In this document: positions 1-64,000 of the stretch, in pieces | Position numbering within the stretch: position 1 is the first letter of the stretch | Layout: each line of letters starts with the position of its first letter | DNA from: Candidatus Gottesmanbacteria bacterium RIFCSPLOWO2_01_FULL_43_11b | GTDB lineage: Bacteria; Patescibacteriota; Microgenomatia; UBA10105; UBA927 | Length of the DNA stretch: 64,000 nucleotides | Direction: 5' to 3' | Assembly: GCA_001780985.1 (NCBI GenBank) | Contig: MFJV01000001.1 | Location: 913,609-977,608, forward strand | The notes under the pieces: model-generated | What the model was told of the DNA's origin: nothing | What the model saw: the letters and a program-made list of their open reading frames with translations, nothing else | The model's database searches: none | Made by a program: the position numbers and the translations under genes

Positions 1-8
1 ACGCTCTC

Positions 9-983
9 ATGCTTTTGGCAGGGGGACAGATGGGAGTAGCGATGGCATATGCGATTGCACCGCTTGTTTTAACAAATCGTTGGATTTTTCCGGTACAAGT
101 CATGTTTGACCCGCGGATTGCACTGCTTACTCTCATTGTCGCCTTACGAAAAAATCCGAAACAGTTTATTGTTCCGGTTTTAGTAACAATAATAATCCAC
201 ACGTATTGGTGGGTACCGATACTCAAAAATCCCGCAATTGTCGGAACGCAATTTCAGGAAGCCACAAGTAGTGCAGTCAAATACTTAAGTTTCGCATCAT
301 TTTCCAATAGTCTAAGCTTTCTTCACCCTAATTGGCCTGAAAATATATTCGGGAAAGTGTATTTTCAAAGACCTGAATTTTTGATTATTCCGATCGTTGC
401 CTTTGCAGGATTACTGTTTAAGGCAAATGCCTATTACGCCTTGTTAGCACTCATTGGTGCATTTCTCGCTAAAGGCATCAATGAACCATTTGGCGGAATA
501 TATTTATGGCTTTTTGAAAATGTACCGGGGTTTAGTCTTTTCCGCGACCCCACAAAATTTTATCTCTATATCGCTCTTGGGTATTCAGTGTTAATTTCAC
601 GCATTAAAAAACCGATGTTAGTATTTCTCTTTCTTCTTTTTTGGGCATTTACCCTTCGGGAAGCGATTTTAGGATCATTACCGGGAACTTTTCAGCCGGT
701 TAAAGTGCCGAACGAATACACGAAACTTACGGGTGATAATGTGGGCTGGTATCCCAAAAAATCACGATTTAGCTTTAGCGGGAGTGATTTCATCTCACTT
801 GAAAATATTCGTTACGTTGCAGTACCAACAGATGTCCGCGGAGAAATTTTCGTAACAGACCGAAAGTATGATGAATCAAAACACCAGGACGCAATTTTAT
901 TCATTTCAACGATGTCAGGAGTCCGAAGACTTGACGAATATAAAGAACTAGCTGTGTTTGAAGTCTTCAAGGAGTCTCCTTGA
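9..983 (+). CDS. polytopic membrane protein, possibly 5'-truncated at window edge (GT-C-like C-terminal part?)
   Basis: ORF open to window start; multiple hydrophobic segments then a soluble C-terminal domain; lies in the glycan locus. Confidence 0.45.
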   Translation: MLLAGGQMGVAMAYAIAPLVLTNRWIFPVQVMFDPRIALLTLIVALRKNPKQFIVPVLVTIIIHTYWWVPILKNPAIVGTQFQEATSSAVKYLSFASFSNSLSFLHPNWPENIFGKVYFQRPEFLIIPIVAFAGLLFKANAYYALLALIGAFLAKGINEPFGGIYLWLFENVPGFSLFRDPTKFYLYIALGYSVLISRIKKPMLVFLFLLFWAFTLREAILGSLPGTFQPVKVPNEYTKLTGDNVGWYPKKSRFSFSGSDFISLENIRYVAVPTDVRGEIFVTDRKYDESKHQDAILFISTMSGVRRLDEYKELAVFEVFKESP

Positions 984-999
984 AGTTCTTAAAGTTTTT

Positions 1000-1215
1000 A
1001 TGAAAATACAGGATGTATTTTTTTTCATTGTTTTGACTGTTTTGTTCTTCAAACGGAAACCTCGTTTCTTGGTTATTGCCGGTCTTGCTTGCCTTGCACT
1101 GTCTATCCCACTTTTCTACTTTTGGATCTTCTTTACCGCCGACCGCCTCACCTGGTACGCCGCTGCCTTTTTCTTGGTTTTCTATGTATATGCTACAATA
1201 AAAAAGGTGATATGA
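1000..1215 (+). CDS. small hydrophobic membrane protein (72 aa)
   Basis: ATG at 1000; two predicted TM helices; stop overlaps next start (ATGA at 1212). Confidence 0.35.
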   Translation: MKIQDVFFFIVLTVLFFKRKPRFLVIAGLACLALSIPLFYFWIFFTADRLTWYAAAFFLVFYVYATIKKVI

Positions 1216-1424
1216 AATCCCGCCTCAACCAGGCTCAACTCAAGGCGTTGTCTGACTTTGCCAATACCGTTGCGGCTGCTTGGTTTTCTGGAGGCGTCAT
1301 TTCATTGTTTTTTGCACAAACAACTTCGTTGCTAGAAATGTTGCGATTTCCTTTGATTGGTGTCCTTATGACATGGTTTACATTACGGTGGTCCCTGTCG
1401 CTTTTAGAAGGAGTCAAGCGATGA
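1212..1424 (+). CDS. small membrane protein (70 aa)
   Basis: ATG 1212 overlaps upstream stop; hydrophobic segments; stop overlaps next ATG (1421). Confidence 0.35.
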   Translation: MKSRLNQAQLKALSDFANTVAAAWFSGGVISLFFAQTTSLLEMLRFPLIGVLMTWFTLRWSLSLLEGVKR

Positions 1425-1519
1425 ACCAATGGGGTTTTGCCGATACTTTTTTCTTTGCTTCCATTGTCACGAGCCTATTTTTTATTGGGTTGTATTTCTT
1501 TGTGAGGAGAAAAAAATAA
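1421..1519 (+). CDS. small hydrophobic peptide (32 aa)
   Basis: ATG 1421 in ATGA overlap with upstream ORF; single TM-like segment. Confidence 0.25.
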   Translation: MNQWGFADTFFFASIVTSLFFIGLYFFVRRKK

Positions 1520-1520
1520 T

Positions 1521-1598
1521 ATGGAAAATCAACTTTTTCTACTTGCGGTGGCGCTTGCTTTAGTAGCAGGGTACCTTGCGTATCGGGTGAATAAGTAA
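1521..1598 (+). CDS. small hydrophobic peptide (25 aa, MENQLFLLAVALALVAGYLAYRVNK)
   Basis: ATG 2 nt after upstream stop; single TM helix; not in the supplied ORF track (below its length cut-off). Confidence 0.2.
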   Translation: MENQLFLLAVALALVAGYLAYRVNK

Positions 1599-1671
1599 AC
1601 ATTACCACTGCATTTTTCCTCACCGCAATCTTATTTTCACTTCGGAAGTAGGTTAAGGTACAATAGGGGGT

Positions 1672-2646
1672 ATGAAGGTACTAATTACCGGTGGGGCGGG
1701 GTATATCGGGGCGATTACCAACGACTACCTAAAAAAACAAGACTACGAGACTGTGGTGTTTGACAGCCTCAAAAACGGGCACCGTGAGGCTATAGCAGGC
1801 ACAAAACTGGTCGTTGGTGATCTTACCATCAAAAGTGACATAGACGAGGTATTTAAGGCTGATACGTTTGATGCAGTTATCCATTTTGCAGCTTTAGCTC
1901 TGGCTCCGGAGTCAATGGAGAAGCCCTTTGAGTACTACCAAAATAATGTGTTGGGGAGCCTAAATCTTCTCGAATCCATGCGTAATGCAGGATGCAAGAA
2001 CCTGGTTTTTTCCTCAACCTGTGCTGTTTACGGCTATCCCAAGAAACTTCCGGTAACCGAGGATGAAAAAATAGCTCCGGAGAGTGTGTATGGGTCAAGC
2101 AAGCGCATTGTTGAGGAAATTATCGAGTGGTACGGACAAGTGTATGGGCTAAAATACATGAATCTTCGCTACTTTAACGCTGCAGGTGCTGCACTTGACG
2201 GCACACTCGGAGAAAATCACGCTGTTGAAACGCACATTATTCCAATACTTTTGGATGTCATCTCAGGCACGAGGAAAGTATTTGAACTATACGGTAAAGA
2301 TTATCCGACACCTGATGGCACGTGCATTCGCGACTATATTCATGTCGTTGATCTCGCACGAGCCCATGTTGCGGCACTGAAGGGTCAGTCGGGATCGGTT
2401 AATCTTGGTGTTGGCAAAGGGTATAGTAATCTTGAGGTTATCTCTGTGGTGGAAAAGGTCACCGGCAAAAAGGTTCCTGTTGAGGTAAAGTCACGTCGAC
2501 CGGGAGATCCGGCAAGTATTTATGCGGATAACACGAAAGCAAAGAAACTTCTCGGTTGGGAACCGAAACATTCTGATTTAGAAACCATTGTAGAGAGTGC
2601 GTGGAAGTATCATGAGAAGAGGATTCTCGATGAGAATAGGGATTGA
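1672..2646 (+). CDS. galE: UDP-glucose 4-epimerase
   Basis: N-terminal GGAGYIG Rossmann motif; short-chain dehydrogenase YxxxK context; length about 324 aa typical of GalE. Confidence 0.85.
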   Translation: MKVLITGGAGYIGAITNDYLKKQDYETVVFDSLKNGHREAIAGTKLVVGDLTIKSDIDEVFKADTFDAVIHFAALALAPESMEKPFEYYQNNVLGSLNLLESMRNAGCKNLVFSSTCAVYGYPKKLPVTEDEKIAPESVYGSSKRIVEEIIEWYGQVYGLKYMNLRYFNAAGAALDGTLGENHAVETHIIPILLDVISGTRKVFELYGKDYPTPDGTCIRDYIHVVDLARAHVAALKGQSGSVNLGVGKGYSNLEVISVVEKVTGKKVPVEVKSRRPGDPASIYADNTKAKKLLGWEPKHSDLETIVESAWKYHEKRILDENRD

Positions 2647-3151
2647 TATAAGTCAAATCGTGTACGAGGGGACCGGGGTAGGAAATTATGTCCGGCACAT
2701 GGTGACGGAACTTTTGAAACACGATACAAAGAATGAGTATGTTCTCTTTGGCGCTTCGCTCCGTCGACGAAAAGAATTCCGCGAATATTTTCCGAAAAAA
2801 CATCTTGTTATTGTTCCCATCCCACCAACCCTTCTCGATATTCTCTGGAACAGATTTCATATTTTTCCCGTTGAGTGGTTTACCGGGAGTCTTGATGTTT
2901 TTTGGAGCAGTGACTGGACACAGCCTCCTCTTATTCATGCCAAAGGAGTGACAACAATTCATGATTTAACTGTTTTTAGACATCCGGAGAGTTTCGTAAC
3001 AAAAATTATTGAAGTGCAAAGAAGAAGATTGACAAAAGCCGCAAAACTCTGCAGCGCCTTTTTTTGTGATTCTGAAGCAACAAAAAAAGATGCTATTGAA
3101 CTACTCGGAATACCGCAAAATAAACTATTTGTCGTTTACCCAGGCATATGA
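2630..3151 (+). CDS. GT4-family glycosyltransferase, N-terminal domain only (truncated or split)
   Basis: MRIGIDIS...GVGNY N-terminus paralogous to the GT4 genes at 3148 and 11860; ends at VYPGI exactly where the paralogues continue into the C-domain. Confidence 0.5.
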   Translation: MRIGIDISQIVYEGTGVGNYVRHMVTELLKHDTKNEYVLFGASLRRRKEFREYFPKKHLVIVPIPPTLLDILWNRFHIFPVEWFTGSLDVFWSSDWTQPPLIHAKGVTTIHDLTVFRHPESFVTKIIEVQRRRLTKAAKLCSAFFCDSEATKKDAIELLGIPQNKLFVVYPGI

Positions 3152-4206
3152 ATATCGCAATTGATGGTTACGAAGCAAATGTAAAAAATAGAGTCGGAAT
3201 TGGTCGGTATGCATTTGAAATTCTCTCGCACATCTATAACCTACAACCTAAGCACCTCTTCCGAATATACATCCCCTCCAAGCCGCTTCCCGATATGCCC
3301 AAAGAAACCTCATGGTGGAAATATAGAATTGTTCGACCCAAAACACTGTGGACTTTTTTCGGTTTACCGGGTGCGCTAACTAAAGACAAACCCGATGTTA
3401 TATTTTCGCCCACGCACTATGTGCCACGTTTCGTGAAAATCCCCCGGGTAATGGCAATAATGGATCTCTCATATTTAGAATACCCGGAATTATTTCGCAA
3501 ACAGGACCTCCATAAATTGAAAAACTGGACAGCATACGGTGCCTCGATTGCAAAGAAAATACTCACCATAAGTAACTTCAGTAAGAATGATATAATCAAA
3601 ACGTATAAAATAGATCCCGAGAAGGTTGTAGTCACATATCCAGGTATGAGTAAACAATTAATAAGCGAAGCTCCGGCAGAAAAAAACTATATTCTTTCGG
3701 TAGGGACAATCCAACCACGAAAGAATTACATTCGACTCATTGAGGCATTTTCCATGGTTCTTCCGAACTTTCCCGGCTTGAAACTCGTCATAATCGGAAA
3801 AAAAGGGTGGTTATTCGATGAAACACTTGAAGCACCTTCGAAATTCGGCATTCTAAAAGATGTGATATTTCTTCATAGTGTACAGGATACGCTGCTTAGT
3901 GGATTTTACCAACATGCAAAATGTTTGGTGCTCCCTAGCTTATATGAAGGATTTGGACTTCCTGTTTTGGAAGCCATGGCACTTAAGTGTCCTGTGGTTG
4001 TCAGCCGTATATCAAGCTTACCGGAGATTGCCGGGGATGCCGGCATTTACGTAGACCCGGAAAATGTTGAGAGCATAGCTGACGGCATAATCAAAGCATT
4101 AACCGAAAAAAACGATGACAGAATAAAAAAGGGACTCATTCAAGTCAAAAAATTTTCATGGGAAAAAGCGGCTCGACAAACACTGGAGGTTTTGGAAAGC
4201 ATATGA
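3148..4206 (+). CDS. glycosyltransferase family 4 (GT-B)
   Basis: GT4 N-domain plus C-terminal EGFGLPVLEAMA motif. Confidence 0.8.
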   Translation: MNIAIDGYEANVKNRVGIGRYAFEILSHIYNLQPKHLFRIYIPSKPLPDMPKETSWWKYRIVRPKTLWTFFGLPGALTKDKPDVIFSPTHYVPRFVKIPRVMAIMDLSYLEYPELFRKQDLHKLKNWTAYGASIAKKILTISNFSKNDIIKTYKIDPEKVVVTYPGMSKQLISEAPAEKNYILSVGTIQPRKNYIRLIEAFSMVLPNFPGLKLVIIGKKGWLFDETLEAPSKFGILKDVIFLHSVQDTLLSGFYQHAKCLVLPSLYEGFGLPVLEAMALKCPVVVSRISSLPEIAGDAGIYVDPENVESIADGIIKALTEKNDDRIKKGLIQVKKFSWEKAARQTLEVLESI

Positions 4207-4766
4207 GAGCTATCATTGATTTTTGGATTTTTCTTTGCACTCTGACGGGATTCATTCCCAGCCATACGATACGCCTTTTTTTGTATAGAATGCTGTTTCG
4301 CGTTCGTGTAGGCCGCAACTCCTCTGTTCACTGGCGTGCGCAATTCAATCAACCGGCAGGAGTTTCTATTGGCCACAATACCATTATTGGGAACGATGCG
4401 TTTTTGGACGGACGAATGAAAAACTTTCTTATCTGGCGAAAAAAGCACGGCTACCCATTAACAATCGGCAACAATGTTTCGATTGCGGGTGAAGTTCGGA
4501 TTTATACAATGGAACATGATGTCGACGATCCCGATTTTGCCGAAATCGGTGCTCCGGTTGTCATCGATGACTACGTCGTCATCGGGACTCGGGTAACAAT
4601 TCTTCCCGGAGTAACCATTGGAAAAGGAGCAGTTATTGCCTCTGGTGCAGTCGTCACCAAAGATGTCCCCTCATTTACAGTCGTCGGCGGTGTCCCTGCT
4701 CAATTTATTCGCAACCGCAACAAAAATCTTCGCTACACGCTCAAATTCGCCAAACTCTTTCAATAA
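4203..4766 (+). CDS. sugar O-acetyltransferase, hexapeptide-repeat (LbH) family
   Basis: Tandem [LIV]-G-x-x-x-x hexapeptide repeats (IGNNVSIAGEVRI...); WcaF/NeuD-like; ATGA overlap with upstream gene. Confidence 0.75.
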   Translation: MRAIIDFWIFLCTLTGFIPSHTIRLFLYRMLFRVRVGRNSSVHWRAQFNQPAGVSIGHNTIIGNDAFLDGRMKNFLIWRKKHGYPLTIGNNVSIAGEVRIYTMEHDVDDPDFAEIGAPVVIDDYVVIGTRVTILPGVTIGKGAVIASGAVVTKDVPSFTVVGGVPAQFIRNRNKNLRYTLKFAKLFQ

Positions 4767-5632
4767 TGGATCTTTCTATAGTTATCGTAAGTTTCAATAC
4801 GAAAAAACTTCTTGACGACTGTCTTTCTTCTGTGGAACGGAGTCTCAAAGATACGAATGTTTCGTATGAAGTGATTGTGGTCGATAATGTTTCTATTGAC
4901 GGAACTCGGGAAATGCTCAAAAAGAAATATCCACAGGTTCAAACCGTATTGAATTCGGAAAATGTCGGATTCGGCAGAGCAAATAATCAAGGTACGAGAA
5001 AGGCAAAAGGGGAGTATGTTTTTTATTTAAATTCGGATACCATCGTTTTGAATAAAGCGATAGCTAAACTTCTCTCTTTTGCCCGTCAGCACCCGAAACA
5101 TTTCGTGGGTCCAAAACTCCTCAATCTTGATCGAAGCCCGCAATCATCCTGCGGTCCGTTTTTTTCTCTCCCTGTTGTCTTTGCAGCACTTTTTTTAAGA
5201 GGAGATCGTATAGGACTCACCCGCTGGTCTCCAACTCGAACGCGGAAAGTTAGTTGGGTATCGGGGGCGGCTTTGATGGGACCGAGAAAACAACTCCTCG
5301 ATAACCTCCTCTTTGATGAAAAAATATTCATGTATATGGAAGAAATAGACCTCCTGTATAGGGCAAGAAAAAGAGGCTTTCGAACACTCTTTTACCCTAA
5401 GAGTGTGATTATACATTTGGGAAGTGGTAGTTCTACCAACAAAAAGAAAGGCCCCGTCCTCAATATTTATCGGGGTCTCATCTACTTTTATAAAAAGCAT
5501 CATCCATCATGGAAGGTTCGCATACTTCTATTTTTGCTCAAGGCTAAAGCTGCCATTGCGTGGTCTATCGGGGTAGTCAGCGGCAATTCATATCTCAAGG
5601 AAACATATGCAGAAGCTTTTTGGATCGCTTAA
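4766..5632 (+). CDS. glycosyltransferase family 2
   Basis: MDLSIVIVSFN...VVDNVSIDGT (DxD-type GT-A N-terminus); paralogue of the GT2 at 10994. Confidence 0.8.
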   Translation: MDLSIVIVSFNTKKLLDDCLSSVERSLKDTNVSYEVIVVDNVSIDGTREMLKKKYPQVQTVLNSENVGFGRANNQGTRKAKGEYVFYLNSDTIVLNKAIAKLLSFARQHPKHFVGPKLLNLDRSPQSSCGPFFSLPVVFAALFLRGDRIGLTRWSPTRTRKVSWVSGAALMGPRKQLLDNLLFDEKIFMYMEEIDLLYRARKRGFRTLFYPKSVIIHLGSGSSTNKKKGPVLNIYRGLIYFYKKHHPSWKVRILLFLLKAKAAIAWSIGVVSGNSYLKETYAEAFWIA

Positions 5633-8609
5633 ACAACACTGGGAGGAAATTGGGACGTTATTTTTGCTGGCATTTATCCCTCTCTACCCAAAACTTCCTT
5701 TATTTGACATTGTGCAAACATGGGTATACATACGGCTCGATGATTTTGTCGTATTACTCGTTGTTTTAGGGTTCTTATTAAAACTTTACAGGAGAAAATA
5801 TGTCCCCGATACTCCCTTAACAATCCCGATATTCATGTATTGGGCAGTAGGACTCGTATCTATAGCCTGGTCACTTGCATTCATAGGCCCCAAACTTTTA
5901 GGGTATTTTCCACAACTCGTTATTCTCCATTACCTCCGCCGTATTGAGTATATGATCGTATTTTTCCTGGCTTTAGTCGGCATGGGAAGCATCAAGTATA
6001 TACGTAAGTATCTTTTTGTATTTGCCATCACTCTATGTATCGTATCGCTCTATGGAATTGGCCAGCGGTACATGAGACTTCCGGCATTTTTGACCATGAA
6101 CGAGGAGTTTGCCAAAGGCACGCCCCTTATTCTTTCACCTACATCACGGATTACCTCAACATTTGCAGGCCACTATGATTTGGCAATGTATTTAGCATTT
6201 TCTGTAACACTATTTGCAAGCCTTCTCTTTTCTTTGCGGAGGGTTCTTTCAAAAGTTGTAGTTATTCTCCTCTGTGGTTTAGCAACGCTTGTTTTATTTT
6301 TGACGCAATCAAGGGTTTCTCTTTTTGCTCTTGCTTCCGGTGTTATCTTAGTTTTATGGTGGCATAATCAAAAAAAATGGATACTACCAGCAGTAGTATT
6401 GGTGCTTCTTGCCGTACCTTTCGTTCCGGGCCTCTCCGATCGTTTTGCAAAAACATTCAGAGATAAACCGGTTATTTATGATATTCGAGCAGGTGCGCCG
6501 ATTGGTGCCGCGAATATTTCAGATGACGGGCAAGTGACCATTGAGCAGTCAGCATCACCTGCTTTGGAGAATTTACCGATAGGATCAGGATTTATCCGTG
6601 CCCCGGGAGCTACGCGAATTCCGTTGATTTCCTCCTTTGCAGTGGGAGAACTTCGCGGTTCCCCAGATTATCCGTTCGGTCAAACCCCACCGGGCTTGGG
6701 TGAAGAGATGCAAATGGCGATGGAACGGGGTCAATTGTATCTTTCAATAAATTCACCGCTTAAAGCAACAGACGGGGAGGTCGCAAGCATGTCAGGGAGG
6801 TTTTATCTTGACCGTGCACTCCTCTATGACATTTCCTTTACTACACGTTTCCAAGGACAATGGCCAAGAGCATGGGAAGCATTTGGTCGCAATATTTTCT
6901 TCGGAAGCGGGTATTCAGTATTATCAGTTGCTGCAGACAGCGATTACCTGCGGGCGTTGGGGGAGACGGGACTTCTCGGACTGGGTAGTTTTCTATTTAT
7001 TCTTCTTATCTTTTTTATCTACACCCGTACTGCATTACCAAATGCTTCACCTTTGGTTCGCGCGATGACAATTGGCGTAAATGGGGGACTTGTCGGTCTC
7101 CTTATTACCGCGTCTCTTCTTGATGTTTTTGAAGCGTCCAAGATGGCGTATGTTTTTTGGCTCACTGTGGGGGCAACAATTGCAGGATTAGGGATTACCT
7201 ATAAGAAACAATTTAATCTTTGGAAACATGCCAGAGAAATTATTTCCCATCCGATTGTATTTATTATCCTTGTGGGGCTATTAGTACCGATTGTCTATGC
7301 AGGGGTAAATAGATTTTATTTTGTCGCTGATGATTTTACGTGGCTCCGGTGGGCCGGGGAGGCGAAACTGAGCGATCTTTCACGATACTTTCTCGACTCA
7401 ACAGGATTTTTCTACCGGCCGTTGACCAAATTATATTTTTATTTTGCGTCAATGGTATTTTGGCTAAAACCTGAAGGTTACCACAGTGTCAATCTCGTTT
7501 TGCACTTTGTTGGAACTGTGCTTGCCTATCTTATTGTCAGGCGACTTAAAAACACGATAGCAGCTATTCTGACAGCTTTATTTTTTCTTGTTGCCAGCAT
7601 TCACCATGAGAACGTTATTTGGATATCAGGAGTAAGCAGTTTAGCCGGAAGCGTGTTTGCGCTCCTCTCTCTTTATCTATGGATACTGCGTAGACCGGTA
7701 TTTAGTTTGACGTTTCTTATAACGAGCATGTTATTTTATGAGGAAATGATGTTTGTTCCACTCATACTTACCTCATACAGCTGGATTTTTTGGCCAAAAA
7801 AATCCCGAGTTGTCTCAACACTTCCGGCTCTCACAGTCCCGCTGTATTGGTGGCTTCGTTCTATGGCTCATGCCCTTTCACCAGGCGGAAGTTACGGAAT
7901 AAATCTTGCAGCGTTGCCATTTAATGCAGTTGGAAATATTGTCGGATACGTAGTCGTAACCATCATCGGGGCTTCAATGCTTGTTTGGTACGAATGGATG
8001 CGCGGGTTTATGAGAAATGAGCAACTTATCGCCGCACTTACCGTCACTATTGCACTTCTTGTATTCCTTTACTATCGCAAAAAGATACAGCTTTCAAAAC
8101 CCTCTCTCTTTTTCGTGATTTTTACCTGTATTGCGTTACTTCCTGCATTGGGGCTTGGAAATATTGCAGAGCGGTATGGATATCTTGCTTCAGTTGGCAT
8201 AAGTTTTCTTTTTGTGTCATTTGTTTTGTGGATGTTTCAACGCAGAAAAGTTATTGCAGTAGCCCTTTTTACATTAATTTTTGGGGCAAATTATTTGCAA
8301 CTTCAAAACTACATAACAGAGTGGCAACAAACAGGGAAAGTATCAGAGCGAATCCATTATGAACTGCGCAGAATGTACTATCCGATTGAACCGAATACTC
8401 ACTTTGTTGTTGCCAATGTGCCTACAAGAATTGGCCGTGCCTGGTTATTTCCTGTAGGATTAGAAGATGCTGCCTACCATGTGTTTTATGATTCGACGAT
8501 GAAACTTGATGTTGTGGGGAGTGCAGAAGATGCTCTTTCAGTAAAGGGAGCAAAAGCACTCACCATAGTTGATGATAAAGAATATCCAATAAGAGAATTA
8601 TATGAATAA
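5607..8609 (+). CDS. 1000-aa polytopic membrane protein: O-antigen ligase (WaaL/Wzy_C)-like domain fused to GT-C/PMT-like domain
   Basis: More than 20 predicted TM helices; N-half resembles the O-antigen-ligase family with a large periplasmic loop; C-half has GT-C-like helices and a soluble C-terminal domain. Confidence 0.55.
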   Translation: MQKLFGSLKQHWEEIGTLFLLAFIPLYPKLPLFDIVQTWVYIRLDDFVVLLVVLGFLLKLYRRKYVPDTPLTIPIFMYWAVGLVSIAWSLAFIGPKLLGYFPQLVILHYLRRIEYMIVFFLALVGMGSIKYIRKYLFVFAITLCIVSLYGIGQRYMRLPAFLTMNEEFAKGTPLILSPTSRITSTFAGHYDLAMYLAFSVTLFASLLFSLRRVLSKVVVILLCGLATLVLFLTQSRVSLFALASGVILVLWWHNQKKWILPAVVLVLLAVPFVPGLSDRFAKTFRDKPVIYDIRAGAPIGAANISDDGQVTIEQSASPALENLPIGSGFIRAPGATRIPLISSFAVGELRGSPDYPFGQTPPGLGEEMQMAMERGQLYLSINSPLKATDGEVASMSGRFYLDRALLYDISFTTRFQGQWPRAWEAFGRNIFFGSGYSVLSVAADSDYLRALGETGLLGLGSFLFILLIFFIYTRTALPNASPLVRAMTIGVNGGLVGLLITASLLDVFEASKMAYVFWLTVGATIAGLGITYKKQFNLWKHAREIISHPIVFIILVGLLVPIVYAGVNRFYFVADDFTWLRWAGEAKLSDLSRYFLDSTGFFYRPLTKLYFYFASMVFWLKPEGYHSVNLVLHFVGTVLAYLIVRRLKNTIAAILTALFFLVASIHHENVIWISGVSSLAGSVFALLSLYLWILRRPVFSLTFLITSMLFYEEMMFVPLILTSYSWIFWPKKSRVVSTLPALTVPLYWWLRSMAHALSPGGSYGINLAALPFNAVGNIVGYVVVTIIGASMLVWYEWMRGFMRNEQLIAALTVTIALLVFLYYRKKIQLSKPSLFFVIFTCIALLPALGLGNIAERYGYLASVGISFLFVSFVLWMFQRRKVIAVALFTLIFGANYLQLQNYITEWQQTGKVSERIHYELRRMYYPIEPNTHFVVANVPTRIGRAWLFPVGLEDAAYHVFYDSTMKLDVVGSAEDALSVKGAKALTIVDDKEYPIRELYE

Positions 8610-9918
8610 CAGAAAAATAATATTTTTCATAATTTTTATCCTGACGGTGGCGCTTCGTCTGTATCGAATTGATGCACCGCTGGGGGACTGGCACAGTTGG
8701 CGGCAGTCTGATACTGCCTCAGTGGCCAGAAATTACCTGAAATTCGGTTTTGATCCGCTTCGCCCCCGTTACGATGATCTTTCAAGCATTCCGTCGGGTC
8801 TTGATAATCCCATGGGATACCGTATGGTTGAATTCCCACTCTATCAGTTGATTAGCGCAGGTTTAGCAAAGACATTCCCGCAATACTCTGTGGAGGTGTG
8901 GCTCCGGTTGGTCACAGTTGCAGCTGCAGCAGGGACGGCAGTGCTTTTATCCCGAATAAACCTTGTGGCGGGATTTGTTTATGCAGTTCTTCCATATAGT
9001 ATTTTTTTCGGAAGAACAATCCTACCGGAAACGTTTGCAGTTTTTTGGGCAATATTAAGCTTATCTTTATTACCAAAGCGGGTCGTATTGGCCGCTATTG
9101 CGGGGGCATTAGCATTATTAGTAAAACCAACGACAGGTTTTTTACTCCTACCCGTAGTCTATCTGCTTCGTAGAAATATTATTCAATTATTCTTTTACTC
9201 TGTTATTTCATTATTGCCTTTTGTGCTTTGGCGACAATGGATATCTCAATTTCCTGAAGGCATCCCCGCGTATACCTGGCTTCTTAACTCCAATAATATT
9301 CGATTTAAAGGTGCATGGTTCCATTGGTTATTTGCAAAAAGAATAGGAGAATTGATGCTTGGATTTTGGGGCTTAATCCCATTTGCCCTTGGTATTTCAG
9401 CTTTTTGGGGTATCGGCGCACTTTTATACCTCGTTGTATTTGCTACAGGCAACGTTCAACATGATTACTATCAAATTCTTCTTCTTCCAGCAGTTTGTAT
9501 CTTTGTCGGAAAAGGACTGCGACGTCTTCCTTGGTTTTTAGCATCCGTCTCATTTTTATTTATGCTTGCCTTTTCCTGGTATACAATTCGCACGTACTAC
9601 TGGATTAACCGCCCGGATATAGTTGAAGCCGGAAAACTGGCTGACCAAATATTACCTAAAAACGCCAAAGTAATTGCGCCATATAACGGTGATACAACGT
9701 TTTTGTATCAAACCAATCGTCAGGGTTGGCCCATTGGATTTGATATCGAGAAAAAGCTTAAAATGGGTGCAACAGCCTACGTGACGGTTTCTCCTACTGA
9801 TAATGATACAGAAACAAAACAACTTGCAAACTGCTATACCGTACTTGTTCGTAATGACCGCTACGCCATTATCGATCTTACCAAACCTACAAAAATCTGC
9901 ACAATCACAAATCCATGA
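8602..9918 (+). CDS. GT-C glycosyltransferase (family 39 / ArnT-PMT-like)
   Basis: N-terminal LRLYRIDAPLGDWHSWRQSDTA motif typical of ArnT/PMT-type GT-C enzymes; about 11 TM helices. Confidence 0.65.
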   Translation: MNNRKIIFFIIFILTVALRLYRIDAPLGDWHSWRQSDTASVARNYLKFGFDPLRPRYDDLSSIPSGLDNPMGYRMVEFPLYQLISAGLAKTFPQYSVEVWLRLVTVAAAAGTAVLLSRINLVAGFVYAVLPYSIFFGRTILPETFAVFWAILSLSLLPKRVVLAAIAGALALLVKPTTGFLLLPVVYLLRRNIIQLFFYSVISLLPFVLWRQWISQFPEGIPAYTWLLNSNNIRFKGAWFHWLFAKRIGELMLGFWGLIPFALGISAFWGIGALLYLVVFATGNVQHDYYQILLLPAVCIFVGKGLRRLPWFLASVSFLFMLAFSWYTIRTYYWINRPDIVEAGKLADQILPKNAKVIAPYNGDTTFLYQTNRQGWPIGFDIEKKLKMGATAYVTVSPTDNDTETKQLANCYTVLVRNDRYAIIDLTKPTKICTITNP

Positions 9919-11009
9919 AAATTCTTTTTGTTTCAGCAGTACTTCCATGGCCGCTTCATTCAGGGGGACAAATACGAATATACAATCTCTTAAAACGCTT
10001 GGGGAAGAAACACGAAATAACACTTGTCTCATTCATTCGACACCCTGAAGAACTTTCATATCTTAAAGAACTTTCATTTTGCCGATACGTATACATGATC
10101 CACCGCGGATCTGCATGGCAGCCTCGGTACATAATGAGTACCGCCGGCAGATATCCGTTTTTATTGGCAACGTACAACAATGCGGAAATGAAAAATCTTA
10201 TTACCGGTCTTATGAAAAAAAATACGTATGATCTTATTCACCTCGAGCCTTTCTACGTTTGGCCGTCACTGCCCAAAACAGAAACCCCGGTTATCGTTGG
10301 AGAACATAACATCGAATATGAAATATACCAAGAGTACGTGCGACGGTTTCCAATTTTACCCCTGCGGCCATTTTTATATCTCGACACAATCAAGCTCAAA
10401 TTTTGGGAGGAATATGTGTGGCGCAAAGCTTCCGCGATTACCGCTGTTTCAGAACATGATAAAAAGGTAATTCGTAAAGTAAATAGCAACGTTTACCCTG
10501 TGCCGAATGGTGTCGACATACAGTCATTTCCATTCAAACCTAAGAAAACAAGAAGACTTCTGTTTTTGTATACGGGAAATTTTAAATGGATGGAAAACAG
10601 AGATGCGGCTCAAAATATTGTCCAAAATTACTGGCCAACGATTAAAAAGCAGTACCCTAACGCAAGGCTTCGAATTGTAGGCAAGGGTGCGCCGGATGGT
10701 GGGGTTGCAAGTATTGTCGATGAGTTACACAATGCCGATATTATGTTGGCTCCGATTCGGATTGGCGGCGGAACAAAATTTAAGATTCTTGAAGCGATGG
10801 CAACGGGATTGCCGGTTGTCACGACGACTGTTGGTGCGCAAGGTTTGGATACCGACTGTTTGTGGATCGCGGACCACGTCGATCAATTGAATATCGCCGA
10901 GGTTCTCAAGGATACGAAAAAAATAAAAAAGGCAAGGGATGTAGTCGAACAGCAATACAATTGGGATAAAATTACTTTACAGTTAGATCACGTATGGACC
11001 TCTCTATAG
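9915..11009 (+). CDS. glycosyltransferase family 4
   Basis: GT-B fold; C-terminal KILEAMATGLPVV motif. Confidence 0.8.
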   Translation: MKILFVSAVLPWPLHSGGQIRIYNLLKRLGKKHEITLVSFIRHPEELSYLKELSFCRYVYMIHRGSAWQPRYIMSTAGRYPFLLATYNNAEMKNLITGLMKKNTYDLIHLEPFYVWPSLPKTETPVIVGEHNIEYEIYQEYVRRFPILPLRPFLYLDTIKLKFWEEYVWRKASAITAVSEHDKKVIRKVNSNVYPVPNGVDIQSFPFKPKKTRRLLFLYTGNFKWMENRDAAQNIVQNYWPTIKKQYPNARLRIVGKGAPDGGVASIVDELHNADIMLAPIRIGGGTKFKILEAMATGLPVVTTTVGAQGLDTDCLWIADHVDQLNIAEVLKDTKKIKKARDVVEQQYNWDKITLQLDHVWTSL

Positions 11010-11863
11010 TCATTCTCAATTACAACACTGTTGACTTGACACGGATATGTCTCCAAACAGTGTTTGCCTCCAACCTCGGAAAATATACCATGGAAGTAAT
11101 TGTATGCGATAACGGCAGTAGCGACGGAAGTTTGGAGATGATTAAGAAAGAATTCCCTCAGGTAATCCTCATCGATAACAAAAAAAATCTGGGCTTTGCG
11201 GCAGGGAATAATCCCGGGATAAAACGGGCAAAGGGCAGGTATATTCTTCTCCTAAACACCGATATAGAAATTCCGAAAGATACAATTCGGGTGATGCTCG
11301 AGTTTATGGACGGCAGTCCTCAAGTAGGAGTATCAACATGTAAACTACAGCTGCCCGAAGGCTCCATGGACCCTGCCTGTCACAGGGGATTCCCAACACC
11401 TTGGGCAGCATTTACGTACATGAGTGGTCTGGAAAAAATATTTCCCCACACAAAACTTTTCGGAGAGTATCACCAGGGATATAAAGATTTAAAAACCATT
11501 CATGAAGTTGATTGCATCGTTGGTGCATTTTTCCTGGTGAGAAGAGAAGTAATTAAAGAGGTTGGACTACTTGATGAAGACTATTTTATGTATGCAGAAG
11601 ATATTGATTGGTGTTACCGGATAAGAGAGGCAGGTTGGAAGATTATGTTCAATCCAAAAGTTACAATGCTCCATAAGAAAAAACAAAGCGGACGGGCAAA
11701 TATTTTGCGCAAACGCCGCGTCATAACGGAGATCTATTTCCATAAATACAACTGGCTTTTTTACAAAAAGCACTATGCGAAAAAATACGGATCCTTTGTT
11801 TCCATACCCGTCAATATCTTCTACGCGACACGTTTATTTTTTCTTGAAAAACTCGGTCTATGA
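10994..11863 (+). CDS. glycosyltransferase family 2
   Basis: MDLSIVILNYN...VCDNGSSDGS; paralogue of the GT2 at 4766. Confidence 0.8.
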   Translation: MDLSIVILNYNTVDLTRICLQTVFASNLGKYTMEVIVCDNGSSDGSLEMIKKEFPQVILIDNKKNLGFAAGNNPGIKRAKGRYILLLNTDIEIPKDTIRVMLEFMDGSPQVGVSTCKLQLPEGSMDPACHRGFPTPWAAFTYMSGLEKIFPHTKLFGEYHQGYKDLKTIHEVDCIVGAFFLVRREVIKEVGLLDEDYFMYAEDIDWCYRIREAGWKIMFNPKVTMLHKKKQSGRANILRKRRVITEIYFHKYNWLFYKKHYAKKYGSFVSIPVNIFYATRLFFLEKLGL

Positions 11864-12900
11864 AAATTGGTATTGACGCGAGACTTATTGAAGAAACAGG
11901 AGTCGGCCGCTATATTCAAAACCTTATACGGGAACTCGGGCAAATTGATAAGGAAAATACCTACGTAGTATTTTTACGGAAGAATTATCAATTACCAAAT
12001 AATCGTTGGTCAACCCGCATTGTTGACGTGCCGTGGCATAGCATTAGTGAACAACTGGAGATGCCGAAAATACTTTCGCAAGAAAAACTAGATCTTGTCC
12101 ACATTCCATATCACAATCCGCCAATTTTCTATAACGGCAAAATAGTTATCACTATCCACGATTTAACGATCCTCCATTTTGATACTGGACGCGCAACAAC
12201 ATTGCCGTATCCAATATATAGACTTAAGCGATTAGGGTATTATACGGAGCTTGCCATCGGACTGCGGAGAGCAAAGAAAATTATTACAGTATCGGCGACA
12301 ACAAAACAAGAAATCGTGAATCATTTTCATATTGATCCCGAAATAATTACTGTGACTCCCGAAGCAGCAGATGTAGGGATAAGTCGCGGTAAGAGGCTAG
12401 TTGCAGACGAGTATATATTATATGTGGGCAATGCTTATCCCCATAAGAATCTTGATGCTCTTTTCGATGCGTGGCCGGGGAAAATAGTTTTGGCAACGCC
12501 CGATGATTACTTCTCAAAAAGACTTGCGAAACGTAAAAATGTATTCATGTTTGGGGAGGCAAGTAAAGATGAACTTGCTAATCTCTATACATATGCCCAT
12601 GCATTAGTATTCCCGTCTCTTATGGAAGGATTTGGACTTCCCGGAATTGAAGCAATGGCAATTGGCACACCGGTTATATGTTCTGATATCCAGGTATTTC
12701 GTGAAATGTATGGGAATGCGGCTGTTATGTTTAATCCAAATGACTCAAACGATATAGCAAAAAAAATAAAAGAAGTTTTGGGAAACGAAAAACTGCGGAA
12801 AGATTTAATTGCAAAGGGAAAAAAGCAGGCTTCAAAATACTCCTGGCGCAAAATGGCGGAACAGACACTCAAAATCTATGAAAGTAGCTCTCGTCTATGA
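11860..12900 (+). CDS. glycosyltransferase family 4
   Basis: MKIGIDAR...GVGRY N-terminus; EGFGLPGIEAMA motif. Confidence 0.8.
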   Translation: MKIGIDARLIEETGVGRYIQNLIRELGQIDKENTYVVFLRKNYQLPNNRWSTRIVDVPWHSISEQLEMPKILSQEKLDLVHIPYHNPPIFYNGKIVITIHDLTILHFDTGRATTLPYPIYRLKRLGYYTELAIGLRRAKKIITVSATTKQEIVNHFHIDPEIITVTPEAADVGISRGKRLVADEYILYVGNAYPHKNLDALFDAWPGKIVLATPDDYFSKRLAKRKNVFMFGEASKDELANLYTYAHALVFPSLMEGFGLPGIEAMAIGTPVICSDIQVFREMYGNAAVMFNPNDSNDIAKKIKEVLGNEKLRKDLIAKGKKQASKYSWRKMAEQTLKIYESSSRL

Positions 12901-13945
12901 CCGTGTAAATAAATGGGGAGGGGCGGAGAGGGTGCTGCTGGCACTCCATGAGATTTGGCCTGATGCGCCGCTCTATACAGCTGTCTACGATGAAAAACAA
13001 GCCCCCTGGGCAAAGGTTTTTCAAGTAAAACCATCTTTTTTACAGCACTTTCCCTTTGCCAAAAGCTACCACGAACTCTACCCGTGGTTAACTCCCATGG
13101 CTTTTGAGACGTTTAATTTTGGTGAGTTTGACGTAGTCATTTCCATAACGAGCGCAGAAGCCAAAGGTATTATCACAAAGCCAAAAACACTCCATATCTG
13201 CTATTGTCTTACCCCAACTCGCTACCTTTGGAGCGGGAAAGATGTATACGAGAACACTCCCGGAATGTGGGGACTTGGTTTACGCGTGTGGGGACCAACA
13301 CTTCGAAAATGGGATCTTGTAGCATCAAGTCGCCCCGATCACTACATAGCAATCTCAAAACGGGTGAAAGATAGAATTAAGAAATATTATCAAAGGGATT
13401 CTGACGTTATCTATCCTCCGGTAGATATCTTTCAATCAACAAGCAGTAAAAGCGAATATTTTCTTGTTGTTTCACGGTTCGTCGGTTATAAAAGAGTCGA
13501 TATTATTATTGATGCTTTTAACCATCTCGGATGGCCTTTAGTCATTATTGGAGACGGATTACAGAGAAAAGAACTGCAGGAAAGAGCCGATAAAAACATC
13601 CGATTTATCGATCGGCATTTGACAGAAGAAGAATTACACGCCTATTATGGAAATTGCCGAGCACTTATCTCCGCTGCAGACGAAGATTTTGGTATTGCAG
13701 CAGTTGAAGCAATGGGTGCCGGCAAACCGGTTATCTCATTTTCGGAAAGCGGAATCTCGGAAGTCGTTGAATCAGGGAAAACCGGTATTTTTTTTGAAGA
13801 ACAAAACAAACGTGCTATTATCAGTGCTCTTCAAACGTTTATTAAAAAAAGATTCGATCCGGAATTTTGCAGGAAACAAGCACAGCGGTTTGCCAAAGAA
13901 AGATTTAAGAAAGAATTTAAGAATAAAATACTTTCACTCGTATGA
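12878..13945 (+). CDS. glycosyltransferase family 4
   Basis: ATG 12878 (MKVALVYD...); GT-B; AAVEAMGAGKPVI motif. Confidence 0.8.
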   Translation: MKVALVYDRVNKWGGAERVLLALHEIWPDAPLYTAVYDEKQAPWAKVFQVKPSFLQHFPFAKSYHELYPWLTPMAFETFNFGEFDVVISITSAEAKGIITKPKTLHICYCLTPTRYLWSGKDVYENTPGMWGLGLRVWGPTLRKWDLVASSRPDHYIAISKRVKDRIKKYYQRDSDVIYPPVDIFQSTSSKSEYFLVVSRFVGYKRVDIIIDAFNHLGWPLVIIGDGLQRKELQERADKNIRFIDRHLTEEELHAYYGNCRALISAADEDFGIAAVEAMGAGKPVISFSESGISEVVESGKTGIFFEEQNKRAIISALQTFIKKRFDPEFCRKQAQRFAKERFKKEFKNKILSLV

Positions 13946-15015
13946 AGACAATTATTTTTGCAGGAGGGGTTGGGACAAGACTATGGCCGCTTTCACGGAA
14001 AAAATCTCCCAAGCAATTTGAGAAAATTATCGGAAATAAATCCACGCTGCAGCTTGCAGCCGAACGCCTCCAGCCTGATTTTCCGTGGGATACCCTTTAT
14101 GTTTCAACGGGCAAAGCATACGTTTCCACAGTTGCTGACCAACTGGCAAAAGTTCCTGAGAGTCACATTATAGGGGAGCCTGAAATGCGTGACGTTGGTC
14201 CTGCGGTGGGGCTTATGACTGCACTACTTGCGCGTGAATCTCCCAATGAACCTATGGCTATTATTTGGAGTGATCATCTCGTCAAAAACGTAGAATTATT
14301 TCGCAAAATTCTGGTTAACGCCGGAAAAATTATAGAAAAAAAGGGAGACCGGATTGTTTTTGTTGCACAAAAACCCCGCTTTGCAAGTGAGAATCTTGGC
14401 TGGATAGAGTATGGGAAAGAAGTTATACGAGAAAATGGTACTGCATTTCATGAATTCGTTGATTTCCAGTATAGACCGGACCCGGAAACTGCAAAAAAGT
14501 ATTATAAGAGCGGCCACCACGCATGGAATCTTGGATATTTCGTTACCACCCCCAAGTTCTTATGGTCTCTCTATGAACGGTTTGTACCAAATCTTGCAAA
14601 GGGACTAAAAGATATTGTAAAAAGCGAAAAATTTCAACAGACTCTGGAAAAAATATATCCAACGCTTGAAAAAATAAGCTTTGATAATGCAATTTTAGAG
14701 AGTCTCAATCCGAAAGATGCACTTGTTATCTCAGAAAATATTGAATGGAGTGATATAGGAGCCTGGGAAGCGCTTAAAGAAGCACTTGAAAATAGCACGG
14801 ATAAAAACGTAACGCAGGGAAAAGTCATGCTTACGGATACGAGCGATAGTCTCGTTTATAACTACACAAATCAAACAGTCACCACGATCGATGTAAAAGG
14901 AATGCTCGTTGTTGTTACCGATGACGTTGTGTTGGTTTGCCCGAAAGGATCAGTCCCCAAAATCAAAAAATTCGTTGAAAGTCTCTCGGGCACAAAAAAC
15001 GAACATCTTGTTTAA
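13942..15015 (+). CDS. manC: mannose-1-phosphate guanylyltransferase
   Basis: IIFAGGVGTRLWPLSR nucleotidyltransferase motif characteristic of ManC/GMP. Confidence 0.8.
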   Translation: MKTIIFAGGVGTRLWPLSRKKSPKQFEKIIGNKSTLQLAAERLQPDFPWDTLYVSTGKAYVSTVADQLAKVPESHIIGEPEMRDVGPAVGLMTALLARESPNEPMAIIWSDHLVKNVELFRKILVNAGKIIEKKGDRIVFVAQKPRFASENLGWIEYGKEVIRENGTAFHEFVDFQYRPDPETAKKYYKSGHHAWNLGYFVTTPKFLWSLYERFVPNLAKGLKDIVKSEKFQQTLEKIYPTLEKISFDNAILESLNPKDALVISENIEWSDIGAWEALKEALENSTDKNVTQGKVMLTDTSDSLVYNYTNQTVTTIDVKGMLVVVTDDVVLVCPKGSVPKIKKFVESLSGTKNEHLV

Positions 15016-15022
15016 ACAACCC

Positions 15023-15661
15023 ATGCTGTATTCTTTTACAAAACGAATTATTGATATTGTGGGAGCAACGATTCTCCTCATTTTCTTTTTCCCCATATGT
15101 ATTCTGGTAGCACTCGCCATAAAACTTGACCGACCCGGACCGATTTTTGCCGATACGCCGGAGCGTGTTGGGCAAGGCGGAAAGCCATTTAAACTTTTTA
15201 AATTCCGCTCCATGATAATGAACGCACACAAAAAATTACGGCAGGATCCGCGAATGGCACGGCTCTATCAGGAGTATAAGCGGGGTAGCTACAAGTTACG
15301 TCATGATCCCCGGGTAACCCGAGTCGGCAGGTTTATCAGAAAGCACTCACTCGATGAAATCCCCCAACTACTTAATGTTTTACGGGGCGATATGAGTTTG
15401 GTCGGTCCGAGGCCGTACTACCCGGACGAACTAGTTGAACAACAACGGAAATACCCGAACACAAAAAATCTCGTCAAAGTAGTGCTTTCGGCAAAACCCG
15501 GGATAACAGGCTACTGGCAGGTATCAGGGAGAAGCGAGGTCAATTTTGATAAACGGATTAAAATGGATGCAGATTACGTCAAGAGGGAATCGTTATTTCT
15601 TGACCTCCTCATTCTCGCCAAAAGCCCCTGGGCTATGATTTCCGGAAAGGGTGCAGTTTGA
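15023..15661 (+). CDS. initiating phosphoglycosyl transferase (bacterial sugar transferase, WbaP/PglC-like)
   Basis: ATG 15023; single N-terminal TM then conserved KRIIDIV...DRPGPIF...KFRSM sugar-transferase core. Confidence 0.8.
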   Translation: MLYSFTKRIIDIVGATILLIFFFPICILVALAIKLDRPGPIFADTPERVGQGGKPFKLFKFRSMIMNAHKKLRQDPRMARLYQEYKRGSYKLRHDPRVTRVGRFIRKHSLDEIPQLLNVLRGDMSLVGPRPYYPDELVEQQRKYPNTKNLVKVVLSAKPGITGYWQVSGRSEVNFDKRIKMDADYVKRESLFLDLLILAKSPWAMISGKGAV

Positions 15662-15693
15662 CATATAAAATATAAAGTGATAATGTTAGCGCC

Positions 15694-15936
15694 ATGACGG
15701 GCCGACTATTTAAGGAATCGATTAACGACGAACAGAGTATCAATTTTTTTCAGGACGGTGCAGTTTTCTATACGGCTGATGCCGGAAGACTCCCAATAAC
15801 CATTAAGTTTAAGAAAGAGGGGTTTACTGTTATCTATCGAGAATCAAGAGGGGTAGAAAATCACCAACCTCCCATTGATGTGAACCCGACAGAAACTTTT
15901 GAGTTGGCATCGGGAAAAATCCTTCTTGCAGAATAA
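15694..15936 (+). CDS. hypothetical small protein (80 aa)
   Basis: ORF only; the upstream sequence ttagcgccatga is shared with the start of the 21937 paralogue gene. Confidence 0.3.
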   Translation: MTGRLFKESINDEQSINFFQDGAVFYTADAGRLPITIKFKKEGFTVIYRESRGVENHQPPIDVNPTETFELASGKILLAE

Positions 15937-15985
15937 TTTTCTCCCCCCGTTGACAAATTACCCTGAAACAGGAACAATATATAAC

Positions 15986-17938
15986 ATGCCCGATGAGCTT
16001 AAAAAAATAGATTTACCAATAGACTCCCCAATCAAGCCGGAATCTCCAAAGCGCAAAATTAACTGGAAAAAGTTGAAGGTGCCTGCAATTATAATTGGCG
16101 CAATTTTTCTCCTCCTTCTCATTCTCCTTTTACCCCTTCGAGGCGTTATTGCCCAAGGACGGCAGGCGGTTGCGGCTGGCAGGCTGTTATTAGAAGCAGC
16201 TAAAAATCAGGATTTAGCTAAAGCCAAAGAAGGACTGGCCGCAACAAGAAAAGAATTAGAAGACGTACAGCGAGAATTTAATAAGATTAGATTTCTCAAG
16301 TTTATTCCGTATATCGCTGATTTAGAGCATGGGATTAATGCTGCACTTGCCGGAATTTCTGCAGGAGACAAAGCGATTGAAGCGCTCGAACCAAATGCGG
16401 ACCTTTTGGGACTCAAAGGGGAGAGTAAGTTTGTGCAGGGATCAGCAGATGACCGCATCCAAACAGCAGTCAAAACAATGAGCGCCTTAACTCCGAAAGT
16501 TAACGAAATGGCATTGCACATCGATACATTACGAAAAGAACTTAACCAGATTAATCCGAACCGCTATCCAAAAAAGATTGGCAAAACCGTGATACGCGAG
16601 CGTCTTGCATCCACTAAAGAAACAGTTGAAAACGCAGCAAATTTATTCGTCAATGCCCAGCCACTTCTTATAAACCTTCCTGCAATGCTTGGGGAACCAC
16701 AAACAAGACGGTATCTCATCCTTTTCCAAAATGACAAAGAACTTCGGGCAACCGGCGGATTTATTACTGCTTATGCCCAGTTTCGTCTGGAGCGGGGCAA
16801 GATGATTTTAGAAAGAGCCGATGATATTTATAATCTCGACAACGCAAAACGAAAAACTTTTCCAGCTCCCCGCGAGATTACAACATTTCATAAAGGCGTC
16901 TATACGTTAAATATCAGAGATAGCAACCTTTCACCTGACTTTAAACTTTCCATGCAAAAATTTGAGGAGATTTATGACACAGTGAGCGGGAAAGAAGCAA
17001 TTGACGGAATTATCACTGTTGATACACATGTCTTGGTTGAGGCATTCAAGATTCTTGGTCCAATGAACGTTTACGGCCGAGAATTTAGTGCAGAAATTGA
17101 TAAGCGTTGTGACTGCCCGCGAGCGGTTTATGAACTTGAGGATTATTCAACCAGGCCGGTAGGATACGTCCGCGACGCACGGAAAGATATTATTGGTGTA
17201 CTTTTGCAGTCACTCATGCAAAAAGCACTCGGCGTCTCACCATCTCAATATTGGGGGAAACTTTTCCAGATGTTAATTGCTGAAATTAACCAAAAGCATG
17301 TGTTGGGTTACTTCCTTGAAGAAAACGCCCAAAAGGCAGCAGAGAGCTTTAACATGGCAGGCCGGATTATGACCGCAACCGAAACCGCAACACTTCTTAA
17401 ATACCAAGAAGGAGGATGGGATTATATTCACATCAATAACAGCAATATGGCTGGGGCAAAAGCGAACATGTTTGTCTCCCAAAAGGTGACCAAAGATACG
17501 ACAGTAAATGGCAACACGGCAACAACAAAGCTTACGGTTGAATATAAAAATCCGTATCCGGGCAGCGACTGCGGACTGGAAAGCGGGGGGCTATGTCTTA
17601 ATGCACCTCTTCGAAACTGGGTGAGAATTTACGTACCGGCAGGCAGTAAACTAACGGAGAGTAAAGGCAGCCAATCGCCTAAAGATAATCAGCCAGTGCC
17701 ATTGGACGCCTACGATGATCTCGGTAAAACCGTTTTTGAAGGGTTTCTCATAGTCAATCCTATGGGAACAGCACGACTGGATCTTACCTATACTTCACCC
17801 GTTAAATCAGAAGACGGTAAATACCACCTTCTCATCCAGAAACAGCCAGGAACTGAAGGAGACGAGTGGTTGATGAAATTAGCAGGTCGAGAAAAAAAGA
17901 AATTCATGCTCGAAACAGATACAGAACTTGCCCTCTAA
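15986..17938 (+). CDS. large membrane-anchored extracytoplasmic protein of unknown function (possibly DUF4012-like)
   Basis: ATG 15986; N-terminal TM anchor, coiled-coil region, then a large soluble domain; follows the glycan locus. Confidence 0.5.
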   Translation: MPDELKKIDLPIDSPIKPESPKRKINWKKLKVPAIIIGAIFLLLLILLLPLRGVIAQGRQAVAAGRLLLEAAKNQDLAKAKEGLAATRKELEDVQREFNKIRFLKFIPYIADLEHGINAALAGISAGDKAIEALEPNADLLGLKGESKFVQGSADDRIQTAVKTMSALTPKVNEMALHIDTLRKELNQINPNRYPKKIGKTVIRERLASTKETVENAANLFVNAQPLLINLPAMLGEPQTRRYLILFQNDKELRATGGFITAYAQFRLERGKMILERADDIYNLDNAKRKTFPAPREITTFHKGVYTLNIRDSNLSPDFKLSMQKFEEIYDTVSGKEAIDGIITVDTHVLVEAFKILGPMNVYGREFSAEIDKRCDCPRAVYELEDYSTRPVGYVRDARKDIIGVLLQSLMQKALGVSPSQYWGKLFQMLIAEINQKHVLGYFLEENAQKAAESFNMAGRIMTATETATLLKYQEGGWDYIHINNSNMAGAKANMFVSQKVTKDTTVNGNTATTKLTVEYKNPYPGSDCGLESGGLCLNAPLRNWVRIYVPAGSKLTESKGSQSPKDNQPVPLDAYDDLGKTVFEGFLIVNPMGTARLDLTYTSPVKSEDGKYHLLIQKQPGTEGDEWLMKLAGREKKKFMLETDTELAL

Positions 17939-17942
17939 CTCC

Positions 17943-18506
17943 ATGAGTGTGCCTCGGGTTTACAAAGCAGATGCAATTATCCTTAAACGAAGGAATTTCG
18001 GTGAAACAGACAGGATCCTGACTGTATTTACTAAACAGTACGGCAAACTCCGGTTGATTGCCAAAGGTATCCGTAGAGTGACGAGTCGCAGAGCACCGCA
18101 TCTGGAAGTTTTTACCAGAGTGAACGTACTTATCTATCGAGGTGCATCATTAGATAGTCTTTCTGAAGTTATGCCAGTAGAGATTTACAAAAACATTCGA
18201 ACTGACCTTGGGAGAGTGAGTATTGCCTATCTCTATTGTGAACTTATTGACGCACTTCTCCCTGAGAAACAGGAACACAGGGATATATTTGATCTATTTG
18301 TGAACTCGCTTCACACACTTAATGGAAAAAACGCGAGCGATACATATCAAAATAGCAGGCAATTTGCGCTCGAACTATTGTGGAGATTGGGTTTTCTGCC
18401 CAGAAGCAAAACATTAAAGGGAGATACCCTCAAATCATTTATTGAAAGTATTACCGAGAAACGCCTCCGCACCCCCCCTTTTGCACGGCATATCGCTTCC
18501 TGGTAG
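17943..18506 (+). CDS. recO: DNA repair protein RecO
   Basis: N-terminal OB-fold signature (VYKADAIILKRRNFGETDRILTVFTKQYGKLRLIAKGIRR). Confidence 0.7.
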   Translation: MSVPRVYKADAIILKRRNFGETDRILTVFTKQYGKLRLIAKGIRRVTSRRAPHLEVFTRVNVLIYRGASLDSLSEVMPVEIYKNIRTDLGRVSIAYLYCELIDALLPEKQEHRDIFDLFVNSLHTLNGKNASDTYQNSRQFALELLWRLGFLPRSKTLKGDTLKSFIESITEKRLRTPPFARHIASW

Positions 18507-18515
18507 AATTTATCT

Positions 18516-19766
18516 ATGGTAGCACTTGATGCTGTTGTTTCACTTGCAAAACGAAGAGGATTTATTTATCCAGGAAGTGAGATTTACGGCGGATTAACAG
18601 GCTTTTGGGACTACGGACCACATGGCGCTGAACTTAAACGCAACCTCAAAAACGAATGGTGGAAGGCAATGGTATATGGCCGTGACGATGTTGTAGGACT
18701 TGATGCGGCAATTATCATGAATCCGAAAGTATGGGAAGCCTCAGGCCACACAAAAGCATTTGCCGATCCACTTATCGAATGTAAAGTATGTCATAAACGA
18801 TTTCGAGCGGATAATAAAGACATACTTAGTGCACATGAAAAAGAACACAAAGAAACTGTTTCGTGGACAGAAGCTAAACAATTTAATCTACTTACTGAAG
18901 TATATCTGGGTGTAACAGAACCAAAAGATAAAGCATACCTTCGCGGAGAAATAACACAAGGAGTATTTGTTAATTTTGCTAACGTCGTTGCTTCCTCCAG
19001 GGTGAAAATTCCATTCGGTATTGCTCAAATAGGGAAAGCATTCAGAAATGAAATAACTCCAGGAAACTTTACCTACAGAAGCAGGGAATTTGAACAGATG
19101 GAATTGGAGTATTTCGTAAAACCCGGAGAAGATAAATCGTTTGATTACTGGAAAAAGGAACGAATGAAATGGTATGTGTCCTTGGGGATGGATCAAAAAC
19201 ACCTGCGATTTCGTGATCATGAGGAGCATGAACGGGCTCACTACGCACGGTTTGCCACAGATATTGAGTATGAAGCGCCATTCGGGTGGAGTGAATTCGA
19301 GGGAATACATCACCGCGGGGATTTTGATTTAAAAAATCATAAGATTACCTATGAAGACTATACGCCATGGGTAATAGAAACCTCCGGGGGCGTGGATCGG
19401 GCAGCCCTCTTTTTTCTCCTTGAGGCATATCACGAAGAAGACAAGCGCGTCATCTTAAAACTTCACCCGCTCCTTGCGCCAATTAAGGTTGCTGTATTTC
19501 CGCTCGTTGCTAATAAACCACAACTGGTTGAGAAAGCGCAGAGTATTTATAGAGAACTCAAAAAGAATCTCGTTGTTTCCTGGGATGACCGGGGAAATAT
19601 AGGGAAGAGGTATCTTGCCCAGGATGAAATTGGAACTCCATGGTGTGTAACCATTGATTATGATACTCTAGAAAATGACACGGTAACCGTGCGTGATAGG
19701 GATACAACAAAACAGGAGCGAGTGAACGTGAGTAAGCTCGCTTCATACTTTTCTGAAAAACTATGA
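18516..19766 (+). CDS. glyQS: glycine--tRNA ligase (dimeric class II type)
   Basis: RRGFIYPGSEIYGGLTGFWDYGPHG N-terminal motif of GlyRS. Confidence 0.85.
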   Translation: MVALDAVVSLAKRRGFIYPGSEIYGGLTGFWDYGPHGAELKRNLKNEWWKAMVYGRDDVVGLDAAIIMNPKVWEASGHTKAFADPLIECKVCHKRFRADNKDILSAHEKEHKETVSWTEAKQFNLLTEVYLGVTEPKDKAYLRGEITQGVFVNFANVVASSRVKIPFGIAQIGKAFRNEITPGNFTYRSREFEQMELEYFVKPGEDKSFDYWKKERMKWYVSLGMDQKHLRFRDHEEHERAHYARFATDIEYEAPFGWSEFEGIHHRGDFDLKNHKITYEDYTPWVIETSGGVDRAALFFLLEAYHEEDKRVILKLHPLLAPIKVAVFPLVANKPQLVEKAQSIYRELKKNLVVSWDDRGNIGKRYLAQDEIGTPWCVTIDYDTLENDTVTVRDRDTTKQERVNVSKLASYFSEKL

Positions 19767-20215
19767 ATAAAAAACTGCTCTATGCAATTTTAGGTATACT
19801 CCTCGTTATCTCAGGATTTGTTATTTTTAAGGCAATTACATCAAAGCCAGCAGAAGTTGTTGAAGAGGAACCAGTTGAGGTCTTACCGGAAGTTGATGCA
19901 TCAGTTATCGTCGACGTCACCAAAAGTCGGTCAAAAGATAATTCAGTAGTTCTTTCCATAGATGGATTGGGAGGAAAATATACGTCAATCACGTATGAAA
20001 TAAGTTACGATACCCAGGGAGTAGTCCAGGGAGTGACTAGCCAGCCGTTGAATATAAGCGGAAAAGATTCATTTACCCGCGAGGATATATATCTTGGAAC
20101 GTGCTCGAGGAATGTCTGCAGACCGCATTTAGGGGTTAAAAAAGTTTCCGTTGTTATCCAGTTTACCGACACATCAGGCTCCCGCAGCCGATTCTCCAAA
20201 GATTTTGACCTATAA
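19763..20215 (+). CDS. membrane-anchored hypothetical protein
   Basis: N-terminal TM/signal anchor; beta-rich soluble part; ATGA overlap with glyQS. Confidence 0.45.
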   Translation: MNKKLLYAILGILLVISGFVIFKAITSKPAEVVEEEPVEVLPEVDASVIVDVTKSRSKDNSVVLSIDGLGGKYTSITYEISYDTQGVVQGVTSQPLNISGKDSFTREDIYLGTCSRNVCRPHLGVKKVSVVIQFTDTSGSRSRFSKDFDL

Positions 20216-20216
20216 A

Positions 20217-20930
20217 TTATCTTGCAGATGCAGGAAGCTGTATTGGTTTTTGTGATTCTTGAAGCAATACGTTATCTACTTGTAATTTAAATGCCGGAGC
20301 TACACGACTCCTTGCATATTTATCCGGATCTCGAAAATCTGGATTAGGGATTATCCAATGTCGATCAAATTTTTCGTGTTTTAAGAATTTCATTAGAGAA
20401 TTCGTAGGATCTACTTTCAAGATTTCTAGAAATTTTACCCATGCGTCAATGGGATGAATTTGAAGACAAAGAACAGATGCTGCAGAAGTTCTTCCACTAG
20501 GTATGCCCTTAGGCGCATATATCGCAGCCCTTTCCCAACTGATGTTGCCAGCCATAACAGCAGTGCTGGTATCATTTCTGTGATCATTATAGTAGAACCC
20601 ATAAAGATGATAAGGTTGTGGCGTTGACTCAGTTGCCATGTGGCTTAAACGAGACGGTAAGATGTCTGTAAGTATATATGTTATGTCGTATTCTGTTGAA
20701 TAATTTGGGTAGCCCTGCTTAAAATGAGGTGTTTGAATGAATCGTGGACCCATTTGAAGACATTCTCCTTGAAAAGCGCCATACGAGACAGCAACGGTAT
20801 TTTTTACTGTTTTACCAATAATATCGGCGCTTCTTGCGCTTTCGTTTTTATTTCCCTGTAAGTCATCTTTCGCATCTAGATTAGTCATGTGTCGACAATT
20901 ATAACAAATTTGATTCCGACACTTTATCAC
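20217..20930 (-). CDS. hypothetical protein (237 aa; probable start at internal Met near 20888)
   Basis: Long ORF on the strand opposite all neighbours; no competing plus-strand ORF; no confident family assignment. Confidence 0.45.
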   Translation of the reverse strand: MIKCRNQICYNCRHMTNLDAKDDLQGNKNESARSADIIGKTVKNTVAVSYGAFQGECLQMGPRFIQTPHFKQGYPNYSTEYDITYILTDILPSRLSHMATESTPQPYHLYGFYYNDHRNDTSTAVMAGNISWERAAIYAPKGIPSGRTSAASVLCLQIHPIDAWVKFLEILKVDPTNSLMKFLKHEKFDRHWIIPNPDFRDPDKYARSRVAPAFKLQVDNVLLQESQKPIQLPASAR

Positions 20931-20999
20931 TTTTTATCACTTCGCAGATGGAATTGCTTTGCACAATGGTCTCCAAAGACTTCGACCTCTAATCCCGAC

Positions 21000-21050
21000 G
21001 TGGCGTACCTGCCTGCCGGCAGGCAGGTCTGTTCCACATCGGATGTGGAA
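21000..21050. repeat. composite palindromic repeat: GTGGCGTACCTG + 20-nt palindrome CCTGCCTGCCGGCAGGCAGG + TTCCACATCGGATGTGGAA
   Basis: The outer parts match 25607-25637 contiguously; the inner 20-nt palindrome matches 50899-50918. Confidence 0.8.
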
Positions 21051-21123
21051 ATAGCTTTGCACATCGGGTATTTTACCTCAGTAAAACTTGACAACTTTAA
21101 GTACCAAGAGTACTATCGTCGCC

Positions 21124-21540
21124 ATGAAACGAGAAATTGATCCATTGCATCATACATTTTTCAAATCCCGTTTATCTTCTTACAAATCTCCACTTCCTCG
21201 ACAAAATCTCTTATTTAATGTAAGAAGTTATCATTCGGGAGAAATGAGGATTTCCCCAGAAAAAAGTAGTACTAATAAAGTGCTTATTGTACGGATGGAA
21301 GAAGTTGAATATTTAGAATCAAAATTTCAAATCTCACCTTATATAATTACTGATCCGTATCTACAAGTAAGATTAGAAACATCTCCTAATGAGTTACTAG
21401 TAGGGCAAAAACCCAGACCATCTGGGTATTTTGAGGATACTGAAGAACATAGAAAGTTGCTTGCTGATGGAAATTTTCAGGAAGAGCAACCTCGACTTAT
21501 TCTACTTTTTCACACAAGTCTTCGTCAAACACTTGAATAG
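21124..21540 (+). CDS. hypothetical protein, paralogue A1 (MKREIDP...FFKS family)
   Basis: Protein-level paralogue of the 21937 gene, with conserved frame and synonymous third-position changes; shared upstream element gtaNtatNNgNcgccATGaaacgaga. Confidence 0.55.
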   Translation: MKREIDPLHHTFFKSRLSSYKSPLPRQNLLFNVRSYHSGEMRISPEKSSTNKVLIVRMEEVEYLESKFQISPYIITDPYLQVRLETSPNELLVGQKPRPSGYFEDTEEHRKLLADGNFQEEQPRLILLFHTSLRQTLE

Positions 21541-21578
21541 TTGACTATTCCGACATATTTATTTAAGATCGGCCTATT

Positions 21579-21893
21579 ATGACAACCAGAATTGAGGCAA
21601 ACGGGGAAACATTGATCATCCACAATAAGTATAAAAGAACTATTTTGGGTAAGACTGATCCGTTTCTATTTGTTTGGACGAGAGACATGAAGACAGGTTT
21701 AAAGTCGCTCTTCGGAGCAAGTTTTAGAAAAAAAGATAATGATTATACCGTGATAATGGATGGAAATACTCTGACACCTACGGAAATAGAAGATGCAGTT
21801 ACGTTCACAATTGGCGGCAAAAAGTTGGAAATTTTAGACGAAACAAAAAAACCAATCTACACCGCCTTCTGGTCGGAAACCGGTCTTGGTTAA
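21579..21893 (+). CDS. hypothetical small protein (104 aa)
   Basis: ORF lying between the two paralogues; beta-rich and hydrophilic. Confidence 0.4.
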   Translation: MTTRIEANGETLIIHNKYKRTILGKTDPFLFVWTRDMKTGLKSLFGASFRKKDNDYTVIMDGNTLTPTEIEDAVTFTIGGKKLEILDETKKPIYTAFWSETGLG

Positions 21894-21936
21894 TGATATT
21901 TGACAAACCATAAGAAAAGAGCGTAGTATTAGCGCC

Positions 21937-22320
21937 ATGAAACGAGAGTTTGATCCAACACAACAGACCTTTTTTAAATCTCCTCGGCCCCATACCGGAC
22001 TTCTTTCTCGCGTTCGTTCATATCACCCCGGAGTGTATAACATGGAAGGTCATCCACCATTAAAGATTCTTGTTCTCGGCGCAGCAGAAGTAAAGTATCT
22101 CAAAGAAAAGGTCGGAACAATCCCAGTAACTGAGATCACTGATCCAAACACGCAAGTATGGTTTAAGAACCGTCGGGACGAGGGGACTACGACACTTTCT
22201 GAGAAACCGATTGGATTCGTTCAGGACACAGAAGGTGCGAGAATGGATTTAAAAAAAGGCAAGTTTAAGGAAAAAAAACCGGAACTTTCTTTGGTTCCTG
22301 ACAAAAACTTCAATTACTAA
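21937..22320 (+). CDS. hypothetical protein, paralogue A2 (MKREFDP...FFKS family)
   Basis: Paralogue of the 21124 gene (MKREFDPTQQTFFKS...SYHPG...KILVLGAAEVKYLKEKV). Confidence 0.55.
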   Translation: MKREFDPTQQTFFKSPRPHTGLLSRVRSYHPGVYNMEGHPPLKILVLGAAEVKYLKEKVGTIPVTEITDPNTQVWFKNRRDEGTTTLSEKPIGFVQDTEGARMDLKKGKFKEKKPELSLVPDKNFNY

Positions 22321-22391
22321 CCTACGGGTAGCGTGTAATCTTCGAATCTAACTCAACCTATAGTTTCGTGAAACATGCTTTGTGAAACCCC

Positions 22392-22420
22392 TTGACAAAC
22401 CGTGAAAAATGGGTAACTAT
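22392..22420 (+). promoter_or_regulatory. candidate sigma70-type promoter of the dcw operon (TTGACA, 17 nt, AACTAT)
   Basis: TTGACA at 22392-22397, a 17-nt spacer, then the -10-like AACTAT at 22415-22420; 35 nt upstream of the mraZ ATG. Confidence 0.4.
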
Positions 22421-22443
22421 GGATATTAGTGGGAATAAGTGGT
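22408..22443 (+). promoter_or_regulatory. MraZ-box array: four TGG(G) repeats at 10-nt phasing
   Basis: aaTGGGtaactaTGGatattagTGGGaataagTGGtag; this resembles the direct TGGGN repeats to which MraZ binds in its own promoter. Confidence 0.5.
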
Positions 22444-22454
22444 AGACTTCGGGC

Positions 22455-22859
22455 ATGAAGTTATTCCTTGGGGAATACGACCATAGCTTGGATGATCGGG
22501 GCCGCGTAACGCTCCCAAGAAAAATTAGGGCAGAGATAGAAGAACGGGAACTGATACTTGCCAAAGGATTTGATCCGTGCATATTTGGCTTTGACAAAAC
22601 AAGTTGGGAGAAGGAAGCGGCAAAGCACCTTGAAAGTCCGGTAACCGACGAGGGAGGAAGAAAGTTACGACGGTATCTTTTTTCCTCGGCCGAGAAAGTT
22701 GAAATTGATAAGCTTGGTCGTATTCTACTGCCTGCCCAGCTCAAGGAATACGCTTCGATAGGAAAAGATGTTGTTGTGATCGGTGCCGGAGACCATTTTG
22801 AAATATGGGATAAGGCCCGTTGGGAGGAATATGAAGCCGCACATACCGGTACTTCTTAA
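22455..22859 (+). CDS. mraZ: transcriptional regulator MraZ
   Basis: Duplicated MraZ fold signatures (HSLDDRGRVTLP and KLGRILLP). Confidence 0.85.
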   Translation: MKLFLGEYDHSLDDRGRVTLPRKIRAEIEERELILAKGFDPCIFGFDKTSWEKEAAKHLESPVTDEGGRKLRRYLFSSAEKVEIDKLGRILLPAQLKEYASIGKDVVVIGAGDHFEIWDKARWEEYEAAHTGTS

Positions 22860-23628
22860 CCAGGTTATAGCAGGCCTCCAGGTAGCAGCTGGAAAGCGCT
22901 ATATAGATGCGACCTTTGGGGGCGGAGGGCATGCAAGGGAAATAGAAAGACGAGGAGGAAAGGTTTTAGGAATAGATACGGATCCAGATACCGATGCGGT
23001 ACACGGAAATTTTAGAGACATTAAAAAAATTGCGCAAGAGAATGGATTTAGTAAGGTGAGCGGGATTTTGTTTGATTTGGGAGTATCGAGTCACCAGCTT
23101 GATACACCAGAGAGAGGATTCAGTTATCGGTTTACCAACGCTCCTTTGGATTTACGCATGGATCAATCGAAAGGAGAAACGGCTGCCCAGCTGATAAACC
23201 GGTTACCTGAGAGTGAACTGTATGACATTTTTGTTCGATATGCTGAAGAGGAGTTGGCTCGGCCAATTGCTCACGCTATTTATCGCGCCCGTGCCGTAAA
23301 ACCAATTGAAACAACAGGAGACTTGGTAAAAATTATTGGAAACAGACCGGGAGTGTTATCAAGAATATTTCAGGCGTTACGGATTGCAGTCAATGACGAG
23401 TTCGGAGCATTAAAAGAAGGATTAGCCGGAGCGGAAGAATTGTTAGAACAGGAAGGAAGACTTGTTGTTCTTACGTTTCATTCGCTTGAGGATAGGATTG
23501 TAAAAAAGTTTTTGGAAAGAAGCGGATTTAGACGCATTACCAAAAAACCAATCGTTGCGACACAAGAGGAAAAAGAGCTCAATCCGAGAGCTCGAAGCGC
23601 AAAACTTCGGATAGGTGAAAAACTATGA
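22831..23628 (+). CDS. rsmH: 16S rRNA (cytosine1402-N4)-methyltransferase
   Basis: HIPVLLNQV...DATFGGGGHA SAM-binding motif; overlaps the mraZ end. Confidence 0.85.
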   Translation: MKPHIPVLLNQVIAGLQVAAGKRYIDATFGGGGHAREIERRGGKVLGIDTDPDTDAVHGNFRDIKKIAQENGFSKVSGILFDLGVSSHQLDTPERGFSYRFTNAPLDLRMDQSKGETAAQLINRLPESELYDIFVRYAEEELARPIAHAIYRARAVKPIETTGDLVKIIGNRPGVLSRIFQALRIAVNDEFGALKEGLAGAEELLEQEGRLVVLTFHSLEDRIVKKFLERSGFRRITKKPIVATQEEKELNPRARSAKLRIGEKL

Positions 23629-23903
23629 TTCGATTTCTTCCAATAGTAGCAATTGTTTTCCTGATTATTGAAGTTATTTTTATTAATCAGCTCGCCGGAA
23701 TGGGTGAGAAGGTATCAGCATATGACGTTGCGATTGATAAACTTCAGGAAGAAAATGCTCTCCTTGAGCAGGCAGTTGCTTCAGCCTCATCGCTCCTTTT
23801 AATTGAACAGAAAGCCAAAGAATACGGGTTTACTGAAAGTCATCCCACATCCTACATTCATCTTGACGACGAGCTGCCTCTTGCACTCAAGGAAAGCCAG
23901 TAG
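23625..23903 (+). CDS. ftsL: FtsL/DivIC-like cell-division protein
   Basis: Single TM then a coiled-coil; sits in the canonical position between rsmH and ftsI. Confidence 0.55.
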   Translation: MIRFLPIVAIVFLIIEVIFINQLAGMGEKVSAYDVAIDKLQEENALLEQAVASASSLLLIEQKAKEYGFTESHPTSYIHLDDELPLALKESQ

Positions 23904-23915
23904 TACGGTTAAGAA

Positions 23916-25595
23916 ATGCGAATGTGGCGCATTTGGTTTATCTTCTGGATATTCGGAATAGGGTTTTCTCTTGTCGGATTACGCCTGTTTTACTGGTCAA
24001 TTCTTGCCGGTGAAAGCTTACGGCAGGAAGCATCGAGCCAATACCTCATTGAATTTCAGCTTCCCTCCTCCCGTGGATCAATTTCCGATCAAAAAAATAA
24101 CAACTTGGCTTTGAGTCAGCCTGCCTTTCTGGTATACGCCCAACCAAAACTCATAAAAGACATAAGAAATTTTGCCTCAAAAGTTGCAGGCATTCTTTTC
24201 ATTGATGAAGAAAGTGTAGTTGCTGATCTCAATGTCGAGAATCGATTCTGGGTACCTCTAGCTCATAAAATTGAGCAACCGGTTGTCGAAAAACTGAAAG
24301 AGTTAAACCTTGAGGGGCTTGGATTTGAAAAAGAAGCGAAACGGTACTATCCGGAAGCCTCCATGGCAGCACAGCTATTGGGATTTGTGGGTCTGGATGA
24401 GCAGGGGAATGATACAGGGTATTTTGGTTTGGAAGGATTCTATGAGCGGGAACTCCGCGGAAAACCGGGCGCTCTCCAACGGGAAAAAGATGCCAAAGGA
24501 AACCCGATTTTAATAGGTGAAGCACTTCGGGTTGAACCTGAACACGGGAGATCCCTCGTTTTATGGATGGATAGATCCATTCAGCGCATGGTGGAAAAGA
24601 GACTTCTTGAGGGAATTGAAAAATACGGAGCAAAAGAAGGATCAGTCGTGATTATGGATCCAAAAACCGGAGGAATAGTTGCTATGGCATCAACACCAAG
24701 CTATGACCCGATTTCCTATAACACTTACCCAAGTGAACTTTTCAAAAATCCCGTTGTTTCAGGAAGTTACGAGCCGGGAAGTACGTTTAAAGTATTGATT
24801 ATGAGTGCAGCACTTGAAGAAAAACTTGTAACGCCAACGACAACGATGGAGGAAGGCGGACCGACACGCGTCGGCGAATATCTTATTAAAACCTGGAATG
24901 AGCAGTATAGCGGCACAATTTCTATGACAAAGGTTTTAGAGAAATCCAGCAACGTCGGTATGGTTTTTGTAGGACAGAAACTGGGAACTGAGAAAATGTT
25001 GGGATTTCTCAAGCGCTTTGGCATTGGAGAGGTCACGGGAATCGACTTGGAGGAAGAAATTTCACCCGAACTTCGGCAAGAGAAAGAGTGGAGGGATATT
25101 GATCTCGCCACAGCCTCTTTCGGCCAGGGAATAGCAGTCACACCCATTCAGATGCTTCGTGCTGTAGGGGCTTTGGCAAATGACGGATGGCTTATGGAAC
25201 CCCACGTGGTCAAAGAAATTGTTGACACCAAGGGAAAATCAGTTGAAATAAAGCCAAAGAAAGTCCGTCAGGTGATCTCCGCAGCAACAGCCAGAATCAT
25301 TTCTGAAATGATGATTGCAGCAGTTGATAACGGGGAGGCAAAGTGGGCAAAGCCAAAGGGGTATAGGATAGCAGGGAAAACAGGAACAGCGCAGATTCCA
25401 GTCGCCGGCCACTACGATGATAAGAAAACAATTGCATCATTTGTCGGATTTGCACCGGCAGATGACCCGAAATTCGTCATGCTCGTTACCCTTCGTGAGC
25501 CACAGAGCTCTCCCTGGGGTTCAGAAACAGCAGCGCCACTGTTTTTTACCCTTGCAAGAGATATATTCACCTACTGGGGCATTTCACCGCAGTAG
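23916..25595 (+). CDS. ftsI: peptidoglycan D,D-transpeptidase (class B PBP)
   Basis: N-terminal TM anchor; STFK, SSN and KTGT active-site motifs. Confidence 0.85.
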   Translation: MRMWRIWFIFWIFGIGFSLVGLRLFYWSILAGESLRQEASSQYLIEFQLPSSRGSISDQKNNNLALSQPAFLVYAQPKLIKDIRNFASKVAGILFIDEESVVADLNVENRFWVPLAHKIEQPVVEKLKELNLEGLGFEKEAKRYYPEASMAAQLLGFVGLDEQGNDTGYFGLEGFYERELRGKPGALQREKDAKGNPILIGEALRVEPEHGRSLVLWMDRSIQRMVEKRLLEGIEKYGAKEGSVVIMDPKTGGIVAMASTPSYDPISYNTYPSELFKNPVVSGSYEPGSTFKVLIMSAALEEKLVTPTTTMEEGGPTRVGEYLIKTWNEQYSGTISMTKVLEKSSNVGMVFVGQKLGTEKMLGFLKRFGIGEVTGIDLEEEISPELRQEKEWRDIDLATASFGQGIAVTPIQMLRAVGALANDGWLMEPHVVKEIVDTKGKSVEIKPKKVRQVISAATARIISEMMIAAVDNGEAKWAKPKGYRIAGKTGTAQIPVAGHYDDKKTIASFVGFAPADDPKFVMLVTLREPQSSPWGSETAAPLFFTLARDIFTYWGISPQ

Positions 25596-25600
25596 AATTT

Positions 25601-25637
25601 CCCGATGTGGCATACCTGTTCCACATCGGATGTGGAA
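25601..25637. repeat. repeat copy CCCGATGTGGCATACCTG-TTCCACATCGGATGTGGAA, without the inner palindrome
   Basis: Near-identical to the 21000 copy minus the 20-nt insert; contains two mutually exclusive 9-bp stems. Confidence 0.8.
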
Positions 25638-25643
25638 TTTATT
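25619..25643 (+). terminator. candidate intrinsic terminator hairpin (TTCCACATC-G-GATGTGGAA followed by TTTATT)
   Basis: 9-bp inverted repeat plus a T-rich tract 24 nt after the ftsI stop; an alternative upstream pairing (25602-25629) is also possible. Confidence 0.4.
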
Positions 25644-26022
25644 AACGACTTTCCTTTACTTTTACCTCAAAACAGGATGATTTATTTAGAGTTATGATCG
25701 TATCGTGAGAAGTTATTTTTTCCACGAAATCACCACTAGCAATACCTTCAGTATTAACCCCACTACAGACACTTGGTGCTAACTGACAACGCAAACAGGT
25801 ATTAAAAGCTTCAGCGGCTCTTAACCTTTTCGCGCTAACCCTGAAAAAAGAGCTATCATCAAGTTTGTGAAAGGAAGCTCCACTGAATTCATTTAACTTG
25901 TGCGATCGTATTATTAGTTTTTCTATAATCATAAACTCTCCAAGCAAATATAGTGAGGAAGTATAGTAGGAGAGAGAGGAATTGTCAAGCCTATAGTGTT
26001 TTTTGGTTAAATTGGGGCTTAT

Positions 26023-26031
26023 TGGTATAAT
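26023..26031 (+). promoter_or_regulatory. extended -10 promoter element TGgTATAAT upstream of murE
   Basis: The TGN-TATAAT element ends 7 nt before the murE ATG at 26038, which implies a leaderless or very short-leader transcript. Confidence 0.4.
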
Positions 26032-26037
26032 AAACAC

Positions 26038-27195
26038 ATGCTCAGAAGCCTCAAGGGGCTATATCACCTTCTCGTTGCTGTACTTGCCAATATTTGGTTC
26101 GGTTTCCCCAGCCGCAGGCTTACCGTCATAGGTATAACAGGTACGGATGGCAAAACTACGACAACCACACTTATCTACGAAATTCTCAAAGCAGCAGGAT
26201 ACAAAGCCTCAATGATCACATCAGTTCATGCAGTGATTGCCGGAAAAAAGTATGATACAGGCTTCCATGTGACTACTCCGAATGCCTTTTGGGTTCAAAA
26301 ATACCTCCGGGAGGCAGTAAATGGTGGAGATACGCACATGGTTCTTGAAGTAACCTCACACGGACTGTCTCAATTCAGGGTCTTTGGAGTCAAATTTGCC
26401 GTTGGAGTCATTACAAACGTGACCCACGAGCACCTGGATTGGCACGGGACATTTGAACAGTACCTAAAAACTAAACTCTCTCTTCTTAAACGTGCAAAAA
26501 TTGCTGTCATTAATCGGGACGAACTCTCTTATCGCCCAAGGAATAAATACATAACATACGGCATTGTTCGTGAGGCGAGCGTAACGCCCAAAACATATCC
26601 TTTCAAAACAAAACTACTCGGTGATTTCAACCGATACAACATTCTTGCTGCCCTTGCCGCAACGTGTGAAGCATTAAGGGTAGATAAGGAGGTCGCGCTT
26701 AGAAGTATGCGAACCTTCCATGGTGTACCTGGGAGGATGGAGGTTGTGGCAACAAAACCATTTCGAGTAATTGTTGACTTTGCCCATACCCCCCATGCCA
26801 TTGACGTAGCACTCAAAGCGACAAAAAAGTTTACAAAAGGGAGAATAATCCATGTTTTTGGGTCAGCCGGTGCAAGAGACAGAACGAAACGCCCGATTAT
26901 GGGAGAAATGTCGGGAAAATATGCAAAAGTCATAGTTTTGACTGAAGAAGATTACCGGAAAGAGAACGTAAATGACATAATGGATGAAATTACAAAAGGA
27001 ATTTCACCAAATATTGACGTACATCGCTATCCAAACCGTCAGGACGCTATAAATTTTGCCATTTCAATCGCAAAACCAGGAGATACAGTGATAGTCACCG
27101 GCAAAGCGCATGAAAAAAGCCTTTGCCGCGGGACAAAAGAATACCCGTGGAGTGAACATGAGGCAATAAAAAAGGCGCTTAAAAAATATACATAA
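26038..27195 (+). CDS. murE: UDP-MurNAc-L-Ala-D-Glu:diamino acid ligase, lacking the usual N-terminal domain
   Basis: GITGTDGKTTT P-loop, DFAHTP motif and GSAGARDRTKRP C-terminal motif; only 385 aa. Confidence 0.75.
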   Translation: MLRSLKGLYHLLVAVLANIWFGFPSRRLTVIGITGTDGKTTTTTLIYEILKAAGYKASMITSVHAVIAGKKYDTGFHVTTPNAFWVQKYLREAVNGGDTHMVLEVTSHGLSQFRVFGVKFAVGVITNVTHEHLDWHGTFEQYLKTKLSLLKRAKIAVINRDELSYRPRNKYITYGIVREASVTPKTYPFKTKLLGDFNRYNILAALAATCEALRVDKEVALRSMRTFHGVPGRMEVVATKPFRVIVDFAHTPHAIDVALKATKKFTKGRIIHVFGSAGARDRTKRPIMGEMSGKYAKVIVLTEEDYRKENVNDIMDEITKGISPNIDVHRYPNRQDAINFAISIAKPGDTVIVTGKAHEKSLCRGTKEYPWSEHEAIKKALKKYT

Positions 27196-27196
27196 T

Positions 27197-27931
27197 ATGT
27201 TCAAGGAAACAATACCAGGAGTATTTCAATCGGAACTACTTTCTCAGCAAAAAATTCTACACGGATTCTCGAATCGTTTAATCGGGGACATGCGAATGGT
27301 TGAACCACGACACAAGCTCAAGGAACTACTTGGTCTTTCATCATACAGGTTAGTTGCAGCTGAGCAGGTGCATGGGGATTCCGTCCACACGGTAACGGAA
27401 AATGATCTGGGTAAGACTGTTTCTGGTGTAGACGGATTGGTTTATAGCAGAGAAAAAGTGAATGCAAATGTGGCTTTGGGAATTATCGCTGCCGACTGCG
27501 TACCACTGCTTCTTGTTGACACCCGAGCTAAGGTTATCGGAGCAGCCCACGCGGGATGGAAGGGGACACTTAGTAGAATAACGACGAATACCATAGATGA
27601 AATGAAAAAACTTGGTGCGAACGCGTCAGACATAGTTGCATCCATCGGTCCACATATCGGAATGTGCCATTACAATGTACCGACGGAGCGCGCGAGAAGA
27701 TTTCAAGAAGCGTTTAATTATGATCAAAAAGCAGTTACTTTTTTTGATAACAGGTGGCATGTTGATATCGGTTGGGCAAATTACCTGCAACTAATTGCAG
27801 CTGGTATTCCTCCGGAGCACATCGATGCTCCGCCAACATGTACGGCATGCCAAATAGACAATTTCTTTTCCTTTAGAAGGGATACTGCGGAAACCTACGG
27901 AGAAATTATGGGAGTAATAGGATTTATATGA
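27197..27931 (+). CDS. pgeF: peptidoglycan editing factor / purine nucleoside phosphorylase (YfiH/DUF152 family)
   Basis: Conserved HG...AADC...GAAHAGWKG...C-H motifs of the YfiH (Cu-oxidase_4) family. Confidence 0.75.
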   Translation: MFKETIPGVFQSELLSQQKILHGFSNRLIGDMRMVEPRHKLKELLGLSSYRLVAAEQVHGDSVHTVTENDLGKTVSGVDGLVYSREKVNANVALGIIAADCVPLLLVDTRAKVIGAAHAGWKGTLSRITTNTIDEMKKLGANASDIVASIGPHIGMCHYNVPTERARRFQEAFNYDQKAVTFFDNRWHVDIGWANYLQLIAAGIPPEHIDAPPTCTACQIDNFFSFRRDTAETYGEIMGVIGFI

Positions 27932-29292
27932 AACATATTTACTTTGTCGGAATAAAGGGAGTTGGGATGGCAGCTTTGGCCATTTACTGCAAAGAAGCCG
28001 GGATGAAAGTATCCGGATGCGATACAGCCGAAGAATTTCCTACAGATGATGAACTCAAAAAGGCAAATATTCCGGTTGATTTTGGATTTGATCCACAGTT
28101 ATTGAAAAAAGCAGATTTGGTTATTTACACAGGCGCTCATGAAGGCCGTGATAATCCGGTTGTTGTAAAAGCGAGGGAGCGCGGAATAGAAACGCTCCCT
28201 CATGGTAAGGCTTTGGGGATGTTTATGGAGGGTAGTCGTCAGATTACTGTTGCAGGAAGCCATGGAAAAACAACAACTGCTGCTATGATTGCTACAATAT
28301 TAAAATCCGCAGGGAAAGATCCGTCCTATGCAATCGGAGCCGGAGCAATCGGAGAGAGTGCTGCCGGTCATTTTGGAAAAGCAAATATATTTATCGCAGA
28401 AGGGGACGAATATGTTACTGATCATGGACACGACGAAACACCGCGTTTTTTATGGCAAAAACCCGAACTTCTTGTTGTGACCAATATTGATTTTGATCAT
28501 CCTGATGTGTATGCAAATATACGTAATGTGCAAGACGCTTTTGTCAGTCTTCAAGAAAAAAGTTCAACAACAATTATCAACAGAGACGACCATAATAGCC
28601 GAATATTACGCGAAGGAATTTCTTTTGGATTTTCACCACAAGCTGATTTTCGGATTACCCATAGCGGTGTGGGACGGGAACGTATGTTTTTTACCCTTGA
28701 ACAAAAAGGCGTGAAGCTTGGAGAATTTGCACTGAAAGTTCCCGGAGCACATAACGTTTCAAATGCAACAGCAGCTGTTGTTACATGCCAGGCATTGGGG
28801 ATATCGATTGATAAAATTCACAAAGGACTTCTGGATTTTTCCGGAACAAAACGACGATTTGAAAAAACAGGCGAGGCAAATGGAGTGATCTATTACGATG
28901 ATTATGCCCACCATCCAGCAGAAATTAAAGCGACACTGAAAGCAGCGCGGGAGTGGTATCCTGAGAAAAAAATTATTGCCGTTTTTCAGCCGCATACCTA
29001 TTCCCGAACCAAAGCATTACTTCCTGATTTTGCGCGAAGTTTCCAAGATGCTACGATGGTAATACTCACCGATATTTATGCATCAGCACGTGAATCTTAC
29101 TCTCATGGAATAACGGGGAAAACTCTCGTAGAAGAAACACTCAAACATCATGGGTCTGTCCGATACGGAAAAGATTTTTTTGAAGTAGAAAAAATACTCG
29201 AGCGTGAATCAGGAGACATAGTCATTTTCATGGGTGCAGGAGATATATACACATGGGCAAAAAAACTATGGATGAAAAACTCAAAAAGTTAA
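27928..29292 (+). CDS. murC: UDP-N-acetylmuramate--L-alanine ligase
   Basis: MurC-type N-terminal Rossmann domain (VGIKGVGMAALA); GSHGKTTT P-loop. Confidence 0.8.
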   Translation: MKHIYFVGIKGVGMAALAIYCKEAGMKVSGCDTAEEFPTDDELKKANIPVDFGFDPQLLKKADLVIYTGAHEGRDNPVVVKARERGIETLPHGKALGMFMEGSRQITVAGSHGKTTTAAMIATILKSAGKDPSYAIGAGAIGESAAGHFGKANIFIAEGDEYVTDHGHDETPRFLWQKPELLVVTNIDFDHPDVYANIRNVQDAFVSLQEKSSTTIINRDDHNSRILREGISFGFSPQADFRITHSGVGRERMFFTLEQKGVKLGEFALKVPGAHNVSNATAAVVTCQALGISIDKIHKGLLDFSGTKRRFEKTGEANGVIYYDDYAHHPAEIKATLKAAREWYPEKKIIAVFQPHTYSRTKALLPDFARSFQDATMVILTDIYASARESYSHGITGKTLVEETLKHHGSVRYGKDFFEVEKILERESGDIVIFMGAGDIYTWAKKLWMKNSKS

Positions 29293-30248
29293 AAAACATT
29301 TTAGGAGAAAAAGCGAAAGAAAACGAACCGCTCGGACGATACACGACGTTAAAAATCGGTGGTCCTGCGGATCTGTTTTTTGATGCAAAAACAATAGATG
29401 AGCTTACGGAAGCAATTACGTCAGCACGAAAATTAGGAATTCCATATTTCATGCTCGGCGGAGGCACGAATATTCTCATAGGCGATCGGGGAATCCGCGG
29501 ACTTGTCATTAAAAATTCGACAGATAGAATCGCAATCGCCGGAGCAAAAGGCAAATTTGAGGGTGGAGAAAACAAAAGTACTGTGTATGTGGAGGCTGAT
29601 AGCGGTGTCATTATGAATAAATTAGTACGTTTCACAATTGAAGAAGGGCTTGGGGGACTTGAAATGCAATTAGGACTTCCCGGAACTGTCGGAGGAGCAA
29701 TGTATATGAATTCAAAATGGACACAACCGGAAGGTTACGTGGGAGACGCTGTATACCAGGCGACGATTCTCAACGGAAAGAATGAGGTGAAAGTTGTTCC
29801 TCGTTCATATTTTCAGTTTGGATACGACAAAAGCATCCTTCAGGAAATTCCGGATGTAGTTTTGAGAGTCGTGTTTATTCTCAAACGCGAGCCAAAGGAA
29901 AAACTATGGGAAGTTGCCAATTCTGTCATGGCATATAGGAGAGGTACACAGCCACAGGGAGTAAAAAGCCCGGGATGTACATTTCGAAACATATCAAAGT
30001 CCGAAGCCATGTCGGTCCCGACTCCTAACCACACAACATCAGCAGGATTTCTCATTGATCACGCGGGACTCAAAGGAACCAGAGTCGGTGATGCTCAAAT
30101 TTCACCGGTTCATGCCAATTTTATTGTAAACCTTGGGAGCTCATCTGCTTCTGACGTGGTAAAATTAATAGAGATTATCAGGGCAAAAGTGAAACAACAA
30201 TTCGGAGTCACGCTCAAAGAAGAAATAGTCCGAGTAGGAGAATTTTAG
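29253..30248 (+). CDS. murB: UDP-N-acetylenolpyruvoylglucosamine reductase
   Basis: FAD-binding LGRYTTLKIGGPADLF...GGGTNIL motif; alternative start at 29268. Confidence 0.8.
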   Translation: MGKKTMDEKLKKLKNILGEKAKENEPLGRYTTLKIGGPADLFFDAKTIDELTEAITSARKLGIPYFMLGGGTNILIGDRGIRGLVIKNSTDRIAIAGAKGKFEGGENKSTVYVEADSGVIMNKLVRFTIEEGLGGLEMQLGLPGTVGGAMYMNSKWTQPEGYVGDAVYQATILNGKNEVKVVPRSYFQFGYDKSILQEIPDVVLRVVFILKREPKEKLWEVANSVMAYRRGTQPQGVKSPGCTFRNISKSEAMSVPTPNHTTSAGFLIDHAGLKGTRVGDAQISPVHANFIVNLGSSSASDVVKLIEIIRAKVKQQFGVTLKEEIVRVGEF

Positions 30249-30291
30249 ATACCTTTAAAGGTCGGACCTTTAAAGAGTAAGGAGACGTTTA

Positions 30292-30696
30292 ATGAAAAAA
30301 TATAAAATTAATGCTTCTGATTTTGCCAAACGACTAGGTGCGTACTCTCACGGGTATAAAGTTGAGGTAGGAGATGCAGAAATAATATTTACCACTGGGC
30401 AAATTGCTCTTGATAAGAAGGGAGAAGTTCTCTATCCAGACGATCCTGTCAAACAAACAGAATTTATTTTTGAATCACTCCAAAAAATTCTTCATCAATC
30501 GGGTGCAAGCCTCGATGATGTAGTAAAAACTACAATATTTTTAACTAATATTCGTGATTTCCCGAAAATATCACCGGTTAGGAATAAATATTTCAAAAAT
30601 TCTGAGCCTGTCTCTACGTTAGTTGAGGTGAATAAATTGGTAAAAGAAGGGTGTAAAGTAGAAATTGAAGTGATTGCTATAAAACAAAAAGAGTAA
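30292..30696 (+). CDS. ridA: RidA/YjgF family reactive-intermediate deaminase
   Basis: YjgF/chorismate-mutase-like fold signature (KTTIFL...); about 130 aa. Confidence 0.7.
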   Translation: MKKYKINASDFAKRLGAYSHGYKVEVGDAEIIFTTGQIALDKKGEVLYPDDPVKQTEFIFESLQKILHQSGASLDDVVKTTIFLTNIRDFPKISPVRNKYFKNSEPVSTLVEVNKLVKEGCKVEIEVIAIKQKE

Positions 30697-30699
30697 CCT

Positions 30700-32040
30700 A
30701 TGGATACGTTTGTTATTAAAGGAGGAAAACCATTGCATGGAGAAGTGAGTGTTGGTGGGGCGAAAAATGTAGCGCTCAAGATTCTCATTGCCTCGCTTTT
30801 GACCGATGCAGAAATTGTTATTAAAAATGTTCCCCATTTATCTGATGTTACGGCGCTTATCGATGTGCTTAGCGAGCTCGGGGTTCGGGGGACATTTGAG
30901 GGGCACGCGGTAAAAATAAAAAACGGCAACGTAACGGGGGAACCGACTGTTTCCCTTGATGCAGGAGCGAGGCTCCGAACCTCATCGATGGTTTTGGGGC
31001 CACTCCTTGCTCGTTACGGGAAAGCAACGGTTCCTGACCCAGGCGGCTGTCGCATCGGAGCCCGCCCAATTGACCGACATATCGAGGGACTACGGGCAAT
31101 GGGTGCTGACATTTCCTATAATTCAGAAGACGGATTTTTCCATGCGACCGCAAAAAAACTTCATGGCGCAACAATAACATTTCCTAAAAATACCCACACG
31201 GGCACTGAAACAATTATTCTTGCGGCAGTTTTAGCTCAAGGACAAACGACAATTGAAAACGCAGCAGAGGAAGTTGAAATTGATGATCTGATCCTCTGTC
31301 TCAATCAAATGGGTGCAAAAATTACAAGAACAAAGCCGCGCACAATTGTTATTGACGGTGTTAAATCACTCCATGGTGTTCACTATACGATTATGCCTGA
31401 CCGCAATGAGGAAGTGACATTTGCAATTGCAGCTGCTGTAACTTCCGGAAACGTCATTGTGCAAAATTCGCAGTTAAATAACCTTTCTGCATTTTTAGAC
31501 GCGTTTACAAAAGCGGGTGGTACGTACAAAAAACTTGATGGTCAAAGGACCCAATATACTCGTGGTGATTTTTTGAAGCAGACAGATATTATAACCAATC
31601 CCTATCCGGGTTTTATGACTGATTGGCAGGCGCCGTGGGCAGTTCTCATGACTCAGGCAAAAGGGACGTCAACAATACATGAAACGGTCTTTGAAAGCAG
31701 ATTTAAGTATGTCGACGAACTTCGAAAAATGGGAGCAACCATTGACTTTTTTAATCCTAAAATTGAAAACCCTCAAATATTTTACAACTTTAACTGGGGA
31801 GATAGGGCACCGGAATCGCACCAGGCAATTCGGATTACCGGTCCGACGAAACTTCACAATGCGGTCATGGTAGCTGACGACATTCGGGCCGGTGCAACGC
31901 TCGTTTTAGCAGCATTAATTGCCTCCGGGGTAAGTTACATCCACGGAGTCGAGCGTATTGACCGGGGATATGAGAAAATAGAAGAGCGCTTAAGGAAACT
32001 AGGGGCAAAAATTAAGCGGACGGAGAGAATCGTACCATGA
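30700..32040 (+). CDS. murA: UDP-N-acetylglucosamine 1-carboxyvinyltransferase
   Basis: EPSP-synthase-fold MurA N-terminus (GGAKNVALKIL); about 446 aa. Confidence 0.85.
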   Translation: MDTFVIKGGKPLHGEVSVGGAKNVALKILIASLLTDAEIVIKNVPHLSDVTALIDVLSELGVRGTFEGHAVKIKNGNVTGEPTVSLDAGARLRTSSMVLGPLLARYGKATVPDPGGCRIGARPIDRHIEGLRAMGADISYNSEDGFFHATAKKLHGATITFPKNTHTGTETIILAAVLAQGQTTIENAAEEVEIDDLILCLNQMGAKITRTKPRTIVIDGVKSLHGVHYTIMPDRNEEVTFAIAAAVTSGNVIVQNSQLNNLSAFLDAFTKAGGTYKKLDGQRTQYTRGDFLKQTDIITNPYPGFMTDWQAPWAVLMTQAKGTSTIHETVFESRFKYVDELRKMGATIDFFNPKIENPQIFYNFNWGDRAPESHQAIRITGPTKLHNAVMVADDIRAGATLVLAALIASGVSYIHGVERIDRGYEKIEERLRKLGAKIKRTERIVP

Positions 32041-33329
32041 AAAATCTCACAGCACTCATTCTTGCAGCCGGGGCTGGAAAACGCTTTTGGCCATTCTCAC
32101 AGAAAGTCCTTTTCCCTTTCATGGGGAAAACATTTTTTGAACATGCGATTGTTAGCATATTACCAAAGGAAGTTGAGCGTGTTGTAATTGTCGGAAGTAG
32201 TGAAAATGAAAAAGCACTGCGATCAATTAAATTTTCAGTGCCTTCTACAATTGTCGTACAAAAAACACCATCCGGTATGGCAAATGCCATTGTAACTGCA
32301 GAAGATGAAATAAAGGATTCATCGCTCCTGGTTATTAACGCCGATGACATTGAGAATCCAAATGTATACGAAGAAATTATTAAAAAGGCACAATTATCCC
32401 AAGCGTTCGGTATAGTTCCAGCAATTCATACAGATTCATATGAAGAAGCAGGATACCTTGTTTTAGACGGCACAAAGATTAAAAAAATAGAGGAAAAGCC
32501 AGGGGCAGGAAACGAACCAAGCAAGTTAATATTCATGGTGAGTTATTTTGTTCGTGACGCCAATACTCTCATAAATAGCTTAAAACAAACACAAAGTGAT
32601 AAAGATGATGTGCATGAACGCGCACTTACATCTTTGATGCAGTCACATAATTTTGAATTGTATGAACATGAAGGTGCATTTGTTTCTCTCAAATATCCAT
32701 GGCATGTGCTCTCTGCGATGGAGATACTATTGAAAAAAATAGAAAGCTTCAGGGGAAATAATGTTACTACACACAAAAACGTAACAATAGAAGGAGATGT
32801 TTATATAGGTGACAATGTAAAAATATTTGAGGGGACGAAGATAATTGGACCCTGTTATATCGGCCCAAATACAATTATTGGGAATAATAATCTTATTAGA
32901 GAAAGTCATATTGGAAGTAACTGTGTAACAGGATTTAACACCGATATTACGAGAAGCTACGTCGGAGATAGGTGCTGGTTCCACAGCAATTACATAGGTG
33001 ACAGCATCCTTGAATCAGACATTACACTCGGCGCAGGGACAATTCTGGCAAATTTACGTCTTGATGAGGGCGAAATTTTAACTTCCGGTCGTACCAAACT
33101 CGGAGCAATAATTGGAACAGATACACATATCGGGGTTAACACAAGTATCATGCCCGGAATAAAAATCGGCTCTCATTGTTTTATCGGTGCGCAAGTTAGC
33201 ATTGATCGCGACATACAAGATGACAGTTTTTGTATAGGAAAAACAGAACTTATTATTAAAAAGAACACACGAACGATTGCAAAACAATCACGGGAAAGTT
33301 TTCGAGAGAAAATGAAAAAATATGTATGA
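32037..33329 (+). CDS. sugar-1-phosphate nucleotidyltransferase with a C-terminal left-handed beta-helix (GlmU-like)
   Basis: LAAGAGKRF nucleotidyltransferase motif plus C-terminal hexapeptide repeats. Confidence 0.65.
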   Translation: MKNLTALILAAGAGKRFWPFSQKVLFPFMGKTFFEHAIVSILPKEVERVVIVGSSENEKALRSIKFSVPSTIVVQKTPSGMANAIVTAEDEIKDSSLLVINADDIENPNVYEEIIKKAQLSQAFGIVPAIHTDSYEEAGYLVLDGTKIKKIEEKPGAGNEPSKLIFMVSYFVRDANTLINSLKQTQSDKDDVHERALTSLMQSHNFELYEHEGAFVSLKYPWHVLSAMEILLKKIESFRGNNVTTHKNVTIEGDVYIGDNVKIFEGTKIIGPCYIGPNTIIGNNNLIRESHIGSNCVTGFNTDITRSYVGDRCWFHSNYIGDSILESDITLGAGTILANLRLDEGEILTSGRTKLGAIIGTDTHIGVNTSIMPGIKIGSHCFIGAQVSIDRDIQDDSFCIGKTELIIKKNTRTIAKQSRESFREKMKKYV

Positions 33330-34060
33330 AGTTTCCATTCTTCAAACAAACAATCGTCATACTTCATGGTTGGAACCTTTCCGGTGAACGATTTCTTCCC
33401 TTAACTAATGAATTCAAAAAATTGAGATACAAAGTTTTTGCTCCGGATCTGCCGGGGTTTGGAGAGGAAAAGGCACCGGAAACCCCATGGCACATTAAGG
33501 ATTATGCAGATTTTCTGCAAGGGTATTTTCGAAAAAAACACATAAAAAACCCAATTCTTGTCGGTCATTCATTCGGCGGGAGGGTAAGCCTCAAATACCA
33601 ACAGTTGTACCCAAAAAATGTTCGAGCAATAATTTTATCCGGAACACCAGGATTTTCACCTGTTCCCAAGAAAAAAATGTTCATTTTTTTCATCCTTTCG
33701 AAAATCGGAAAAATAATTTTTTCCATTCCGCCTTTAACACTCTTTTCCGATGTAGCACGCCGCTATCTCTATTATGTTGCCGGAACGAGAGAATTTTTCC
33801 ATGCGGAGGGGAGTATGCGGCAGACATTCAAACATATAGTTGCTGATGATTTAGTTGTTTCCATGGAATCAATGCAGGTGCCGTGTTTACTCTTGTGGGG
33901 GGAATACGATGTCATCGTGCCTGTGTCAATTGCCAAGAGAATGCAGGAAGTGATTCCAAACGCTACGCTCAAAGTAATTCCAGAAGCAGATCATGGTGTC
34001 CCTTTTAAACAGTCGGATATCTTTGCCTCCTACGTCGAAGGATTTCTAAAAACCTTATGA
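33326..34060 (+). CDS. alpha/beta hydrolase
   Basis: GHSFGG nucleophile elbow; C-terminal DHG catalytic His. Confidence 0.7.
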   Translation: MKFPFFKQTIVILHGWNLSGERFLPLTNEFKKLRYKVFAPDLPGFGEEKAPETPWHIKDYADFLQGYFRKKHIKNPILVGHSFGGRVSLKYQQLYPKNVRAIILSGTPGFSPVPKKKMFIFFILSKIGKIIFSIPPLTLFSDVARRYLYYVAGTREFFHAEGSMRQTFKHIVADDLVVSMESMQVPCLLLWGEYDVIVPVSIAKRMQEVIPNATLKVIPEADHGVPFKQSDIFASYVEGFLKTL

Positions 34061-35451
34061 ATGTTGTAACAATCCTCCTAGCAATTGCATGGTTTATCCG
34101 AATTTTTGGCAATCTTGTAAGTTTTATTGCACTTTGGTGGATAAAAGAATATCGCATTGATAGGATGATGATTCAGTTTCGGACGAGTGGTTTGAAATTA
34201 CTGTTTTTCCCGCCATATCGGTTGCCTCCATTAAGCCCAAAGACCATGACAATATTTTTATTAGCTTCAGTAAGTATTGTTTCTTTTCTTTTATTTTCGA
34301 AAATTACACTGATAATTGAATTACTTATCGTTGATCTGTTACTTTTTTCATTAACACTGATTTTTGTTGAGTTACTATCTTTACCTACAAAAATTTATCA
34401 TCGTATTCTTATTTCATTGGCAATATCAAAACTTCGAGCCCACAAAGGACTTTACGTTATTGGTATTACAGGAAGTTACGGAAAAACTTCGGTCAAGGAC
34501 TATTTAACAACCATACTTAGTTCAAAATTCCGTGTACTCAAAACTGAAGCGAGTAAAAATTCTCCGATCGGTATTGCAGAGGTCGTATTATCTAAACTTC
34601 ATGCTGATCATGAAATTTTTGTTGTTGAAATGGGAGCGTATAAACGCGGAGAAATAAGAGAAATGACAAATATGGTGAGGCCGCAAATCGGAATAATTAC
34701 AGCAATAAATCCACAGCACCAGGATCTATTCGGAACAATAGAAAACACAATGGCCGCAAAATATGAACTCATAGTAGGATTAACAGGAAAAAAAATGGGA
34801 ATATTTAATGGAGACGACCCGAGAGTACGACAGATGAGTCAATGGGCCAAACGTGATGGGAAACAGGTGCGGATGTGGTCAATTGAAAACGCACAAGACG
34901 TTCGTGCTGATTTGGATGGGGTGCAATTTACATTGAATACATCAGTTCATGTTAAGTCTCCAGTATTAGGAGAGCACCAGGTGAGTAATATTCTCGCGGC
35001 CATTGTTGCGGCTCATGCGTGTGGCATGAATATTTCTGAGGCAGCCAAAGCAGCAACTGAGATAAAACCAGCAAAAGGAGTCATGCAAAAAATCAAAGGA
35101 GTCAATGGATCCCTTTTTATCGATGACACATTTAACAATAATCCCGACGGAGCAAAAGCAGCAATTGCTTTTCTGGAAAAAATGAAAGGAAGAAAAATTC
35201 TCGTATTTCAACCGATGATTGAACTTGGATCATATGCATTAATTTCGCATCGTGAAGTGGGAAAATTCGCAGAGCGAGTATGTGATGAGATTATTTTGAC
35301 AAATAATAGCTATGAGAAGAAACTTCACGGAAAAGTTATGAATACAAAAGATGCGACGGATTATCTGCAAAAAAATATCAAAAAAGGAGACACGGTGTTA
35401 TTTAAAGGAAAAGAAGCAGGTAAAATATTAAAGCTATGTTTAGAAAAATAA
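34057..35451 (+). CDS. murF: UDP-MurNAc-pentapeptide synthetase with an atypical N-terminal membrane domain
   Basis: GITGSYGKTS P-loop and the MurF-specific DDTFNNNP...MIELG C-terminal motifs; the first 120 aa or so are 3-4 TM helices in place of the usual N-domain. Confidence 0.7.
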   Translation: MNVVTILLAIAWFIRIFGNLVSFIALWWIKEYRIDRMMIQFRTSGLKLLFFPPYRLPPLSPKTMTIFLLASVSIVSFLLFSKITLIIELLIVDLLLFSLTLIFVELLSLPTKIYHRILISLAISKLRAHKGLYVIGITGSYGKTSVKDYLTTILSSKFRVLKTEASKNSPIGIAEVVLSKLHADHEIFVVEMGAYKRGEIREMTNMVRPQIGIITAINPQHQDLFGTIENTMAAKYELIVGLTGKKMGIFNGDDPRVRQMSQWAKRDGKQVRMWSIENAQDVRADLDGVQFTLNTSVHVKSPVLGEHQVSNILAAIVAAHACGMNISEAAKAATEIKPAKGVMQKIKGVNGSLFIDDTFNNNPDGAKAAIAFLEKMKGRKILVFQPMIELGSYALISHREVGKFAERVCDEIILTNNSYEKKLHGKVMNTKDATDYLQKNIKKGDTVLFKGKEAGKILKLCLEK

Positions 35452-36560
35452 TATCATGCGCGTTGTCGCCTAATACTGAAATTGATGATGTTTTCCTTGC
35501 GCTACAAACAATCTGCACACCATGGAAATGGAAATATGGCAAAGCGATAGACAAAGTGGAGAAAAAACTGGGCGCTATTACATTTAATAGCGGCAGATCT
35601 GCATTCCTCGCTCTCCTTGAGGCATTTGATATAGGAGAGGGTGATGAAGTAATTGTTCAGGCATTCACCTGCGTTGCCGTACCCAATAGTGTTCTTTGGG
35701 CTGGAGCAAAACCGGTTTTTGCAGATATAGATGAGACGTATAATATTGATCCTAAAGACATCGAGAAAAAAATCACAAAAAAAACGAAAGCAATAGTTGT
35801 GCAACATACTTTTGGAATTCCTGCCGACATGAATGCTATTCTTGCTCTCTCAAAAAAACATAACGTTTTTGTCATAGAAGATTTTGCTCACACGATGTCT
35901 ATACCTATGAGGGGTGATGCGGCATTTTTCAGCTTTGGCAGGGACAAGGTACTTTCGAGCGTGTGGGGTGGGGCAGCCTCAATAAGTTCAAAGTTAAAAG
36001 TTCAAAGTGAAAAGTTAAAAGAATTTCAATCCAATCTTCTGGTGCCGGGAAATTTTTGGATATTTCAACAACTTTTGCACCCAATCGCCTTCTCTATCAT
36101 CCTTACATTGTACGACGTCATCATAGGAAAACTATTTCTTGTCTTGCTTCAAAAACTGAGATTGCTATCGTTTCCGGTCTATAAAGAGGAAAAATCCGGC
36201 GGTCAGCCAAGTGATTTTCCGGCCAAATATCCAAATGCGTTGGCGTGTTTACTATTAAATCAACTCAAGAAACTTGATCGGTATACAGAAAAAAGAGAAC
36301 AAGCCGTGCGTTTCTATGGTGGAAAACTACCGTTATTGCGATACCCAATGCGTGTTAATGAACCTGAAAAAATAATTCAAAGGGCAAAAGAACACGGTGT
36401 TCTTCTTGGGAATTGGTACCACAATGTCATTGATCCCCAAGGGGTAACGTACCGGGCAGCCAATTGTCCGAAGGCAGAAGAGGCGGCAGCTCACATTATA
36501 AATCTGCCAACACTTATTTCTATTGCTGAGGCGAAGCGGGTATGGAAACACTTATCGTAG
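35436..36560 (+). CDS. DegT/DnrJ/EryC1/StrS-family PLP-dependent sugar aminotransferase
   Basis: Fold-type I aminotransferase pattern with the FSFGRDK lysine region. Confidence 0.6.
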   Translation: MFRKIISCALSPNTEIDDVFLALQTICTPWKWKYGKAIDKVEKKLGAITFNSGRSAFLALLEAFDIGEGDEVIVQAFTCVAVPNSVLWAGAKPVFADIDETYNIDPKDIEKKITKKTKAIVVQHTFGIPADMNAILALSKKHNVFVIEDFAHTMSIPMRGDAAFFSFGRDKVLSSVWGGAASISSKLKVQSEKLKEFQSNLLVPGNFWIFQQLLHPIAFSIILTLYDVIIGKLFLVLLQKLRLLSFPVYKEEKSGGQPSDFPAKYPNALACLLLNQLKKLDRYTEKREQAVRFYGGKLPLLRYPMRVNEPEKIIQRAKEHGVLLGNWYHNVIDPQGVTYRAANCPKAEEAAAHIINLPTLISIAEAKRVWKHLS

Positions 36561-37093
36561 GGGCTATGGCGACCAATTGTTACATCGTCGATGGGATTAT
36601 TATAGATCCGGGAGATGATGCAGAATATATAATGGCGCACGTTAAAAATCCTAAAATGATTATTGCAACCCACGGTCATTTTGACCATATTATGGCAGCG
36701 TATGCCCTCCAGCTTGCCTACAATATTCCCTTTTATATTCACCAGGATGATATATTTCTCCTAAAAACTATGCGCTCTTCTGCGCAACATTTTTTAGGAT
36801 TAAAAGATGTCGATCCACCCCCTACACCCTCACTCATTCGTGATATAGAATTTATTCATACCCCAGGACATACTCCGGGAAGTATGTGTTTAAAGTTTGG
36901 AGATGCGTTATTCGTCGGCGATACAATATTTGCCGACGGCAGTGTCGGTCGCACCGATTTTTCATATTCAGATCCTGAAAAACTCGAACTTTCGTTAAAA
37001 ACTATTTTGTCTTATCCAAAAAACACAAAACTATACCCAGGTCACGGCGAAGAGACAACGGTTGAAGCTGAAACTACATACCATCGTGTATAA
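36542..37093 (+). CDS. MBL-fold metallo-hydrolase
   Basis: ATHGHFDH (HxHxDH) motif. Confidence 0.75.
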   Translation: METLIVGAMATNCYIVDGIIIDPGDDAEYIMAHVKNPKMIIATHGHFDHIMAAYALQLAYNIPFYIHQDDIFLLKTMRSSAQHFLGLKDVDPPPTPSLIRDIEFIHTPGHTPGSMCLKFGDALFVGDTIFADGSVGRTDFSYSDPEKLELSLKTILSYPKNTKLYPGHGEETTVEAETTYHRV

Positions 37094-37104
37094 TACCTAT
37101 ATAT

Positions 37105-37443
37105 ATGTTTGTGATAATCGCAAACTGGTTTATTAGTGCAATAGCCCTCTATATCGTTTCAAGACTTATTTCCGGCATTACACTTTCTGATTTTGGAAGT
37201 GCATTGGTTGCTGTTGTTATCATCGGTCTTGTCAATGCACTGATAAAACCATTATTTCTTCTCTTGACTCTCCCAATTAATATTTTGAGTCTTGGGCTTT
37301 TTACATTCGTCATTAACGCCGCAATGCTCATGCTTGCAGGAAATCTCACACCCGGCTTTCAAGTGAACGGATTCGGCACTGCACTTGTTGGCTCAATACT
37401 TCTCTCTGTTATCACAATGCTTCTCCATTCTTTGGTGAAATAG
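37105..37443 (+). CDS. 4-TM holin-like family protein (PF04020-like)
   Basis: 112 aa with four predicted TM helices; glycine-rich loops. Confidence 0.5.
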   Translation: MFVIIANWFISAIALYIVSRLISGITLSDFGSALVAVVIIGLVNALIKPLFLLLTLPINILSLGLFTFVINAAMLMLAGNLTPGFQVNGFGTALVGSILLSVITMLLHSLVK

Positions 37444-37444
37444 T

Positions 37445-38365
37445 ATGACACCTCAAATATGGGAACAATTCCTCATAAAATATAGCCCCAGCGCTCTTTT
37501 TCAATCGTGGAAGTGGGGAGAAGTTGAGAAAAAACTGGGAAACAAAATTTGGAGATTAGAGTGGGAGGACGATGCAATTGCACTGGTTGTTAAAGTAACC
37601 GCGCGGCGCGGAACGTTTTTACATATACGCCACGGACCAGTGGTTTCTGATAAGAGATATTTCAAAAAAATTCTTTCAGACTTAATAGAACTTGCAAAGA
37701 AGGAACACGCATGGTTTGTGCGAATTAGCCCTCAAGTACAGTCACTTCCTGATTTGGGATTAGTATCTGCTCCGATTCATGCCATGGACGCGGAACTTTG
37801 CTGGGTTTTGGATTTGGACAAAAGCGAAGAGGATCTTCTTAGTAACATGCGTAAAACCACTCGCTATGAAATTAAACATGCTCAAGAAGTAACTGTTGAA
37901 AAAACCAAGAAATTAGAACGGTTTTTTCATCTCTACGATGCGACGAGTACGCGGCATAAATTTGTACAGCATACGGGGATTCGTGAAGAATTTGAAACAC
38001 TTGATGCAGAACTTTTTGTAGCATCACATCAAGGGACTGATTTAGCAGCAGCTATCATCGTTTATTATGGTGATCAGGCAATCTACCGCCACGGCGCCTC
38101 TCTTCCATCAAAAGTTCCTGCTTCATATACAACCCAATGGGAGGCAATCCGTGAAGCTAAATATAGAGGTAAAAAATTGTACAATTTTTGGGGTATAGCG
38201 CCTGAGGATAAACTAAATCATCCATGGAGAGGAATAACACTGTTCAAAAAGGGCTTTGGAGGGAGGGAAATTAAGTATATCCACGCTCAAGACTTGCCTA
38301 TTTCACCACTCTATACGATTACACGATCGGTTGAGACAATGAGGAGGATTGTCAAAGGGTATTAA
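37445..38365 (+). CDS. FemAB-family peptidoglycan aminoacyltransferase
   Basis: FLQSWKWGEVK N-terminal signature of the FemABX (GNAT-like) family; about 306 aa. Confidence 0.65.
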   Translation: MTPQIWEQFLIKYSPSALFQSWKWGEVEKKLGNKIWRLEWEDDAIALVVKVTARRGTFLHIRHGPVVSDKRYFKKILSDLIELAKKEHAWFVRISPQVQSLPDLGLVSAPIHAMDAELCWVLDLDKSEEDLLSNMRKTTRYEIKHAQEVTVEKTKKLERFFHLYDATSTRHKFVQHTGIREEFETLDAELFVASHQGTDLAAAIIVYYGDQAIYRHGASLPSKVPASYTTQWEAIREAKYRGKKLYNFWGIAPEDKLNHPWRGITLFKKGFGGREIKYIHAQDLPISPLYTITRSVETMRRIVKGY

Positions 38366-38385
38366 GAATGTAGTACAATCGTTTT

Positions 38386-38754
38386 ATGCGGGAGATACTG
38401 CGTAAACATCACATATCCTTCAAAAACGCATTTGCCGGGATCTTTTGGAGTCTGCGGACACAACCAAATTTCCGTGTGCATATTTTCCTCTCTACCCTTG
38501 CCTTGATTCTCGCCTGGTATTTACGTATTTCTCGATTAGAAACACTCGTAATTATTTTTACGATAATTCTTGGTTTAACCGCTGAGATGATTAATACCTC
38601 ACTTGAATCCATGACTGATTTAATTACCAAAGAATGGAAATCTGAAGCCAAGGTTGCTAAAGACGTCTCAGCAGGTATGATGCTCACAGTAGCAATAGGA
38701 GCCGTGATTATTGCGGCGTTTATTTATGTACCCTACTTATGGAAATTCTTTTAG
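38386..38754 (+). CDS. dgkA: diacylglycerol / undecaprenol kinase
   Basis: Three TM helices plus the DgkA signature (FRVHIF...GLTAEMINTSLE). Confidence 0.7.
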   Translation: MREILRKHHISFKNAFAGIFWSLRTQPNFRVHIFLSTLALILAWYLRISRLETLVIIFTIILGLTAEMINTSLESMTDLITKEWKSEAKVAKDVSAGMMLTVAIGAVIIAAFIYVPYLWKFF

Positions 38755-39785
38755 GTCTGCTTTTGTTTTCGTGGCTGATATCCAGCATTCTCTATATTCC
38801 TTTCATTAAGCTTCTCTATAAATGGAGGTTTCAACGTCTCCGCCAGACAACGCGTGACGCATTTAATAAACGAACTCCCATTTTTGACCGCTTCCATGCA
38901 AAAAAAGCAGGAACACCGGTCGGTGGAGGACTCCTTATAATTCTCGTGGCAACCGTGCTTTTTCCTCTCGTACTTATTTTGATGCGCTATTTCTGGATTC
39001 CTATTTCATCAGTCTACCCGCTTTCAAGCGAGATTAAAATATTACTCTTTACGTTCGTTTCATTCGGCGTACTGGGACTTCTCGATGATATTAAAAAGAC
39101 GTTTCTTTGGGTAAAGCCGAAGTTTTTTGGGCTACGTCTTCGGCATAAATTATTTCTTGAAATAGTTCTTGCCGCAATTGTTTCGTTTTGGATGATGTTC
39201 GAGCTTAAAATTAGTATCTTCTATATTCCCGGATTTGGTGTCATTGAGCTCGGGTGGTGGTATATACCATTTGCCGTATTTGTCATTATTGCATTTGCCA
39301 ATGCATTCAATATTACCGATGGTTTAGATGGGCTCGCTTCCGGGGTACTCATGGTTGCCCTCATGGCGTTTTGGTTTTTATCAGCCTCAATTCTCGATAC
39401 ACCGCTTTCCGTTTTTATCGCATTGTGGCTCGGCGCCCTTCTTTCTTTCCTCTACTTCAATATCCACCCTGCAAGGATTTTTTTAGGTGATGTGGGCGCT
39501 TTATCCTTTGGGGCAACGTTTGCCGTTGTTGGGCTTATTTTAGGGAAAGCGCCGGCACTTGTTGTCATCGGAGCTATTTTTGTCGTTGAGGCTGCCTCTT
39601 CCCTCCTTCAGCTTACGTCAAGATCAGTGTTAAATAAAAAAATATTTGCCGTTGCGCCGTTTCACCTCTGGCTCCAATTGAAGGGATGGGAAGAATCAAA
39701 AATAGTCATGCGCTTCTGGATTATTGCAATTGTGTTGGCAATTTTTGGTTTATGGCTAGCATTACTCATAAAACCCACCGTCTAA
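38739..39785 (+). CDS. mraY: phospho-N-acetylmuramoyl-pentapeptide transferase
   Basis: NAFNITDGLDGLASG motif. Confidence 0.85.
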   Translation: MEILLGLLLFSWLISSILYIPFIKLLYKWRFQRLRQTTRDAFNKRTPIFDRFHAKKAGTPVGGGLLIILVATVLFPLVLILMRYFWIPISSVYPLSSEIKILLFTFVSFGVLGLLDDIKKTFLWVKPKFFGLRLRHKLFLEIVLAAIVSFWMMFELKISIFYIPGFGVIELGWWYIPFAVFVIIAFANAFNITDGLDGLASGVLMVALMAFWFLSASILDTPLSVFIALWLGALLSFLYFNIHPARIFLGDVGALSFGATFAVVGLILGKAPALVVIGAIFVVEAASSLLQLTSRSVLNKKIFAVAPFHLWLQLKGWEESKIVMRFWIIAIVLAIFGLWLALLIKPTV

Positions 39786-40843
39786 CCCCCCCTGATTACT
39801 GGTTAACGGTCGTGACCATTATCCTGAGTATTTTCGGCCTCATCATGGTCTATGATTCCTCTGTTGCTATTGCACTTCGGGATTTTTCAGACCAATATCA
39901 CTTTGTCCGTGAGCAGATTCGATGGTTTTTTGTCGGAAGTATTGCCCTTATAATTGGTTCGTTTTTTGACTATCACCGCCTGTATAAGCTCGCAGTTCCT
40001 TTACTTCTTGTAACGCTTTTTCTTCTCCTTCTCGTATTTATTCCTAGTATAGGGATTGCCGCATTAGGAGCTCATCGTTGGATTAATTTTGGTTTCTTTG
40101 TTTTTCAGCCGGCGGAACTTGCCAAACTTAGCCTTATTATTTATCTGGCAGCATGGTTTTCATATCCTGAAAAAGGAAGAATCTTGCCATTTCTCTTTTT
40201 ACTGGGTTTAGTTATTGGATTAGTTGTTGCTGAGCCGGATTTAGGAACGGCGTTTATTATTTTAATGATCGCGCTCACCATGTATTTTTTTTCAGGCGCA
40301 TCTTTATGGCAATTTGCACTGCTTATTCCGGCCTTAGCTACATCTGTCGGTGCACTTGCGGTATTTTCTCCGTATCGACTCAGGCGTATTACTACATTTT
40401 TTAATTCAGATATAGACCCTCTGGGGGCTTCATATCAAATCCGTCAAGTACTTCTTGCTTTAGGATCCGGCGGATTATGGGGTCTGGGTCTTGGGAAATC
40501 ACGCCAGAAGTACGAATACCTTCCTGAGGCCAATACGGATTCAATTTTTGCAATTATTGGAGAAGAGATAGGGTTTATCGGTGCAGCAGCAGTCATTTTC
40601 CTTTTTTTATTCCTCGTATGGCGGGGATTCCGTATCGCAAGACGCGCCCCGGATACGTTTGGGAAGCTCCTTGCTCTCGGAATTTCTTCCTGGATTGGCC
40701 TCCAGGCGCTTGTAAACCTCGGGGCGATGGTTGCACTCATTCCCTTAACAGGCGTCCCATTGCCGCTTATTTCATACGGCGGATCAAGTTTGATTCTTAT
40801 GCTTTTTGGTATTGGTATACTTTTAAATATAAGTAGGCAATGA
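39752..40843 (+). CDS. ftsW: SEDS-family peptidoglycan glycosyltransferase / lipid II flippase FtsW
   Basis: 10-TM SEDS signature; position between mraY and murG; start taken at ATG 39752. Confidence 0.75.
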   Translation: MASITHKTHRLTPPDYWLTVVTIILSIFGLIMVYDSSVAIALRDFSDQYHFVREQIRWFFVGSIALIIGSFFDYHRLYKLAVPLLLVTLFLLLLVFIPSIGIAALGAHRWINFGFFVFQPAELAKLSLIIYLAAWFSYPEKGRILPFLFLLGLVIGLVVAEPDLGTAFIILMIALTMYFFSGASLWQFALLIPALATSVGALAVFSPYRLRRITTFFNSDIDPLGASYQIRQVLLALGSGGLWGLGLGKSRQKYEYLPEANTDSIFAIIGEEIGFIGAAAVIFLFLFLVWRGFRIARRAPDTFGKLLALGISSWIGLQALVNLGAMVALIPLTGVPLPLISYGGSSLILMLFGIGILLNISRQ

Positions 40844-41889
40844 AAATACTTATTACCGGCGGCCATATTACCCCAGCGCTTGCTGTTGCGGAAGAAATAA
40901 GGGAGCGATACCCGGACTGGGAATTAGTGCTCGTGGGGCGCCGGTTTTCTCTGGAAGCGAATAAAATTCAATCAGAAGAGGAGCGGTTAGCAAAAAAATA
41001 CAACCTTGAATTTATCCCATTTAAAACAGGAAGATTCACCCGTGCATTTGCCCTCACAACACTTATCTCTTTATCTAATGTACCCGTCGGATTTATTAGC
41101 GCAATCAACATTGTTTCCTCAGTCCGCCCGAACCTCATTATTTCTTTTGGTGGTTACATAGCGCTTCCCGTCGTTATTGCCGGAAAACTCATGGGAATTC
41201 CGACTGTCACACATGAGCAGACGCGTAAACGCGGACTTTCGAACAGAATTATTGGTCTTTTTGCCCGTAAAGTTTGCGTGAGCTACCCTGATCAAAAAGG
41301 AGTCTATACAGGATTACCCATACGAAGAAGTATTTTTGAAAAATCGAAACCACCTGCAGGAGTTGATTCCAAGCGCCCGTTATTGTTTTTTTCCGGCGGT
41401 AGCACCGGATCGCAATCATTGAACACAATTTTTTTTGAATGTATTACTCTGCTAACCAAGCGATACATGGTCGTCCACCAAACGGGGAGAGCGTCAGAAT
41501 CAAAACAAATGGAGAACTACCAATCGTTTCCATACATAGATTTACCCGAGTATGCATGGATTTTACAAAATGCAAAACTCATTATCGGAAGAAGCGGAGC
41601 AAACACAGCAGGAGAAGTAGCGGCTCTTGGGAAAGTTGCACTCTGGATTCCGCTTCCGTGGTCAGGTGCGAATGAACAATACGAAAACGCTGCATTTCTT
41701 GTAAATAAAGGAACAAGCGAGCTCATACAACAAAAAAATCTTACCCAAGCCACTCTCATAAGTATGATTGAAAAAATGGTGAGTAATTATGAATCCTACA
41801 AAAACAATGCGGAAAAATACTCACGGGAGATTTCCCGGAACGCCGCCGGAAAGCTTGTTGACGAAATAGTAAAACTCCCGGAAGTATGA
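40840..41889 (+). CDS. murG: UDP-GlcNAc:lipid I GlcNAc transferase
   Basis: MKILITGGHITPALAV N-terminus (GT28); position in the dcw cluster. Confidence 0.8.
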   Translation: MKILITGGHITPALAVAEEIRERYPDWELVLVGRRFSLEANKIQSEEERLAKKYNLEFIPFKTGRFTRAFALTTLISLSNVPVGFISAINIVSSVRPNLIISFGGYIALPVVIAGKLMGIPTVTHEQTRKRGLSNRIIGLFARKVCVSYPDQKGVYTGLPIRRSIFEKSKPPAGVDSKRPLLFFSGGSTGSQSLNTIFFECITLLTKRYMVVHQTGRASESKQMENYQSFPYIDLPEYAWILQNAKLIIGRSGANTAGEVAALGKVALWIPLPWSGANEQYENAAFLVNKGTSELIQQKNLTQATLISMIEKMVSNYESYKNNAEKYSREISRNAAGKLVDEIVKLPEV

Positions 41890-42545
41890 AATTCATAAGA
41901 AGGAAAAAAATCGGACGTATTATTTTTGCCATTCTCATTGTCATAGGAATCACCATCGGATTGTGGATTGCAGTCCGGGATCTTTTTCAAATTACTCATG
42001 TAGAAGTTATCGGAGCTCAGATTGACGTACGAATTGACCAGGAAAAGATGAACAAGAATCTTCTTTTTTTCCCCACACAAAAAATACGGACGCAACTTTT
42101 AAGTCAGAATCCTCTTGTTGAAAATATAGAAATTCAAAAAAAATTTCCTCATACAATACGGATTATCGTAACCTCACGAATGCCTATTGCCCGTGTTGCA
42201 CTTTCGGATCGCACAGTTTTGGTCGATCGAGAGGGTGTTGTCATTGGACTTTCCGGTGACGCTGATAATTTTCCTTTACTTTCTCTTAACAATGATGAAT
42301 CTCTCCTTATTGAAAGCCTTGAAATAGTAGCAGGTATGGAACAAGGAGAATTACTTTCGATAACAAAGATTGATAACGCGACCTTACTTGCTAAATCGAC
42401 AACAACAGATATATATTTTCCTCAAAGTGATCAGATTCAAAATAAAGTGGCTACTTTACAAAGCATCTTGAGCGGGTTTAGAATAAAAGGAACTCTGCCC
42501 AAAGTAATAGATCTCCGGTTTGAAAAACCAATAGTAACCTTTTAA
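41886..42545 (+). CDS. ftsQ: cell-division protein FtsQ/DivIB (POTRA domain)
   Basis: N-terminal TM then a POTRA-like domain; canonical position upstream of ftsA. Confidence 0.65.
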   Translation: MKFIRRKKIGRIIFAILIVIGITIGLWIAVRDLFQITHVEVIGAQIDVRIDQEKMNKNLLFFPTQKIRTQLLSQNPLVENIEIQKKFPHTIRIIVTSRMPIARVALSDRTVLVDREGVVIGLSGDADNFPLLSLNNDESLLIESLEIVAGMEQGELLSITKIDNATLLAKSTTTDIYFPQSDQIQNKVATLQSILSGFRIKGTLPKVIDLRFEKPIVTF

Positions 42546-42549
42546 GTAT

Positions 42550-43848
42550 ATGGCGCGAACGAGCACAATAACCGGTATAGATGTAGGAACATCAAAAATA
42601 ACTACGCTCGTTTCTTCTATAGGCGAAGAAGGTGAAGCCCGTGTCATTGGAGTATCCACAGCAGTAAGCCGCGGCCTTCGGAAAGGCCAGGTTGTTAATA
42701 TTGAGGAAGCAACAGCTGCAATATCTTCATCTCTGGAAGGGACTGAACGGATGGCAGGGTCATCCATAGGCCGGGCATATGTTTGTGTAGGTGGAGCACA
42801 TATAGCATCGATTAATTCACACGGAGTAGTTGCGGTAGCAGAACCTGAACGGGAAATTACGGAGTTTGATATAAAAAGAGTCATCGATGCGGCAAAAGCA
42901 GTCTCCCTTCCATCTTCCCGTGAAATTCTCCATGTGTTGCCGCGAGGATATGTAGTCGATGGTCAGGAGGGAATTGTTGACCCAATTGGCATGACAGGGA
43001 TTCGGCTTGAGGTCGATACCCACATTGTGACAGGAGGGGCAACGGCGATACGAAACTTACGTAAATGCGTTGAAGAACTGGGAGTTGAAGTTTCAGGGAT
43101 GGTATTTAGCGGACTGGCATCAGCTGCAGCAAGTTTGTCAGATACGGAAAAGGAGCTGGGTGTAATTTTAATTGATATTGGAGGCGGCACGACCGACGTT
43201 GCAATATTTGTTGAAGGAGCACTTTCCTACTCGTCAGTTATTCCGATAGGTGCCATAAATATCACAAAAGATTTAGCAGCGGGGCTTCGCGTGTCGCTCG
43301 AAAGCGCTGAAAAAATAAAGTTGGCATTGGGGGAGGCGCCAAAATTGCCGGCAATCCTTGAAGAAGAAAGTGTAAAAGGGGGAAAATCGGATAAGACCGA
43401 TGAAATTGATCTTACCAAACTGGGACTACCTGAAGAACTCAAAACTGTCTCGAAGAAGACGTTGGTCGAAGGGATAATTAAACCACGACTTAATGAAATA
43501 TTCACAATGGTTGGCCTTGAGATAAAACGGAGTGGATTTGGCGGAATGACGCCATCGGGAATTGTATTAACAGGCGGAGGAGCCCAAACAGTCGGAGCGG
43601 TTGAGGCTGCACGAAGAAATCTGGCCATGCCGGTTCATGTCGGCATACCACAACATATTACAGGGCTTATTGATGAAATCATGAATCCTGCATATACTGC
43701 TTCTGTCGGGTTAATTCTCGGAAGTACGAAGACCGGTATGGGAGAAAGCTCATCAGGACTTTCAGGTTTTCGGAAAGTCGGAGAACGAATTCAAATAAAA
43801 GGAATGGCCGGAAAAGTCATTGATTTTGTGAAATCATTCTTGCCCTAA
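42550..43848 (+). CDS. ftsA: cell-division protein FtsA
   Basis: Actin-fold [11 protein letters not shown] phosphate-1 motif. Confidence 0.85.
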
Positions 43849-43882
43849 TGTACTAATTTTTCTGCCCCAAGATTTACTTTTT

Positions 43883-44998
43883 ATGCTCATAAAGCCCGAA
43901 ATTGCCCGCTTTGCAAAAATTAAAGTCGTTGGAATTGGTGGTGGTGGCTGTAATGCGGTTACTTCGATGATCAGTATAAGCCAAATTAATGGTGTTGATT
44001 TTATCGGCATTAATACAGACGCCCAAGCTCTCCTCATGTGTCAGGCTGCAACGAAGATTCAAATCGGAGAAAATTTAACGCGGGGCTTAGGAGCAGGGGG
44101 TGACCCGGAAATCGGAATAAAGGCAGCTGAAGAGTCTAAGGAAAAAATAAAAGAATACCTTCGCGATAGCGACATGGTGTTTCTTACCTGTGGCGAGGGA
44201 GGAGGAACAGGAACCGGTGCAACACCACTCATTGCTGAAATTGCAAAAGAGCTTGGCGCTTTGACAGTTGCTGTTGTTACAAAACCATTCCAATTTGAGG
44301 GCACGCGAAGGATGATAAATGCAGAAGAGGGAATTACAAACCTCAAAGATAAAGTGGATACCCTCATTGTCATTCCGAATCAACGACTCCTAGAGGTAAT
44401 TGATAAAAAAATGACCCTTCTTGAGGCATTTAGAGTTACAGACTCAGTATTATCTCAGGGTGTACAGGGTATTTCTGACCTTATTACCATGCCGGGGCTT
44501 ATTAACGTCGACTTTGCAGACGTACGAACCATTATGACGAGTGCAGGATCTGCACTTATGGGAATTGGAACCGGGGTCGGAGAAAATAGAGCCGCAACAG
44601 CAGCCAGGACTGCAATTGCCTCGCCGCTTCTTGAAATGTCGATTGAAGGGGCTAAGGGAGTGCTTTTCAATATTACCGGAGGCCCGGATCTCACCATGTC
44701 AGAAGTTGATGAGGCAGCCAAACAAATTGCTGCTGCAGTTGACCCGGATGCAAATATTATTTTTGGCGCGACCATTGACGAACATCTTGTTGATCAGGTA
44801 AAAATTTCAGTGATCGCAACAGGATTTGATGAAACGAGAAGGAGATTAAGGGAGCTTTCATCGCGGCCATCCCCCGTAGGCCAAGTTCCACCCCCACTAA
44901 CAACGACACAACAGCCTCCGGTAACACAACTCACGGATGATCTTCCTCCCGAAGAGGACGAATTCGACATCCCCGCATTCCTCCGTCAAAGAAGCTAG
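43883..44998 (+). CDS. ftsZ: cell-division GTPase FtsZ
   Basis: [10 protein letters not shown] and GGGTGTG tubulin-signature motifs. Confidence 0.9.
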
Positions 44999-45010
44999 CC
45001 ACGAATCCCT

Positions 45011-45319
45011 ATGATTAATCTTGAATGTCTAAGGGATTGTGAAGCCGCTTGTTGCAAAAAACAACATAACCACCGAGTGACATTTGACTTCAATGAACAA
45101 GAGGGTTCCATGTTTCAACAAAGAGGAGTTATATTAATTCCCCATGAGGGTGGAGGATTCACGATGCAAGAGGATTGTATTTTTTTACAAGGAAAATTAT
45201 GCACATTGCATGGACAACCAACTCAACCAAAATGCTGTGTAGATAACAAAGCAGGTGAAGAGTTATGTTTAAGGGTGAGAGAATCAGTTGCCGGTAAACG
45301 ATGGAGTGAAGTTGAATAA
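45011..45319 (+). CDS. YkgJ-family Cys-rich Zn/Fe-chelating protein (UPF0153)
   Basis: CLRDCEAACC N-terminal cysteine cluster and a second cluster (CTLHGQPTQPKCC); about 100 aa. Confidence 0.5.
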   Translation: MINLECLRDCEAACCKKQHNHRVTFDFNEQEGSMFQQRGVILIPHEGGGFTMQEDCIFLQGKLCTLHGQPTQPKCCVDNKAGEELCLRVRESVAGKRWSEVE

Positions 45320-45339
45320 TAGAAGTATGCGAACCTTCT

Positions 45340-48189
45340 ATGCCTACGAGGAGTCTCCTTGTAGGGAAGAAGCCCCAATTTGTCAAGAACAAAAGCGCCG
45401 TTTATAATAAGTGGATGGCGTTTAAATCAGTCTCACCACAAGTAAATTTTCCGGAGTTGGAGCAGGAAGTGCTCGAGTACTGGAAAAAGAATAAGATTTT
45501 TGAAAAATCAATTGAATCCCGGCCAGTTGAGAAATCCTGGACGTTTCTTGACGGCCCTCCGTTTATAACAGGCCTTCCGCACTACGGCACGTTACTTTCA
45601 AGTATTCCAAAAGATCTTTTCCCCAGATACTGGACAATGAAAGGGTATAGAGTACGAAGGGTCTGGGGTTGGGATTGCCACGGACTTCCTGCAGAAAACA
45701 AAGTTGAAGAGAAATTACACATAAAAAGAAAACGGGATATAGAAGAAAAAATCGGTGTCAAGAAATTTATTAACGAATGTAAACTCTACGTTAAAAATGT
45801 TTCTTCAGAGTGGGAATGGTACGTTGACCACATAGCCCGATGGGTTGATTTCCAAAACGCATATAAAACCATGGACAAAGACTACATGGAAACCGTGATA
45901 TGGGTATTTAAACAAATGTATGACAAAGGCTTGATTTATAAAGGGCTCCGCGTTTCCCTCTACTGCCCCCACTGCGGTACTCCCATTTCAAACTTTGAGG
46001 TTGCAATGGATGCGGATAACTATAAGGAAATGACGGAACCGACTGCAGTATTTATGTATCAGCTTGAAGATAAAAAAGATACGTATTTACTCGCCTGGAG
46101 TACGACACCATGGAATAAGATTGCCACCCCGGCACTCGCTGTTAATCCAAAACTTACGTATGTGAAAGTTAAACAAGGGGATAAATTTTTCATTTTGGCA
46201 AAACCCACGATGGCAATGATCAACGGTGAGTATAAAATTACTGAAGAATTTAAAGGAAAAGAACTCATCGGGAAAAAGTTTGTTAAACATTATGATTTTT
46301 ACTCATATGACCCCGGGATTATCATAGCAGGGGATTTTGTGACAGCAGAGGAAGGAACAGGAATTGTGACAATCGCAGCGTACGGTGAGGAAGATTTAGC
46401 GGTCATGCAGAAAGAAAAAATCCAACTTGTCCTCCATGTTGATGATGAAGGAATGATGAAAAGACAAGTGCCAAAATGGGCCGGGAAATACTATTTGGAC
46501 GTTGACTCTTTGGTTATCGATGATTTGAAATCACGCGGACTCATTTATAGAGTTGATAGCTACACTCACACAATTCCCACCTGCTGGAGATGCCACACAC
46601 GACTCTACTACGCTCCGCAGGATGCTTGGTATGTAAACGTGCAAAAACTGAAACCCGCCATGTATAAAACCAATGAAGCGGTCAATTGGTTTCCGGAACA
46701 CTTTAAGTACGGCAGATTCCTCAAAAGCATGGAGTCAGCGCCTGATTGGTGTATATCCAGGAGCCGATTTTGGGGTTCGCCCGTACCTGTTTGGGAATGC
46801 ACGAACGGCCATAGATTTGTACCGGGATCAATTAAAGAGCTTGAGAAAGCAAGCGGGGTAAAAATAACCGATCTCCACAAACCTGAGATAGATGAAATAA
46901 AAGTGACATGCAAGGAATGCAAAAAACCAGGCTCGAGAGTACCAGAGGTATTAGATAGCTGGATTGAGGCAGGAAGCGCATCATTTGCAGAGCGACATTT
47001 TCCCTTCAGTAAAGTCGATCTCAAATCCTTTTTCCCTCCTGACTTTATCGTTGAATACACAGGACAAATAAGAGCATGGTTTTACGTGCTCCATGTGATT
47101 TCTACTGCCCTTTTCGATAGCCATGCATTTAAAAACGTGGTTGTCTCCGGAGTTATTTTAGGTACAGACGGACGAAAGATGAGCAAAAACTATGGAAATT
47201 ACCCTGATCCAAAAGAGATGCTTCTCAAATACGGCGGTGACGCGCTAAGACTATATTTATTGGGTTCACCTGTCATGCACGGAGAAGACATTCGGATTTC
47301 TGAGGTGGAATACAGAGATCAAGTAAGGGGTTTGCTCCTCAAGCTTTGGAACGTGTATAACTTTTTTGTGACATATGCAAACGTTCATAAATGGAAACCG
47401 AACGGCAAAGAGTCGAAACATATTCTTGATCGGTGGATACATGCACGTCTTCAAAAACTCAATAGCGATGTGACAGAGGCACTTGAGGGATATGATTCTG
47501 TAGTAACTGTACGCGCTTATGAAGACTTCGTAAACGATCTATCGACCTGGTACATACGAAGAAGCAGAAATAGGATTGGTGATGAATTCTATCAAACGTG
47601 TTACCAAGTCTTAACGACTTTGTCACAACTTCTTGCACCAACTGCCCCGTTTATTGCTGAGGCAATATATAGAAATTTGACCGGCGAAGAGTCTGTGCAC
47701 CTCACTAGTTGGCCAACAGCAGCAAAATTACAACACTTCGATCTATCGATAGATGAAAGTATGAAGATTGTTCGACGAATCTGCGAGCTTGGACATGCAC
47801 AGAGAAAAGAAAATAAAATAAAAGTACGACAGCCACTTAGCCTTTGTAGTGTCAAAAACATCCAAATAGATCTTGATGATGAATATCTTGCATTGATTCG
47901 GGATGAACTAAATGTAAAAACCGTTCGTTTAGAGAAAGGTAAAGGGGAGATGGGTGTAGCTCTCGATACGAAATTAACTCCGGAACTTATGCAAGAAGGA
48001 CAGGCGAGAGAACTTATTCGTGAAATTCAGAAACTTCGCAAAGTTAAAGGATGTAGAATAGATGAACGGATCACCGTCACCCTTCCGAAATCGTTTAAGG
48101 AATTACCTAAGGATCTCATTGATTTTATTAAAAAAGAAACATTGACTGGTAGTCTTCTATGGGGAGAACAACTGACGATTGGATCATAA
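45340..48189 (+). CDS. ileS: isoleucine--tRNA ligase (type 2)
   Basis: DGPPFITGLPHYG HIGH-region variant, GWDCHGLP and KMSKNYGN motifs; the true start may be the internal Met (MAFKS...). Confidence 0.85.
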   Translation: MPTRSLLVGKKPQFVKNKSAVYNKWMAFKSVSPQVNFPELEQEVLEYWKKNKIFEKSIESRPVEKSWTFLDGPPFITGLPHYGTLLSSIPKDLFPRYWTMKGYRVRRVWGWDCHGLPAENKVEEKLHIKRKRDIEEKIGVKKFINECKLYVKNVSSEWEWYVDHIARWVDFQNAYKTMDKDYMETVIWVFKQMYDKGLIYKGLRVSLYCPHCGTPISNFEVAMDADNYKEMTEPTAVFMYQLEDKKDTYLLAWSTTPWNKIATPALAVNPKLTYVKVKQGDKFFILAKPTMAMINGEYKITEEFKGKELIGKKFVKHYDFYSYDPGIIIAGDFVTAEEGTGIVTIAAYGEEDLAVMQKEKIQLVLHVDDEGMMKRQVPKWAGKYYLDVDSLVIDDLKSRGLIYRVDSYTHTIPTCWRCHTRLYYAPQDAWYVNVQKLKPAMYKTNEAVNWFPEHFKYGRFLKSMESAPDWCISRSRFWGSPVPVWECTNGHRFVPGSIKELEKASGVKITDLHKPEIDEIKVTCKECKKPGSRVPEVLDSWIEAGSASFAERHFPFSKVDLKSFFPPDFIVEYTGQIRAWFYVLHVISTALFDSHAFKNVVVSGVILGTDGRKMSKNYGNYPDPKEMLLKYGGDALRLYLLGSPVMHGEDIRISEVEYRDQVRGLLLKLWNVYNFFVTYANVHKWKPNGKESKHILDRWIHARLQKLNSDVTEALEGYDSVVTVRAYEDFVNDLSTWYIRRSRNRIGDEFYQTCYQVLTTLSQLLAPTAPFIAEAIYRNLTGEESVHLTSWPTAAKLQHFDLSIDESMKIVRRICELGHAQRKENKIKVRQPLSLCSVKNIQIDLDDEYLALIRDELNVKTVRLEKGKGEMGVALDTKLTPELMQEGQARELIREIQKLRKVKGCRIDERITVTLPKSFKELPKDLIDFIKKETLTGSLLWGEQLTIGS

Positions 48190-49208
48190 CCCTCCTCCTT
48201 GTTTTTCTCACAAGCGTGGGTTTGTTTGTCCTCTCGACTCTTTCTCAAGCACTATTTCTCCAGCAGTTTGTCTTTGTTATATTTGCTGTTGTATTTTTCA
48301 GACTGTTTTCGCGTATTGATGGAGCGGTTCTTTGGTGGTTTGCACCATGGGGGTATATTTTAAGCCTCATTTTATTGCTCGTTTCGTTTTTGGGACCTGA
48401 AATTCGCGGTGCAACACGGTGGATTATGATAGGAACTATTCAAATTCAACCGTCTGAACTGGTCAAGCCTTTGCTTCTTTTGGCATTTAGTCGATTCATG
48501 ACACAATTTTCGCCCCGGCAGTTTAAAAATGTACTCCTCCATATGCTCCTTTTTGCCTTACCGGTACTTCTTGTCATACGGCAACCGGACCTTGGAACAA
48601 GCATAATTTACACGAGTTCCTGGGTTGCCATGATGGTTGCCGCCGGACTTCCTCTCTGGACATTAATTCTAGCGGGTATTGGAGTTGGGTTCATTTTCCC
48701 CTTTCTCTGGAATCTTCTGGCGCCTTACCAGAGAGATCGGCTTACAACATTCCTCGCTCCCACACTTGATCCGAAAGGGGCAGGGTACAATGCGCTGCAA
48801 TCTATGATTGCAGTGGGAAGCGGCCAGTTTTTTGGAAGAGGTTTAGGGCGGGGTACGCAGAGCCATCTCCGTTTCTTACCGGAGCACCATACGGATTTTA
48901 TTTTTGCGACCCTTGTTGAAGAGCTCGGATTTTTTGGTGGCATTGCACTTTTATTATCCTATTTTGCACTCTTTGTCCGCATGCTCATGCCGCTTCTTCG
49001 GGGGTTCACTGATGATCTTTTTGCGTTTATCTTTAGCATTGGGTTATTTGCCGTCATTATGGCTCAGGTTTTTATTCATGTCGGGATGAATATGGGGGTA
49101 CTTCCCATTACCGGTATTACTCTACCGCTTGTTTCTTACGGCGGAAGTTCCGTCATTTCAATAGCAATCTCATTCGGAATCTGGTTTGCGCTGGTGCGAC
49201 GCAGATGA
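48159..49208 (+). CDS. rodA: SEDS-family protein RodA/FtsW paralogue
   Basis: Second 10-TM SEDS protein. Confidence 0.7.
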   Translation: MGRTTDDWIITLLLVFLTSVGLFVLSTLSQALFLQQFVFVIFAVVFFRLFSRIDGAVLWWFAPWGYILSLILLLVSFLGPEIRGATRWIMIGTIQIQPSELVKPLLLLAFSRFMTQFSPRQFKNVLLHMLLFALPVLLVIRQPDLGTSIIYTSSWVAMMVAAGLPLWTLILAGIGVGFIFPFLWNLLAPYQRDRLTTFLAPTLDPKGAGYNALQSMIAVGSGQFFGRGLGRGTQSHLRFLPEHHTDFIFATLVEELGFFGGIALLLSYFALFVRMLMPLLRGFTDDLFAFIFSIGLFAVIMAQVFIHVGMNMGVLPITGITLPLVSYGGSSVISIAISFGIWFALVRRR

Positions 49209-49224
49209 TACAATTAGCCTTGCT

Positions 49225-49542
49225 ATGTTCGCAGTCGTCACCATTTCCGGAAAGCAGTATAAGGTGAGTGTTGGTGACACAATAGTCGTTGACCAGATTG
49301 ACGGAAAGGTGGGTTCAGTCGTTACCTTTGACCACGTGTTACTCTCATCTGACGGCAAAAAAACCACTGTCGGCAAACCAACCCTGAAAAAAGTCGTGGT
49401 AAGCGCAAAAATTTTAGCTCACCAAAAAGGAGAAAAAATTCAGGTTCGTCGCTTTAAATCCAAAGTCCGCTACCGCCGCTCTGTGGGTTTTAGAGCGCGA
49501 CAAACGAAACTCGAAATTGTCAAGATATCTACTTCTTCATGA
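49225..49542 (+). CDS. rplU: 50S ribosomal protein L21
   Basis: MFAVVTISGKQYKV N-terminus. Confidence 0.85.
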   Translation: MFAVVTISGKQYKVSVGDTIVVDQIDGKVGSVVTFDHVLLSSDGKKTTVGKPTLKKVVVSAKILAHQKGEKIQVRRFKSKVRYRRSVGFRARQTKLEIVKISTSS

Positions 49543-50657
49543 CTTCCTACCTTTTCTTATTTGGGAAAACGCCAGAGCTTTCGTGGCTTGAACTTAGGTC
49601 ACTCTATTCTCAAGCTCGTCTTATCAGCCCGCTTGTTGCCTTTGTGGAAGCAGTTTTAGATCCAATTGCCGTGATGCGACAACTCGGAGGAACCGTTAAA
49701 ATTGCCAAAGTAGTGGGAACGGTAACAGAGATTTCAGTTAAAACTCTTGTTCCCCTTCTTACAAAAGAAAAACGATCCAATCATATTACCTTCGGGGTAA
49801 GTCGATACGACACCAATGAACCTATTTCCAAAGGTCTTCTTGCGGACATTAAAAACCAGCTTGAACTTACTGGTATAGGCGCACGATTTGTTGAAGCACG
49901 TGCCGATAGTCGCTTGGGGAGCGTTATTATTGCAAAGCAGGATGTCGTTGATCTTGTTATTACCCGTGAAAAGAAAACGTATCTGATTGCACGAACTATT
50001 GCAGTGCAACTATTTGAAGAATGGAATAGACGCGATTACGGCAGACCGAACGCTGACCCTAAAAGCGGCATGCTCCCTCCAAAAGTAGCACGCATGCTTG
50101 TGAATATTGCCCTTCGGCAAGCTCAGGGTAAACCGATTCTTCTTGATCCATTTTGCGGGATGGGGACAATTCTTGCAGAGGCGTTGCTCACAGGATGGGC
50201 AGTTTTGGGGAGTGACCAATCATCTGACGTAATCAAAAAAGTTGAAGAAAATCTTCGATGGCTTTCCCGCGAATATCCCTCTATTGAATCGAGTTTAGAT
50301 CTCTACGTTTCCGATGCAACACATATTTCCCAGAATGTAAAACCAGAAAGCATTGACGCAATTGTGACAGAACCATATATGGGCCCTGCGAAACTTAAAA
50401 GTCCCATTAAAAATATTATAAAAGGACTGGAGAAACTCTACATTGGATGCCTCAAAGACTGGCACGGCGTGCTTAAAACTGGAGGTAAGATTGTCATGGC
50501 CATCCCAAAATATTCGATAAACAACAAAACATATTTCGTGAAAAAAGTCATTGACAGCTGTGAAATGCTCGGCTATACTACCATCGCTGGACCTATAGAA
50601 TATAGTCGTCCACAAGCGGTCGTACGAAGACAGTTTTATATATTACAAAAGAAATAA
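49539..50657 (+). CDS. THUMP-domain RNA (guanine-N2) methyltransferase (Trm11/RlmL-like)
   Basis: [16 protein letters not shown] motif typical of THUMP-linked m2G methyltransferases. Confidence 0.65.
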
Positions 50658-50659
50658 CT

Positions 50660-50941
50660 ATGGCTCATATTAAAGCAGGCGGAACCACTCGAGCAAATAA
50701 AGATTCAGCCTCCAAGAGACTTGGAGTTAAAATTTATGGTGGACAACGCGCAATTGCTGGAAATATCATTGTTCGTCAAAAGGGAACAAAAGTATACCCG
50801 GGAGACGGGGTGAGTATTGGGAGAGATTTTACAATTTTTGCATTGACTTCTGGTTTAGTTGAATTTTTTACCAAAAGAGGGAAACAATACGTTTCGGTCC
50901 TGCCTGCCGGCAGGCAGGTCCTGCCCGCCAAGAGCCAATAA
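50660..50941 (+). CDS. rpmA: 50S ribosomal protein L27 with a 7-aa in-frame C-terminal insertion encoded by a palindromic repeat
   Basis: [17 protein letters not shown]-terminus; the C-terminus [16 protein letters not shown] contains the 21-nt repeat at 50896-50921. Confidence 0.85.
50899..50918. repeat. 20-nt perfect palindrome CCTGCCTGCCGGCAGGCAGG (copy 2, inside the rpmA 3' end)
   Basis: Identical to 21008-21027; flanked by CCTG direct repeats (tCCTG ... tCCTG). Confidence 0.8.
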
Positions 50942-50942
50942 C

Positions 50943-51752
50943 ATGGCCGACACCCAACAGGTTTTACATCTTGAGATTGATCTTGTTCAACCCAACCCAC
51001 TGCAGCCCCGTGGTTTGATTTCACCTGACTCCCTTGCAGAACTGGTCAACTCCATTAAAGAACACGGAATTATTGAGCCATTGGTTGTAGCTAAGACACC
51101 TGCTGGCTACCAAATTATTGCGGGGGAGAGACGGTGGCGGGCAAGTAAATTAGCAGGACTGTCAACCGTTCCCGTCATCCTTAAGGAAACATCAGCAAAA
51201 GGAATGCTCGAGATGGCATTGGTTGAAAACGTACAACGCGAGGATTTAAATCCCATTGACCGCGCGCAGGCATTTCAACGGTTAATTGAAGAATTTGGGT
51301 TGCCAGTTTCAGAGATTGCAAAACGCATTGGAAAAAGCGAATCGTATGTGAGCAACACAATGCGTCTTTTAGCCCTTCCTGATGCGATAAAAGACGGATT
51401 AATTTCAGGTTCTATTTCTGAAGGGCATGCGCGGGCAATTGCAGGCCTTGGTGATGTCAAACTCATGGTGGATGCGTATAAAACAATTCTTACGGAAAGC
51501 GCGTCTGTTCGTAGAGCAGAAGATTTAGCACGAAGACTCAAAGCGCAAATAAATAAAAAACCTGTCCATAAATTACAGCGAATTCACAGCGACGAGCTGG
51601 ATAACATGGCAAAGGGCATGGCGCAGGCAGTCAACGGACTCGTTAAAATTACCCAATCGAAAGTCGAAGCACGATTGGTCTTTGTCATCCGTGGCAACCT
51701 CGAATCAACAAGCAAAATCCTCAAGGATATAAATAAAAAACTCACCTCTTAA
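50943..51752 (+). CDS. parB: chromosome partitioning protein ParB/Spo0J
   Basis: IAGERRWRA ParB-box motif and HTH region; ATG at 50943. Confidence 0.85.
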   Translation: MADTQQVLHLEIDLVQPNPLQPRGLISPDSLAELVNSIKEHGIIEPLVVAKTPAGYQIIAGERRWRASKLAGLSTVPVILKETSAKGMLEMALVENVQREDLNPIDRAQAFQRLIEEFGLPVSEIAKRIGKSESYVSNTMRLLALPDAIKDGLISGSISEGHARAIAGLGDVKLMVDAYKTILTESASVRRAEDLARRLKAQINKKPVHKLQRIHSDELDNMAKGMAQAVNGLVKITQSKVEARLVFVIRGNLESTSKILKDINKKLTS

Positions 51753-52315
51753 GGGATCTCGTAGGAAGGCTGTGGGACAACGCCGAATTTAGAAAACGGC
51801 CAATAGCGAAGAAACGCTTTTCCGATAAAATCTTCTTTCGGAACCGTTCCAAATTCCCGTGAATCAGCACTATGCGGGCGATTGTCACCCATGACAAAAT
51901 ATTCTCCTTCGGGTACAACAATCTCTTGATCTTCGGTTAAATACGATCCGCCGAAAATCGTTATGTCTGGCGAGAGATACGGTTCCTCAACTTCACTGTC
52001 GTTGACATACATCGTATCGTTACGAAGCATCACCGTATCACCGGGAAGACCGATAATTCTTTTAATGTAATCAATTTCAGGATTACCGGGGGATTTAAAA
52101 ATTACAACTTCACCACGTTTGGGATCTTTAATTTTATAAAGAATTTTGTTGGTGAGGATGTATTCCCCGTTGATAAACGACGGCTCCATGCTTGCCCCTT
52201 TAATTTCCTGTGGCGACATAACGAAGAGGTAAATCATGACCATAATTGCCATGACAACAACGATAGATTGGAGAAAATCAAAAATGGCCACCACGGCCCG
52301 CTTAATAAAATCCAT
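51749..52315 (-). CDS. lepB: signal peptidase I
   Basis: N-terminal TM, GASMEPS serine box, KRIIGLPGD and GDNR boxes. Confidence 0.85.
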   Translation of the reverse strand: MDFIKRAVVAIFDFLQSIVVVMAIMVMIYLFVMSPQEIKGASMEPSFINGEYILTNKILYKIKDPKRGEVVIFKSPGNPEIDYIKRIIGLPGDTVMLRNDTMYVNDSEVEEPYLSPDITIFGGSYLTEDQEIVVPEGEYFVMGDNRPHSADSREFGTVPKEDFIGKAFLRYWPFSKFGVVPQPSYEIP

Positions 52316-52360
52316 AATTTTCCTACGTTTAGTCTAAGTGATATAATAACCCTCGTCAAG

Positions 52361-52381
52361 GACGACTAGCTCAGCTGGTTT
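52361..52381 (+). other. tRNA 5'-fragment-like sequence (acceptor plus D-arm only)
   Basis: GGACGACTAGCTCAGCTGGTT matches the 5' acceptor/D-arm of a tRNA but no anticodon or T arm follows. Confidence 0.25.
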
Positions 52382-52426
52382 ACCCGATCAAGTTTTTTTG
52401 CAAAGCAAAAAATTTGTGCGGGTGAA

Positions 52427-52439
52427 GAGCGTTTCATTG
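52427..52439 (+). repeat. 13-nt direct repeat GAGCGTTTCATTG (left copy)
   Basis: Repeated at 52764-52776; together they bracket the GIY-YIG gene and tRNA-Val. Confidence 0.6.
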
Positions 52440-52705
52440 TGTATTACGTGTATATTTTAAAAAGTTTGACTGACAAGAAATTGTATTCCGGATATACTGA
52501 TAATTTGAAAAGGCGTTTTCGAGAGCATAATAATGGAGAAGTGGAGAGTACGAGGAATAGAAAACCTTTTACGTTGGTATATTACGAAGCGTATCAGCAT
52601 CAACAAGATGCTACCGCAAGAGAAAAGTTCTTTAAAACACAGTGGGGAAGGAATTATTTGAAAAAGGTTTTAAAAAATTATTGGGCGCGCATAGCTCAGG
52701 GGTAG
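52439..52705 (+). CDS. GIY-YIG family nuclease (small stand-alone)
   Basis: YVYILKS...KLYSGYTDNLKRRFREHN is the classic GIY-YIG motif; GTG start; its 3' end overlaps tRNA-Val by 21 nt. Confidence 0.75.
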   Translation: MYYVYILKSLTDKKLYSGYTDNLKRRFREHNNGEVESTRNRKPFTLVYYEAYQHQQDATAREKFFKTQWGRNYLKKVLKNYWARIAQG

Positions 52706-52756
52706 AGCGCTTCGTTGACATCGAAGAGGTCTATGGTTCAAATCCATATGCGCGCA
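52685..52756 (+). tRNA. tRNA-Val (anticodon GAC)
   Basis: Hand-folded cloverleaf: acceptor GCGCGCA/TGCGCGC, D-arm GCTC-AGGGGTA-GAGC, anticodon stem CTTCG/CGAAG with loop TTGACAT, T-arm TATGG-TTCAAAT-CCATA, discriminator A; no encoded CCA. Confidence 0.8.
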
Positions 52757-52763
52757 CAAGGAT

Positions 52764-52776
52764 GAGCGTTTCATTG
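52764..52776 (+). repeat. 13-nt direct repeat GAGCGTTTCATTG (right copy)
   Basis: Identical to 52427-52439; a related TGCGCGGGTTGA motif downstream mirrors TGCGGGTGAA upstream of the left copy. Confidence 0.6.
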
Positions 52777-52832
52777 ACCCGAACAAATTTTCTCAAGAAA
52801 ACTTGCGCGGGTTGACATTGAAAAGGGTCCAC

Positions 52833-54089
52833 ATGAATAAAAATCTTCGCGCATGGCTCCTCTACGATGCCGGTAATTCTTTCATCGTTTCCGCGACAGG
52901 AGGGCTATTCCTGGCACAATGGTTCGTGTTAGACAAAGGGATTCCTGAAGCCTGGTATGGATTTGCGTTTTCAGCCGCCACAGTTTTTGTATTGCTTTCC
53001 TCTCCCATCATTGGTGCTTGGTCGGATACACTCGGCTACAGAAAACCATTTATCAATTTTTTTACCATCGCACTTCTTCTTGCGGGATCGTTGATGATTT
53101 TCACAACGAATGTAGCTGGTTTTGGAAATCTGTTTCCACTTCTCACACTCTTACTTTTCTTTTTTGTGCAATACACCTACCAGTTAAGTTTTTTATTTTT
53201 CAATACATTGTTAGAAAAACTCTCCTCGAAACAAACTCTTGCTCGTATATCAGGATTAAGCACTCTTTATAATCAAATAGCCTACGTATTAGCGAATGCA
53301 ATTCTTTTACTGTTTGCCATGGGCAAAATAACGCTCATTGGAATTCCCGGACGTTCTCAAGTATTTTTGCCGGCAGTAGTAATCTGCACAATTTTTTCTT
53401 TACCGCTTATTCTGCAATTTCAGGAGAAACGTACGGTGAAAGAGGGAAGTACAAGACAAACGAGTGCGCTTGCAGAAACAATCGGTGGAATTCGAATGCT
53501 TTTTAAGAAAGAAAGAAATGTTGGAGTGTTTCTTTTGGGATTTAGTTTTGTATCTGACGCGCTTCTCACAATCTCGCTGTATTTTGCTCTCGTCATGAAT
53601 GAACTCTACCGCATGAGCGACGTGCAAAAACTTATCGCCATCTCTTTAATGTATGTCTGTGCGGGATTAATTGGCGCGCTGCTTGGAAAAGTCGCTGGTC
53701 GGTTTGGGATGAAGCGAAGCTTACTTTTTATGGCGTTGATGCTTACTGGATCCTTTACCGTTGCACTTTTGGGGTCAAACTTTTCCGTGTTGCTGGTAAC
53801 CTTAATTTTTGCAGGGATAGGATGGGGCGGATTTTACAGTCTGACGAGAGCGATGCTCATTCGAATTGCGCCCCCTGCGCGATTGGGAGAATACTTTGGG
53901 TTTTACTCAACATTTGAGCGCTTCGCATCAATTATTGGACCGACGATTTGGGGAGTGATCGTCACATGGCTTGCAGTAACTGGAGGATTCAGATATAGAA
54001 TTGCAGGGATTACAGAGGTAGTACTTATGGTCATAGGAATAGTTTTATTGTCGAAAGTAAAAGTAAGTAGATCCTATGGCAAACTATAA
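52833..54089 (+). CDS. MFS transporter
   Basis: 12 predicted TM helices in a 6+6 arrangement; ATG at 52833. Confidence 0.7.
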   Translation: MNKNLRAWLLYDAGNSFIVSATGGLFLAQWFVLDKGIPEAWYGFAFSAATVFVLLSSPIIGAWSDTLGYRKPFINFFTIALLLAGSLMIFTTNVAGFGNLFPLLTLLLFFFVQYTYQLSFLFFNTLLEKLSSKQTLARISGLSTLYNQIAYVLANAILLLFAMGKITLIGIPGRSQVFLPAVVICTIFSLPLILQFQEKRTVKEGSTRQTSALAETIGGIRMLFKKERNVGVFLLGFSFVSDALLTISLYFALVMNELYRMSDVQKLIAISLMYVCAGLIGALLGKVAGRFGMKRSLLFMALMLTGSFTVALLGSNFSVLLVTLIFAGIGWGGFYSLTRAMLIRIAPPARLGEYFGFYSTFERFASIIGPTIWGVIVTWLAVTGGFRYRIAGITEVVLMVIGIVLLSKVKVSRSYGKL

Positions 54090-54768
54090 TTCAACCATTC
54101 TTGATACTCTCATTCCTAAAATAAAAGCAGTTATTTTTGATATGGATGGGGTGCTGGTTGATTCCGAATCTCAACATTTCCGTGCGCATAAAATGGCAAT
54201 AGAAGAAAATGGAGGAACATTAACCAAAGAATTTTATAGTACGCATGGGATTTCTCGCGACCCCTTACTGTTTTACGCGGATTGTTTTCCTGATAAAAAG
54301 AATAACAAAGAATTTTTATCATGCGTGTCACGGCGAAAACTTCAAATATATAGACAGTTGCAGGAGAAAGAGGGAATTCTTTCTGTCAAACCAGCGATAT
54401 CGCTAGTCAAATTTCTTTACGGAAAACATATTCCGCTTGCAGATGGAACAGCGGTCTACAAGAATGAAGCAATGAAAAATCTTACGACACTGGGAGTAAG
54501 TAATTTTTTCCGAGTGATTGTAACTCTTGATGATGTTGGCGGTAAACGGAAACCAGCTCCAGATATTTATTTAAAAGTTTCACAACTTCTTAAAGTTCCT
54601 CCCAATCGCTGTCTAGTGATTGAGGATTCAGAAAATGGCGTTAAGGCGGCAGCAGCCGCGGGTATGCCTGTTGTCGTTGTTCCGAATGCGTTTACCAAAA
54701 CGCACAATTTTACCGGTGTAATCATCGTTTCCTCATTTGAGCAGATCAAAAAAACATTTAGTATCTAG
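54076..54768 (+). CDS. HAD-IA family hydrolase (beta-phosphoglucomutase-like)
   Basis: VIFDMDGVLVDSE motif I, K at motif III and EDS.NG motif IV. Confidence 0.75.
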   Translation: MANYNSTILDTLIPKIKAVIFDMDGVLVDSESQHFRAHKMAIEENGGTLTKEFYSTHGISRDPLLFYADCFPDKKNNKEFLSCVSRRKLQIYRQLQEKEGILSVKPAISLVKFLYGKHIPLADGTAVYKNEAMKNLTTLGVSNFFRVIVTLDDVGGKRKPAPDIYLKVSQLLKVPPNRCLVIEDSENGVKAAAAAGMPVVVVPNAFTKTHNFTGVIIVSSFEQIKKTFSI

Positions 54769-54833
54769 ACAAAAGAAGTAAATTGTGAGGTAATATACGT
54801 AAACTGTTTTTTATGAAGGCGAGGTGATACGAA

Positions 54834-55079
54834 ATGCAAAACGTACCTGGCGTCACTGATCATCTAAAGACACATATCGGTAAATGGCCGGCGACAAAAG
54901 CAGAACTGGTTGCGGCTTGTAATGCTTTAAGCGATTTTACTCCGGAAGATAAAGCAGAATTTGAATCGAAACTGCCGGATGGGACATACAACAGCGCCGA
55001 CGATGTGATGAGAGCATTGGGAATGGAGGCAAGTCCGCCAGTTGGTGGAACGCCACCATCTGCGCCGATGCCAAGCTAA
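54834..55079 (+). CDS. hypothetical small protein (81 aa)
   Basis: ORF only; hydrophilic with a Pro-rich C-terminus. Confidence 0.35.
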   Translation: MQNVPGVTDHLKTHIGKWPATKAELVAACNALSDFTPEDKAEFESKLPDGTYNSADDVMRALGMEASPPVGGTPPSAPMPS

Positions 55080-55138
55080 TGTGAAAACCAATTCATAAAG
55101 CGCGCTTGCGAAATTACGTTTGACCTCAAGCGCGTTTT

Positions 55139-55561
55139 CTATTTGGAAGTCCGTTGAATGGAAGGGTGCGCTATATATATGTACCCGGTTTCACGAATAG
55201 TCTGAACTATTGCAGGAAGAGAAGTATCCGCGAATCGAAGGTTTGAACGAACCCGAGAAGCACATTGACGAAAAGCACTTATCATAGCTTCTTTAACAAA
55301 TTTATTACTGTTTTTTAAAGTGTCACCATTTTTAAAAAATAATGCCTCGAGTAGGACTTCGTATGTTTGAATAGAGTTTGGATTTATGAGCAATTTTAAA
55401 AAAAATGAGTGATCAAGAGGGAATAACCGCGCGATTACGTTTTTATTGACCAGCAATTCATGGTTGAGTATGTCATAGGAAACATATTTATTTTTCCTGT
55501 CGAGCAATTTCAGGTAGGTTTCTACGCCTAATCGTTCTCGATTAATCTCGATGCGATTCAT
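55139..55561 (-). CDS. hypothetical protein (140 aa)
   Basis: ORF on the minus strand in an accessory-looking stretch. Confidence 0.35.
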   Translation of the reverse strand: MNRIEINRERLGVETYLKLLDRKNKYVSYDILNHELLVNKNVIARLFPLDHSFFLKLLINPNSIQTYEVLLEALFFKNGDTLKNSNKFVKEAMISAFRQCASRVRSNLRFADTSLPAIVQTIRETGYIYIAHPSIQRTSK

Positions 55562-55594
55562 AATTGACGCTATTATACTTTAGCCCACCAGTAT

Positions 55595-55948
55595 TTGACA
55601 AATTATTGTTTCCTTGACAAAATAGCGCATATGCCAAATATTGAAGCGCTTTATGACGGAGTTGCACATACCGTTGATTGTGTGAATGTGAAGATCAAAA
55701 ATGGAGGACGGGTTGTCATCCTTGAAGTGCCCAAAGGATCTGTTTGGGGATTACGTGACCTTATCCGGCACGAATCCTATGGTATGCAAATAACTCCGGA
55801 GAGCGAAGGGGATGCAACTACTGAAGATGTTATTTCATTGGATGCAAGGCGGACACCGATAGCCGGACCCATGAAGATTTTGAAAAAGGATCAAGACGGA
55901 CGCCGTGTAGCAATAAAAGTCCGCCGCTTCCGCCCGTTCCCAATATGA
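55595..55948 (+). CDS. hypothetical protein; its C-terminal 10 codons are duplicated downstream of the next gene
   Basis: ORF; the C-terminus IKVRRFRPFPI* is re-encoded as IKVRRFHPFPAT* at 56684-56722. Confidence 0.4.
   Translation: MTNYCFLDKIAHMPNIEALYDGVAHTVDCVNVKIKNGGRVVILEVPKGSVWGLRDLIRHESYGMQITPESEGDATTEDVISLDARRTPIAGPMKILKKDQDGRRVAIKVRRFRPFPI
55912..55941 (+). repeat. 30-nt direct repeat (left copy) AATAAAAGTCCGCCGCTTCCGCCCGTTCCC
   Basis: 27/30 identity with 56683-56713; brackets the lipoprotein gene. Confidence 0.75.
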
Positions 55949-56649
55949 GACGACCCGGTCCTGAAATTATTATACTGAGCAGTTTATTCCTTGGTTCGTG
56001 TAATCCTGTTCGAGCAACACAACAACCTGAAATTATTGATACACCCTCTAGGTTTACTCCCGCTCTGCCGATTCCTTCAATGACCCCTAAGCCAGAACAA
56101 ATCCCCTCAGCCGGTATTCATCAAATAGAACCAGGAGAAATTTTAAATTTGGAGCATTTTACGTTTGAAAATCAGATGAGAGGGTATTCGGTTCGGATAG
56201 TCACCCTCCAACTTAACGAGGTGTCAAAACGGTATGACGTACCATTAGATGTGGGACAAGATACAACTATAATCCTCTCACCAGAAATTTTTGAAGGTGA
56301 GAATGGAAGCGCCGTACGTTTTTTCGACGAAGAGAATGGCAAACAACGCATCGAAATTTCAGGCGGACTGTTTGAACAAGTTGTTTCGTTAATTACGGGT
56401 AGAGTTCCAAGAGACTTAAGAGATCAAACGCTTTTATCGGTTATGTTAAGTGAAAAAATGATTTTTGCCCTTGCTCGCATTGCTGAGCAACGGGGACAAC
56501 TTCCTGAGGGTTCATCTCAAATTATTGAAAGCCAGTACATAGAAGATATACTAAATTTGGAAGCAAAATTAGTGGCAGGGATGCAGATTTTGGGAAATCC
56601 TCTTCCTGAACCTGCCGAACCTCCCCCCGGCAACCCTCCCTCTGCTTAA
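55945..56649 (+). CDS. lipoprotein of unknown function
   Basis: Signal peptide with the lipobox LFLGSC; Pro-rich C-terminus; flanked by 30-nt direct repeats. Confidence 0.55.
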   Translation: MRRPGPEIIILSSLFLGSCNPVRATQQPEIIDTPSRFTPALPIPSMTPKPEQIPSAGIHQIEPGEILNLEHFTFENQMRGYSVRIVTLQLNEVSKRYDVPLDVGQDTTIILSPEIFEGENGSAVRFFDEENGKQRIEISGGLFEQVVSLITGRVPRDLRDQTLLSVMLSEKMIFALARIAEQRGQLPEGSSQIIESQYIEDILNLEAKLVAGMQILGNPLPEPAEPPPGNPPSA

Positions 56650-56682
56650 CATTAGAAGTATGCGAACCTTCTCTGTCTTTCT

Positions 56683-56713
56683 AATAAAAGTCCGCCGCTT
56701 CCACCCTTTTCCC
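56683..56713 (+). repeat. 30-nt direct repeat (right copy)
   Basis: aataaaagtccgccgcttccacccttttccc. Confidence 0.75.
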
Positions 56714-56714
56714 G

Positions 56715-57128
56715 CTACTTAGCCTGCGGGACGTAGGTAATTCCCACTCCTTTAATTGTTTTAACACTCTCCGCGAGGGTTGGATCAACAGATTTTAATT
56801 TATTTCGCAATTGAGTTATGATTCCTGTGGTAAGCTTCAGGACTTTGAATGCTTCATATTCATTTTCGGGGAGTGGGGTTGACGGAAAGAGTAATCGAAA
56901 TACATCTGTGCGTGAGAGAATTTCATCGGGATGGGCTATTAAATGCGAGAAGAGCTTACTCCGTTGTTTTGAAAGTCGTACCCTTGATTCTCCATTTGAG
57001 AGCATACGTTTTCTGGGCGCATAATAAATGCTTTTCTTTCCATTTTGGTTTAGTTGAATAAGACCTTCCCCCTCCGGCGCTTTCATAAATTTATTATAGC
57101 AGAGCGCATATTGATAACAATAATTCAA
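56715..57128 (-). CDS. winged-helix DNA-binding protein (OmpR/PhoB C-terminal-type trans_reg_C domain, stand-alone)
   Basis: RVRLSKQRSKLFSHLIAHPDEILSRTDVF...KLTTGIITQLRNKLK...IKGVGITYV matches the OmpR-type effector domain; the start may be an internal Met. Confidence 0.55.
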   Translation of the reverse strand: MNYCYQYALCYNKFMKAPEGEGLIQLNQNGKKSIYYAPRKRMLSNGESRVRLSKQRSKLFSHLIAHPDEILSRTDVFRLLFPSTPLPENEYEAFKVLKLTTGIITQLRNKLKSVDPTLAESVKTIKGVGITYVPQAK

Positions 57129-57148
57129 ATTCCTATAATGCCATTAGG

Positions 57149-58198
57149 ATGAAATACCGAACGCTTGGGAAAACAGGACTGAATGTGTCCGAAGTCGGCA
57201 TGGGGACGTGGCAACTGGCTGGTAAACCATGGGGTTGGGATGCACCTGATGAAGCCGAAAGCATAAGGGCTCTGTATAAATTTGTAGAGCTTGGCGGAAA
57301 CTTTATTGACACTGCCTGGGTATACGGAAGAGCAGATGAATCAAGTGCACCGAAAGAAATGCATACATCGGAAGAGTTAATTGGAAAATTTATTAAAGAA
57401 TCAGGTACAAGAAATAAAGTTATTATTGCTACAAAAATACCAGGTAAAAACAGAAAGTGGCCGGCATGGCGAGGAACTCCAATTTCAGAGGTTTTCCCGG
57501 ATTCATATATAGAGGAGATGGTGGATAGTTCGCTGCAAAGTTTGGGAGTGGATTCAATTGATCTCATGCAATTCCATGTGTGGCAGGACGATTTTGCCAA
57601 AGAGGACGGATGGAAAAATACAATTAAGAAAATTACGCAGTCGGGAAAAGTGAAACATTGGGGGATTTCAATGAATGATTACCAACCAAGCAATTGTCTC
57701 AAAACACTCGACACTGGACTCATTTCATCTATTCAATGCATATTTAATATTTTCCATCAAAAACCGACCGAGAAACTTCTCCCATATGTAAAAACACACA
57801 ATATAGGTCTCATTACAAGAGTTCCGCTTGATGAAGGAGGACTGTCCGGGAAATTAACACTGGATACGGTGTTTACTGACGAAATGAGACCACACTATTT
57901 TAGCAAAGCGAGACTGCAAGAGTATATGCCAAGAATAAGAGAGTTAGAAAAATTGTTGGGAACGGAAGCAAAAACATTGCCGGAGTTAGCTCTTCGATAT
58001 TTATTATCCTGGGATGAAGTTTCTGTAGTAATTCCGGGAACGAGAAAAGTCAAAAATGTTGAAGCAAACGTATCTGTTTCTGATGGGCGAAAATTATCAC
58101 AAAAATTAATGGAAGAGCTTAAGTATCACGCCTGGGAACGAAACTTCTACCTCGACCTCGACCCTTCACTGGAGAAGGATGGATATATAGAGAAATGA
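57149..58198 (+). CDS. aldo/keto reductase
   Basis: MKYRTLGKTGLNVSEVGMGTW N-terminal AKR signature. Confidence 0.8.
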   Translation: MKYRTLGKTGLNVSEVGMGTWQLAGKPWGWDAPDEAESIRALYKFVELGGNFIDTAWVYGRADESSAPKEMHTSEELIGKFIKESGTRNKVIIATKIPGKNRKWPAWRGTPISEVFPDSYIEEMVDSSLQSLGVDSIDLMQFHVWQDDFAKEDGWKNTIKKITQSGKVKHWGISMNDYQPSNCLKTLDTGLISSIQCIFNIFHQKPTEKLLPYVKTHNIGLITRVPLDEGGLSGKLTLDTVFTDEMRPHYFSKARLQEYMPRIRELEKLLGTEAKTLPELALRYLLSWDEVSVVIPGTRKVKNVEANVSVSDGRKLSQKLMEELKYHAWERNFYLDLDPSLEKDGYIEK

Positions 58199-58207
58199 TA
58201 GAAAATG

Positions 58208-60541
58208 TTATTGAATCGGTTCGTCGAGAGGGGTCGTTGGATCGAAGGAGATGGTTAAAAACTTGGGCAAAATATTTTTGAGTTTGTATTTTTTCCACAG
58301 ATTTTTTCCGTTAGCCAAAAATTGACCGATAATGACCGTTGTTTCGTTACTTTTAGGGATGAGACGTAATTGATAGTTGCCACTTTTGGGATTGACTATA
58401 CCGACAAGCCCATCTGAATCTTTAACCGTTTTACTTTGAGGATCGACCACCCAAAAAATAGCCGGATAGCCAATGATGGTAAGGGCGGAGCTGGGAGTAA
58501 TAGAGTCTGCCATTAAAGTTGCTGGAATAGGAATGTCAAGAAAATTGAAAATTTCACCGATCCCCTCAGCCGAGTTAATTAAGCCACCATGATCGAGGTT
58601 TACTACCTTTTTGTAAGCTCCGGGAATAAGACTACTTGATGTCATAATCCTGCCATCACCGGTTGAGTCTTCGACTGTTTTGAACAATTTGCCGTCAAGC
58701 CAATTCTCCAGCTTGATATCATGTTTGGAAGGATCTTTGACGATAATATTTCTGAGTGTATTAAAACCATTTCCGGCTAAACTTCCGATGGTGACTCCAA
58801 AGAAATCCTCGGGAAGATACGTGTTTGGTAACCAGTTATTTTTATTAATGTCATGCATGGATGCGATTGGAATCGGATCACCAGATTTACTCATGAGGTA
58901 ATCGACGGTTGGCAAAAGATTTCTTAGTGACGGAGCCTGAGTCCGCATGGTCGCTCCGTCATCACCGCCCAAACCACCACACTCTTTGAGGAGAAAAGTA
59001 GCAGCAAATCTGAAGAGCAAATCTTCTTTAGAGACATCCCCCGCCGCCCAGAGAGGATAAGCAAATGCTGTGCCTTGGTGGGGAGAGCCGACGGTCATGA
59101 ATCTCTCCAATCTGTTATTAGTCTGTTGATTTTCTAAATAAGCTCGACCAACCAGTCCTCCCATGCTGTGGCCAACTAGATGAAATCTTTCATCCTCAAC
59201 CGTGGTATTCGTATTTATCCAATTACTTAATTTGGGGATATTATCAATGACATCTTTTCGCCAATCATAGTAAAAAGGTAAAGGTGTATATCCCGAAGTG
59301 GTAATTGCATTGAGGATCGGATTGTAGGCGCCAGCGGCCAAGGGATTAAGTACCCATTCACCATTATCAAGAAAACCGCAACTGAGCAAACTTGCTGCAT
59401 TCCAACTCCCTCCGAATCCGGGAATAATCACAACCTTATCTGCTGGAATTGGTGTTGGGGTGGGCGTTGAGGTGGGAGTGGGCGTCGCCACAACCTCAAT
59501 TGCGGGATTAGTGGCTAACCCCACTGCCCAATTACTTCCATTGTACCCGGAGAAGTATAGTCGATAATGATCAGATTCTTTGAGAATATCACTTAGAGTG
59601 AAGCGTATACTATCAAACGATCCAGAGGTTCGAGTGAGTACAGGATTTTCGCTAGCAGGTTTTATCCAGTTTATACCATCTTCTGAATAAGCATATACTA
59701 TATCAGTTGGAGCCTCTCCTTCTCCCGCTGTATACCACATTTTGTATAATCCGTCCTCCAAGAGAACCGTCGGGTAACTTACATTATTAAGCTCCCACCA
59801 CATAGTCGGATTAATTACAGGGTTGCCCCCATTTTGTTTCGTCCAGTTAACACCATTTGATGATGTAGCATATCCTATTCTCCAAAACGGGTACGTAACA
59901 AGGTTATCATTGTTCGTGCCTGCATACCACATATGATATATTCCATCTTTATAAATGATCGAGTTGCCTCGATTAATGCCGCCGCTATCCCACATACCTG
60001 AGGATCCAGTAAATATCCAACCATCAGTTTTTGTCCAATTAATACCATCCGTAGAGGTCGCAAATCTTAGTCGAAATCTATCTGGTCCTGAAAGCCAATA
60101 AGAGTTTATGGATGAATACCACATTTGATAAATATTATTTGTGGAATTATAAAGCACTCGAGGGTCACTGATAAGCGCTTCCCATCCGTCGGATGAACCT
60201 ACGCTAATAACTGGGTGATTTAATCTTAACCAACCAGTGATACCGTCACTTGATGATGCGTAGCCAATTTTCCAAACGCCACTTCCTTCATTGGCTTGAT
60301 ACCACATTTTATAGATACCATCACGTTTAAGAAGAGAAGGGGATGCTACATATCGACCATCCCAACTTCCTAAAGGACCTGGTAAGAATATTGGATTGTT
60401 CAGGTATTTAACAAAACCGGTTACTGCTACAGCAGGTTTTAAAAGCAACGTAAACGGAAGTGTAAAAAGGATTAAAGTTAAAAAAGAAAATCTCTTTAAG
60501 GGCATTGTTCTATAAATAATACATTTAAATCGACCGGTCAA
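58208..60541 (-). CDS. secreted two-domain protein: Asp-box beta-propeller (glycosidase/sialidase-like) + Thr/Pro linker + alpha/beta-hydrolase lipase-like domain
   Basis: N-terminal signal/TM; five or so repeats of DGxYxMWY...IGYAxSxDGxxW with Asp-box-like SxDGxxW; TPTPTSTPTPTP linker at about 59428-59479; C-domain with the GHSMGG nucleophile elbow (about 59170). Confidence 0.6.
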   Translation of the reverse strand: MTGRFKCIIYRTMPLKRFSFLTLILFTLPFTLLLKPAVAVTGFVKYLNNPIFLPGPLGSWDGRYVASPSLLKRDGIYKMWYQANEGSGVWKIGYASSSDGITGWLRLNHPVISVGSSDGWEALISDPRVLYNSTNNIYQMWYSSINSYWLSGPDRFRLRFATSTDGINWTKTDGWIFTGSSGMWDSGGINRGNSIIYKDGIYHMWYAGTNNDNLVTYPFWRIGYATSSNGVNWTKQNGGNPVINPTMWWELNNVSYPTVLLEDGLYKMWYTAGEGEAPTDIVYAYSEDGINWIKPASENPVLTRTSGSFDSIRFTLSDILKESDHYRLYFSGYNGSNWAVGLATNPAIEVVATPTPTSTPTPTPIPADKVVIIPGFGGSWNAASLLSCGFLDNGEWVLNPLAAGAYNPILNAITTSGYTPLPFYYDWRKDVIDNIPKLSNWINTNTTVEDERFHLVGHSMGGLVGRAYLENQQTNNRLERFMTVGSPHQGTAFAYPLWAAGDVSKEDLLFRFAATFLLKECGGLGGDDGATMRTQAPSLRNLLPTVDYLMSKSGDPIPIASMHDINKNNWLPNTYLPEDFFGVTIGSLAGNGFNTLRNIIVKDPSKHDIKLENWLDGKLFKTVEDSTGDGRIMTSSSLIPGAYKKVVNLDHGGLINSAEGIGEIFNFLDIPIPATLMADSITPSSALTIIGYPAIFWVVDPQSKTVKDSDGLVGIVNPKSGNYQLRLIPKSNETTVIIGQFLANGKNLWKKYKLKNILPKFLTISFDPTTPLDEPIQ

Positions 60542-60588
60542 GTAGGAATATCACTTTTTTTCGATAGATATAGTAAGATAATTGAAAT

Positions 60589-61413
60589 ATGTCGGACATA
60601 ATTCACTGTTTAGTCTGTAACAAAGTTCAATTTACTTTGATAGATGGTTACCGAAGGTGCGAAAAATGTAGAACATACATCGCCGAAAGTTTGCCAAATG
60701 AAAGAAGAGTTCAAAAAGTACTTGAGGAACACGCTTCCTCTTTTATAGTCGGTAGTCAGGAATCAAAAGATATTCGTACTGAGGAAATGAGACTTTCATT
60801 AATTAAAAAATTTTCCAAAGTTGCCAGTATCGTTATCGATTTTGGTTGTGGGAAAGGTAAGTTTGTCGAATTTTTATCTTCAAAAAAATATAAAGTTTTT
60901 GGTTACGATAAATCAGAAGTAATTAAAAAATATCTGGTTTCAAAAAATATAGCTTTTTACGAAAGTGTAAAAGAAATACCAACTGGGTATTTTGATGTTG
61001 CAACCTGTTTTGATGTTATAGAGCATGTAACTAATCCACGGCATCTTATTTGGACCATTGTACGGAAGTTAAAAAAAGATGGAATCTTTATAATATCTAC
61101 CCCAAATTCAATAGGTTTTTCAGCAAGGATTTTAGGTAAAAGATGGTGGGTATTCAGTGCGAGGTCTCACTTTATTTTGTTTTCTCCATATTCACTTAAA
61201 CTTCTATTAGCAGATATGGGGTTTGAGATTCTCGACGCCAAAACAGATACAATAACACCATGGTTTACACCATCAGAGAGATTTGTTTTTAAAATATTTA
61301 ATAAACTCATTTATTTAATATTTCTTCCGTTTAAATCAATTCTATTTGATAATTATTTGGGTGATAACATACAGATTGTCGCAAAGTTGGCGGGCAGTAA
61401 AAACGCAGGGTAA
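60589..61413 (+). CDS. class I SAM-dependent methyltransferase with an N-terminal Zn-ribbon
   Basis: CxxC...CxxC N-terminus; VIDFGCGKG motif I; DVIEHV motif. Confidence 0.7.
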   Translation: MSDIIHCLVCNKVQFTLIDGYRRCEKCRTYIAESLPNERRVQKVLEEHASSFIVGSQESKDIRTEEMRLSLIKKFSKVASIVIDFGCGKGKFVEFLSSKKYKVFGYDKSEVIKKYLVSKNIAFYESVKEIPTGYFDVATCFDVIEHVTNPRHLIWTIVRKLKKDGIFIISTPNSIGFSARILGKRWWVFSARSHFILFSPYSLKLLLADMGFEILDAKTDTITPWFTPSERFVFKIFNKLIYLIFLPFKSILFDNYLGDNIQIVAKLAGSKNAG

Positions 61414-61422
61414 AAAATAGAT

Positions 61423-62133
61423 ATGAATATTGCTTTTGTCGTTGTTACATATAAACCAAATAAAAAAGCTTTAGGGAGTTTAGTTGACACTCTTGGAAAA
61501 AAAGACGTGATTGTGGTGGATAACACAGGGAATAACCGGGGTTATGCAGGAGGGGCGAATGTGGGGGTGAGGAAGGCATTGGAACAAGGATACGAGTGGA
61601 TTGTGATGGTCAATGACGACGTCACGTTGAGTAAATATGCACTTTCTCAATTCTTAGACATCGTCAACAAAAGTGAACCGGCAATCATCGGTCCCGTTGC
61701 CGGGAGAATCGATGCGAAGCGCTGGACAACTATTGTTCCCGCGACACAAATGGACTGGATCGACGGTGCATTCACCGCAATCCACGCCAAGATTTTCCAG
61801 ACTATCGGAGAATTTTATGCGCCGTACTTTATTTACTACGAAGATATTGATCTTTGCATACGAGCCAAACGCGCAGGATTTCCTCTTCGTTGGTTTCCCA
61901 TCGACGGAATCCGTCACGAAGGATCAGTAGTTTTAGGTCGGGGATCATTCCGGCACCAATACTACGCTGCTCGAAATCACCTTAAATTTGTCGAACGTCT
62001 TGCGCCGTTACGGGTTAAGATATATGAATATATGAGACTCCCGAAAACAGTTTACGAACATGTCATTCGAAGAGAGTGGGGAGCACTCCTTGGGATTTTT
62101 CACTATTTTATTCGTCGATTCGGACGCCTATGA
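61423..62133 (+). CDS. glycosyltransferase family 2
   Basis: GT-A N-terminus (VVVTYKP...VVDN); DDD-like region. Confidence 0.7.
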   Translation: MNIAFVVVTYKPNKKALGSLVDTLGKKDVIVVDNTGNNRGYAGGANVGVRKALEQGYEWIVMVNDDVTLSKYALSQFLDIVNKSEPAIIGPVAGRIDAKRWTTIVPATQMDWIDGAFTAIHAKIFQTIGEFYAPYFIYYEDIDLCIRAKRAGFPLRWFPIDGIRHEGSVVLGRGSFRHQYYAARNHLKFVERLAPLRVKIYEYMRLPKTVYEHVIRREWGALLGIFHYFIRRFGRL

Positions 62134-63134
62134 ATATTGGAGTTGATGCGGGAGCACTGTCGATTACTGATAACCGATTAAAACTCGGTGTCTACTGGGT
62201 CAATGTCAATTTATTGCGGGAACTATCTAAAATCGACAAAACGAACACGTACTATTTATACAGCTTTATCCCAATTGAAGAAAACTTCGGGCCTCGTATG
62301 TTAAATAAAGTTTTACGACCTGCTTCGGGATGGTTTTCTCTTCGACTGCCGCTAGAGCTTTCACTTCATCCGGTTGACGTTTTTCTCGGCCTCTCGCAAG
62401 CAATTCCAGTGAGCAAATGCAGAAATATCGGATTTATTTATGATTTAGGATTTTTGCATCACCCCGAGGCATATCCGGAATCAGCTACAAAACTAAAAAA
62501 ACAAACAGAGGATCTCATAAAAAGATCAGATCATATCGTATGTATTTCACAGGTTGTTAAAAATGACGTGATCACAACATACGGGAAAAAAAATATTACC
62601 GTAGCATATCCGGGTGTCGATAACACATTTACCTCATCTGGAGCGAAATATAAGAATAAAAATCCGTATTTTCTATTTGTCGGAGCATTGAAACGGGGAA
62701 AGAATATTCCGTTTCTTTTGAGGTCTTTTGCAAAATTCCTCAAACAAATAAAAAAACCCTATGATCTTATTCTTGTGGGAAGCGACTACTGGTTGGATCC
62801 CGGAATTTCGTTTGGTCCGCACGTAAAGTTTTTGGGATTTGTTGAAGATAAGATTCTTGCATCGCTCTATCGGGGGGCACTTGCATTTGTGTCGCCCTCA
62901 CTGTGGGAGGGATTTTGTCTGCCTGCAGCCGAGGCATTGTCTTGCGGTACAGCTGTGATTGCATCAAAAACAGGGGCGTTTCCTGAAATAGTCGGGAAAT
63001 CCGGAACACTCGTTGATCCGACAAACGAAGAGGAGTTAACGAAGGCATTCCATACATATGCTAAAAAAATTTCCATTCAACCCAAAAAATTCTCCTGGTC
63101 AACATTTGCACACACAGTCCACAAACTTCTATGA
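62130..63134 (+). CDS. glycosyltransferase family 4
   Basis: ATG 62130 in ATGA overlap; GT-B with the EGFCLPAAEALSCGTAV motif. Confidence 0.75.
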   Translation: MNIGVDAGALSITDNRLKLGVYWVNVNLLRELSKIDKTNTYYLYSFIPIEENFGPRMLNKVLRPASGWFSLRLPLELSLHPVDVFLGLSQAIPVSKCRNIGFIYDLGFLHHPEAYPESATKLKKQTEDLIKRSDHIVCISQVVKNDVITTYGKKNITVAYPGVDNTFTSSGAKYKNKNPYFLFVGALKRGKNIPFLLRSFAKFLKQIKKPYDLILVGSDYWLDPGISFGPHVKFLGFVEDKILASLYRGALAFVSPSLWEGFCLPAAEALSCGTAVIASKTGAFPEIVGKSGTLVDPTNEEELTKAFHTYAKKISIQPKKFSWSTFAHTVHKLL

Positions 63135-64000
63135 GAGTTGCTCTAATCCGGGGTAAATTTCTCAACGCCTACGAAATGCAGTTATTCGAAAAATTGCCCC
63201 GCAAATATAAAATTACTGCTTTTGCCTCACTCACTCCGTTCCACGGGAAGTTTTCGTTTCCCGTAATAAAACTTCCTTCCCCTATGGACCTACCGGATTT
63301 TTCATACAAAATGCCGATTTTAAATAGATTATTCATCGATGCGCATTATCTTTTTGGATTAGAAGAGAAACTTAGAGGTTTCGATCTTGTGCACAGTGCG
63401 GAAAACTACTATCACTACACCCAACAAGCGCTCAATGCAAAAAAACATGGATACGTTAAGAAAGTTGTCGCTACGGTATTGGAAAATATTCCGTTTAACA
63501 ATGAAGGCATTTGGGGAAGACGCGCGTTTAAAAAACGGGCACGGCAAGAACTCGATCACATAATTTCGTTAACACAAAAAACGAAAGACGCCCTTATTTT
63601 GGAAGGATGCGAACCTTCTAAAATTACTGTCATCGGCCATGCGATTGATACGGATAGATTCACGCCCGTGCCTATTCGGAAAACAAAACGTCTTGTGATT
63701 CTTTTTGTCGGTAGATTGGAAGAGGAAAAAGGAGTACTGGACATTGTTGAGGCAGCAAAACTACTGCATAACGACAATCTAAAATTTATTATGATCGGCA
63801 CGGGCAGTAAAAAAAATCTGCTTCCAAAATTTATTACACAGAAAGTTGTGTCGTACAAAAATATGCCACGGGAGTATCAGGCGGCTGATATTTTTGTCGC
63901 ACCAAGTAAACCGATAAAAACATGGGATGAGCAGTATAACACTGCACTTTTAGAAGCCCAAGCATCCGGACTTCCAATCGTAACAACTAAAACCGGAGGA
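63131..64000 (+). CDS. glycosyltransferase family 4 (3'-truncated by the window end)
   Basis: ATG 63131 in ATGA overlap; hand translation gives an open frame to the window end, which is why it is absent from the ORF track; C-terminal ...LEAQASGLPIVTT motif. Confidence 0.7.
   Translation, partial: MRVALIRGKFLNAYEMQLFEKLPRKYKITAFASLTPFHGKFSFPVIKLPSPMDLPDFSYKMPILNRLFIDAHYLFGLEEKLRGFDLVHSAENYYHYTQQALNAKKHGYVKKVVATVLENIPFNNEGIWGRRAFKKRARQELDHIISLTQKTKDALILEGCEPSKITVIGHAIDTDRFTPVPIRKTKRLVILFVGRLEEEKGVLDIVEAAKLLHNDNLKFIMIGTGSKKNLLPKFITQKVVSYKNMPREYQAADIFVAPSKPIKTWDEQYNTALLEAQASGLPIVTTKTGG

Follow-up and report, generated by a model that had tools for sequence, protein, structure and literature searches.

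[quoted passage not shown] For the adjacency of murF and ddl, we take the ddl-murF operon of Bacillus subtilis to be the pair for comparison. An ancestral 17-gene form of the dcw cluster includes murA and murB, and of the dcw genes, ddl, murB, and murC are those that most frequently lie apart from the others (PMC8871954). The MurL-MurD2 route of Xanthomonas oryzae, which consists of an L-Glu ligase and an in-situ epimerase, has been reported from Xanthomonadales, a few Alphaproteobacteria, and rare actinomycetes, and not from CPR bacteria (review, PMC8788868).

The window analyzed here, that is, the whole stretch of 64,000 nucleotides, belongs to a metagenome-assembled scaffold of a Rifle-aquifer Candidatus Gottesmanbacteria (CPR/Patescibacteria), and carries 24 genes at 22455-44998, all on the + strand. 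The gene order from mraZ to ftsZ given in a first-pass annotation of this DNA was reproduced by Pfam and NCBIfam matches at the same coordinates for 24 of 24 genes. The region represents the division and cell-wall "super-operon" that is typical of the Candidatus Gottesmanbacteria lineage, not a one-off rearrangement. With a probability of roughly 60%, we read it as a conserved cluster from which the gene in the murD slot has been deleted and to whose type ddl does not belong, the MurD and Ddl activities being supplied from elsewhere. Nothing yet demonstrates any novelty in the cell-wall chemistry.

The 5' end is collinear with that of E. coli: mraZ (22455..22859; PF02381, 115 bits), rsmH (mraW; 22783..23628; PF01795, 268 bits; start probably near 22798, the public gene call being 276 aa), an ftsL/divIC-like gene (23625..23903), ftsI for a class B PBP transpeptidase (23916..25595; PBP_dimer and Transpeptidase domains), and a murE-like gene (26038..27195). 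The ftsL-like product, a small bitopic protein with one N-terminal TM helix and a coiled coil, gave no match in a Pfam search; its position is conserved, and the homologue in relative L052 matches DivIC weakly. Likewise collinear is the 3' end, with mraY (38739..39785; PF00953; TIGR00445, 182 bits, slightly below the cut-off of 192), ftsW (39686..40843; PF01098, 347 bits; start at about 39752 in the public gene call), murG (40840..41889; Glyco_transf_28 and Glyco_tran_28_C), ftsQ (41886..42545; POTRA_1 and FtsQ_DivIB_C), ftsA (42550..43848; FtsA and SHS2_FTSA), and ftsZ (43883..44998; Tubulin and FtsZ_C). As in the 17-gene form (PMC8871954), murA (30700..32040; PF00275, 276 bits) and murB (29253..30248; FAD_binding_4 and MurB_C) lie inside the cluster. 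The window differs from the canonical cluster, however, in lacking murD and ddl, in the shift of murC (27928..29292; TIGR01082, 408 bits against a cut-off of 335, full length) and murB up to a place beside murE, in a MurE without domain 1 and a MurF with a membrane anchor (34057..35451), and in nine interleaved extra genes. The latter comprise pgeF of the YfiH/Cu-oxidase_4 peptidoglycan editing factor family (27197..27931; PF02578, 192 bits), which keeps the same slot in relatives; ridA (30292..30696; PF01042); a GlmU-like gene for an archaeal-type bifunctional sugar-1-phosphate nucleotidylyltransferase/acetyltransferase (32037..33329; NTP_transferase and Hexapep domains; TIGR03992, 226 bits, under the cut-off of 292); and genes for an alpha/beta serine hydrolase (33326..34060; Abhydrolase_1/6), a DegT/DnrJ/EryC1-family PLP enzyme (35436..36560; PF01041, 157 bits), a small GloB-like MBL-fold hydrolase (36542..37093; PF00753), a 4-TM "holin-like" membrane protein (37105..37443; PF04020, 113 bits), a FemABX-family (FemX-like) aminoacyl-tRNA-dependent transferase (37445..38365; PF02388, 109 bits), and an undecaprenol-kinase-like lipid kinase of the dgkA family (38386..38754; PF01219, 100 bits). 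The presence of FemAB, DgkA, and sugar-aminotransferase-family genes inside the cluster, noted in the first-pass annotation, is thus borne out by the Pfam matches.

The same gene order was found on more than 30 independent contigs among the relatives' loci surveyed, including Gottesmanbacteria loci L004-L009, L051-L054, L057-L099, L135, and L136, a recurrence far beyond chance. Moreover, the series alpha/beta hydrolase-murF-DegT-like(-MBL-holin)-FemAB-dgkA-mraY occurs in dozens of loci, so that the inserted genes do have a conserved linkage to the dcw genes in relatives. In the Gottesmanbacteria loci, dgkA always lies immediately 5' of mraY, while the MBL gene is present in many relatives and missing from others, and the PF04020 gene is shared with L051, L054, L135, and L136. 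No ridA was found in any relative's locus examined, which marks it as a window-specific insertion; its GC content is 0.336 versus 0.423 for the cluster. For a metagenome-assembled scaffold, an assembly or binning error, or else a decaying, pseudogenized cluster, might be invoked to explain the missing genes. However, the proteins and their gene order are identical in several independently made assemblies of this organism, the murD-less junction is present in 20 further contigs from different samples, and no ORF is broken, neighbouring genes being closely spaced or overlapping. The recurrence in separate assemblies practically rules out such an artefact, whose probability is negligible.

The search for murD and ddl used MurD and Ddl queries from E. 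coli and CPR bacteria (phmmer), as well as a profile of each family made from 120 CPR homologues, against all six-frame ORFs of the window and the 10-kb flanks of the source scaffold (~80 kb together). No murD was found in these ~80 kb, where only the three Mur ligases listed above matched, and the overlap of mraY with ftsW leaves the murD slot empty, in agreement with the earlier remark that murD is missing after mraY. Among the relatives, this slot holds murL-murD2 in seven loci (L005, L006, L053, L054, L064, L135, and L136), a canonical-type murD in eight (alone in five, with an extra ~0.8-kb gene in three), and no gene in 20, as in the window (spacing, -37 to +152 bp). Sister genomes that otherwise share the window's exact order, MBL and holin genes included, keep murL-murD2 or a canonical-type murD there, the empty slot being a clean, lineage-specific deletion. 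The MurL (PF26299/PF26298) and MurD2-type pair in these sister genomes resembles that of X. oryzae (PMC8788868), whereas the window has neither gene.

The TEEDYR motif of MurE is identical in murD-bearing and murD-less loci, and no substitution consistently separates the two groups, so that MurD activity is probably supplied from elsewhere; this likeness also argues that the acceptor of MurE is still a D-Glu-containing dipeptide precursor. The missing murD is thus weak evidence for the modified peptidoglycan-precursor pathway that the first-pass annotation had proposed. The window's MurE itself (385 aa) lacks the N-terminal domain 1: the TIGR01085 match (382 bits against a cut-off of 257) begins at model position ~88, TEEDYR stands where DNPR is expected, and the closest solved relative is the Lys-adding MurE of T. 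maritima (4BUB), aligned from chain residue 89.

A true loss of MurD activity in the murD-less lineages, with salvage of host peptides or muropeptides or with a stem peptide devoid of D-Glu, seems quite improbable. It would suit the view that CPR bacteria are host-dependent and reduced in biosynthesis, and mraY abuts ftsW in the window and the 20 loci, in at least two clades. A relocated murL-murD2 was found in none of the four independently sampled MurD2 contexts that were checked, all four lying in the mraY|ftsW slot, which favors a loss and counts against a supply from elsewhere; however, both MurD types, canonical and MurD2, occur in this radiation, and a canonical murD elsewhere would therefore escape a MurD2-centred search. 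In at least one other CPR locus (L020), murD indeed adjoins murC and is not in the mraY-ftsW slot. Further counterevidence, besides the unchanged MurE, is that the window's murC codes for a genuine MurC rather than for the salvage ligase Mpl (408 bits with TIGR01082 versus 197 bits with mpl); nor is any peptidoglycan known without D-Glu or D-iGln at position 2.

The MurF-like ligase begins with three TM helices (about residues 2-29, 61-80, and 85-110 by hydropathy), which replace domain 1 and are followed by the Mur ligase central and C-terminal domains. TIGR01143 matches from residue 121 (238 bits, below the NCBIfam cut-off of 288.6), MurF sequences in the PDB match from residue ~127, and the AF2 model (pLDDT 93.8) finds its best fold matches in MurF 4QF5 and 4CVM; the central and C-terminal domains are thus predicted to be MurF-like by both sequence and fold. 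The alpha/beta hydrolase gene, a constant companion of the membrane murF, overlaps murF by 4 bp and lies directly 5' of it in 81 of 118 loci, the remainder being mostly cut by contig ends; its triad Ser82-Asp195-His223 is kept in 82 homologues. In the tree of these MurF proteins, two sister clades correspond to two modules. One clade has ddl directly after the membrane murF (32 loci), like the Firmicutes-type ddl-murF pair, whereas the clade including the window has the DegT-like gene there, usually followed by the FemX-like gene (about 90 loci). Both clades differ from the Firmicutes-type pair in the membrane anchor of MurF and the serine hydrolase 5' of it.

As the first-pass annotation had stated for this DNA, no ddl is present: Ddl gave no match in the ~80 kb of window and flanks, and a Ddl profile search gave zero matches in the roughly 90 loci of the DegT type, which were covered over lengths of up to 21 kb. 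The ddl gene is not part of this cluster type, its place beside murF being held by the DegT-like and FemX-like genes. These findings also weigh against the reading that Ddl activity comes from elsewhere, and the absence of murD from the same ~80 kb weighs against such a supply of MurD. The absence of ddl is conspicuous in a cluster that has gathered even glmU, dgkA, and pgeF, and among the best 120 matches of a Ddl search none was labelled Gottesmanbacteria, the list being filled by closer Collierbacteria and Woesebacteria-like sequences.

Alternatively, Ddl might be truly absent, with the DegT-like and FemX-like enzymes supplying the MurF substrate or completing the terminus of the stem peptide with no ATP-grasp ligase involved; for instance, an amino acid made by a transaminase could be aminoacylated from aminoacyl-tRNA to give a dipeptide. 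FemX-like enzymes do aminoacylate free small-molecule amines, as in the formation of L-Leu-L-Ala(P) by DhpH-C (PMC12945691). Yet tRNA-dependent transfer yields L- or Gly-residues, and the three penicillin-binding motifs of FtsI are intact (STFK289, SSN344, and KTG488), which argues for D-Ala-D-Ala-type donors; the DegT family, moreover, consists of sugar aminotransferases and not of known amino-acid racemases or D-transaminases. The two modules, hydrolase-TM-murF-ddl (32 loci) and hydrolase-TM-murF-DegT-like-FemX-like (about 90), are mutually exclusive in the surveyed DNA, but the survey covered up to about 20 kb per genome, and a single ancient rearrangement between sister clades of one MurF tree would explain the exclusivity with function unchanged. 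The coupling is close, the DegT-like gene overlapping the murF stop and the FemX-like gene starting a median of 125 bp after the DegT-like end in relatives; the module is intact outside dcw contexts too (L013, L102, L113, L119, and L129), and catalytic residues are conserved in all three proteins. The DegT-type MurF also differs from the Ddl-type and canonical MurF at conserved sites (E. coli L189Q, Y333F, D360P, and G391N), although these lie off the sites known to bind the dipeptide. Overall, we hold this alternative to be unlikely.

The DegT-like gene lies directly 3' of murF in 78 of 91 loci. Its product shares a fold-type I PLP domain, the SFxxxK lysine, and the EDxAH aspartate with nucleotide-sugar aminotransferases of the DegT/DnrJ/EryC1 family (for example, perosamine synthetase, QdtB, and ArnB), with profile E-values down to 1e-53 against PDB members; the PLP lysine (SFGRDK171) and D149 are conserved in 91 homologues. 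It differs from the known enzymes in that its gene is consistently linked with those for a Mur ligase and a FemX-like transferase, and in a hydrophobic insert of ~65 aa, peculiar to its family and located in the C-terminal half between the large and small domains, on both sides of which the profile aligns with sugar aminotransferases in two blocks. The FemX-like protein shares with FemX of Weissella viridescens, FemXAB, and MurM the Pfam FemAB architecture of two GNAT domains, lacks the coiled-coil insert of FemA/B, and resembles FemX in length and in a conserved Lys, located in the C-terminal motif FKKGFGG; among 64 homologues, conservation extends to 37 positions, K268 and several Arg/Lys being among them. 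With the FemX/FemA structures in the PDB, however, the protein shares very little sequence similarity (E 1e-8 to 1e-3), it scores 34 bits on the NCBIfam FemX equivalog (cut-off, 500), and the coupling to a DegT-like gene sets it apart.

By its conserved residues, the FemX-like enzyme is plausibly active, which is in line with the interpeptide branch suggested in the first-pass annotation. The amino-sugar modification suggested there is one possibility only: the DegT-like enzyme might aminate a precursor or glycan sugar, and the FemX-like enzyme acylate the new amine or a Lys side chain, so that the module would decorate an otherwise standard peptidoglycan. In the PDB and Pfam, its significant relatives are without exception nucleotide-sugar or inosose aminotransferases/dehydratases, and the conserved PLP lysine and aspartate and the tight adjacency of the two genes fit this idea; on the other hand, neither module nor cluster contains a keto-sugar-making dehydrogenase or dehydratase, and since solved sugar aminotransferases lack the insert, the substrate may differ. 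Such a decoration, which concerns the accessory genes only and is compatible with a supply of MurD and Ddl from elsewhere, is conceivable but doubtful.

As far as can be judged from the encoded proteins, the cluster would provide almost the whole route from UDP-GlcNAc to polymerized peptidoglycan. The GlmU-like enzyme, followed by MurA and MurB, would lead to UDP-MurNAc, to which MurC would add L-Ala, PgeF acting as an editing factor. D-Glu addition would be the step not encoded in the cluster; the domain-1-less MurE would then add the diamino acid and the membrane-anchored MurF the C-terminal dipeptide at the membrane, with the MurD and Ddl activities presumably derived from genes elsewhere in the genome of the source organism (roughly 1 Mb). 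MraY would act next, DgkA recycling the lipid carrier, and then MurG; the FemX-like enzyme may add a side-chain branch to the stem peptide, and the DegT-like enzyme, the hydrolases, and the small membrane protein may be accessory to the membrane-proximal MurF step. FtsW and FtsI would polymerize and cross-link the product together with FtsL/Q/A/Z, with MraZ and RsmH encoded in front.

The description of this pathway as encoded within one operon was overstated, as the cluster lacks two of the essential steps and is also interrupted: between ftsI and murE lies a window-specific gap of 442 bp (25596..26037) that bears promoter-like and terminator-like signals of its own. In two relatives' loci with gene calls, the corresponding spacing is 17-42 bp. 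The gap contains a hairpin at 25602-25629, a minus-strand promoter-like site (25988->25960), and a minus-strand ORF for which a homologue search found none, and a TTGTCA..TATAAT site stands right ahead of the murE ATG.

Few bacterial pathways are as conserved or as heavily targeted by drugs as the synthesis of peptidoglycan precursors, and we know of hardly any experimental study of CPR cell walls. By ORF listing and scans with Pfam and NCBIfam models, all of the genes named in the first-pass annotation of the dcw-type cluster (22455-44998) were recovered at identical coordinates and on the plus strand, in the order mraZ, rsmH, an FtsL-like gene, ftsI, murE, pgeF, murC, murB, ridA, murA, an archaeal-type glmU, an alpha/beta hydrolase gene, a murF-like gene, a DegT-like gene, an MBL gene, a PF04020 four-TM (holin-like) gene, a FemAB-family gene, dgkA, mraY, ftsW, murG, ftsQ, ftsA, and ftsZ. 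Both dcw ends (5' mraZ-rsmH-ftsL-ftsI and 3' ftsQ-ftsA-ftsZ) lie on one strand, collinear with E. coli (L001), and the junctions between cluster genes are mostly overlaps or shorter than 45 bp, the exception being the ftsI-murE junction, where the gap measures 442 bp. About 130 loci, gathered by a MurF-like scan of species-representative genomes, by alignment of the DegT-like protein against metagenomes, and by single-homologue look-ups, were scored for synteny by phmmer on their six-frame ORFs. The whole expanded order was thus found repeated in Gottesmanbacteria-type contigs from many samples, as ftsL-ftsI-murE-pgeF-murC-murB-murA-glmU-hydrolase-murF-degT-(CvpA-CAP)-(MBL)-(holin)-femAB-dgkA-mraY-(..)-ftsW-murG-ftsQ-ftsA-ftsZ, and the nearest MurF homologues among the matches listed belong to Gottesmanbacteria or other Patescibacteria. 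Because the same order recurs in many contigs, an assembly artefact is excluded and the inserted genes, ridA excepted, are conserved parts of the cluster linked to the dcw genes, which bears out the expanded cluster described in the first-pass annotation. Nearly the entire peptidoglycan pathway is packed into one cluster by a whole CPR class. The ridA gene (30292-30696), between murB and murA, is the only insertion peculiar to the window's cluster among the compared loci, and its GC content of 0.336, against 0.423 cluster-wide and 0.43-0.46 in its neighbours, suggests a recent insertion.

We consider it probable (about 0.6) that the cluster is a lineage-typical super-operon for a peptidoglycan route that would be broadly standard, the MurD and Ddl steps being encoded outside the cluster, and that further parts of the cluster are a MurF module, conserved and close to the membrane, and a putative branch enzyme resembling FemX. 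Two side observations concern the compared loci. Many relatives carry, between the DegT-like gene and MBL/FemX, a gene whose 322-aa product joins a CvpA (colicin V production) membrane domain to CAP/SCP (L006 12533-13501, L009 12850-13818, and also L051); the window is without this fusion. Five CPR-type clusters (L004, L008, L014, L019, and L038) have the record titles 'uncultured Gammaproteobacteria' or 'Pseudomonadales', and the taxon labels of these records are not trustworthy.

Both murD and ddl had been reported as missing from the cluster, and both absences hold for ~80 kb of the source scaffold. In the window, mraY and ftsW overlap, leaving the murD slot empty. With E. coli and CPR sequences and profiles from 120 CPR homologues each as queries, phmmer and hmmsearch found no MurD besides the three known Mur ligases in any of the six frames of the window plus its 10-kb flanks (~80 kb), and likewise no Ddl in any frame of the same stretch; for this length of scaffold, the idea that either gene sits in another frame or close beyond the window's ends is therefore rejected. 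NCBIfam scores also ruled out that one of the three Mur ligases is MurD or Mpl. In evolution, this one slot has been an unstable home for the D-Glu step: in relatives it is occupied by murL and a gene for a MurD2-type ligase (L005, L006, L053, L054, L064, L135, and L136), by a canonical-type murD (8 loci), or by nothing (20 loci in addition to the window; mraY-ftsW distance, -37 to +152 bp), and the empty-slot loci fall into at least two clades on a concatenated-protein tree. The MurL of the slot is ~450 aa long with Pfam MurL_N/MurL_epimerase_C domains. Since the gene order of L135 and L136 is exactly that of the window, MBL and holin included, with murL-murD2 added, the window represents that arrangement minus the pair; six-frame searches found no MurL-MurD2 pair in the window. 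A tie between the presence of MBL or holin and the loss of murD was rejected, because L054, L135, and L136 contain MBL, holin, and murL-murD2 together. The MurD2/MurL route is known from Xanthomonadales, a few Alphaproteobacteria, and rare actinomycetes, a 2021 review making no mention of CPR (PMC8788868); CPR dcw clusters of the window's sister loci carry the pair, whereas the window itself has neither gene. None of the four MurD2 homologues sampled for context lay outside the mraY|ftsW slot, so that any relocated gene would more probably be a canonical murD than murL-murD2, the search having been MurD2-centred such that a canonical murD would not have been among its matches. MurD2-like proteins of 52-58% identity are also found under the labels Roizman-, Colwell- and Sungbacteria.

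Neither MurE nor MurF of the cluster retains the domain by which such ligases normally grip the UDP moiety. MurE (26038-27195) scored 381.9 bits with TIGR01085 (cut-off, 257.3) and is without the N-terminal UDP-binding domain 1, the match starting from model position ~88 and from residue 89 of the 4BUB chain. The protein is 385 aa long in the window and 391-393 aa in relatives, and domain 1 is missing in all of the Gottesmanbacteria relatives. Its motif TEEDYR replaces the DNPR of DAP-type enzymes (AEDPR in more distant CPR), EDYR matching neither the DNPR (DAP) nor the D(D/N)P(N/A) (Lys) specificity motif. Among solved structures, its nearest homologue is the Thermotoga enzyme, which adds Lys; a branched, Lys-type wall would fit such a Thermotoga-like MurE, although it is not established thereby. 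Comparison of MurE between murD-bearing and murD-less loci revealed no consistent group-specific substitution, TEEDYR being kept in both, which argues for an unaltered acceptor and for a source of MurD activity elsewhere. A true loss of MurD, with host material salvaged or the stem peptide altered, would be compatible with the empty slot; given that MurE shows no consistent change, we regard it as quite unlikely.

The gap preceding murE (25596-26037) is peculiar to the window's genome and was absent from the relatives compared, the junction measuring 17-42 bp in the two loci with gene calls. It contains a hairpin, CCGATGTGG-N10-CCACATCGG (25602-25629), together with sigma-70-like sites and an orphan minus-strand ORF. 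A 22-nt stretch comprising the 3' part of the hairpin and the nucleotides just beyond (25616-25637) is repeated exactly at 21029-21050, where it sits within a longer hairpin element (20996-21050). Of the sigma-70-like sites in the region, the best one (TTGACA-17-TATACT, minus strand, 25988 to 25960) faces the minus-strand ORF (25642-26037), for which neither a Pfam match nor a homologue in any fetched locus was found, and a TTGTCA/TATAAT pair lies immediately before the murE start. That the gap is the remnant of a MurE N-terminal domain, or an RNA element, was rejected, since it showed no protein similarity and no Rfam match; moreover, the relatives without the gap still have the short MurE. 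The gap may represent a small repeated element of the terminator or REP-like kind, accompanied by an orphan antisense gene.

The murF-like protein scored 237.9 bits with TIGR01143, below the cut-off of 288.6, with MurF still the top-scoring Mur ligase model. It aligns to PDB MurF sequences only from residue ~127 and to MurF models from ~125; the soluble domain 1 is missing, and residues 1 to ~125 are hydrophobic, forming three TM helices and a short amphipathic helix. In an AlphaFold model (66 homologues in the alignment; pLDDT, 93.8), long helices are predicted at residues 2-29, 61-80, and 85-128, with the short conserved amphipathic helix and then a normal Mur ligase body, for which the best fold matches of the model are the MurF structures 4QF5, 4ZIY, and 4CVM (E, 3e-26; TM, 0.68-0.70). 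The P-loop, TGSYGKTS (GxxGKT/S), is at residues 138-145. The N-terminal membrane region, with a Y32/R36 motif common to the family, is present in every fetched MurF homologue except two canonical MurFs (L033 and L044) and a few ORFs that are cut at contig ends or have ambiguous starts. When used alone as the query, the membrane domain retrieved 26 cluster representatives, the full-length ones being MurF-sized proteins (~480-535 aa) with the domain at the N-terminus and the shorter ones probably fragments; the domain is thus too divergent for single-sequence searches. The alpha/beta hydrolase (240 aa; Ser-Asp-His triad conserved across 82 sequences) is encoded almost always directly 5' of the membrane MurF, the usual overlap being 4 bp. 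Presumably, MurF is tethered at the membrane beside MraY, with this serine hydrolase as its regular partner.

Downstream of the membrane-MurF gene, two arrangements were found, with either ddl (32 loci: L012, L014-L032, L034-L043, L045, and L046) or the DegT-like gene (~90 loci). The hydrolase-MurF-Ddl triad is conserved in CPR of the Saccharibacteria, Woesebacteria, and Nomurabacteria types and was also found in numerous small MAGs of Clostridia/Christensenellaceae and in a single MAG bearing the label Corallococcus. Among the DegT-type loci are those of all Gottesmanbacteria, the window's included, and those of more distant CPR in which the module lies outside a dcw context; none of them gave a match with the Ddl profile in neighbourhoods of up to 21 kb. 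In this type the place usual for ddl is taken by a PLP enzyme and a putative tRNA-dependent transferase: in 78 of 91 loci the next gene 3' of murF is the DegT-like one, and a median of 125 bp separates the latter from the FemX-like gene. MurF differs between the two types at some positions, which did not fall on interpretable sites in the specificity-position comparison. Many independent switches as the source of the exclusivity were rejected: the ddl-type and DegT-type proteins form sister clades on the MurF tree, so that one ancient exchange explains it. By itself, such an exchange is no proof that Ddl was replaced by the PLP and FemX-like enzymes.

The DegT-like protein scored 156.6 bits with Pfam DegT/DnrJ/EryC1/StrS (cut-off, 19.8), and its PLP lysine K171 (SFGRDK171) and D149 are invariant in 91 homologues. 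Its best NCBIfam equivalog reached only 103 bits against a cut-off of 375, and its alignment to sugar aminotransferases falls into two blocks around a family-specific hydrophobic insert of ~65 residues. Domain scans and synteny revealed no dehydratase or oxidoreductase as a keto-sugar-forming partner in the cluster or the conserved module. A single-sequence structure model of the protein (pLDDT, 35.5) was of no use. The FemAB-family protein scored 109 bits with Pfam FemAB (cut-off, 24) in three stretches; it has a double-GNAT architecture and the size of FemX, with a C-terminal lysine, K268, and basic residues conserved. The solved FemX and FemA are only distant relatives, and the score with the FemX equivalog model was far below the cut-off. 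On these sequence features, the FemX-like protein is plausibly an aminoacyl-tRNA-dependent branch enzyme acting on an amine of the peptidoglycan precursor. FemX-like enzymes are able to aminoacylate free small amines (PMC12945691), which makes a Ddl-independent route conceivable. The four-gene module (serine hydrolase, membrane MurF, DegT-like, and FemX-like) would then be an unrecognised membrane-proximal way of finishing the stem peptide, in which a PLP enzyme and a tRNA-dependent transferase would supply the MurF substrate in place of the ATP-grasp D-Ala-D-Ala ligase; we hold such a function of the module to be improbable. A true absence of Ddl from a large CPR clade including the window's genome, with the DegT-like/FemX-like pair as its substitute, would agree with the DegT-type loci having no Ddl match. 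FtsI retains the SxxK, SxN, and KTG motifs, and these intact penicillin-binding motifs imply donors of the D-Ala-D-Ala type; together with the sufficiency of a single exchange, this leaves a substitution of Ddl unlikely in our judgement. The broadly standard pathway with a distant ddl and murD would be a tidy account of a lineage-specific cluster variant, and a true absence of ddl would hint at a novel way of reaching the stem-peptide terminus and at cells intrinsically insensitive to drugs that target Ddl.

With the classical dcw cluster, that of the window has the frame in common but is missing murD between mraY and ftsW. Like the proposed ancestral 17-gene form (PMC8871954), it has murA and murB inside, whereas ddl is missing. 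Most dcw genes are reportedly kept in CPR genomes (bioRxiv 10.1101/2025.03.10.642329). In the searchable literature, including that on CPR dcw, MurF, or Ddl peculiarities, we found no description of the module, of the nine interleaved genes (pgeF, ridA, glmU-like, alpha/beta hydrolase, DegT-like, MBL, holin-like, FemX-like, and dgkA), of the domain-1-less MurE, of the membrane MurF with its hydrolase, of the dichotomy between Ddl and DegT/FemX, or of the three-state murD slot.

Several neighbouring genes were also recorded. Directly upstream of the dcw region lies a large surface-polysaccharide cluster (window 1-15700 and 8 kb further on the scaffold, in the 5' flank L049), which encodes many GT1/GT2/GT4 glycosyltransferases, epimerases, a 1000-aa Wzy_C protein, a Bac_transf initiating transferase, and a 1111-aa GT-C (AftD-like) protein. 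Right after ftsZ, a 102-aa cysteine-rich ORF (CxxxCxxxCC ... CC; 45011-45319), also called in public contigs, gave no Pfam match. The L21 and L27 ribosomal protein genes are split by a gene for a 372-aa UPF0020-family methyltransferase (the three within 49186-50940), and rodA (48159-49208) overlaps the end of ileS.

Follow-up and report, generated by a model that had tools for sequence, protein, structure and literature searches.

A dispersed hairpin repeat and its putative RAYT partner in a Candidatus Gottesmanbacteria genome, with copies that replace codons inside genes

The closest described counterparts of the repeat studied here are the REP/RAYT pairs of Proteobacteria (E. coli REP-BIME with TnpA_REP, structure 4ER8, and the Stenotrophomonas REPtron Sm). 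In these, a short hairpin repeat is dispersed in the genome, an apparently single-locus Y1 HUH gene is flanked by the repeat, and the repeat is lineage specific and covaries with the transposase. Both REP superfamilies described to date are defined by a GTAG or CGTC tag, and the RAYTs that have been studied cannot do without GTAG (PMC3733652; PMC8266576). The mechanisms by which REPs are disseminated are poorly understood (PMC8266576). The IS200/IS605 elements (e.g., IS608 and ISDra2) share the Y1 HUH fold. They are multicopy, recognize subterminal single-strand hairpins with a preference for the lagging-strand template, and mobilize tnpA by peel-and-paste insertion, the gene lying between left and right ends that are distinct. 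Palindromic repeats also occur in protein-coding genes, as intragenic REPs and Rickettsia palindromic elements (RPE), including in DNA-repair and tRNA-synthetase genes, where they are tolerated in loops or linkers; the published intragenic REPs are insertions that add residues, with dimers encoding 20 to 30 residues and RPE-1 longer still (PMC3733652). Finally, the uptake sequences of Neisseria (DUS) and Pasteurellaceae (USS) are conserved at the DNA level, are frame independent and length neutral in genes, and occasionally form inverted pairs.

Based on sequence comparison and structure modeling, we consider it highly probable that a motif dispersed in the ~1-Mb genome of a Candidatus Gottesmanbacteria organism (CPR/Patescibacteria) is the REP family of a putative partner RAYT, a Y1 HUH single-strand DNA endonuclease. 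This identification is made because the motif clusters on a 4ER8-like Y1 transposase gene encoded in the same genome. Copies at the RAYT gene together with copies dispersed elsewhere are the mark of a REP family and its RAYT.

A search of both strands of the window (the whole 64-kb stretch of DNA that was analyzed) for AGAAGTATGCGAACCTTCT, allowing up to 3 mismatches, returned five sites, to which the 12-mer core ATGCGAACCTTC is also confined. The first-pass annotation had reported four near-identical sites; all four are real, but a fifth, at 5511-5529 on the minus strand, had been overlooked. Its judgment that the motif exceeds chance was borne out, as none of 100 dinucleotide-preserving shuffles of the window contained any match to AGAAGTATGCGAACCTTCT. 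The additional copy (5509..5531, minus strand; 19-mer 5511-5529) reads aataGAAGTATGCGAACCTTCcatg on the minus strand, ends in C, and lies antisense in the part of a GT2 glycosyltransferase gene (ORF 4766-5632) that codes for the C-terminus, where it encodes WKVRILL. The orthologue on contig L004 has the same copy in the same place. Because the GT2 protein is conserved beyond the copy (KAKAAIAW..YLKETYAEAF), the copy is coding.

Two further copies lie in genes in the sense orientation. The copy at 26699..26721 on the plus strand (19-mer 26701-26719; 1 mismatch, last base C) is in a MurE-like Mur ligase gene (26038-27195) and encodes (L)RSMRTF(H) in the linker that has the Mur_ligase_M and Mur_ligase_C domains on either side. 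These domains and the translation confirm the earlier assignment to murE and the peptide RSMRTF. The copy at 63599..63621, also on the plus strand (19-mer 63601-63619), is the G6 variant GGAAGGATGCGAACCTTCT, with 2 mismatches. It encodes LEGCEPS in a gene for a GT4 glycosyltransferase, the gene beginning at ~63131 and continuing past the window end (equivalent to 11709-12788 of L143), as had been proposed for a variant encoding EGCEPS in a GT4 gene. The G6 variant is seen again in L134, at 10150, 18872, and 18926.

The remaining two copies, both exact and on the plus strand, are intergenic. That at 45319..45341 (19-mer 45321-45339) has the perfect 7-bp stem ATAGAAG...CTTCTAT, folds as a hairpin (-3.3 kcal/mol, z = -7.4), and follows the stop of ORF 45011-45319, ahead of the ileS promoter region; metagenome contigs L037 and L125 have an identical locus. 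It had been placed 1 nt after a stop codon and just before the ileS start. The first part holds for ORF 45011-45319, but ileS probably does not start at the first ATG, at 45340, since in that ORF the tRNA-synthetase domain starts only at residue 44. A promoter-like TTGTCA-17-TATAAT is found at about 45390-45418, ahead of a later ATG at about 45425. The copy at 56652..56674 (19-mer 56654-56672) occupies the convergent gap between ORF 55945-56649 (plus strand) and ORF 56715-57128 (minus strand). It is indeed intergenic and downstream of the lipoprotein stop, the 19-mer starting 4 nt after the stop of ORF 55945-56649.

Overall, the window has three intragenic copies, one of them antisense, and two intergenic ones, and all five are singletons. 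Their coding in various frames, alongside intergenic copies, upholds the view that conservation is frame independent and acts at the DNA level. Descent from a single duplicated gene segment, which had been named as a case against a genuine motif, does not apply, as the flanks of the copies are unrelated to each other. The contiguous 80.4 kb around the window contains 6 copies, a density of about 1 per 13 kb.

When 53 distinct copies drawn from many contigs are compared, the conserved element is an imperfect palindrome of 23 nt, AT-RGAAG(T/G)ATGCGAACCTTC-Y-AT. The 53 copies are the matches from a scan of public genomes and metagenomes, minus chance matches and one unrelated conserved gene. Their base frequencies show an A/T flank on the left, R at position 1, Y at position 19, and then A/T again, with conserved flank pairs T(0)-A(20) and A(-1)-T(21), the flank rule for choosing family members being partly circular and the score distribution bimodal. 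The "ATG" that adjoins many copies is part of the palindromic flank and is no start codon. The ends AGAAG...CTTCT do pair, as first described, but the 53 copies give an inverted repeat of 7 to 8 bp instead of 5 bp. Sequences of 23 to 25 nt fold with a stem of 7 to 8 bp at -3.3 to -6.0 kcal/mol (z -4.7 to -7.4), and none of 200 shuffles folds as well. Taken as 8 bp with a GCG triloop, the stem has two mismatches, T6.C14 and A7.A13, and so resembles the bulged group-2 REPs (PMC8266576). In contrast to proteobacterial REPs, neither GTAG nor CGTC is conserved at the hairpin foot beyond the A/T flanks in the base table of the 53 copies. All reading frames of the motif are free of stop codons, save for a possible T-A-G at its left edge.

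The copies are close to invariant. In 85 kb of DNA from the window's species, every copy of the 17-mer core has 0 or 1 mismatches, none has 2 or 3, and matches with 4 mismatches occur at chance level. Singletons predominate, and REPIN-type inverted doublets are a minority: inverted pairs occur in L009, L010, L071/L092, L086, L104, and L077 and direct pairs in L028, L114, and L124. The L124 Y1 transposase (31% identity) was considered as a partner of the motif and rejected, as it has its own, different hairpin. An assembly or adapter artifact was likewise dismissed, given that copies are in frame in conserved genes and are common to orthologous loci of independent assemblies. A phage origin was set aside, with only 3 single matches in 2.9 million viral contigs. 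The top strand of the motif lies on the strand of positive GC skew in 25 cases versus 10, a weak bias drawn from counts that are not independent; this orientation fits, weakly, action on the lagging-strand template, the preference known from IS200/IS605.

The hairpin might instead function primarily in RNA, as a transcript terminator, stabilizer, or processing site. Two of the window copies are just past stop codons, one copy in L134 follows an intrinsic-terminator-like hairpin, and REPs act on mRNA in other bacteria (PMC3733652). We nevertheless regard this as very unlikely. Copies lie inside genes, in both orientations relative to the gene, in three of five cases in the window and in at least 15 of 53 overall; the closing pair lacks an RNA-type wobble preference (9 G-T versus 12 A-C); the hairpin has no following U-tract; and Rfam has no match at the copy sites. 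A tRNA T-arm mimic or other known RNA family was rejected on the same search, in which the only window match was one tRNA, away from the copies. The earlier suggestion of a small-RNA site or regulatory hairpin at gene 3' ends is unsupported, given the three intragenic window copies, one of them antisense. An effect on RNA could be a secondary property of some copies near gene ends, which leaves their origin unexplained. Readings as a sigma-E-like -35 element, a T7-like promoter, a leaderless start signal, or an operator were discarded because nothing is conserved downstream of the motif.

Loci with 4 to 5 copies within about 1 kb (L116, L011+L006, and L005) all encode one 246-aa protein, and in related contigs the gene, encoding 231 to 246 aa, likewise has the motif 4 to 5 times in and around it. 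From its sequence and predicted fold, this protein is a putative RAYT-like Y1 HUH transposase with an HUH motif and catalytic Tyr. HFH and RYIHLNP are invariant across an alignment of 24 homologues. The Pfam Y1_Tnp score (22.6 bits) is just under the curated cutoff of 23, and the best NCBIfam family, REP_Tyr_transpos, scores 59.7 bits (E 2.9e-16), below its curated cutoff of 80. A profile of the 24 homologues had 4ER8, E. coli TnpA_REP, as its sole match among PDB sequences. The AlphaFold model of P0140, the homologue in the window's species (pLDDT 87.6, pTM 0.86), also retrieved 4ER8, a RAYT bound to a REP hairpin, as the top Foldseek match (E 2.8e-8, TMt 0.72), followed by the IS200/IS605 transposases ISDra2 and IS608 TnpA.

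There is no homologue of P0140 within the window. However, P0140 (OGG23653.1) and the window Mur ligase P0001 (OGG24556.1), which is 100% identical to a Candidatus Gottesmanbacteria RIFCSPLOWO2_01_FULL_43 protein, are on the same 1,020,299-bp contig, the longest, and in the same GenBank accession series. The RAYT gene is therefore part of the window's genome, about 900 genes away. The earlier proposal of a protein recognition or recombination site pointed in the right direction, but the deciding context, a RAYT elsewhere in the genome, was outside the window. The P0140 locus, L134, has 8 copies in 20.7 kb, compared to 6 in the 80.4 kb around the window. One copy is 5 nt before the ATG of the RAYT gene, two are internal, and one overlaps the stop codon; further copies are in pheT and neighboring genes. 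The layout of a RAYT flanked by REPs recurs in L116, L005, L011, L141, and L142, and L005 and L134 have in common a downstream terminator followed by a REP copy. The flanking copies are in direct orientation, unlike the inverted flanking copies of proteobacterial systems.

The P0140 gene has the same neighboring genes in all contigs seen to carry it, a single genomic context as expected of a single-copy RAYT. We infer both that the RAYT gene is single copy in this genome and, likewise, the genome-wide number of motif copies. The single context differs from IS200/IS605, which are multicopy. Here, moreover, the same hairpin is found at both ends of and inside the gene, whereas the IS ends are distinct, and the dispersed units are 23-nt hairpins only (five in the window, with no tnpA). 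For related MAGs that were labeled "Gammaproteobacteria" in the scan, gene content and RAYT homology suggest that they are relatives of the window's organism.

Three fixed positions inside the RAYT gene are occupied by its own REP. The homologous RAYTs of other Microgenomates have odd peptides at three fixed positions, and within each protein these are one hairpin translated in different frames (GSLRNF twice plus EVYETS; KVSDTL twice; KDAILP with GRIASF). The hairpins predicted from the peptides, GGGAAGTTT-ACG-AAACTTCCC for P0165 and TGTAAAGTATC-W-GATACTTTACA for P0178, were both found in the DNA. Of the former, five copies lie within or near the P0165 gene and one more is in a GT4 gene; of the latter, four lie within or near the Collierbacteria gene P0178. 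The commonest 14-mers at both loci come from the predicted hairpins. From other family members a perfect palindrome can be deduced, GGAAGGAT-GCG-ATCCTTCC, of which the window motif is a version with two stem mismatches; with 8 bp and a 3-nt loop, these relatives resemble group-3 REPs (PMC8266576). The hairpin differs by lineage in step with the RAYT, as expected for REP-RAYT coevolution.

Between RAYT orthologues of 64 to 67% amino acid identity, the internal copies are identical in DNA sequence and the flanking codons have diverged, which indicates that selection or ongoing homogenization acts on the DNA itself. In the P0140 AlphaFold model, the peptides that the REP copies encode are located in loops of lower confidence. 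Internal site 2 is in a loop of about 17 to 22 residues that is absent from outgroup RAYTs. The internal copies and the enrichment at the gene could reflect cis-preferential action on a few tolerant loops, or else an autoregulatory role or master copies.

The lineage variation also bears on whether the motif could be a host-selected site for a chromosome-organizing or global regulatory protein (e.g., parS-, matS-, or operator-like), with the transposase gene as one regulated target. The sharp conservation and the retention of orthologous copies between genomes would suit such sites, ParB is encoded in the window, and parS is typically found inside genes. But the motif is asymmetric, unlike parS, and the window has no parS consensus with up to 2 mismatches. 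Furthermore, the motif varies between close lineages with the RAYT, whereas the sites of conserved host proteins stay constant, and its densest clustering is on the RAYT gene itself. We therefore give this explanation very little credence. Ter, parS, or dif-like sites were rejected on similar grounds, the motif being asymmetric, too dense, and lineage variable, with no parS in the window.

Of the 53 distinct copies, at least 15 lie at least 30 codons inside ORFs of at least 200 codons with recognizable homologues, as do three of the five in the window, and the intragenic copies use three sense and three antisense frames. Genes with internal copies include pheT, polX, murC, folD, the murE-like gene, and genes for an AAA+ protein and a PGI-like protein. 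At all five sites for which an empty orthologue is available, the alignment is gapless and about 20 nt of native codons are replaced. These sites are in the murE-like gene (window versus L139 and L140), twice in folD (L017 versus L078, each filled where the other is empty), in polX (L043 versus the window's own genome), and in murC (L025 and L013 versus the window and L139). The murE-like orthologues, at 79 to 82% identity, are equal in length and differ completely in DNA where the copy sits, from which it follows that the copy took the place of other sequence and was not inserted. MurC is gapless across the copy also when aligned with the Acinetobacter enzyme. An ancient insertion that later decayed in the orthologues is excluded because universal homologues have the same length at the sites.

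At empty sites, about 42% of positions agree with the consensus, compared to roughly 27% expected; a preference for certain targets, or selection for similar peptides, could account for this. There is a hint that this similarity is biased to the left half of the target; the difference between halves looked significant at four sites but weakened when murC was added.

These alignments speak against an ordinary REP or miniature transposon that spreads by insertion only, its intragenic copies being in-frame insertions like the Rickettsia RPEs or "REP-decorated" genes. Intragenic REPs are documented as residue-adding insertions (PMC3733652), and RAYT internal site 2, in its loop of extra residues relative to outgroup RAYTs, would fit such an event. 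However, gene length is unchanged at every site tested (5/5, in the murE-like gene, folD twice, polX, and murC), the MurC comparison with Acinetobacter shows no gap, and a 23-nt element cannot insert in frame. Insertion alone is very unlikely. Since the copies are length neutral, spread here is not simple peel-and-paste insertion, and in this respect the intragenic copies differ from those moved by IS200/IS605.

Length neutrality in several frames is, on the other hand, a property of USS and DUS. If the motif were an uptake sequence, a competence receptor would prefer motif-bearing DNA, and point mutation with biased uptake would accumulate copies. That some copies are in inverted pairs agrees with this, and CPR bacteria generally encode competence machinery. 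Known DUS and USS occur at roughly 1 per kb; the motif here is about 10 times sparser. It is also much longer, with 17 to 23 specified bases, far above known uptake cores. Gradual mutational drive should leave intermediates, yet copies with 2 to 3 mismatches are absent and there is no mutational halo. An uptake-like role, as had been suggested, gives no reason for 4 to 5 copies on one Y1 transposase gene or for a motif that changes with that gene from lineage to lineage. We conclude that an uptake sequence has next to no chance of being the right explanation.

The reading that we prefer, a REP family with a putative RAYT partner, has a difficulty of its own, in that known cut-and-join chemistry does not account for length-neutral intragenic copies. 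By analogy with E. coli TnpA_REP, the RAYT would bind the folded single-stranded hairpin when it is exposed (e.g., on the lagging-strand template) and would cut and rejoin DNA next to it, so that copies spread and become homogenized. Within genes, spread might occur by templated overwrite, through copy choice or a short conversion tract, a scheme that is plausible but somewhat less than an even bet. The overwrite may be seeded by partial target similarity, after which selection would keep the tolerated peptides. We offer templated, conversion-like overwrite as the most economical guess for the length-neutral copies. The fuller proposal is that the RAYT of this CPR clade, instead of pasting hairpins between genes, drives a length-preserving overwrite of ~20 nt that continuously homogenizes all copies and could rewrite codons of essential genes, the three copies inside the RAYT gene being resident masters or the commonest cis targets. 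This we put forward only tentatively and think rather unlikely as it stands.

REP-RAYT systems as such are known, and intragenic REPs have been reported before. In the literature searched, we found no description of a REP-RAYT system in the Candidate Phyla Radiation, of RAYT genes with their own REP at conserved internal positions, or of length-neutral codon replacement by a REP. Compared to the proteobacterial systems, which it resembles in its dispersed hairpin, its apparently single-locus Y1 HUH gene flanked by the repeat, and its lineage-specific covariation, with 4ER8 as the best structural match, the present system has 2 to 3 extra copies at fixed positions inside the RAYT coding sequence. 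Many of its copies are intragenic and length neutral, the copies are near invariant (0 to 1 mismatches), and its host is a CPR bacterium.

The system extends the range of REP-RAYT to the Candidate Phyla Radiation and to ~1-Mb genomes with hardly any intergenic space. Its footprint of spread can be read directly, as murC, folD, polX, and a Mur ligase, genes of bacteria-wide fixed length, carry a 23-nt hairpin in place of native codons. Replacement without indels in genes of fixed length, together with copies inside the RAYT gene that change with lineage, argues for a conversion-type process over insertion. The P0140 protein, the 23-mer, and the matched filled and empty alleles are concrete substrates for testing how REPs spread, and the lineage-specific hairpins provide sharp markers for binning and strain tracking. 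If true, short-tract overwrite by an HUH enzyme would be an undescribed mode of repeat propagation, and one of interest to genome engineers.

Besides the REP, the 23-nt imperfect hairpin repeat, the window holds a second palindromic repeat, the perfect palindrome CCTGCCTGCCGGCAGGCAGG, which is GC-rich and conspicuous against the 42% GC genome. Its two copies lie at 21008-21027 and 50899-50918, one of them intergenic and the other inside the reading frame of rpmA (L27), at its 3' end, where it is translated. The regions 20998-21050 and 25609-25637 share their flanks, and their comparison suggests that the copy at 21008 is a true 20-nt insertion with duplication of CTG. The hairpin TTCCACATC-G-GATGTGGAA occurs at 21030-21050 and 25617-25637, both times in intergenic DNA ahead of a plus-strand gene and preceded by the common sequence gtggcRtacctg. 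It may have a regulatory role or represent a further family of small repeats. The window also contains two direct copies of a 30-nt sequence, AATAAAAGTCCGCCGCTTCCRCCC... (55912-55941 and 56683-56712), the second of which lies 10 nt downstream of the REP at 56654.

The PBP and MurE-like genes are separated by about 440 nt (25596-26037), a gap that is unusually long for so compact a genome and contains stops in all three plus-strand frames; the Mur ligase downstream of it is without the N-terminal Mur_ligase domain. Directly past the REP copy at 45321 is a hairpin with a 10-bp stem, CCTACGAGGA-GTC-TCCTTGTAGG (45343-45365), followed by a sigma-70-type promoter sequence close to consensus (TTGTCA-17 nt-TATAAT), which lies immediately 5' of an ATG at about 45425; promoter and ATG together occupy about 45390-45425. 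We consider this ATG a more likely start for ileS than the ATG at 45340, and a start at about 45425 would suggest a very short or absent leader. The window also encodes a ParB homologue with ParB_N and HTH_ParB domains (about 50859-51752), and no match to the parS consensus was found within the window at ≤2 mismatches. Because GC skew is uniformly positive over the entire window, it contains no replication origin.

The motif and the same RAYT, the REP-associated tyrosine transposase, are present in three MAGs labeled "uncultured Gammaproteobacteria" (CAYNWD, CAYVAR, and CAYSOR; contigs L001-L018). One CAYSOR contig (L004) carries a locus orthologous to the GT2 region of the window; the GC content of the three MAGs ranges from 44% to 53%, and the REP motif is identical throughout. 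These MAGs are probably mislabeled relatives of the CPR organism studied here.

Direct REP pairs occur on several unrelated contigs (L028, 1559-1622; L114, 936-999; L124, 1501-1565; also L094, L038, and L010), with about 28 nt of conserved sequence (catggctNNgg...aggcat) between the two copies, and such a pair with its spacer may constitute a composite form of the element. On L010, the left edge, CCAGGCATGGAAG, is itself reiterated. On L134, the contig with the RAYT locus of the window species, the G6 variant, which has G at position 6, occurs as two direct copies 54 nt apart (18872-18942; also on L053) inside a 159-aa ORF, where they code for the repeated ..PQKDANLP.. / ..PEKDANLL.. in a Pro/Thr-rich linker.

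Contig L124 also encodes, in the region 560-1350, a second Y1 transposase (225 aa), a distant relative of the RAYT at 31% identity. It is flanked by its own hairpin, CACACCTYTAAGGTGTG, which differs from the REP, and is followed by a tRNA gene and by the GAAGTATGCGAACCTTC REP as a direct pair. Given this transposase with its different hairpin, several RAYT/REP pairs coexist in these CPR lineages.

Follow-up and report, generated by a model that had tools for sequence, protein, structure and literature searches.

A MurF-type ligase with a predicted membrane domain in place of its UDP-binding domain, and a shortened MurE, in CPR bacteria

The dcw cluster of Candidatus Gottesmanbacteria bacterium RIFCSPLOWO2_01_FULL_43_11b, contained in the 64,000-nucleotide stretch of DNA that we analysed (the window), encodes a MurF-type ligase, here termed TM-MurF, in which a predicted multi-pass membrane domain stands in place of the soluble N-terminal domain, as a sequence-only reading of this DNA had proposed. 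MurF, the UDP-MurNAc-tripeptide--D-alanyl-D-alanine ligase, finishes the cell-wall peptide, and textbooks describe the enzymes MurC to MurF as soluble proteins of the cytoplasm; to our knowledge, all of their solved structures comprise three soluble domains. The architecture, conservation, distribution and synteny that we observe are best explained by an integral-membrane MurF in which a lineage-specific three-helix module has replaced the UDP-binding domain 1 clade-wide in the CPR, an explanation that we consider probable. Literature searches on membrane-anchored MurF, on CPR, Patescibacteria or Saccharibacteria Mur ligases, and on Mur ligases with N-terminal transmembrane (TM) helices returned, subscription-only papers aside, no published description of these features. 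The positions of all features are collected in Table 1.

Sequence comparison identifies residues 121-464 of TM-MurF as a MurF-type ligase, with a putative role in D-Ala-D-Ala addition. Both the central ATP-binding domain (PF08245, residues 137-319, E 5.2e-39) and the C-terminal Mur ligase domain (PF02875, residues 343-452, E 1.7e-11) are present in Pfam searches, and residues 121-454 align with positions 64-408, of 418, in the murF model TIGR01143 (E 1.9e-70); MurD (E 2.3e-27), which ranks second among the distinct types of Mur ligase, is 43 orders of magnitude behind. Positions 1-63 of the model, which represent domain 1, have no counterpart in TM-MurF, and it is because this domain is missing that the score, 237.9 bits, falls under the curated cutoff of 288.6, leaving the protein formally outside the MurF family. 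Alignments to MurF structures in the PDB begin at MurF residue 69, 95 or 105, and the top matches by sequence and by fold are all MurF (4cvk at 3.4e-34; 4qf5 with a Foldseek E of 3e-25). The P-loop residues Gly136, Thr138, Gly139, Ser140, Gly142, Lys143 and Thr144 are invariant in the TM-MurF homologues (n = 76), as are the key residues of the C-terminal motifs DDTFNNNP and PMIELG, which align with IDDSYNANP and GDMGELG of P. aeruginosa MurF. The earlier description of GITGSYGKTS, DDTFNNNP and MIELG as intact is thus fully borne out.

The membrane domain that precedes the ligase is predicted to contain three TM helices. Hydropathy marks two hydrophobic stretches, at about residues 3-28 and 63-108, and an AlphaFold2 (AF2) model of the full-length protein (pLDDT 94.3, pTM 0.89) has helices at residues 3-29 (TM1), 61-80 (TM2) and 85-128, the last of which begins as TM3, extends as a stalk and passes straight into the strand 133-138. 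Where the sequence-only reading had envisaged three to four hydrophobic helices in the first 120 or so residues, the AF2 helices and the hydropathy thus favour three and not four. Two short helices, at residues 34-44 and 47-50, lie in the cytoplasmic loop after TM1. In 76 sequences loop 1 carries on average 8.95 lysine and arginine residues and the segment after TM3 4.92, compared with 0.07 and 0.08 on the other side, and from hydropathy and these charge counts (the positive-inside rule) the N-terminus is predicted to be outside and the catalytic domains to be cytoplasmic. Longer members of the family carry an insertion of about 50 residues, which offers room for two TM helices, so that the predicted topology would be preserved. 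Searches with the N-terminal 131 residues, at E values up to 0.1 for Pfam and up to 0.01 for NCBIfam, gave no match, and no fold match to the membrane domain was found in the PDB.

Two juxtamembrane motifs characterise this domain. The first, LWWIKEYRIDRM, follows the family signature LW-x-x-KEYR-x-DR; Trp27, Lys30, Glu31, Arg33, Asp35, Arg36 and Met37 are invariant among 25 N-domains, which have 15 invariant positions in all. Most hits of an HMM built from the N-domain alone carry this signature, and it is this search that supports it independently, the conservation of KEYR in the 119 pattern-derived loci being circular. The second motif, RLPPLSPK, has the consensus P-x-x-[ST]-x-[KR] in 76 members of the family, with Pro57 conserved in 99%, [ST]60 in 95% and [KR]62 in 99%; these positions lay outside the search pattern by which the members were collected. 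For residues 31-50, the region of the motif, the pLDDT is 83-88 in the full-length model compared with 62-65 when the N-domain is modelled alone, a difference that hints at packing of this region on the ligase.

Do the relatives of TM-MurF share the TM extension, a check proposed with the sequence-only reading? The closest homologues, the HMM clusters and the CPR loci all indicate that they do. Among the 120 closest homologues listed, all but four cover 97-100% of TM-MurF, the four covering 92-96% and including one (P0106) without TM1, and the P-loop of the closest homologues lies near residue 136. The N-domain HMM retrieved 328 cluster representatives at E <= 1e-3 (best 1.7e-47), and at the level of sequence the conservation of the N-domain is far beyond chance. 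Hits of 399-597 residues start with the N-domain, with a P-loop recognisable in most at residues 125-223, and every full-length hit inspected joins the N-domain to a ligase. A DNA-pattern scan of species-representative genomes, from which the taxonomy of the members was taken, placed about 95 of them in named CPR lineages, namely Microgenomates, Parcubacteria, Saccharibacteria, Dojkabacteria, Peregrinibacteria and Wirthbacteria.

The MurE of the same cluster had been read as a 385-residue protein that begins directly at the ATP-binding domain, and this proves correct. Its residue 14 aligns with residue 89 of T. maritima MurE, where the alignment starts, and its residue 12 with position 88 of 486 in NF001126; it carries both PF08245 and PF02875, with no PF01225 found in Pfam, and scores 381.9 bits against the MurE model TIGR01085 (cutoff 257.3). 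The murE ATG stands 9 codons after an upstream in-frame stop, and in distant CPR murE genes stop codons likewise occur a few codons upstream of the equivalent start. The 120 best homologues listed are 362-422 residues long, all but one of them 383-422, and none has PF01225. At the position of DDPR in T. maritima MurE the short MurE has EDYR, and not the DNPR motif that is the mark of meso-DAP-adding MurE; its best PDB match is the lysine-adding enzyme of T. maritima. The PgsB model TIGR04012 (cutoff 222.7 bits) gave a distant match at superfamily level only (E 2.2e-11), and the protein has no membrane-binding feature. The neighbouring MurC, which keeps its PF01225 domain, serves as an internal control, showing that only MurE and MurF are affected by the domain loss. 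Judged from these sequence comparisons, TM-MurF and the short MurE are typical of the CPR and not peculiar to this genome; both are clade-wide features of the CPR/Patescibacteria and not defects.

The gene order around TM-MurF is also conserved, with a string of alpha/beta-hydrolase, TM-MurF, DegT-like and FemX-like genes that often has mraY nearby. In a set of 107 loci the hydrolase gene is directly upstream of TM-MurF in 77 and the DegT-like gene directly downstream in 70, while the FemX-like gene is second downstream in 40; in many related loci mraY also follows, separated from TM-MurF by a downstream distance of one to a few genes. The surrounding dcw cluster holds MurA, MurB, MurC, MurE, MraY, MurG and FtsW, and no murD was found in the window by tblastn with a Saccharibacteria MurD. 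A hydrophobic insert, at about residues 205-245, was seen in the DegT-like enzyme.

Table 1. Features of the window discussed in the text (coordinates are window positions)
Feature	Position	Strand	Evidence or remarks
Variable intergenic insertion between ftsI and murE, 442 nt	25596..26037	.	
Extended -10-like TGGTATAAT	26023..26031	+	ends 6 nt before the murE ATG
Short MurE, 385 aa, without domain 1	26038..27195	+	P-loop at aa 32 (26131-26157)
MurC with normal N-terminal domain	27928..29292	+	PF01225 at aa 3-102; TIGR01082 408 bits (cutoff 335)
Alpha/beta-hydrolase	33326..34060	+	PF00561, PF12146; stop overlaps the murF start
TM-MurF gene, 464 aa	34057..35451	+	ORF list; PF08245, PF02875, TIGR01143; public gene call
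Predicted membrane domain, aa 1-128	34057..34440	+	hydropathy, AF2 secondary structure, conservation, positive-inside counts, absence of matches to known families or folds
Signature motif LWWIKEYRIDRM, aa 26-37, cytoplasmic end of TM1	34132..34167	+	invariant residues in 25 N-domains
Second juxtamembrane motif RLPPLSPK, aa 55-62, just before TM2	34219..34242	+	conservation, 76 family members
ATP-binding P-loop GITGSYGKTS, aa 136-145	34462..34491	+	
MurF-type C-domain motif DDTFNNNP, aa 356-363	35122..35145	+	
PMIELG, aa 386-391 of TM-MurF	35212..35229	+	
DegT/DnrJ/EryC1-like PLP enzyme	35436..36560	+	PF01041 at aa 43-182; overlaps the murF end by 16 nt
FemAB/FemX-like peptidyl transferase	37445..38365	+	PF02388; weak FemX match NF047883
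MraY, user of the MurF product	38739..39785	+	PF00953

TM-MurF shares with canonical MurF (1GG4, 4CVM, 4QF5, 3ZL8) the central and C-terminal domains (24-27% identity, Foldseek 1e-22 to 1e-25), the P-loop, the DDxxNxNP and M-x-ELG motifs and the setting in a dcw cluster. Canonical MurF, however, has a soluble UDP-binding domain 1 of about 65-100 residues, whereas TM-MurF has none and possesses instead a 128-residue three-TM module with conserved motifs of its own, by which it is predicted to be an integral membrane protein. PgsB/CapB, the poly-gamma-glutamate synthetase, is a Mur-superfamily amide ligase in a membrane complex, but it differs from TM-MurF in its reaction and its partners; the PgsB model TIGR04012 is absent from the matches to the window MurF, and no relation to the N-domain was found. 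The MurE-MurF fusion of Bordetella (8F5D), which is among the sequence and fold matches of TM-MurF, and the MurG/MreB scaffolds also bring late Mur ligases together and near membrane enzymes, a different answer to a shared logistic problem. In those systems the ligases are soluble, keep their N-domains and achieve proximity by fusion or protein-protein contacts, in contrast to a TM-MurF that is itself a predicted membrane protein and a MurE that is separate and shortened. MurT, of the MurT/GatD complex (6GS2, 7Q8E), is likewise a Mur-ligase homologue without domain 1 that acts at the membrane on a lipid-linked precursor, but it is soluble, has another C-terminal domain, requires GatD and amidates rather than ligates (PMC6113224). 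MurT is a structurally detectable relative of TM-MurF (Foldseek E ~1e-14), which is nevertheless far closer to MurF; the MurT model NF052464 matched neither the window MurF nor the window MurE (NCBIfam, E <= 0.01).

How might such an enzyme work? What TM-MurF acts on, what its motifs do and how it is coupled to MraY we infer as follows. TM-MurF would add D-Ala-D-Ala to the MurNAc-tripeptide. TM3 would continue as a cytoplasmic stalk that joins the ATP-binding domain at its first strand, and since the stalk enters this domain directly, the catalytic domains would be kept close against the cytoplasmic side of the membrane. The basic and aromatic motifs LW-x-x-KEYR-x-DR and P-x-x-[ST]-x-[KR] would sit in the place of domain 1, where they may bind the substrate's diphosphate end in its stead, dock a membrane partner, or both. 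The product would be formed beside its user, MraY, to which TM-MurF could plausibly hand it over. The MurE of the same cluster would simply have lost domain 1 and would remain soluble.

An alternative, which we regard as unlikely, is that the order of steps has changed, with TM-MurF, and perhaps the short MurE too, acting on MurNAc-peptide linked to undecaprenyl diphosphate (lipid I/II-type) and not on the precursor carried by UDP. In that case the membrane module would position the ligase on the lipid carrier, with the basic KEYRxDR and PxxTxK motifs binding the lipid diphosphate at the membrane surface. By this account, to which we attach equally little weight, the end of the CPR stem peptide would be built at the membrane on a lipid carrier by a domain-1-less MurE and a membrane MurF; if both act on lipid-linked peptides, MraY would have to act earlier than in the textbook order. 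It fits the changed order that the UDP-binding domain has been lost in the last two ligases only, MurC keeping domain 1 and the Saccharibacteria MurD having a normal N-terminal region ahead of its P-loop, and that the conserved neighbours FemX-like and MraY are membrane-stage enzymes. MurT sets a precedent, being a homologue of the Mur ligases that lacks domain 1 and acts on lipid II; were the substrate a lipid, the membrane would leave no room for a UDP-binding domain, and complexes of MurE and MurF have the substrate pyrophosphate at the boundary of domain 1 and the middle domain (PMC6113224). In the AF2 model of TM-MurF this boundary corresponds to the membrane surface. Under the changed order, however, MraY would need to transfer a precursor bearing a tri- or dipeptide, a substrate that it does not normally use. 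The absence of a membrane-binding feature from MurE also argues against it, as does the sole NCBIfam match of the FemX-like protein, a weak one, to a user of soluble UDP-pentapeptide, and a simple tether accounts for the same data. We prefer the tethered MurF described above.

It is improbable, and distinctly more so than the changed order, that TM-MurF is not a functional MurF but another membrane-associated Mur-superfamily ligase, PgsB/CapB-like or MurT-like, or one that attaches some other unit at the C-terminus of the stem peptide. The score under the curated MurF cutoff, the novel N-domain and the unusual genes conserved on either side, which encode an alpha/beta-hydrolase and a DegT-like PLP enzyme, would be in keeping with such an enzyme, as would the fact that no ddl was seen among the window ORFs scanned, a part of all ORFs. 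Yet MurF leads by a wide margin among the families and gives the closest structures too, the PgsB and MurT models are both missing from the NCBIfam hits, DDxxNxNP and M-x-ELG, the motifs of the MurF type, do not vary among the homologues, and TM-MurF is the sole MurF candidate among the scanned ORFs of the dcw cluster.

That the membrane domain is an artefact, the real MurF beginning near the P-loop and the hydrophobic stretch being untranslated or a separate small membrane protein, was the refuting case named with the sequence-only reading itself, and it is effectively refuted. The murF frame runs uninterrupted for 464 residues in the ORF list, public gene callers give the same length, and its ATG shares bases with the stop of the gene before it, in the sequence ATGA. 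In-frame alternative ATG and TTG codons do occur, at residues 37, 38, 46, 56, 64 and 121, but these internal candidates have no Shine-Dalgarno-like sequence upstream, only the TTG at residue 121 is near the P-loop, and no stop codon separates the hydrophobic part from the ligase. Nor is a separate ORF compatible with the relatives: in both the 120 closest homologues listed and the full-length HMM hits inspected, the N-terminal 128 residues are conserved as protein and share the frame of the ligase, the family ORFs begin about 25 residues ahead of the signature motif, and a single continuous helix, residues 85-128 of the AF2 model, links TM3 to the ligase.

Comparison of related sequences refutes, finally, the idea that the short murE is truncated or decaying, its N-domain coding sequence having eroded into the gap upstream, an idea to which we give next to no credence. 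The gap of about 440 nt with a promoter-like site, correctly picked out from the sequence alone, is unusually long for a cluster that is otherwise tightly packed, as decay would predict. But the short MurE scores above its curated cutoff, the homologues listed are of similar length and lack PF01225, and distant CPR genes have the upstream stops noted above. In one relative (L005) the ftsI-murE spacer is merely 27 nt, and in another (L004), where it is 728 nt, only three short patches match the window gap, the strongest being promoter-proximal (25972-26037). A search for decayed remnants of the MurE N-domain, suggested with the sequence-only reading, was negative: no plus-strand fragment in the gap exceeds 39 residues, and a minus-strand ORF of 131 residues (25642-26037), for which Pfam gave no match (best E 0.048) and the L004 gap no counterpart, is probably non-coding. 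Rfam at the gathering score found nothing in the gap; a single tRNA was found elsewhere in the window. As for the promoter-like site, TGnTATAAT occurs at an equal distance from the murE ATG in L004 and L005, and the promoter reading of TGGTATAAT rests on this conservation in two relatives only; a generic promoter scan, whose overall count was not above that of shuffled sequences, did not call the plus-strand site because its -35 element is weak.

The CPR accounts for a large part of the diversity of bacteria, and its members are nearly all uncultured, many of them being thought to live attached to host cells. The sequence LWQxKEYRxDR followed by a Mur ligase provides a sharp signature that could be used as a CPR marker, as could the string of hydrolase, TM-MurF, DegT-like and FemX-like genes, and curated MurF models under-call these proteins. 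More generally, domain 1 of Mur ligases appears to be dispensable or replaceable. Our findings suggest that in the CPR the membrane is where the final cytoplasmic steps in the making of peptidoglycan precursors are physically organised, and the order of these steps, there as compared with elsewhere, becomes a testable question.

The open reading frame termed TM-MurF, a MurF-type ligase with an N-terminal membrane domain (aa 1-128), is a single frame of 464 aa, the length also given in public gene calls, and its ATG overlaps the stop codon of the preceding hydrolase gene (ATGA). In Pfam, aa 137-319 match the middle domain of Mur ligases and aa 343-452 their C-terminal domain, and no domain is matched N-terminal of aa 137. 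The MurF model TIGR01143 aligns aa 121-454 with its positions 64-408 of 418 (E 1.9e-70), whereas MurD, the next distinct type of ligase, reaches E 2.3e-27. Because nothing pairs with model positions 1-63, the MurF match scores 237.9 bits and misses the curated cutoff of 288.6. Sequence matches in the PDB are all MurF, starting at residue 69 (T. maritima), 95 (E. coli) or 105 (P. aeruginosa), and a Foldseek search with an AlphaFold2 model returns MurF chains as its top ten (E 3e-25 to 1e-19, ∼370 aligned columns). The MurF motifs, described as intact in the sequence-only reading, are indeed in place (P-loop, aa 136-145; DDTFNNNP, aa 356-363; PMIELG, aa 386-391), and across 76 homologues their key residues do not vary. 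The curated cutoff and the absent domain 1 are the only exceptions: all other sequence and fold tests make the catalytic part a MurF. It matches neither the MurT nor the PgsB family model.

Hydropathy gives two hydrophobic regions ahead of this catalytic part, at ∼aa 3-28 and aa 63-108. The AlphaFold2 model (pLDDT 94.3, pTM 0.89) has helices at aa 3-29, 61-80 and 85-128; helix 85-128 continues directly into the first ligase strand (aa 133-138). There are therefore three transmembrane helices (TM1-TM3); of the three to four originally proposed, the fourth is not found. Could the hydrophobic part instead be a separate small membrane ORF, with the true start near the P-loop? No stop codon lies between the two parts, and near the P-loop a single codon resembles a start, the TTG at aa 121, which lacks a ribosome-binding site. 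Homologues span both parts: the best 120 in the database, at 49-62% identity, align over 97-100% of the query length, except for four at 92-96%, one of which (P0106, 437 aa) begins after TM1, and their P-loop lies at ∼aa 136 wherever it is recognised. Relatives thus share the extension, and 25 N-domains have 15 invariant positions in common (W12, R15, N19, W27, K30, E31, R33, D35, R36, M37, D93, V104, P110, H115 and I119). The stop-free frame, the unsupported TTG and the conservation of the N-domain together with the ligase rule out a mis-called start, and the N-terminal part truly belongs to the protein.

The family has two motifs. Its hallmark, L-W-[QWY]-x-K-E-Y-R-x-D-R, is juxtamembrane, at the cytoplasmic end of TM1, and a second, P-x-x-[ST]-x-[KR], which was used in none of the searches, precedes the penultimate helix. 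This second motif, like A122 in the stalk helix (the cytoplasmic continuation of TM3, to aa 128), is 95-99% conserved among 76 family members. The Gottesmanbacteria-type protein has three helices and its P-loop at ∼aa 136; most other members carry an insertion of ∼50 aa or more between the two motifs, placing the P-loop at ∼aa 175-210 for an insertion of ∼50 aa and at aa 170-242 across the longer N-domains (proteins P0260-P0390; loci such as L006, L029 and L083). The insertion probably represents one or more extra pairs of transmembrane helices; ∼50 aa gives room for a two-helix hairpin, which would leave the topology unchanged. Across 76 sequences, Lys and Arg together average 8.95 residues in the loop that follows TM1 and 4.92 beyond TM3, against 0.07 ahead of TM1 and 0.08 between TM2 and TM3. 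By the positive-inside rule, the predicted topology has the N-terminus outside and both motifs and the ligase in the cytoplasm, a placement that fits what an ATP-dependent enzyme requires. The region of the first motif, aa 31-50, has a higher pLDDT in the full-length model (83-88) than in the isolated domain (62-65), which hints that it packs against the ligase.

How widely is this arrangement distributed? A degenerate DNA pattern of the hallmark motif, scanned over one genome per GTDB species, gave at least 119 loci. For ∼95 of these the ORF begins ∼25 aa ahead of the motif; ∼25 of the ∼95 are truncated where the contig or locus stops, and the complete ORFs are of 430-635 aa, usually with a recognisable Mur-ligase P-loop. 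Only one clear chance match, on a Thermococcus contig, was seen among the loci examined closely. Titled lineages include Gottesman-, Levy-, Roizman-, Woese- and Shapirobacteria, Staskawicz-, Wolfe-, Magasanik- and Andersenbacteria and Spechtbacterales in the Parcubacteria/Paceibacteria, and also Saccharibacteria, Dojkabacteria, Peregrini-/Peribacteria and Wirthbacteria. Many MAGs titled 'uncultured Gammaproteobacteria' or 'Pseudomonadales' (L008, L013, L021, L031, L034 and others) also carry TM-MurF; their titles look wrong and unreliable, since their TM-MurF genes are of Gottesmanbacteria type or of the type found in the candidate phyla radiation (CPR), as is their gene order.

Since the motif was itself the query, its conservation in these loci is circular, and independent evidence therefore comes from a profile (HMM) of the N-domain only, searched against 1.84 billion cluster representatives. 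It matched 328 proteins at E<=1e-3, 54 of them at E<=1e-10. Among the best 150 of the 328, proteins of 399-597 aa start with the N-domain, most having a recognisable Mur-ligase P-loop at aa 125-223, and 45 shorter proteins (<300 aa) look like fragments; no stand-alone N-domain, nor any fusion to another kind of domain, was seen among these 150.

The gene is part of a cluster of division and cell-wall (dcw) genes in a Candidatus Gottesmanbacteria (CPR/Patescibacteria) genome. The MurE encoded there shows 100% identity to a protein of 'Candidatus Gottesmanbacteria bacterium RIFCSPLOWO2_01_FULL_43...', and gene calls agree with those of a public contig that carries it. Pfam scans give the order mraZ, rsmH, a small ORF, ftsI, a gap, murE, Cu-oxidase_4 (PgeF-type), murC, murB, RidA-like, murA, archaeal-type GlmU-like, alpha/beta-hydrolase, murF, DegT-like, metallo-beta-lactamase-fold, 4-TMS holin-family, FemAB-like, diacylglycerol-kinase-family, mraY, ftsW, murG, ftsQ and ftsA. 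An ORF outside these scans follows, in what we take to be the expected ftsZ position. The Cu-oxidase_4 (PgeF/YfiH-type) gene is placed likewise in two relatives (L004, L005) and in distant CPR loci (L021, L096, L112). No second murF and no ddl was seen among the window ORFs scanned, and a Saccharibacteria MurD query found no murD between mraY and ftsW or elsewhere in the 64-kb window. In L118, a Saccharibacteria locus, mraY is followed by a MurD gene (6952-7998) whose product has a normal N-terminal region. The first quarter of the window holds a large surface-polysaccharide cluster, with several GT4 and GT2 glycosyltransferases, an NAD-dependent epimerase/dehydratase and a mannose-1-phosphate guanylyltransferase-like gene.

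Coordinates of features in the window
Feature	Position (nt)	Strand	Remark
Surface-polysaccharide cluster	1-15700
O-antigen-ligase (Wzy_C) domain protein	5607-8609		1000 aa, within polysaccharide cluster
ftsI-murE spacer	25596-26037		442 nt
Inverted repeat	25602-25610 / 25621-25629		at start of spacer
Spacer ORF	25642-26037	-	131 aa
Two strongest patches shared with L004	25972-26037		last 66 nt of spacer
Extended -10-like site	26023-26031		ends 6 nt before murE ATG
Short murE	26038-27195	+	385 aa
Cu-oxidase_4 gene	27197-27931		between murE and murC
Conserved gene string	33326-38365
TM-MurF	34057-35451	+
DegT-like gene	35436-36560		16-nt overlap with TM-MurF
mraY to ftsW, searched for murD	38739-40843
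ORF in expected ftsZ position	43883-44998

A string of alpha/beta-hydrolase, TM-MurF, DegT/DnrJ-like PLP enzyme and FemAB/FemX-like genes is kept in many CPR lineages (L006-L124), and in the window its genes overlap or abut. The hydrolase lies directly upstream on the same strand in 77 of 107 family loci and the DegT-like gene directly downstream in 70, another 25 being cut by the locus edge; the FemAB-like gene follows the DegT-like gene in 40 of the 107. A DAGK-family gene and mraY often come next, mraY often within a few genes. The DegT-like protein retains a PLP-lysine-like motif (FSFGRDK); its family match ends at aa 182, and a hydrophobic insert follows at ∼aa 205-245 (19-aa hydropathy peak 2.18). 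Because a comparable stretch occurs in 65% of 65 orthologues from related loci, this enzyme may also sit on the membrane.

The short MurE scores 381.9 bits against a curated MurE cutoff of 257.3. As had been proposed, it begins directly at the ATP-binding domain: unlike the neighbouring MurC it has no PF01225 match in Pfam, and from aa 14 it aligns to T. maritima MurE residue 89 onwards (E 2.3e-73). Only nine codons separate its ATG from an in-frame stop upstream. Its best 120 homologues, of 362-422 aa (all but one 383-422), likewise lack PF01225, and in distant CPR MurE genes (43-45% identity; L021, L096, L082) the start lies at the equivalent point and is closely preceded by stop codons. Enzymes that add meso-DAP carry DNPR; the short MurE has EDYR at aa ∼302-306, where T. 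maritima MurE has DDPR. This sequence, the lysine-adding T. maritima enzyme as best solved relative and the FemX-like gene together hint at a stem peptide that lacks DAP and carries a side-chain bridge.

The ftsI-murE spacer is a variable insertion, 728 nt long in L004 and 27 nt in L005 (MurE 81% and 72% identical to that of the window). The L004 gap holds different small ORFs and resembles that of the window in three short patches only, the third and weaker being a hairpin just after ftsI. A decayed MurE N-domain, for which remnants might have been sought here, is ruled out by these comparisons with relatives. The minus-strand ORF in the gap matches no family, and relatives have nothing corresponding to it. 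The promoter-like site noticed earlier proves to be TGGTATAAT, in the conserved 3' end of the gap (within 26003-26040), and TGnTATAAT recurs at the same distance from the murE ATG in L004 (∼2993-3058) and L005 (∼9941-10006). This suggests a promoter inside the dcw cluster, from which murE mRNA would be made with no leader or almost none; owing to its weak -35 the site was missed by a generic promoter scan, and the promoter therefore remains a suggestion.

Known organisation of the late Mur steps near the membrane involves soluble proteins, as in the MurE-MurF fusion or scaffolding by MurG/MreB. Such a fusion (8F5D) is among the matches of TM-MurF, but its ligases are soluble, whereas TM-MurF is predicted to be membrane-integral. 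In the openly accessible literature searched, we found neither a membrane-integral MurF nor the Mur ligases of CPR/Patescibacteria described. Family sequences are already in public databases, where their annotation reads MurF, 'Mur ligase family protein' or hypothetical protein.

We conclude that TM-MurF is a MurF-type ligase with a conserved membrane module instead of domain 1. It is kept across CPR lineages, in tight linkage with genes for the membrane-stage steps of wall synthesis. In MurE and MurF substrate complexes the substrate pyrophosphate lies at the boundary of domain 1 and the middle domain, and with a lipid-linked substrate domain 1 would not be needed and would collide with the membrane, as the MurT structure paper notes (PMC6113224). 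In the TM-MurF model this boundary would correspond to the membrane surface, so that the substrate could be read as UDP-linked or as lipid-linked. That TM-MurF, and perhaps the short MurE too, should act on undecaprenyl-diphosphate-linked intermediates, like MurT, seems to us improbable. The best explanation is the conservative one, that UDP-MurNAc-tripeptide is still the substrate. The stalk helix would hold the catalytic domains at the inner face of the membrane, and the basic and aromatic juxtamembrane motifs would occupy the place of domain 1, standing in for it at the UDP-diphosphate end and/or docking a partner, with the pentapeptide product let go beside MraY.
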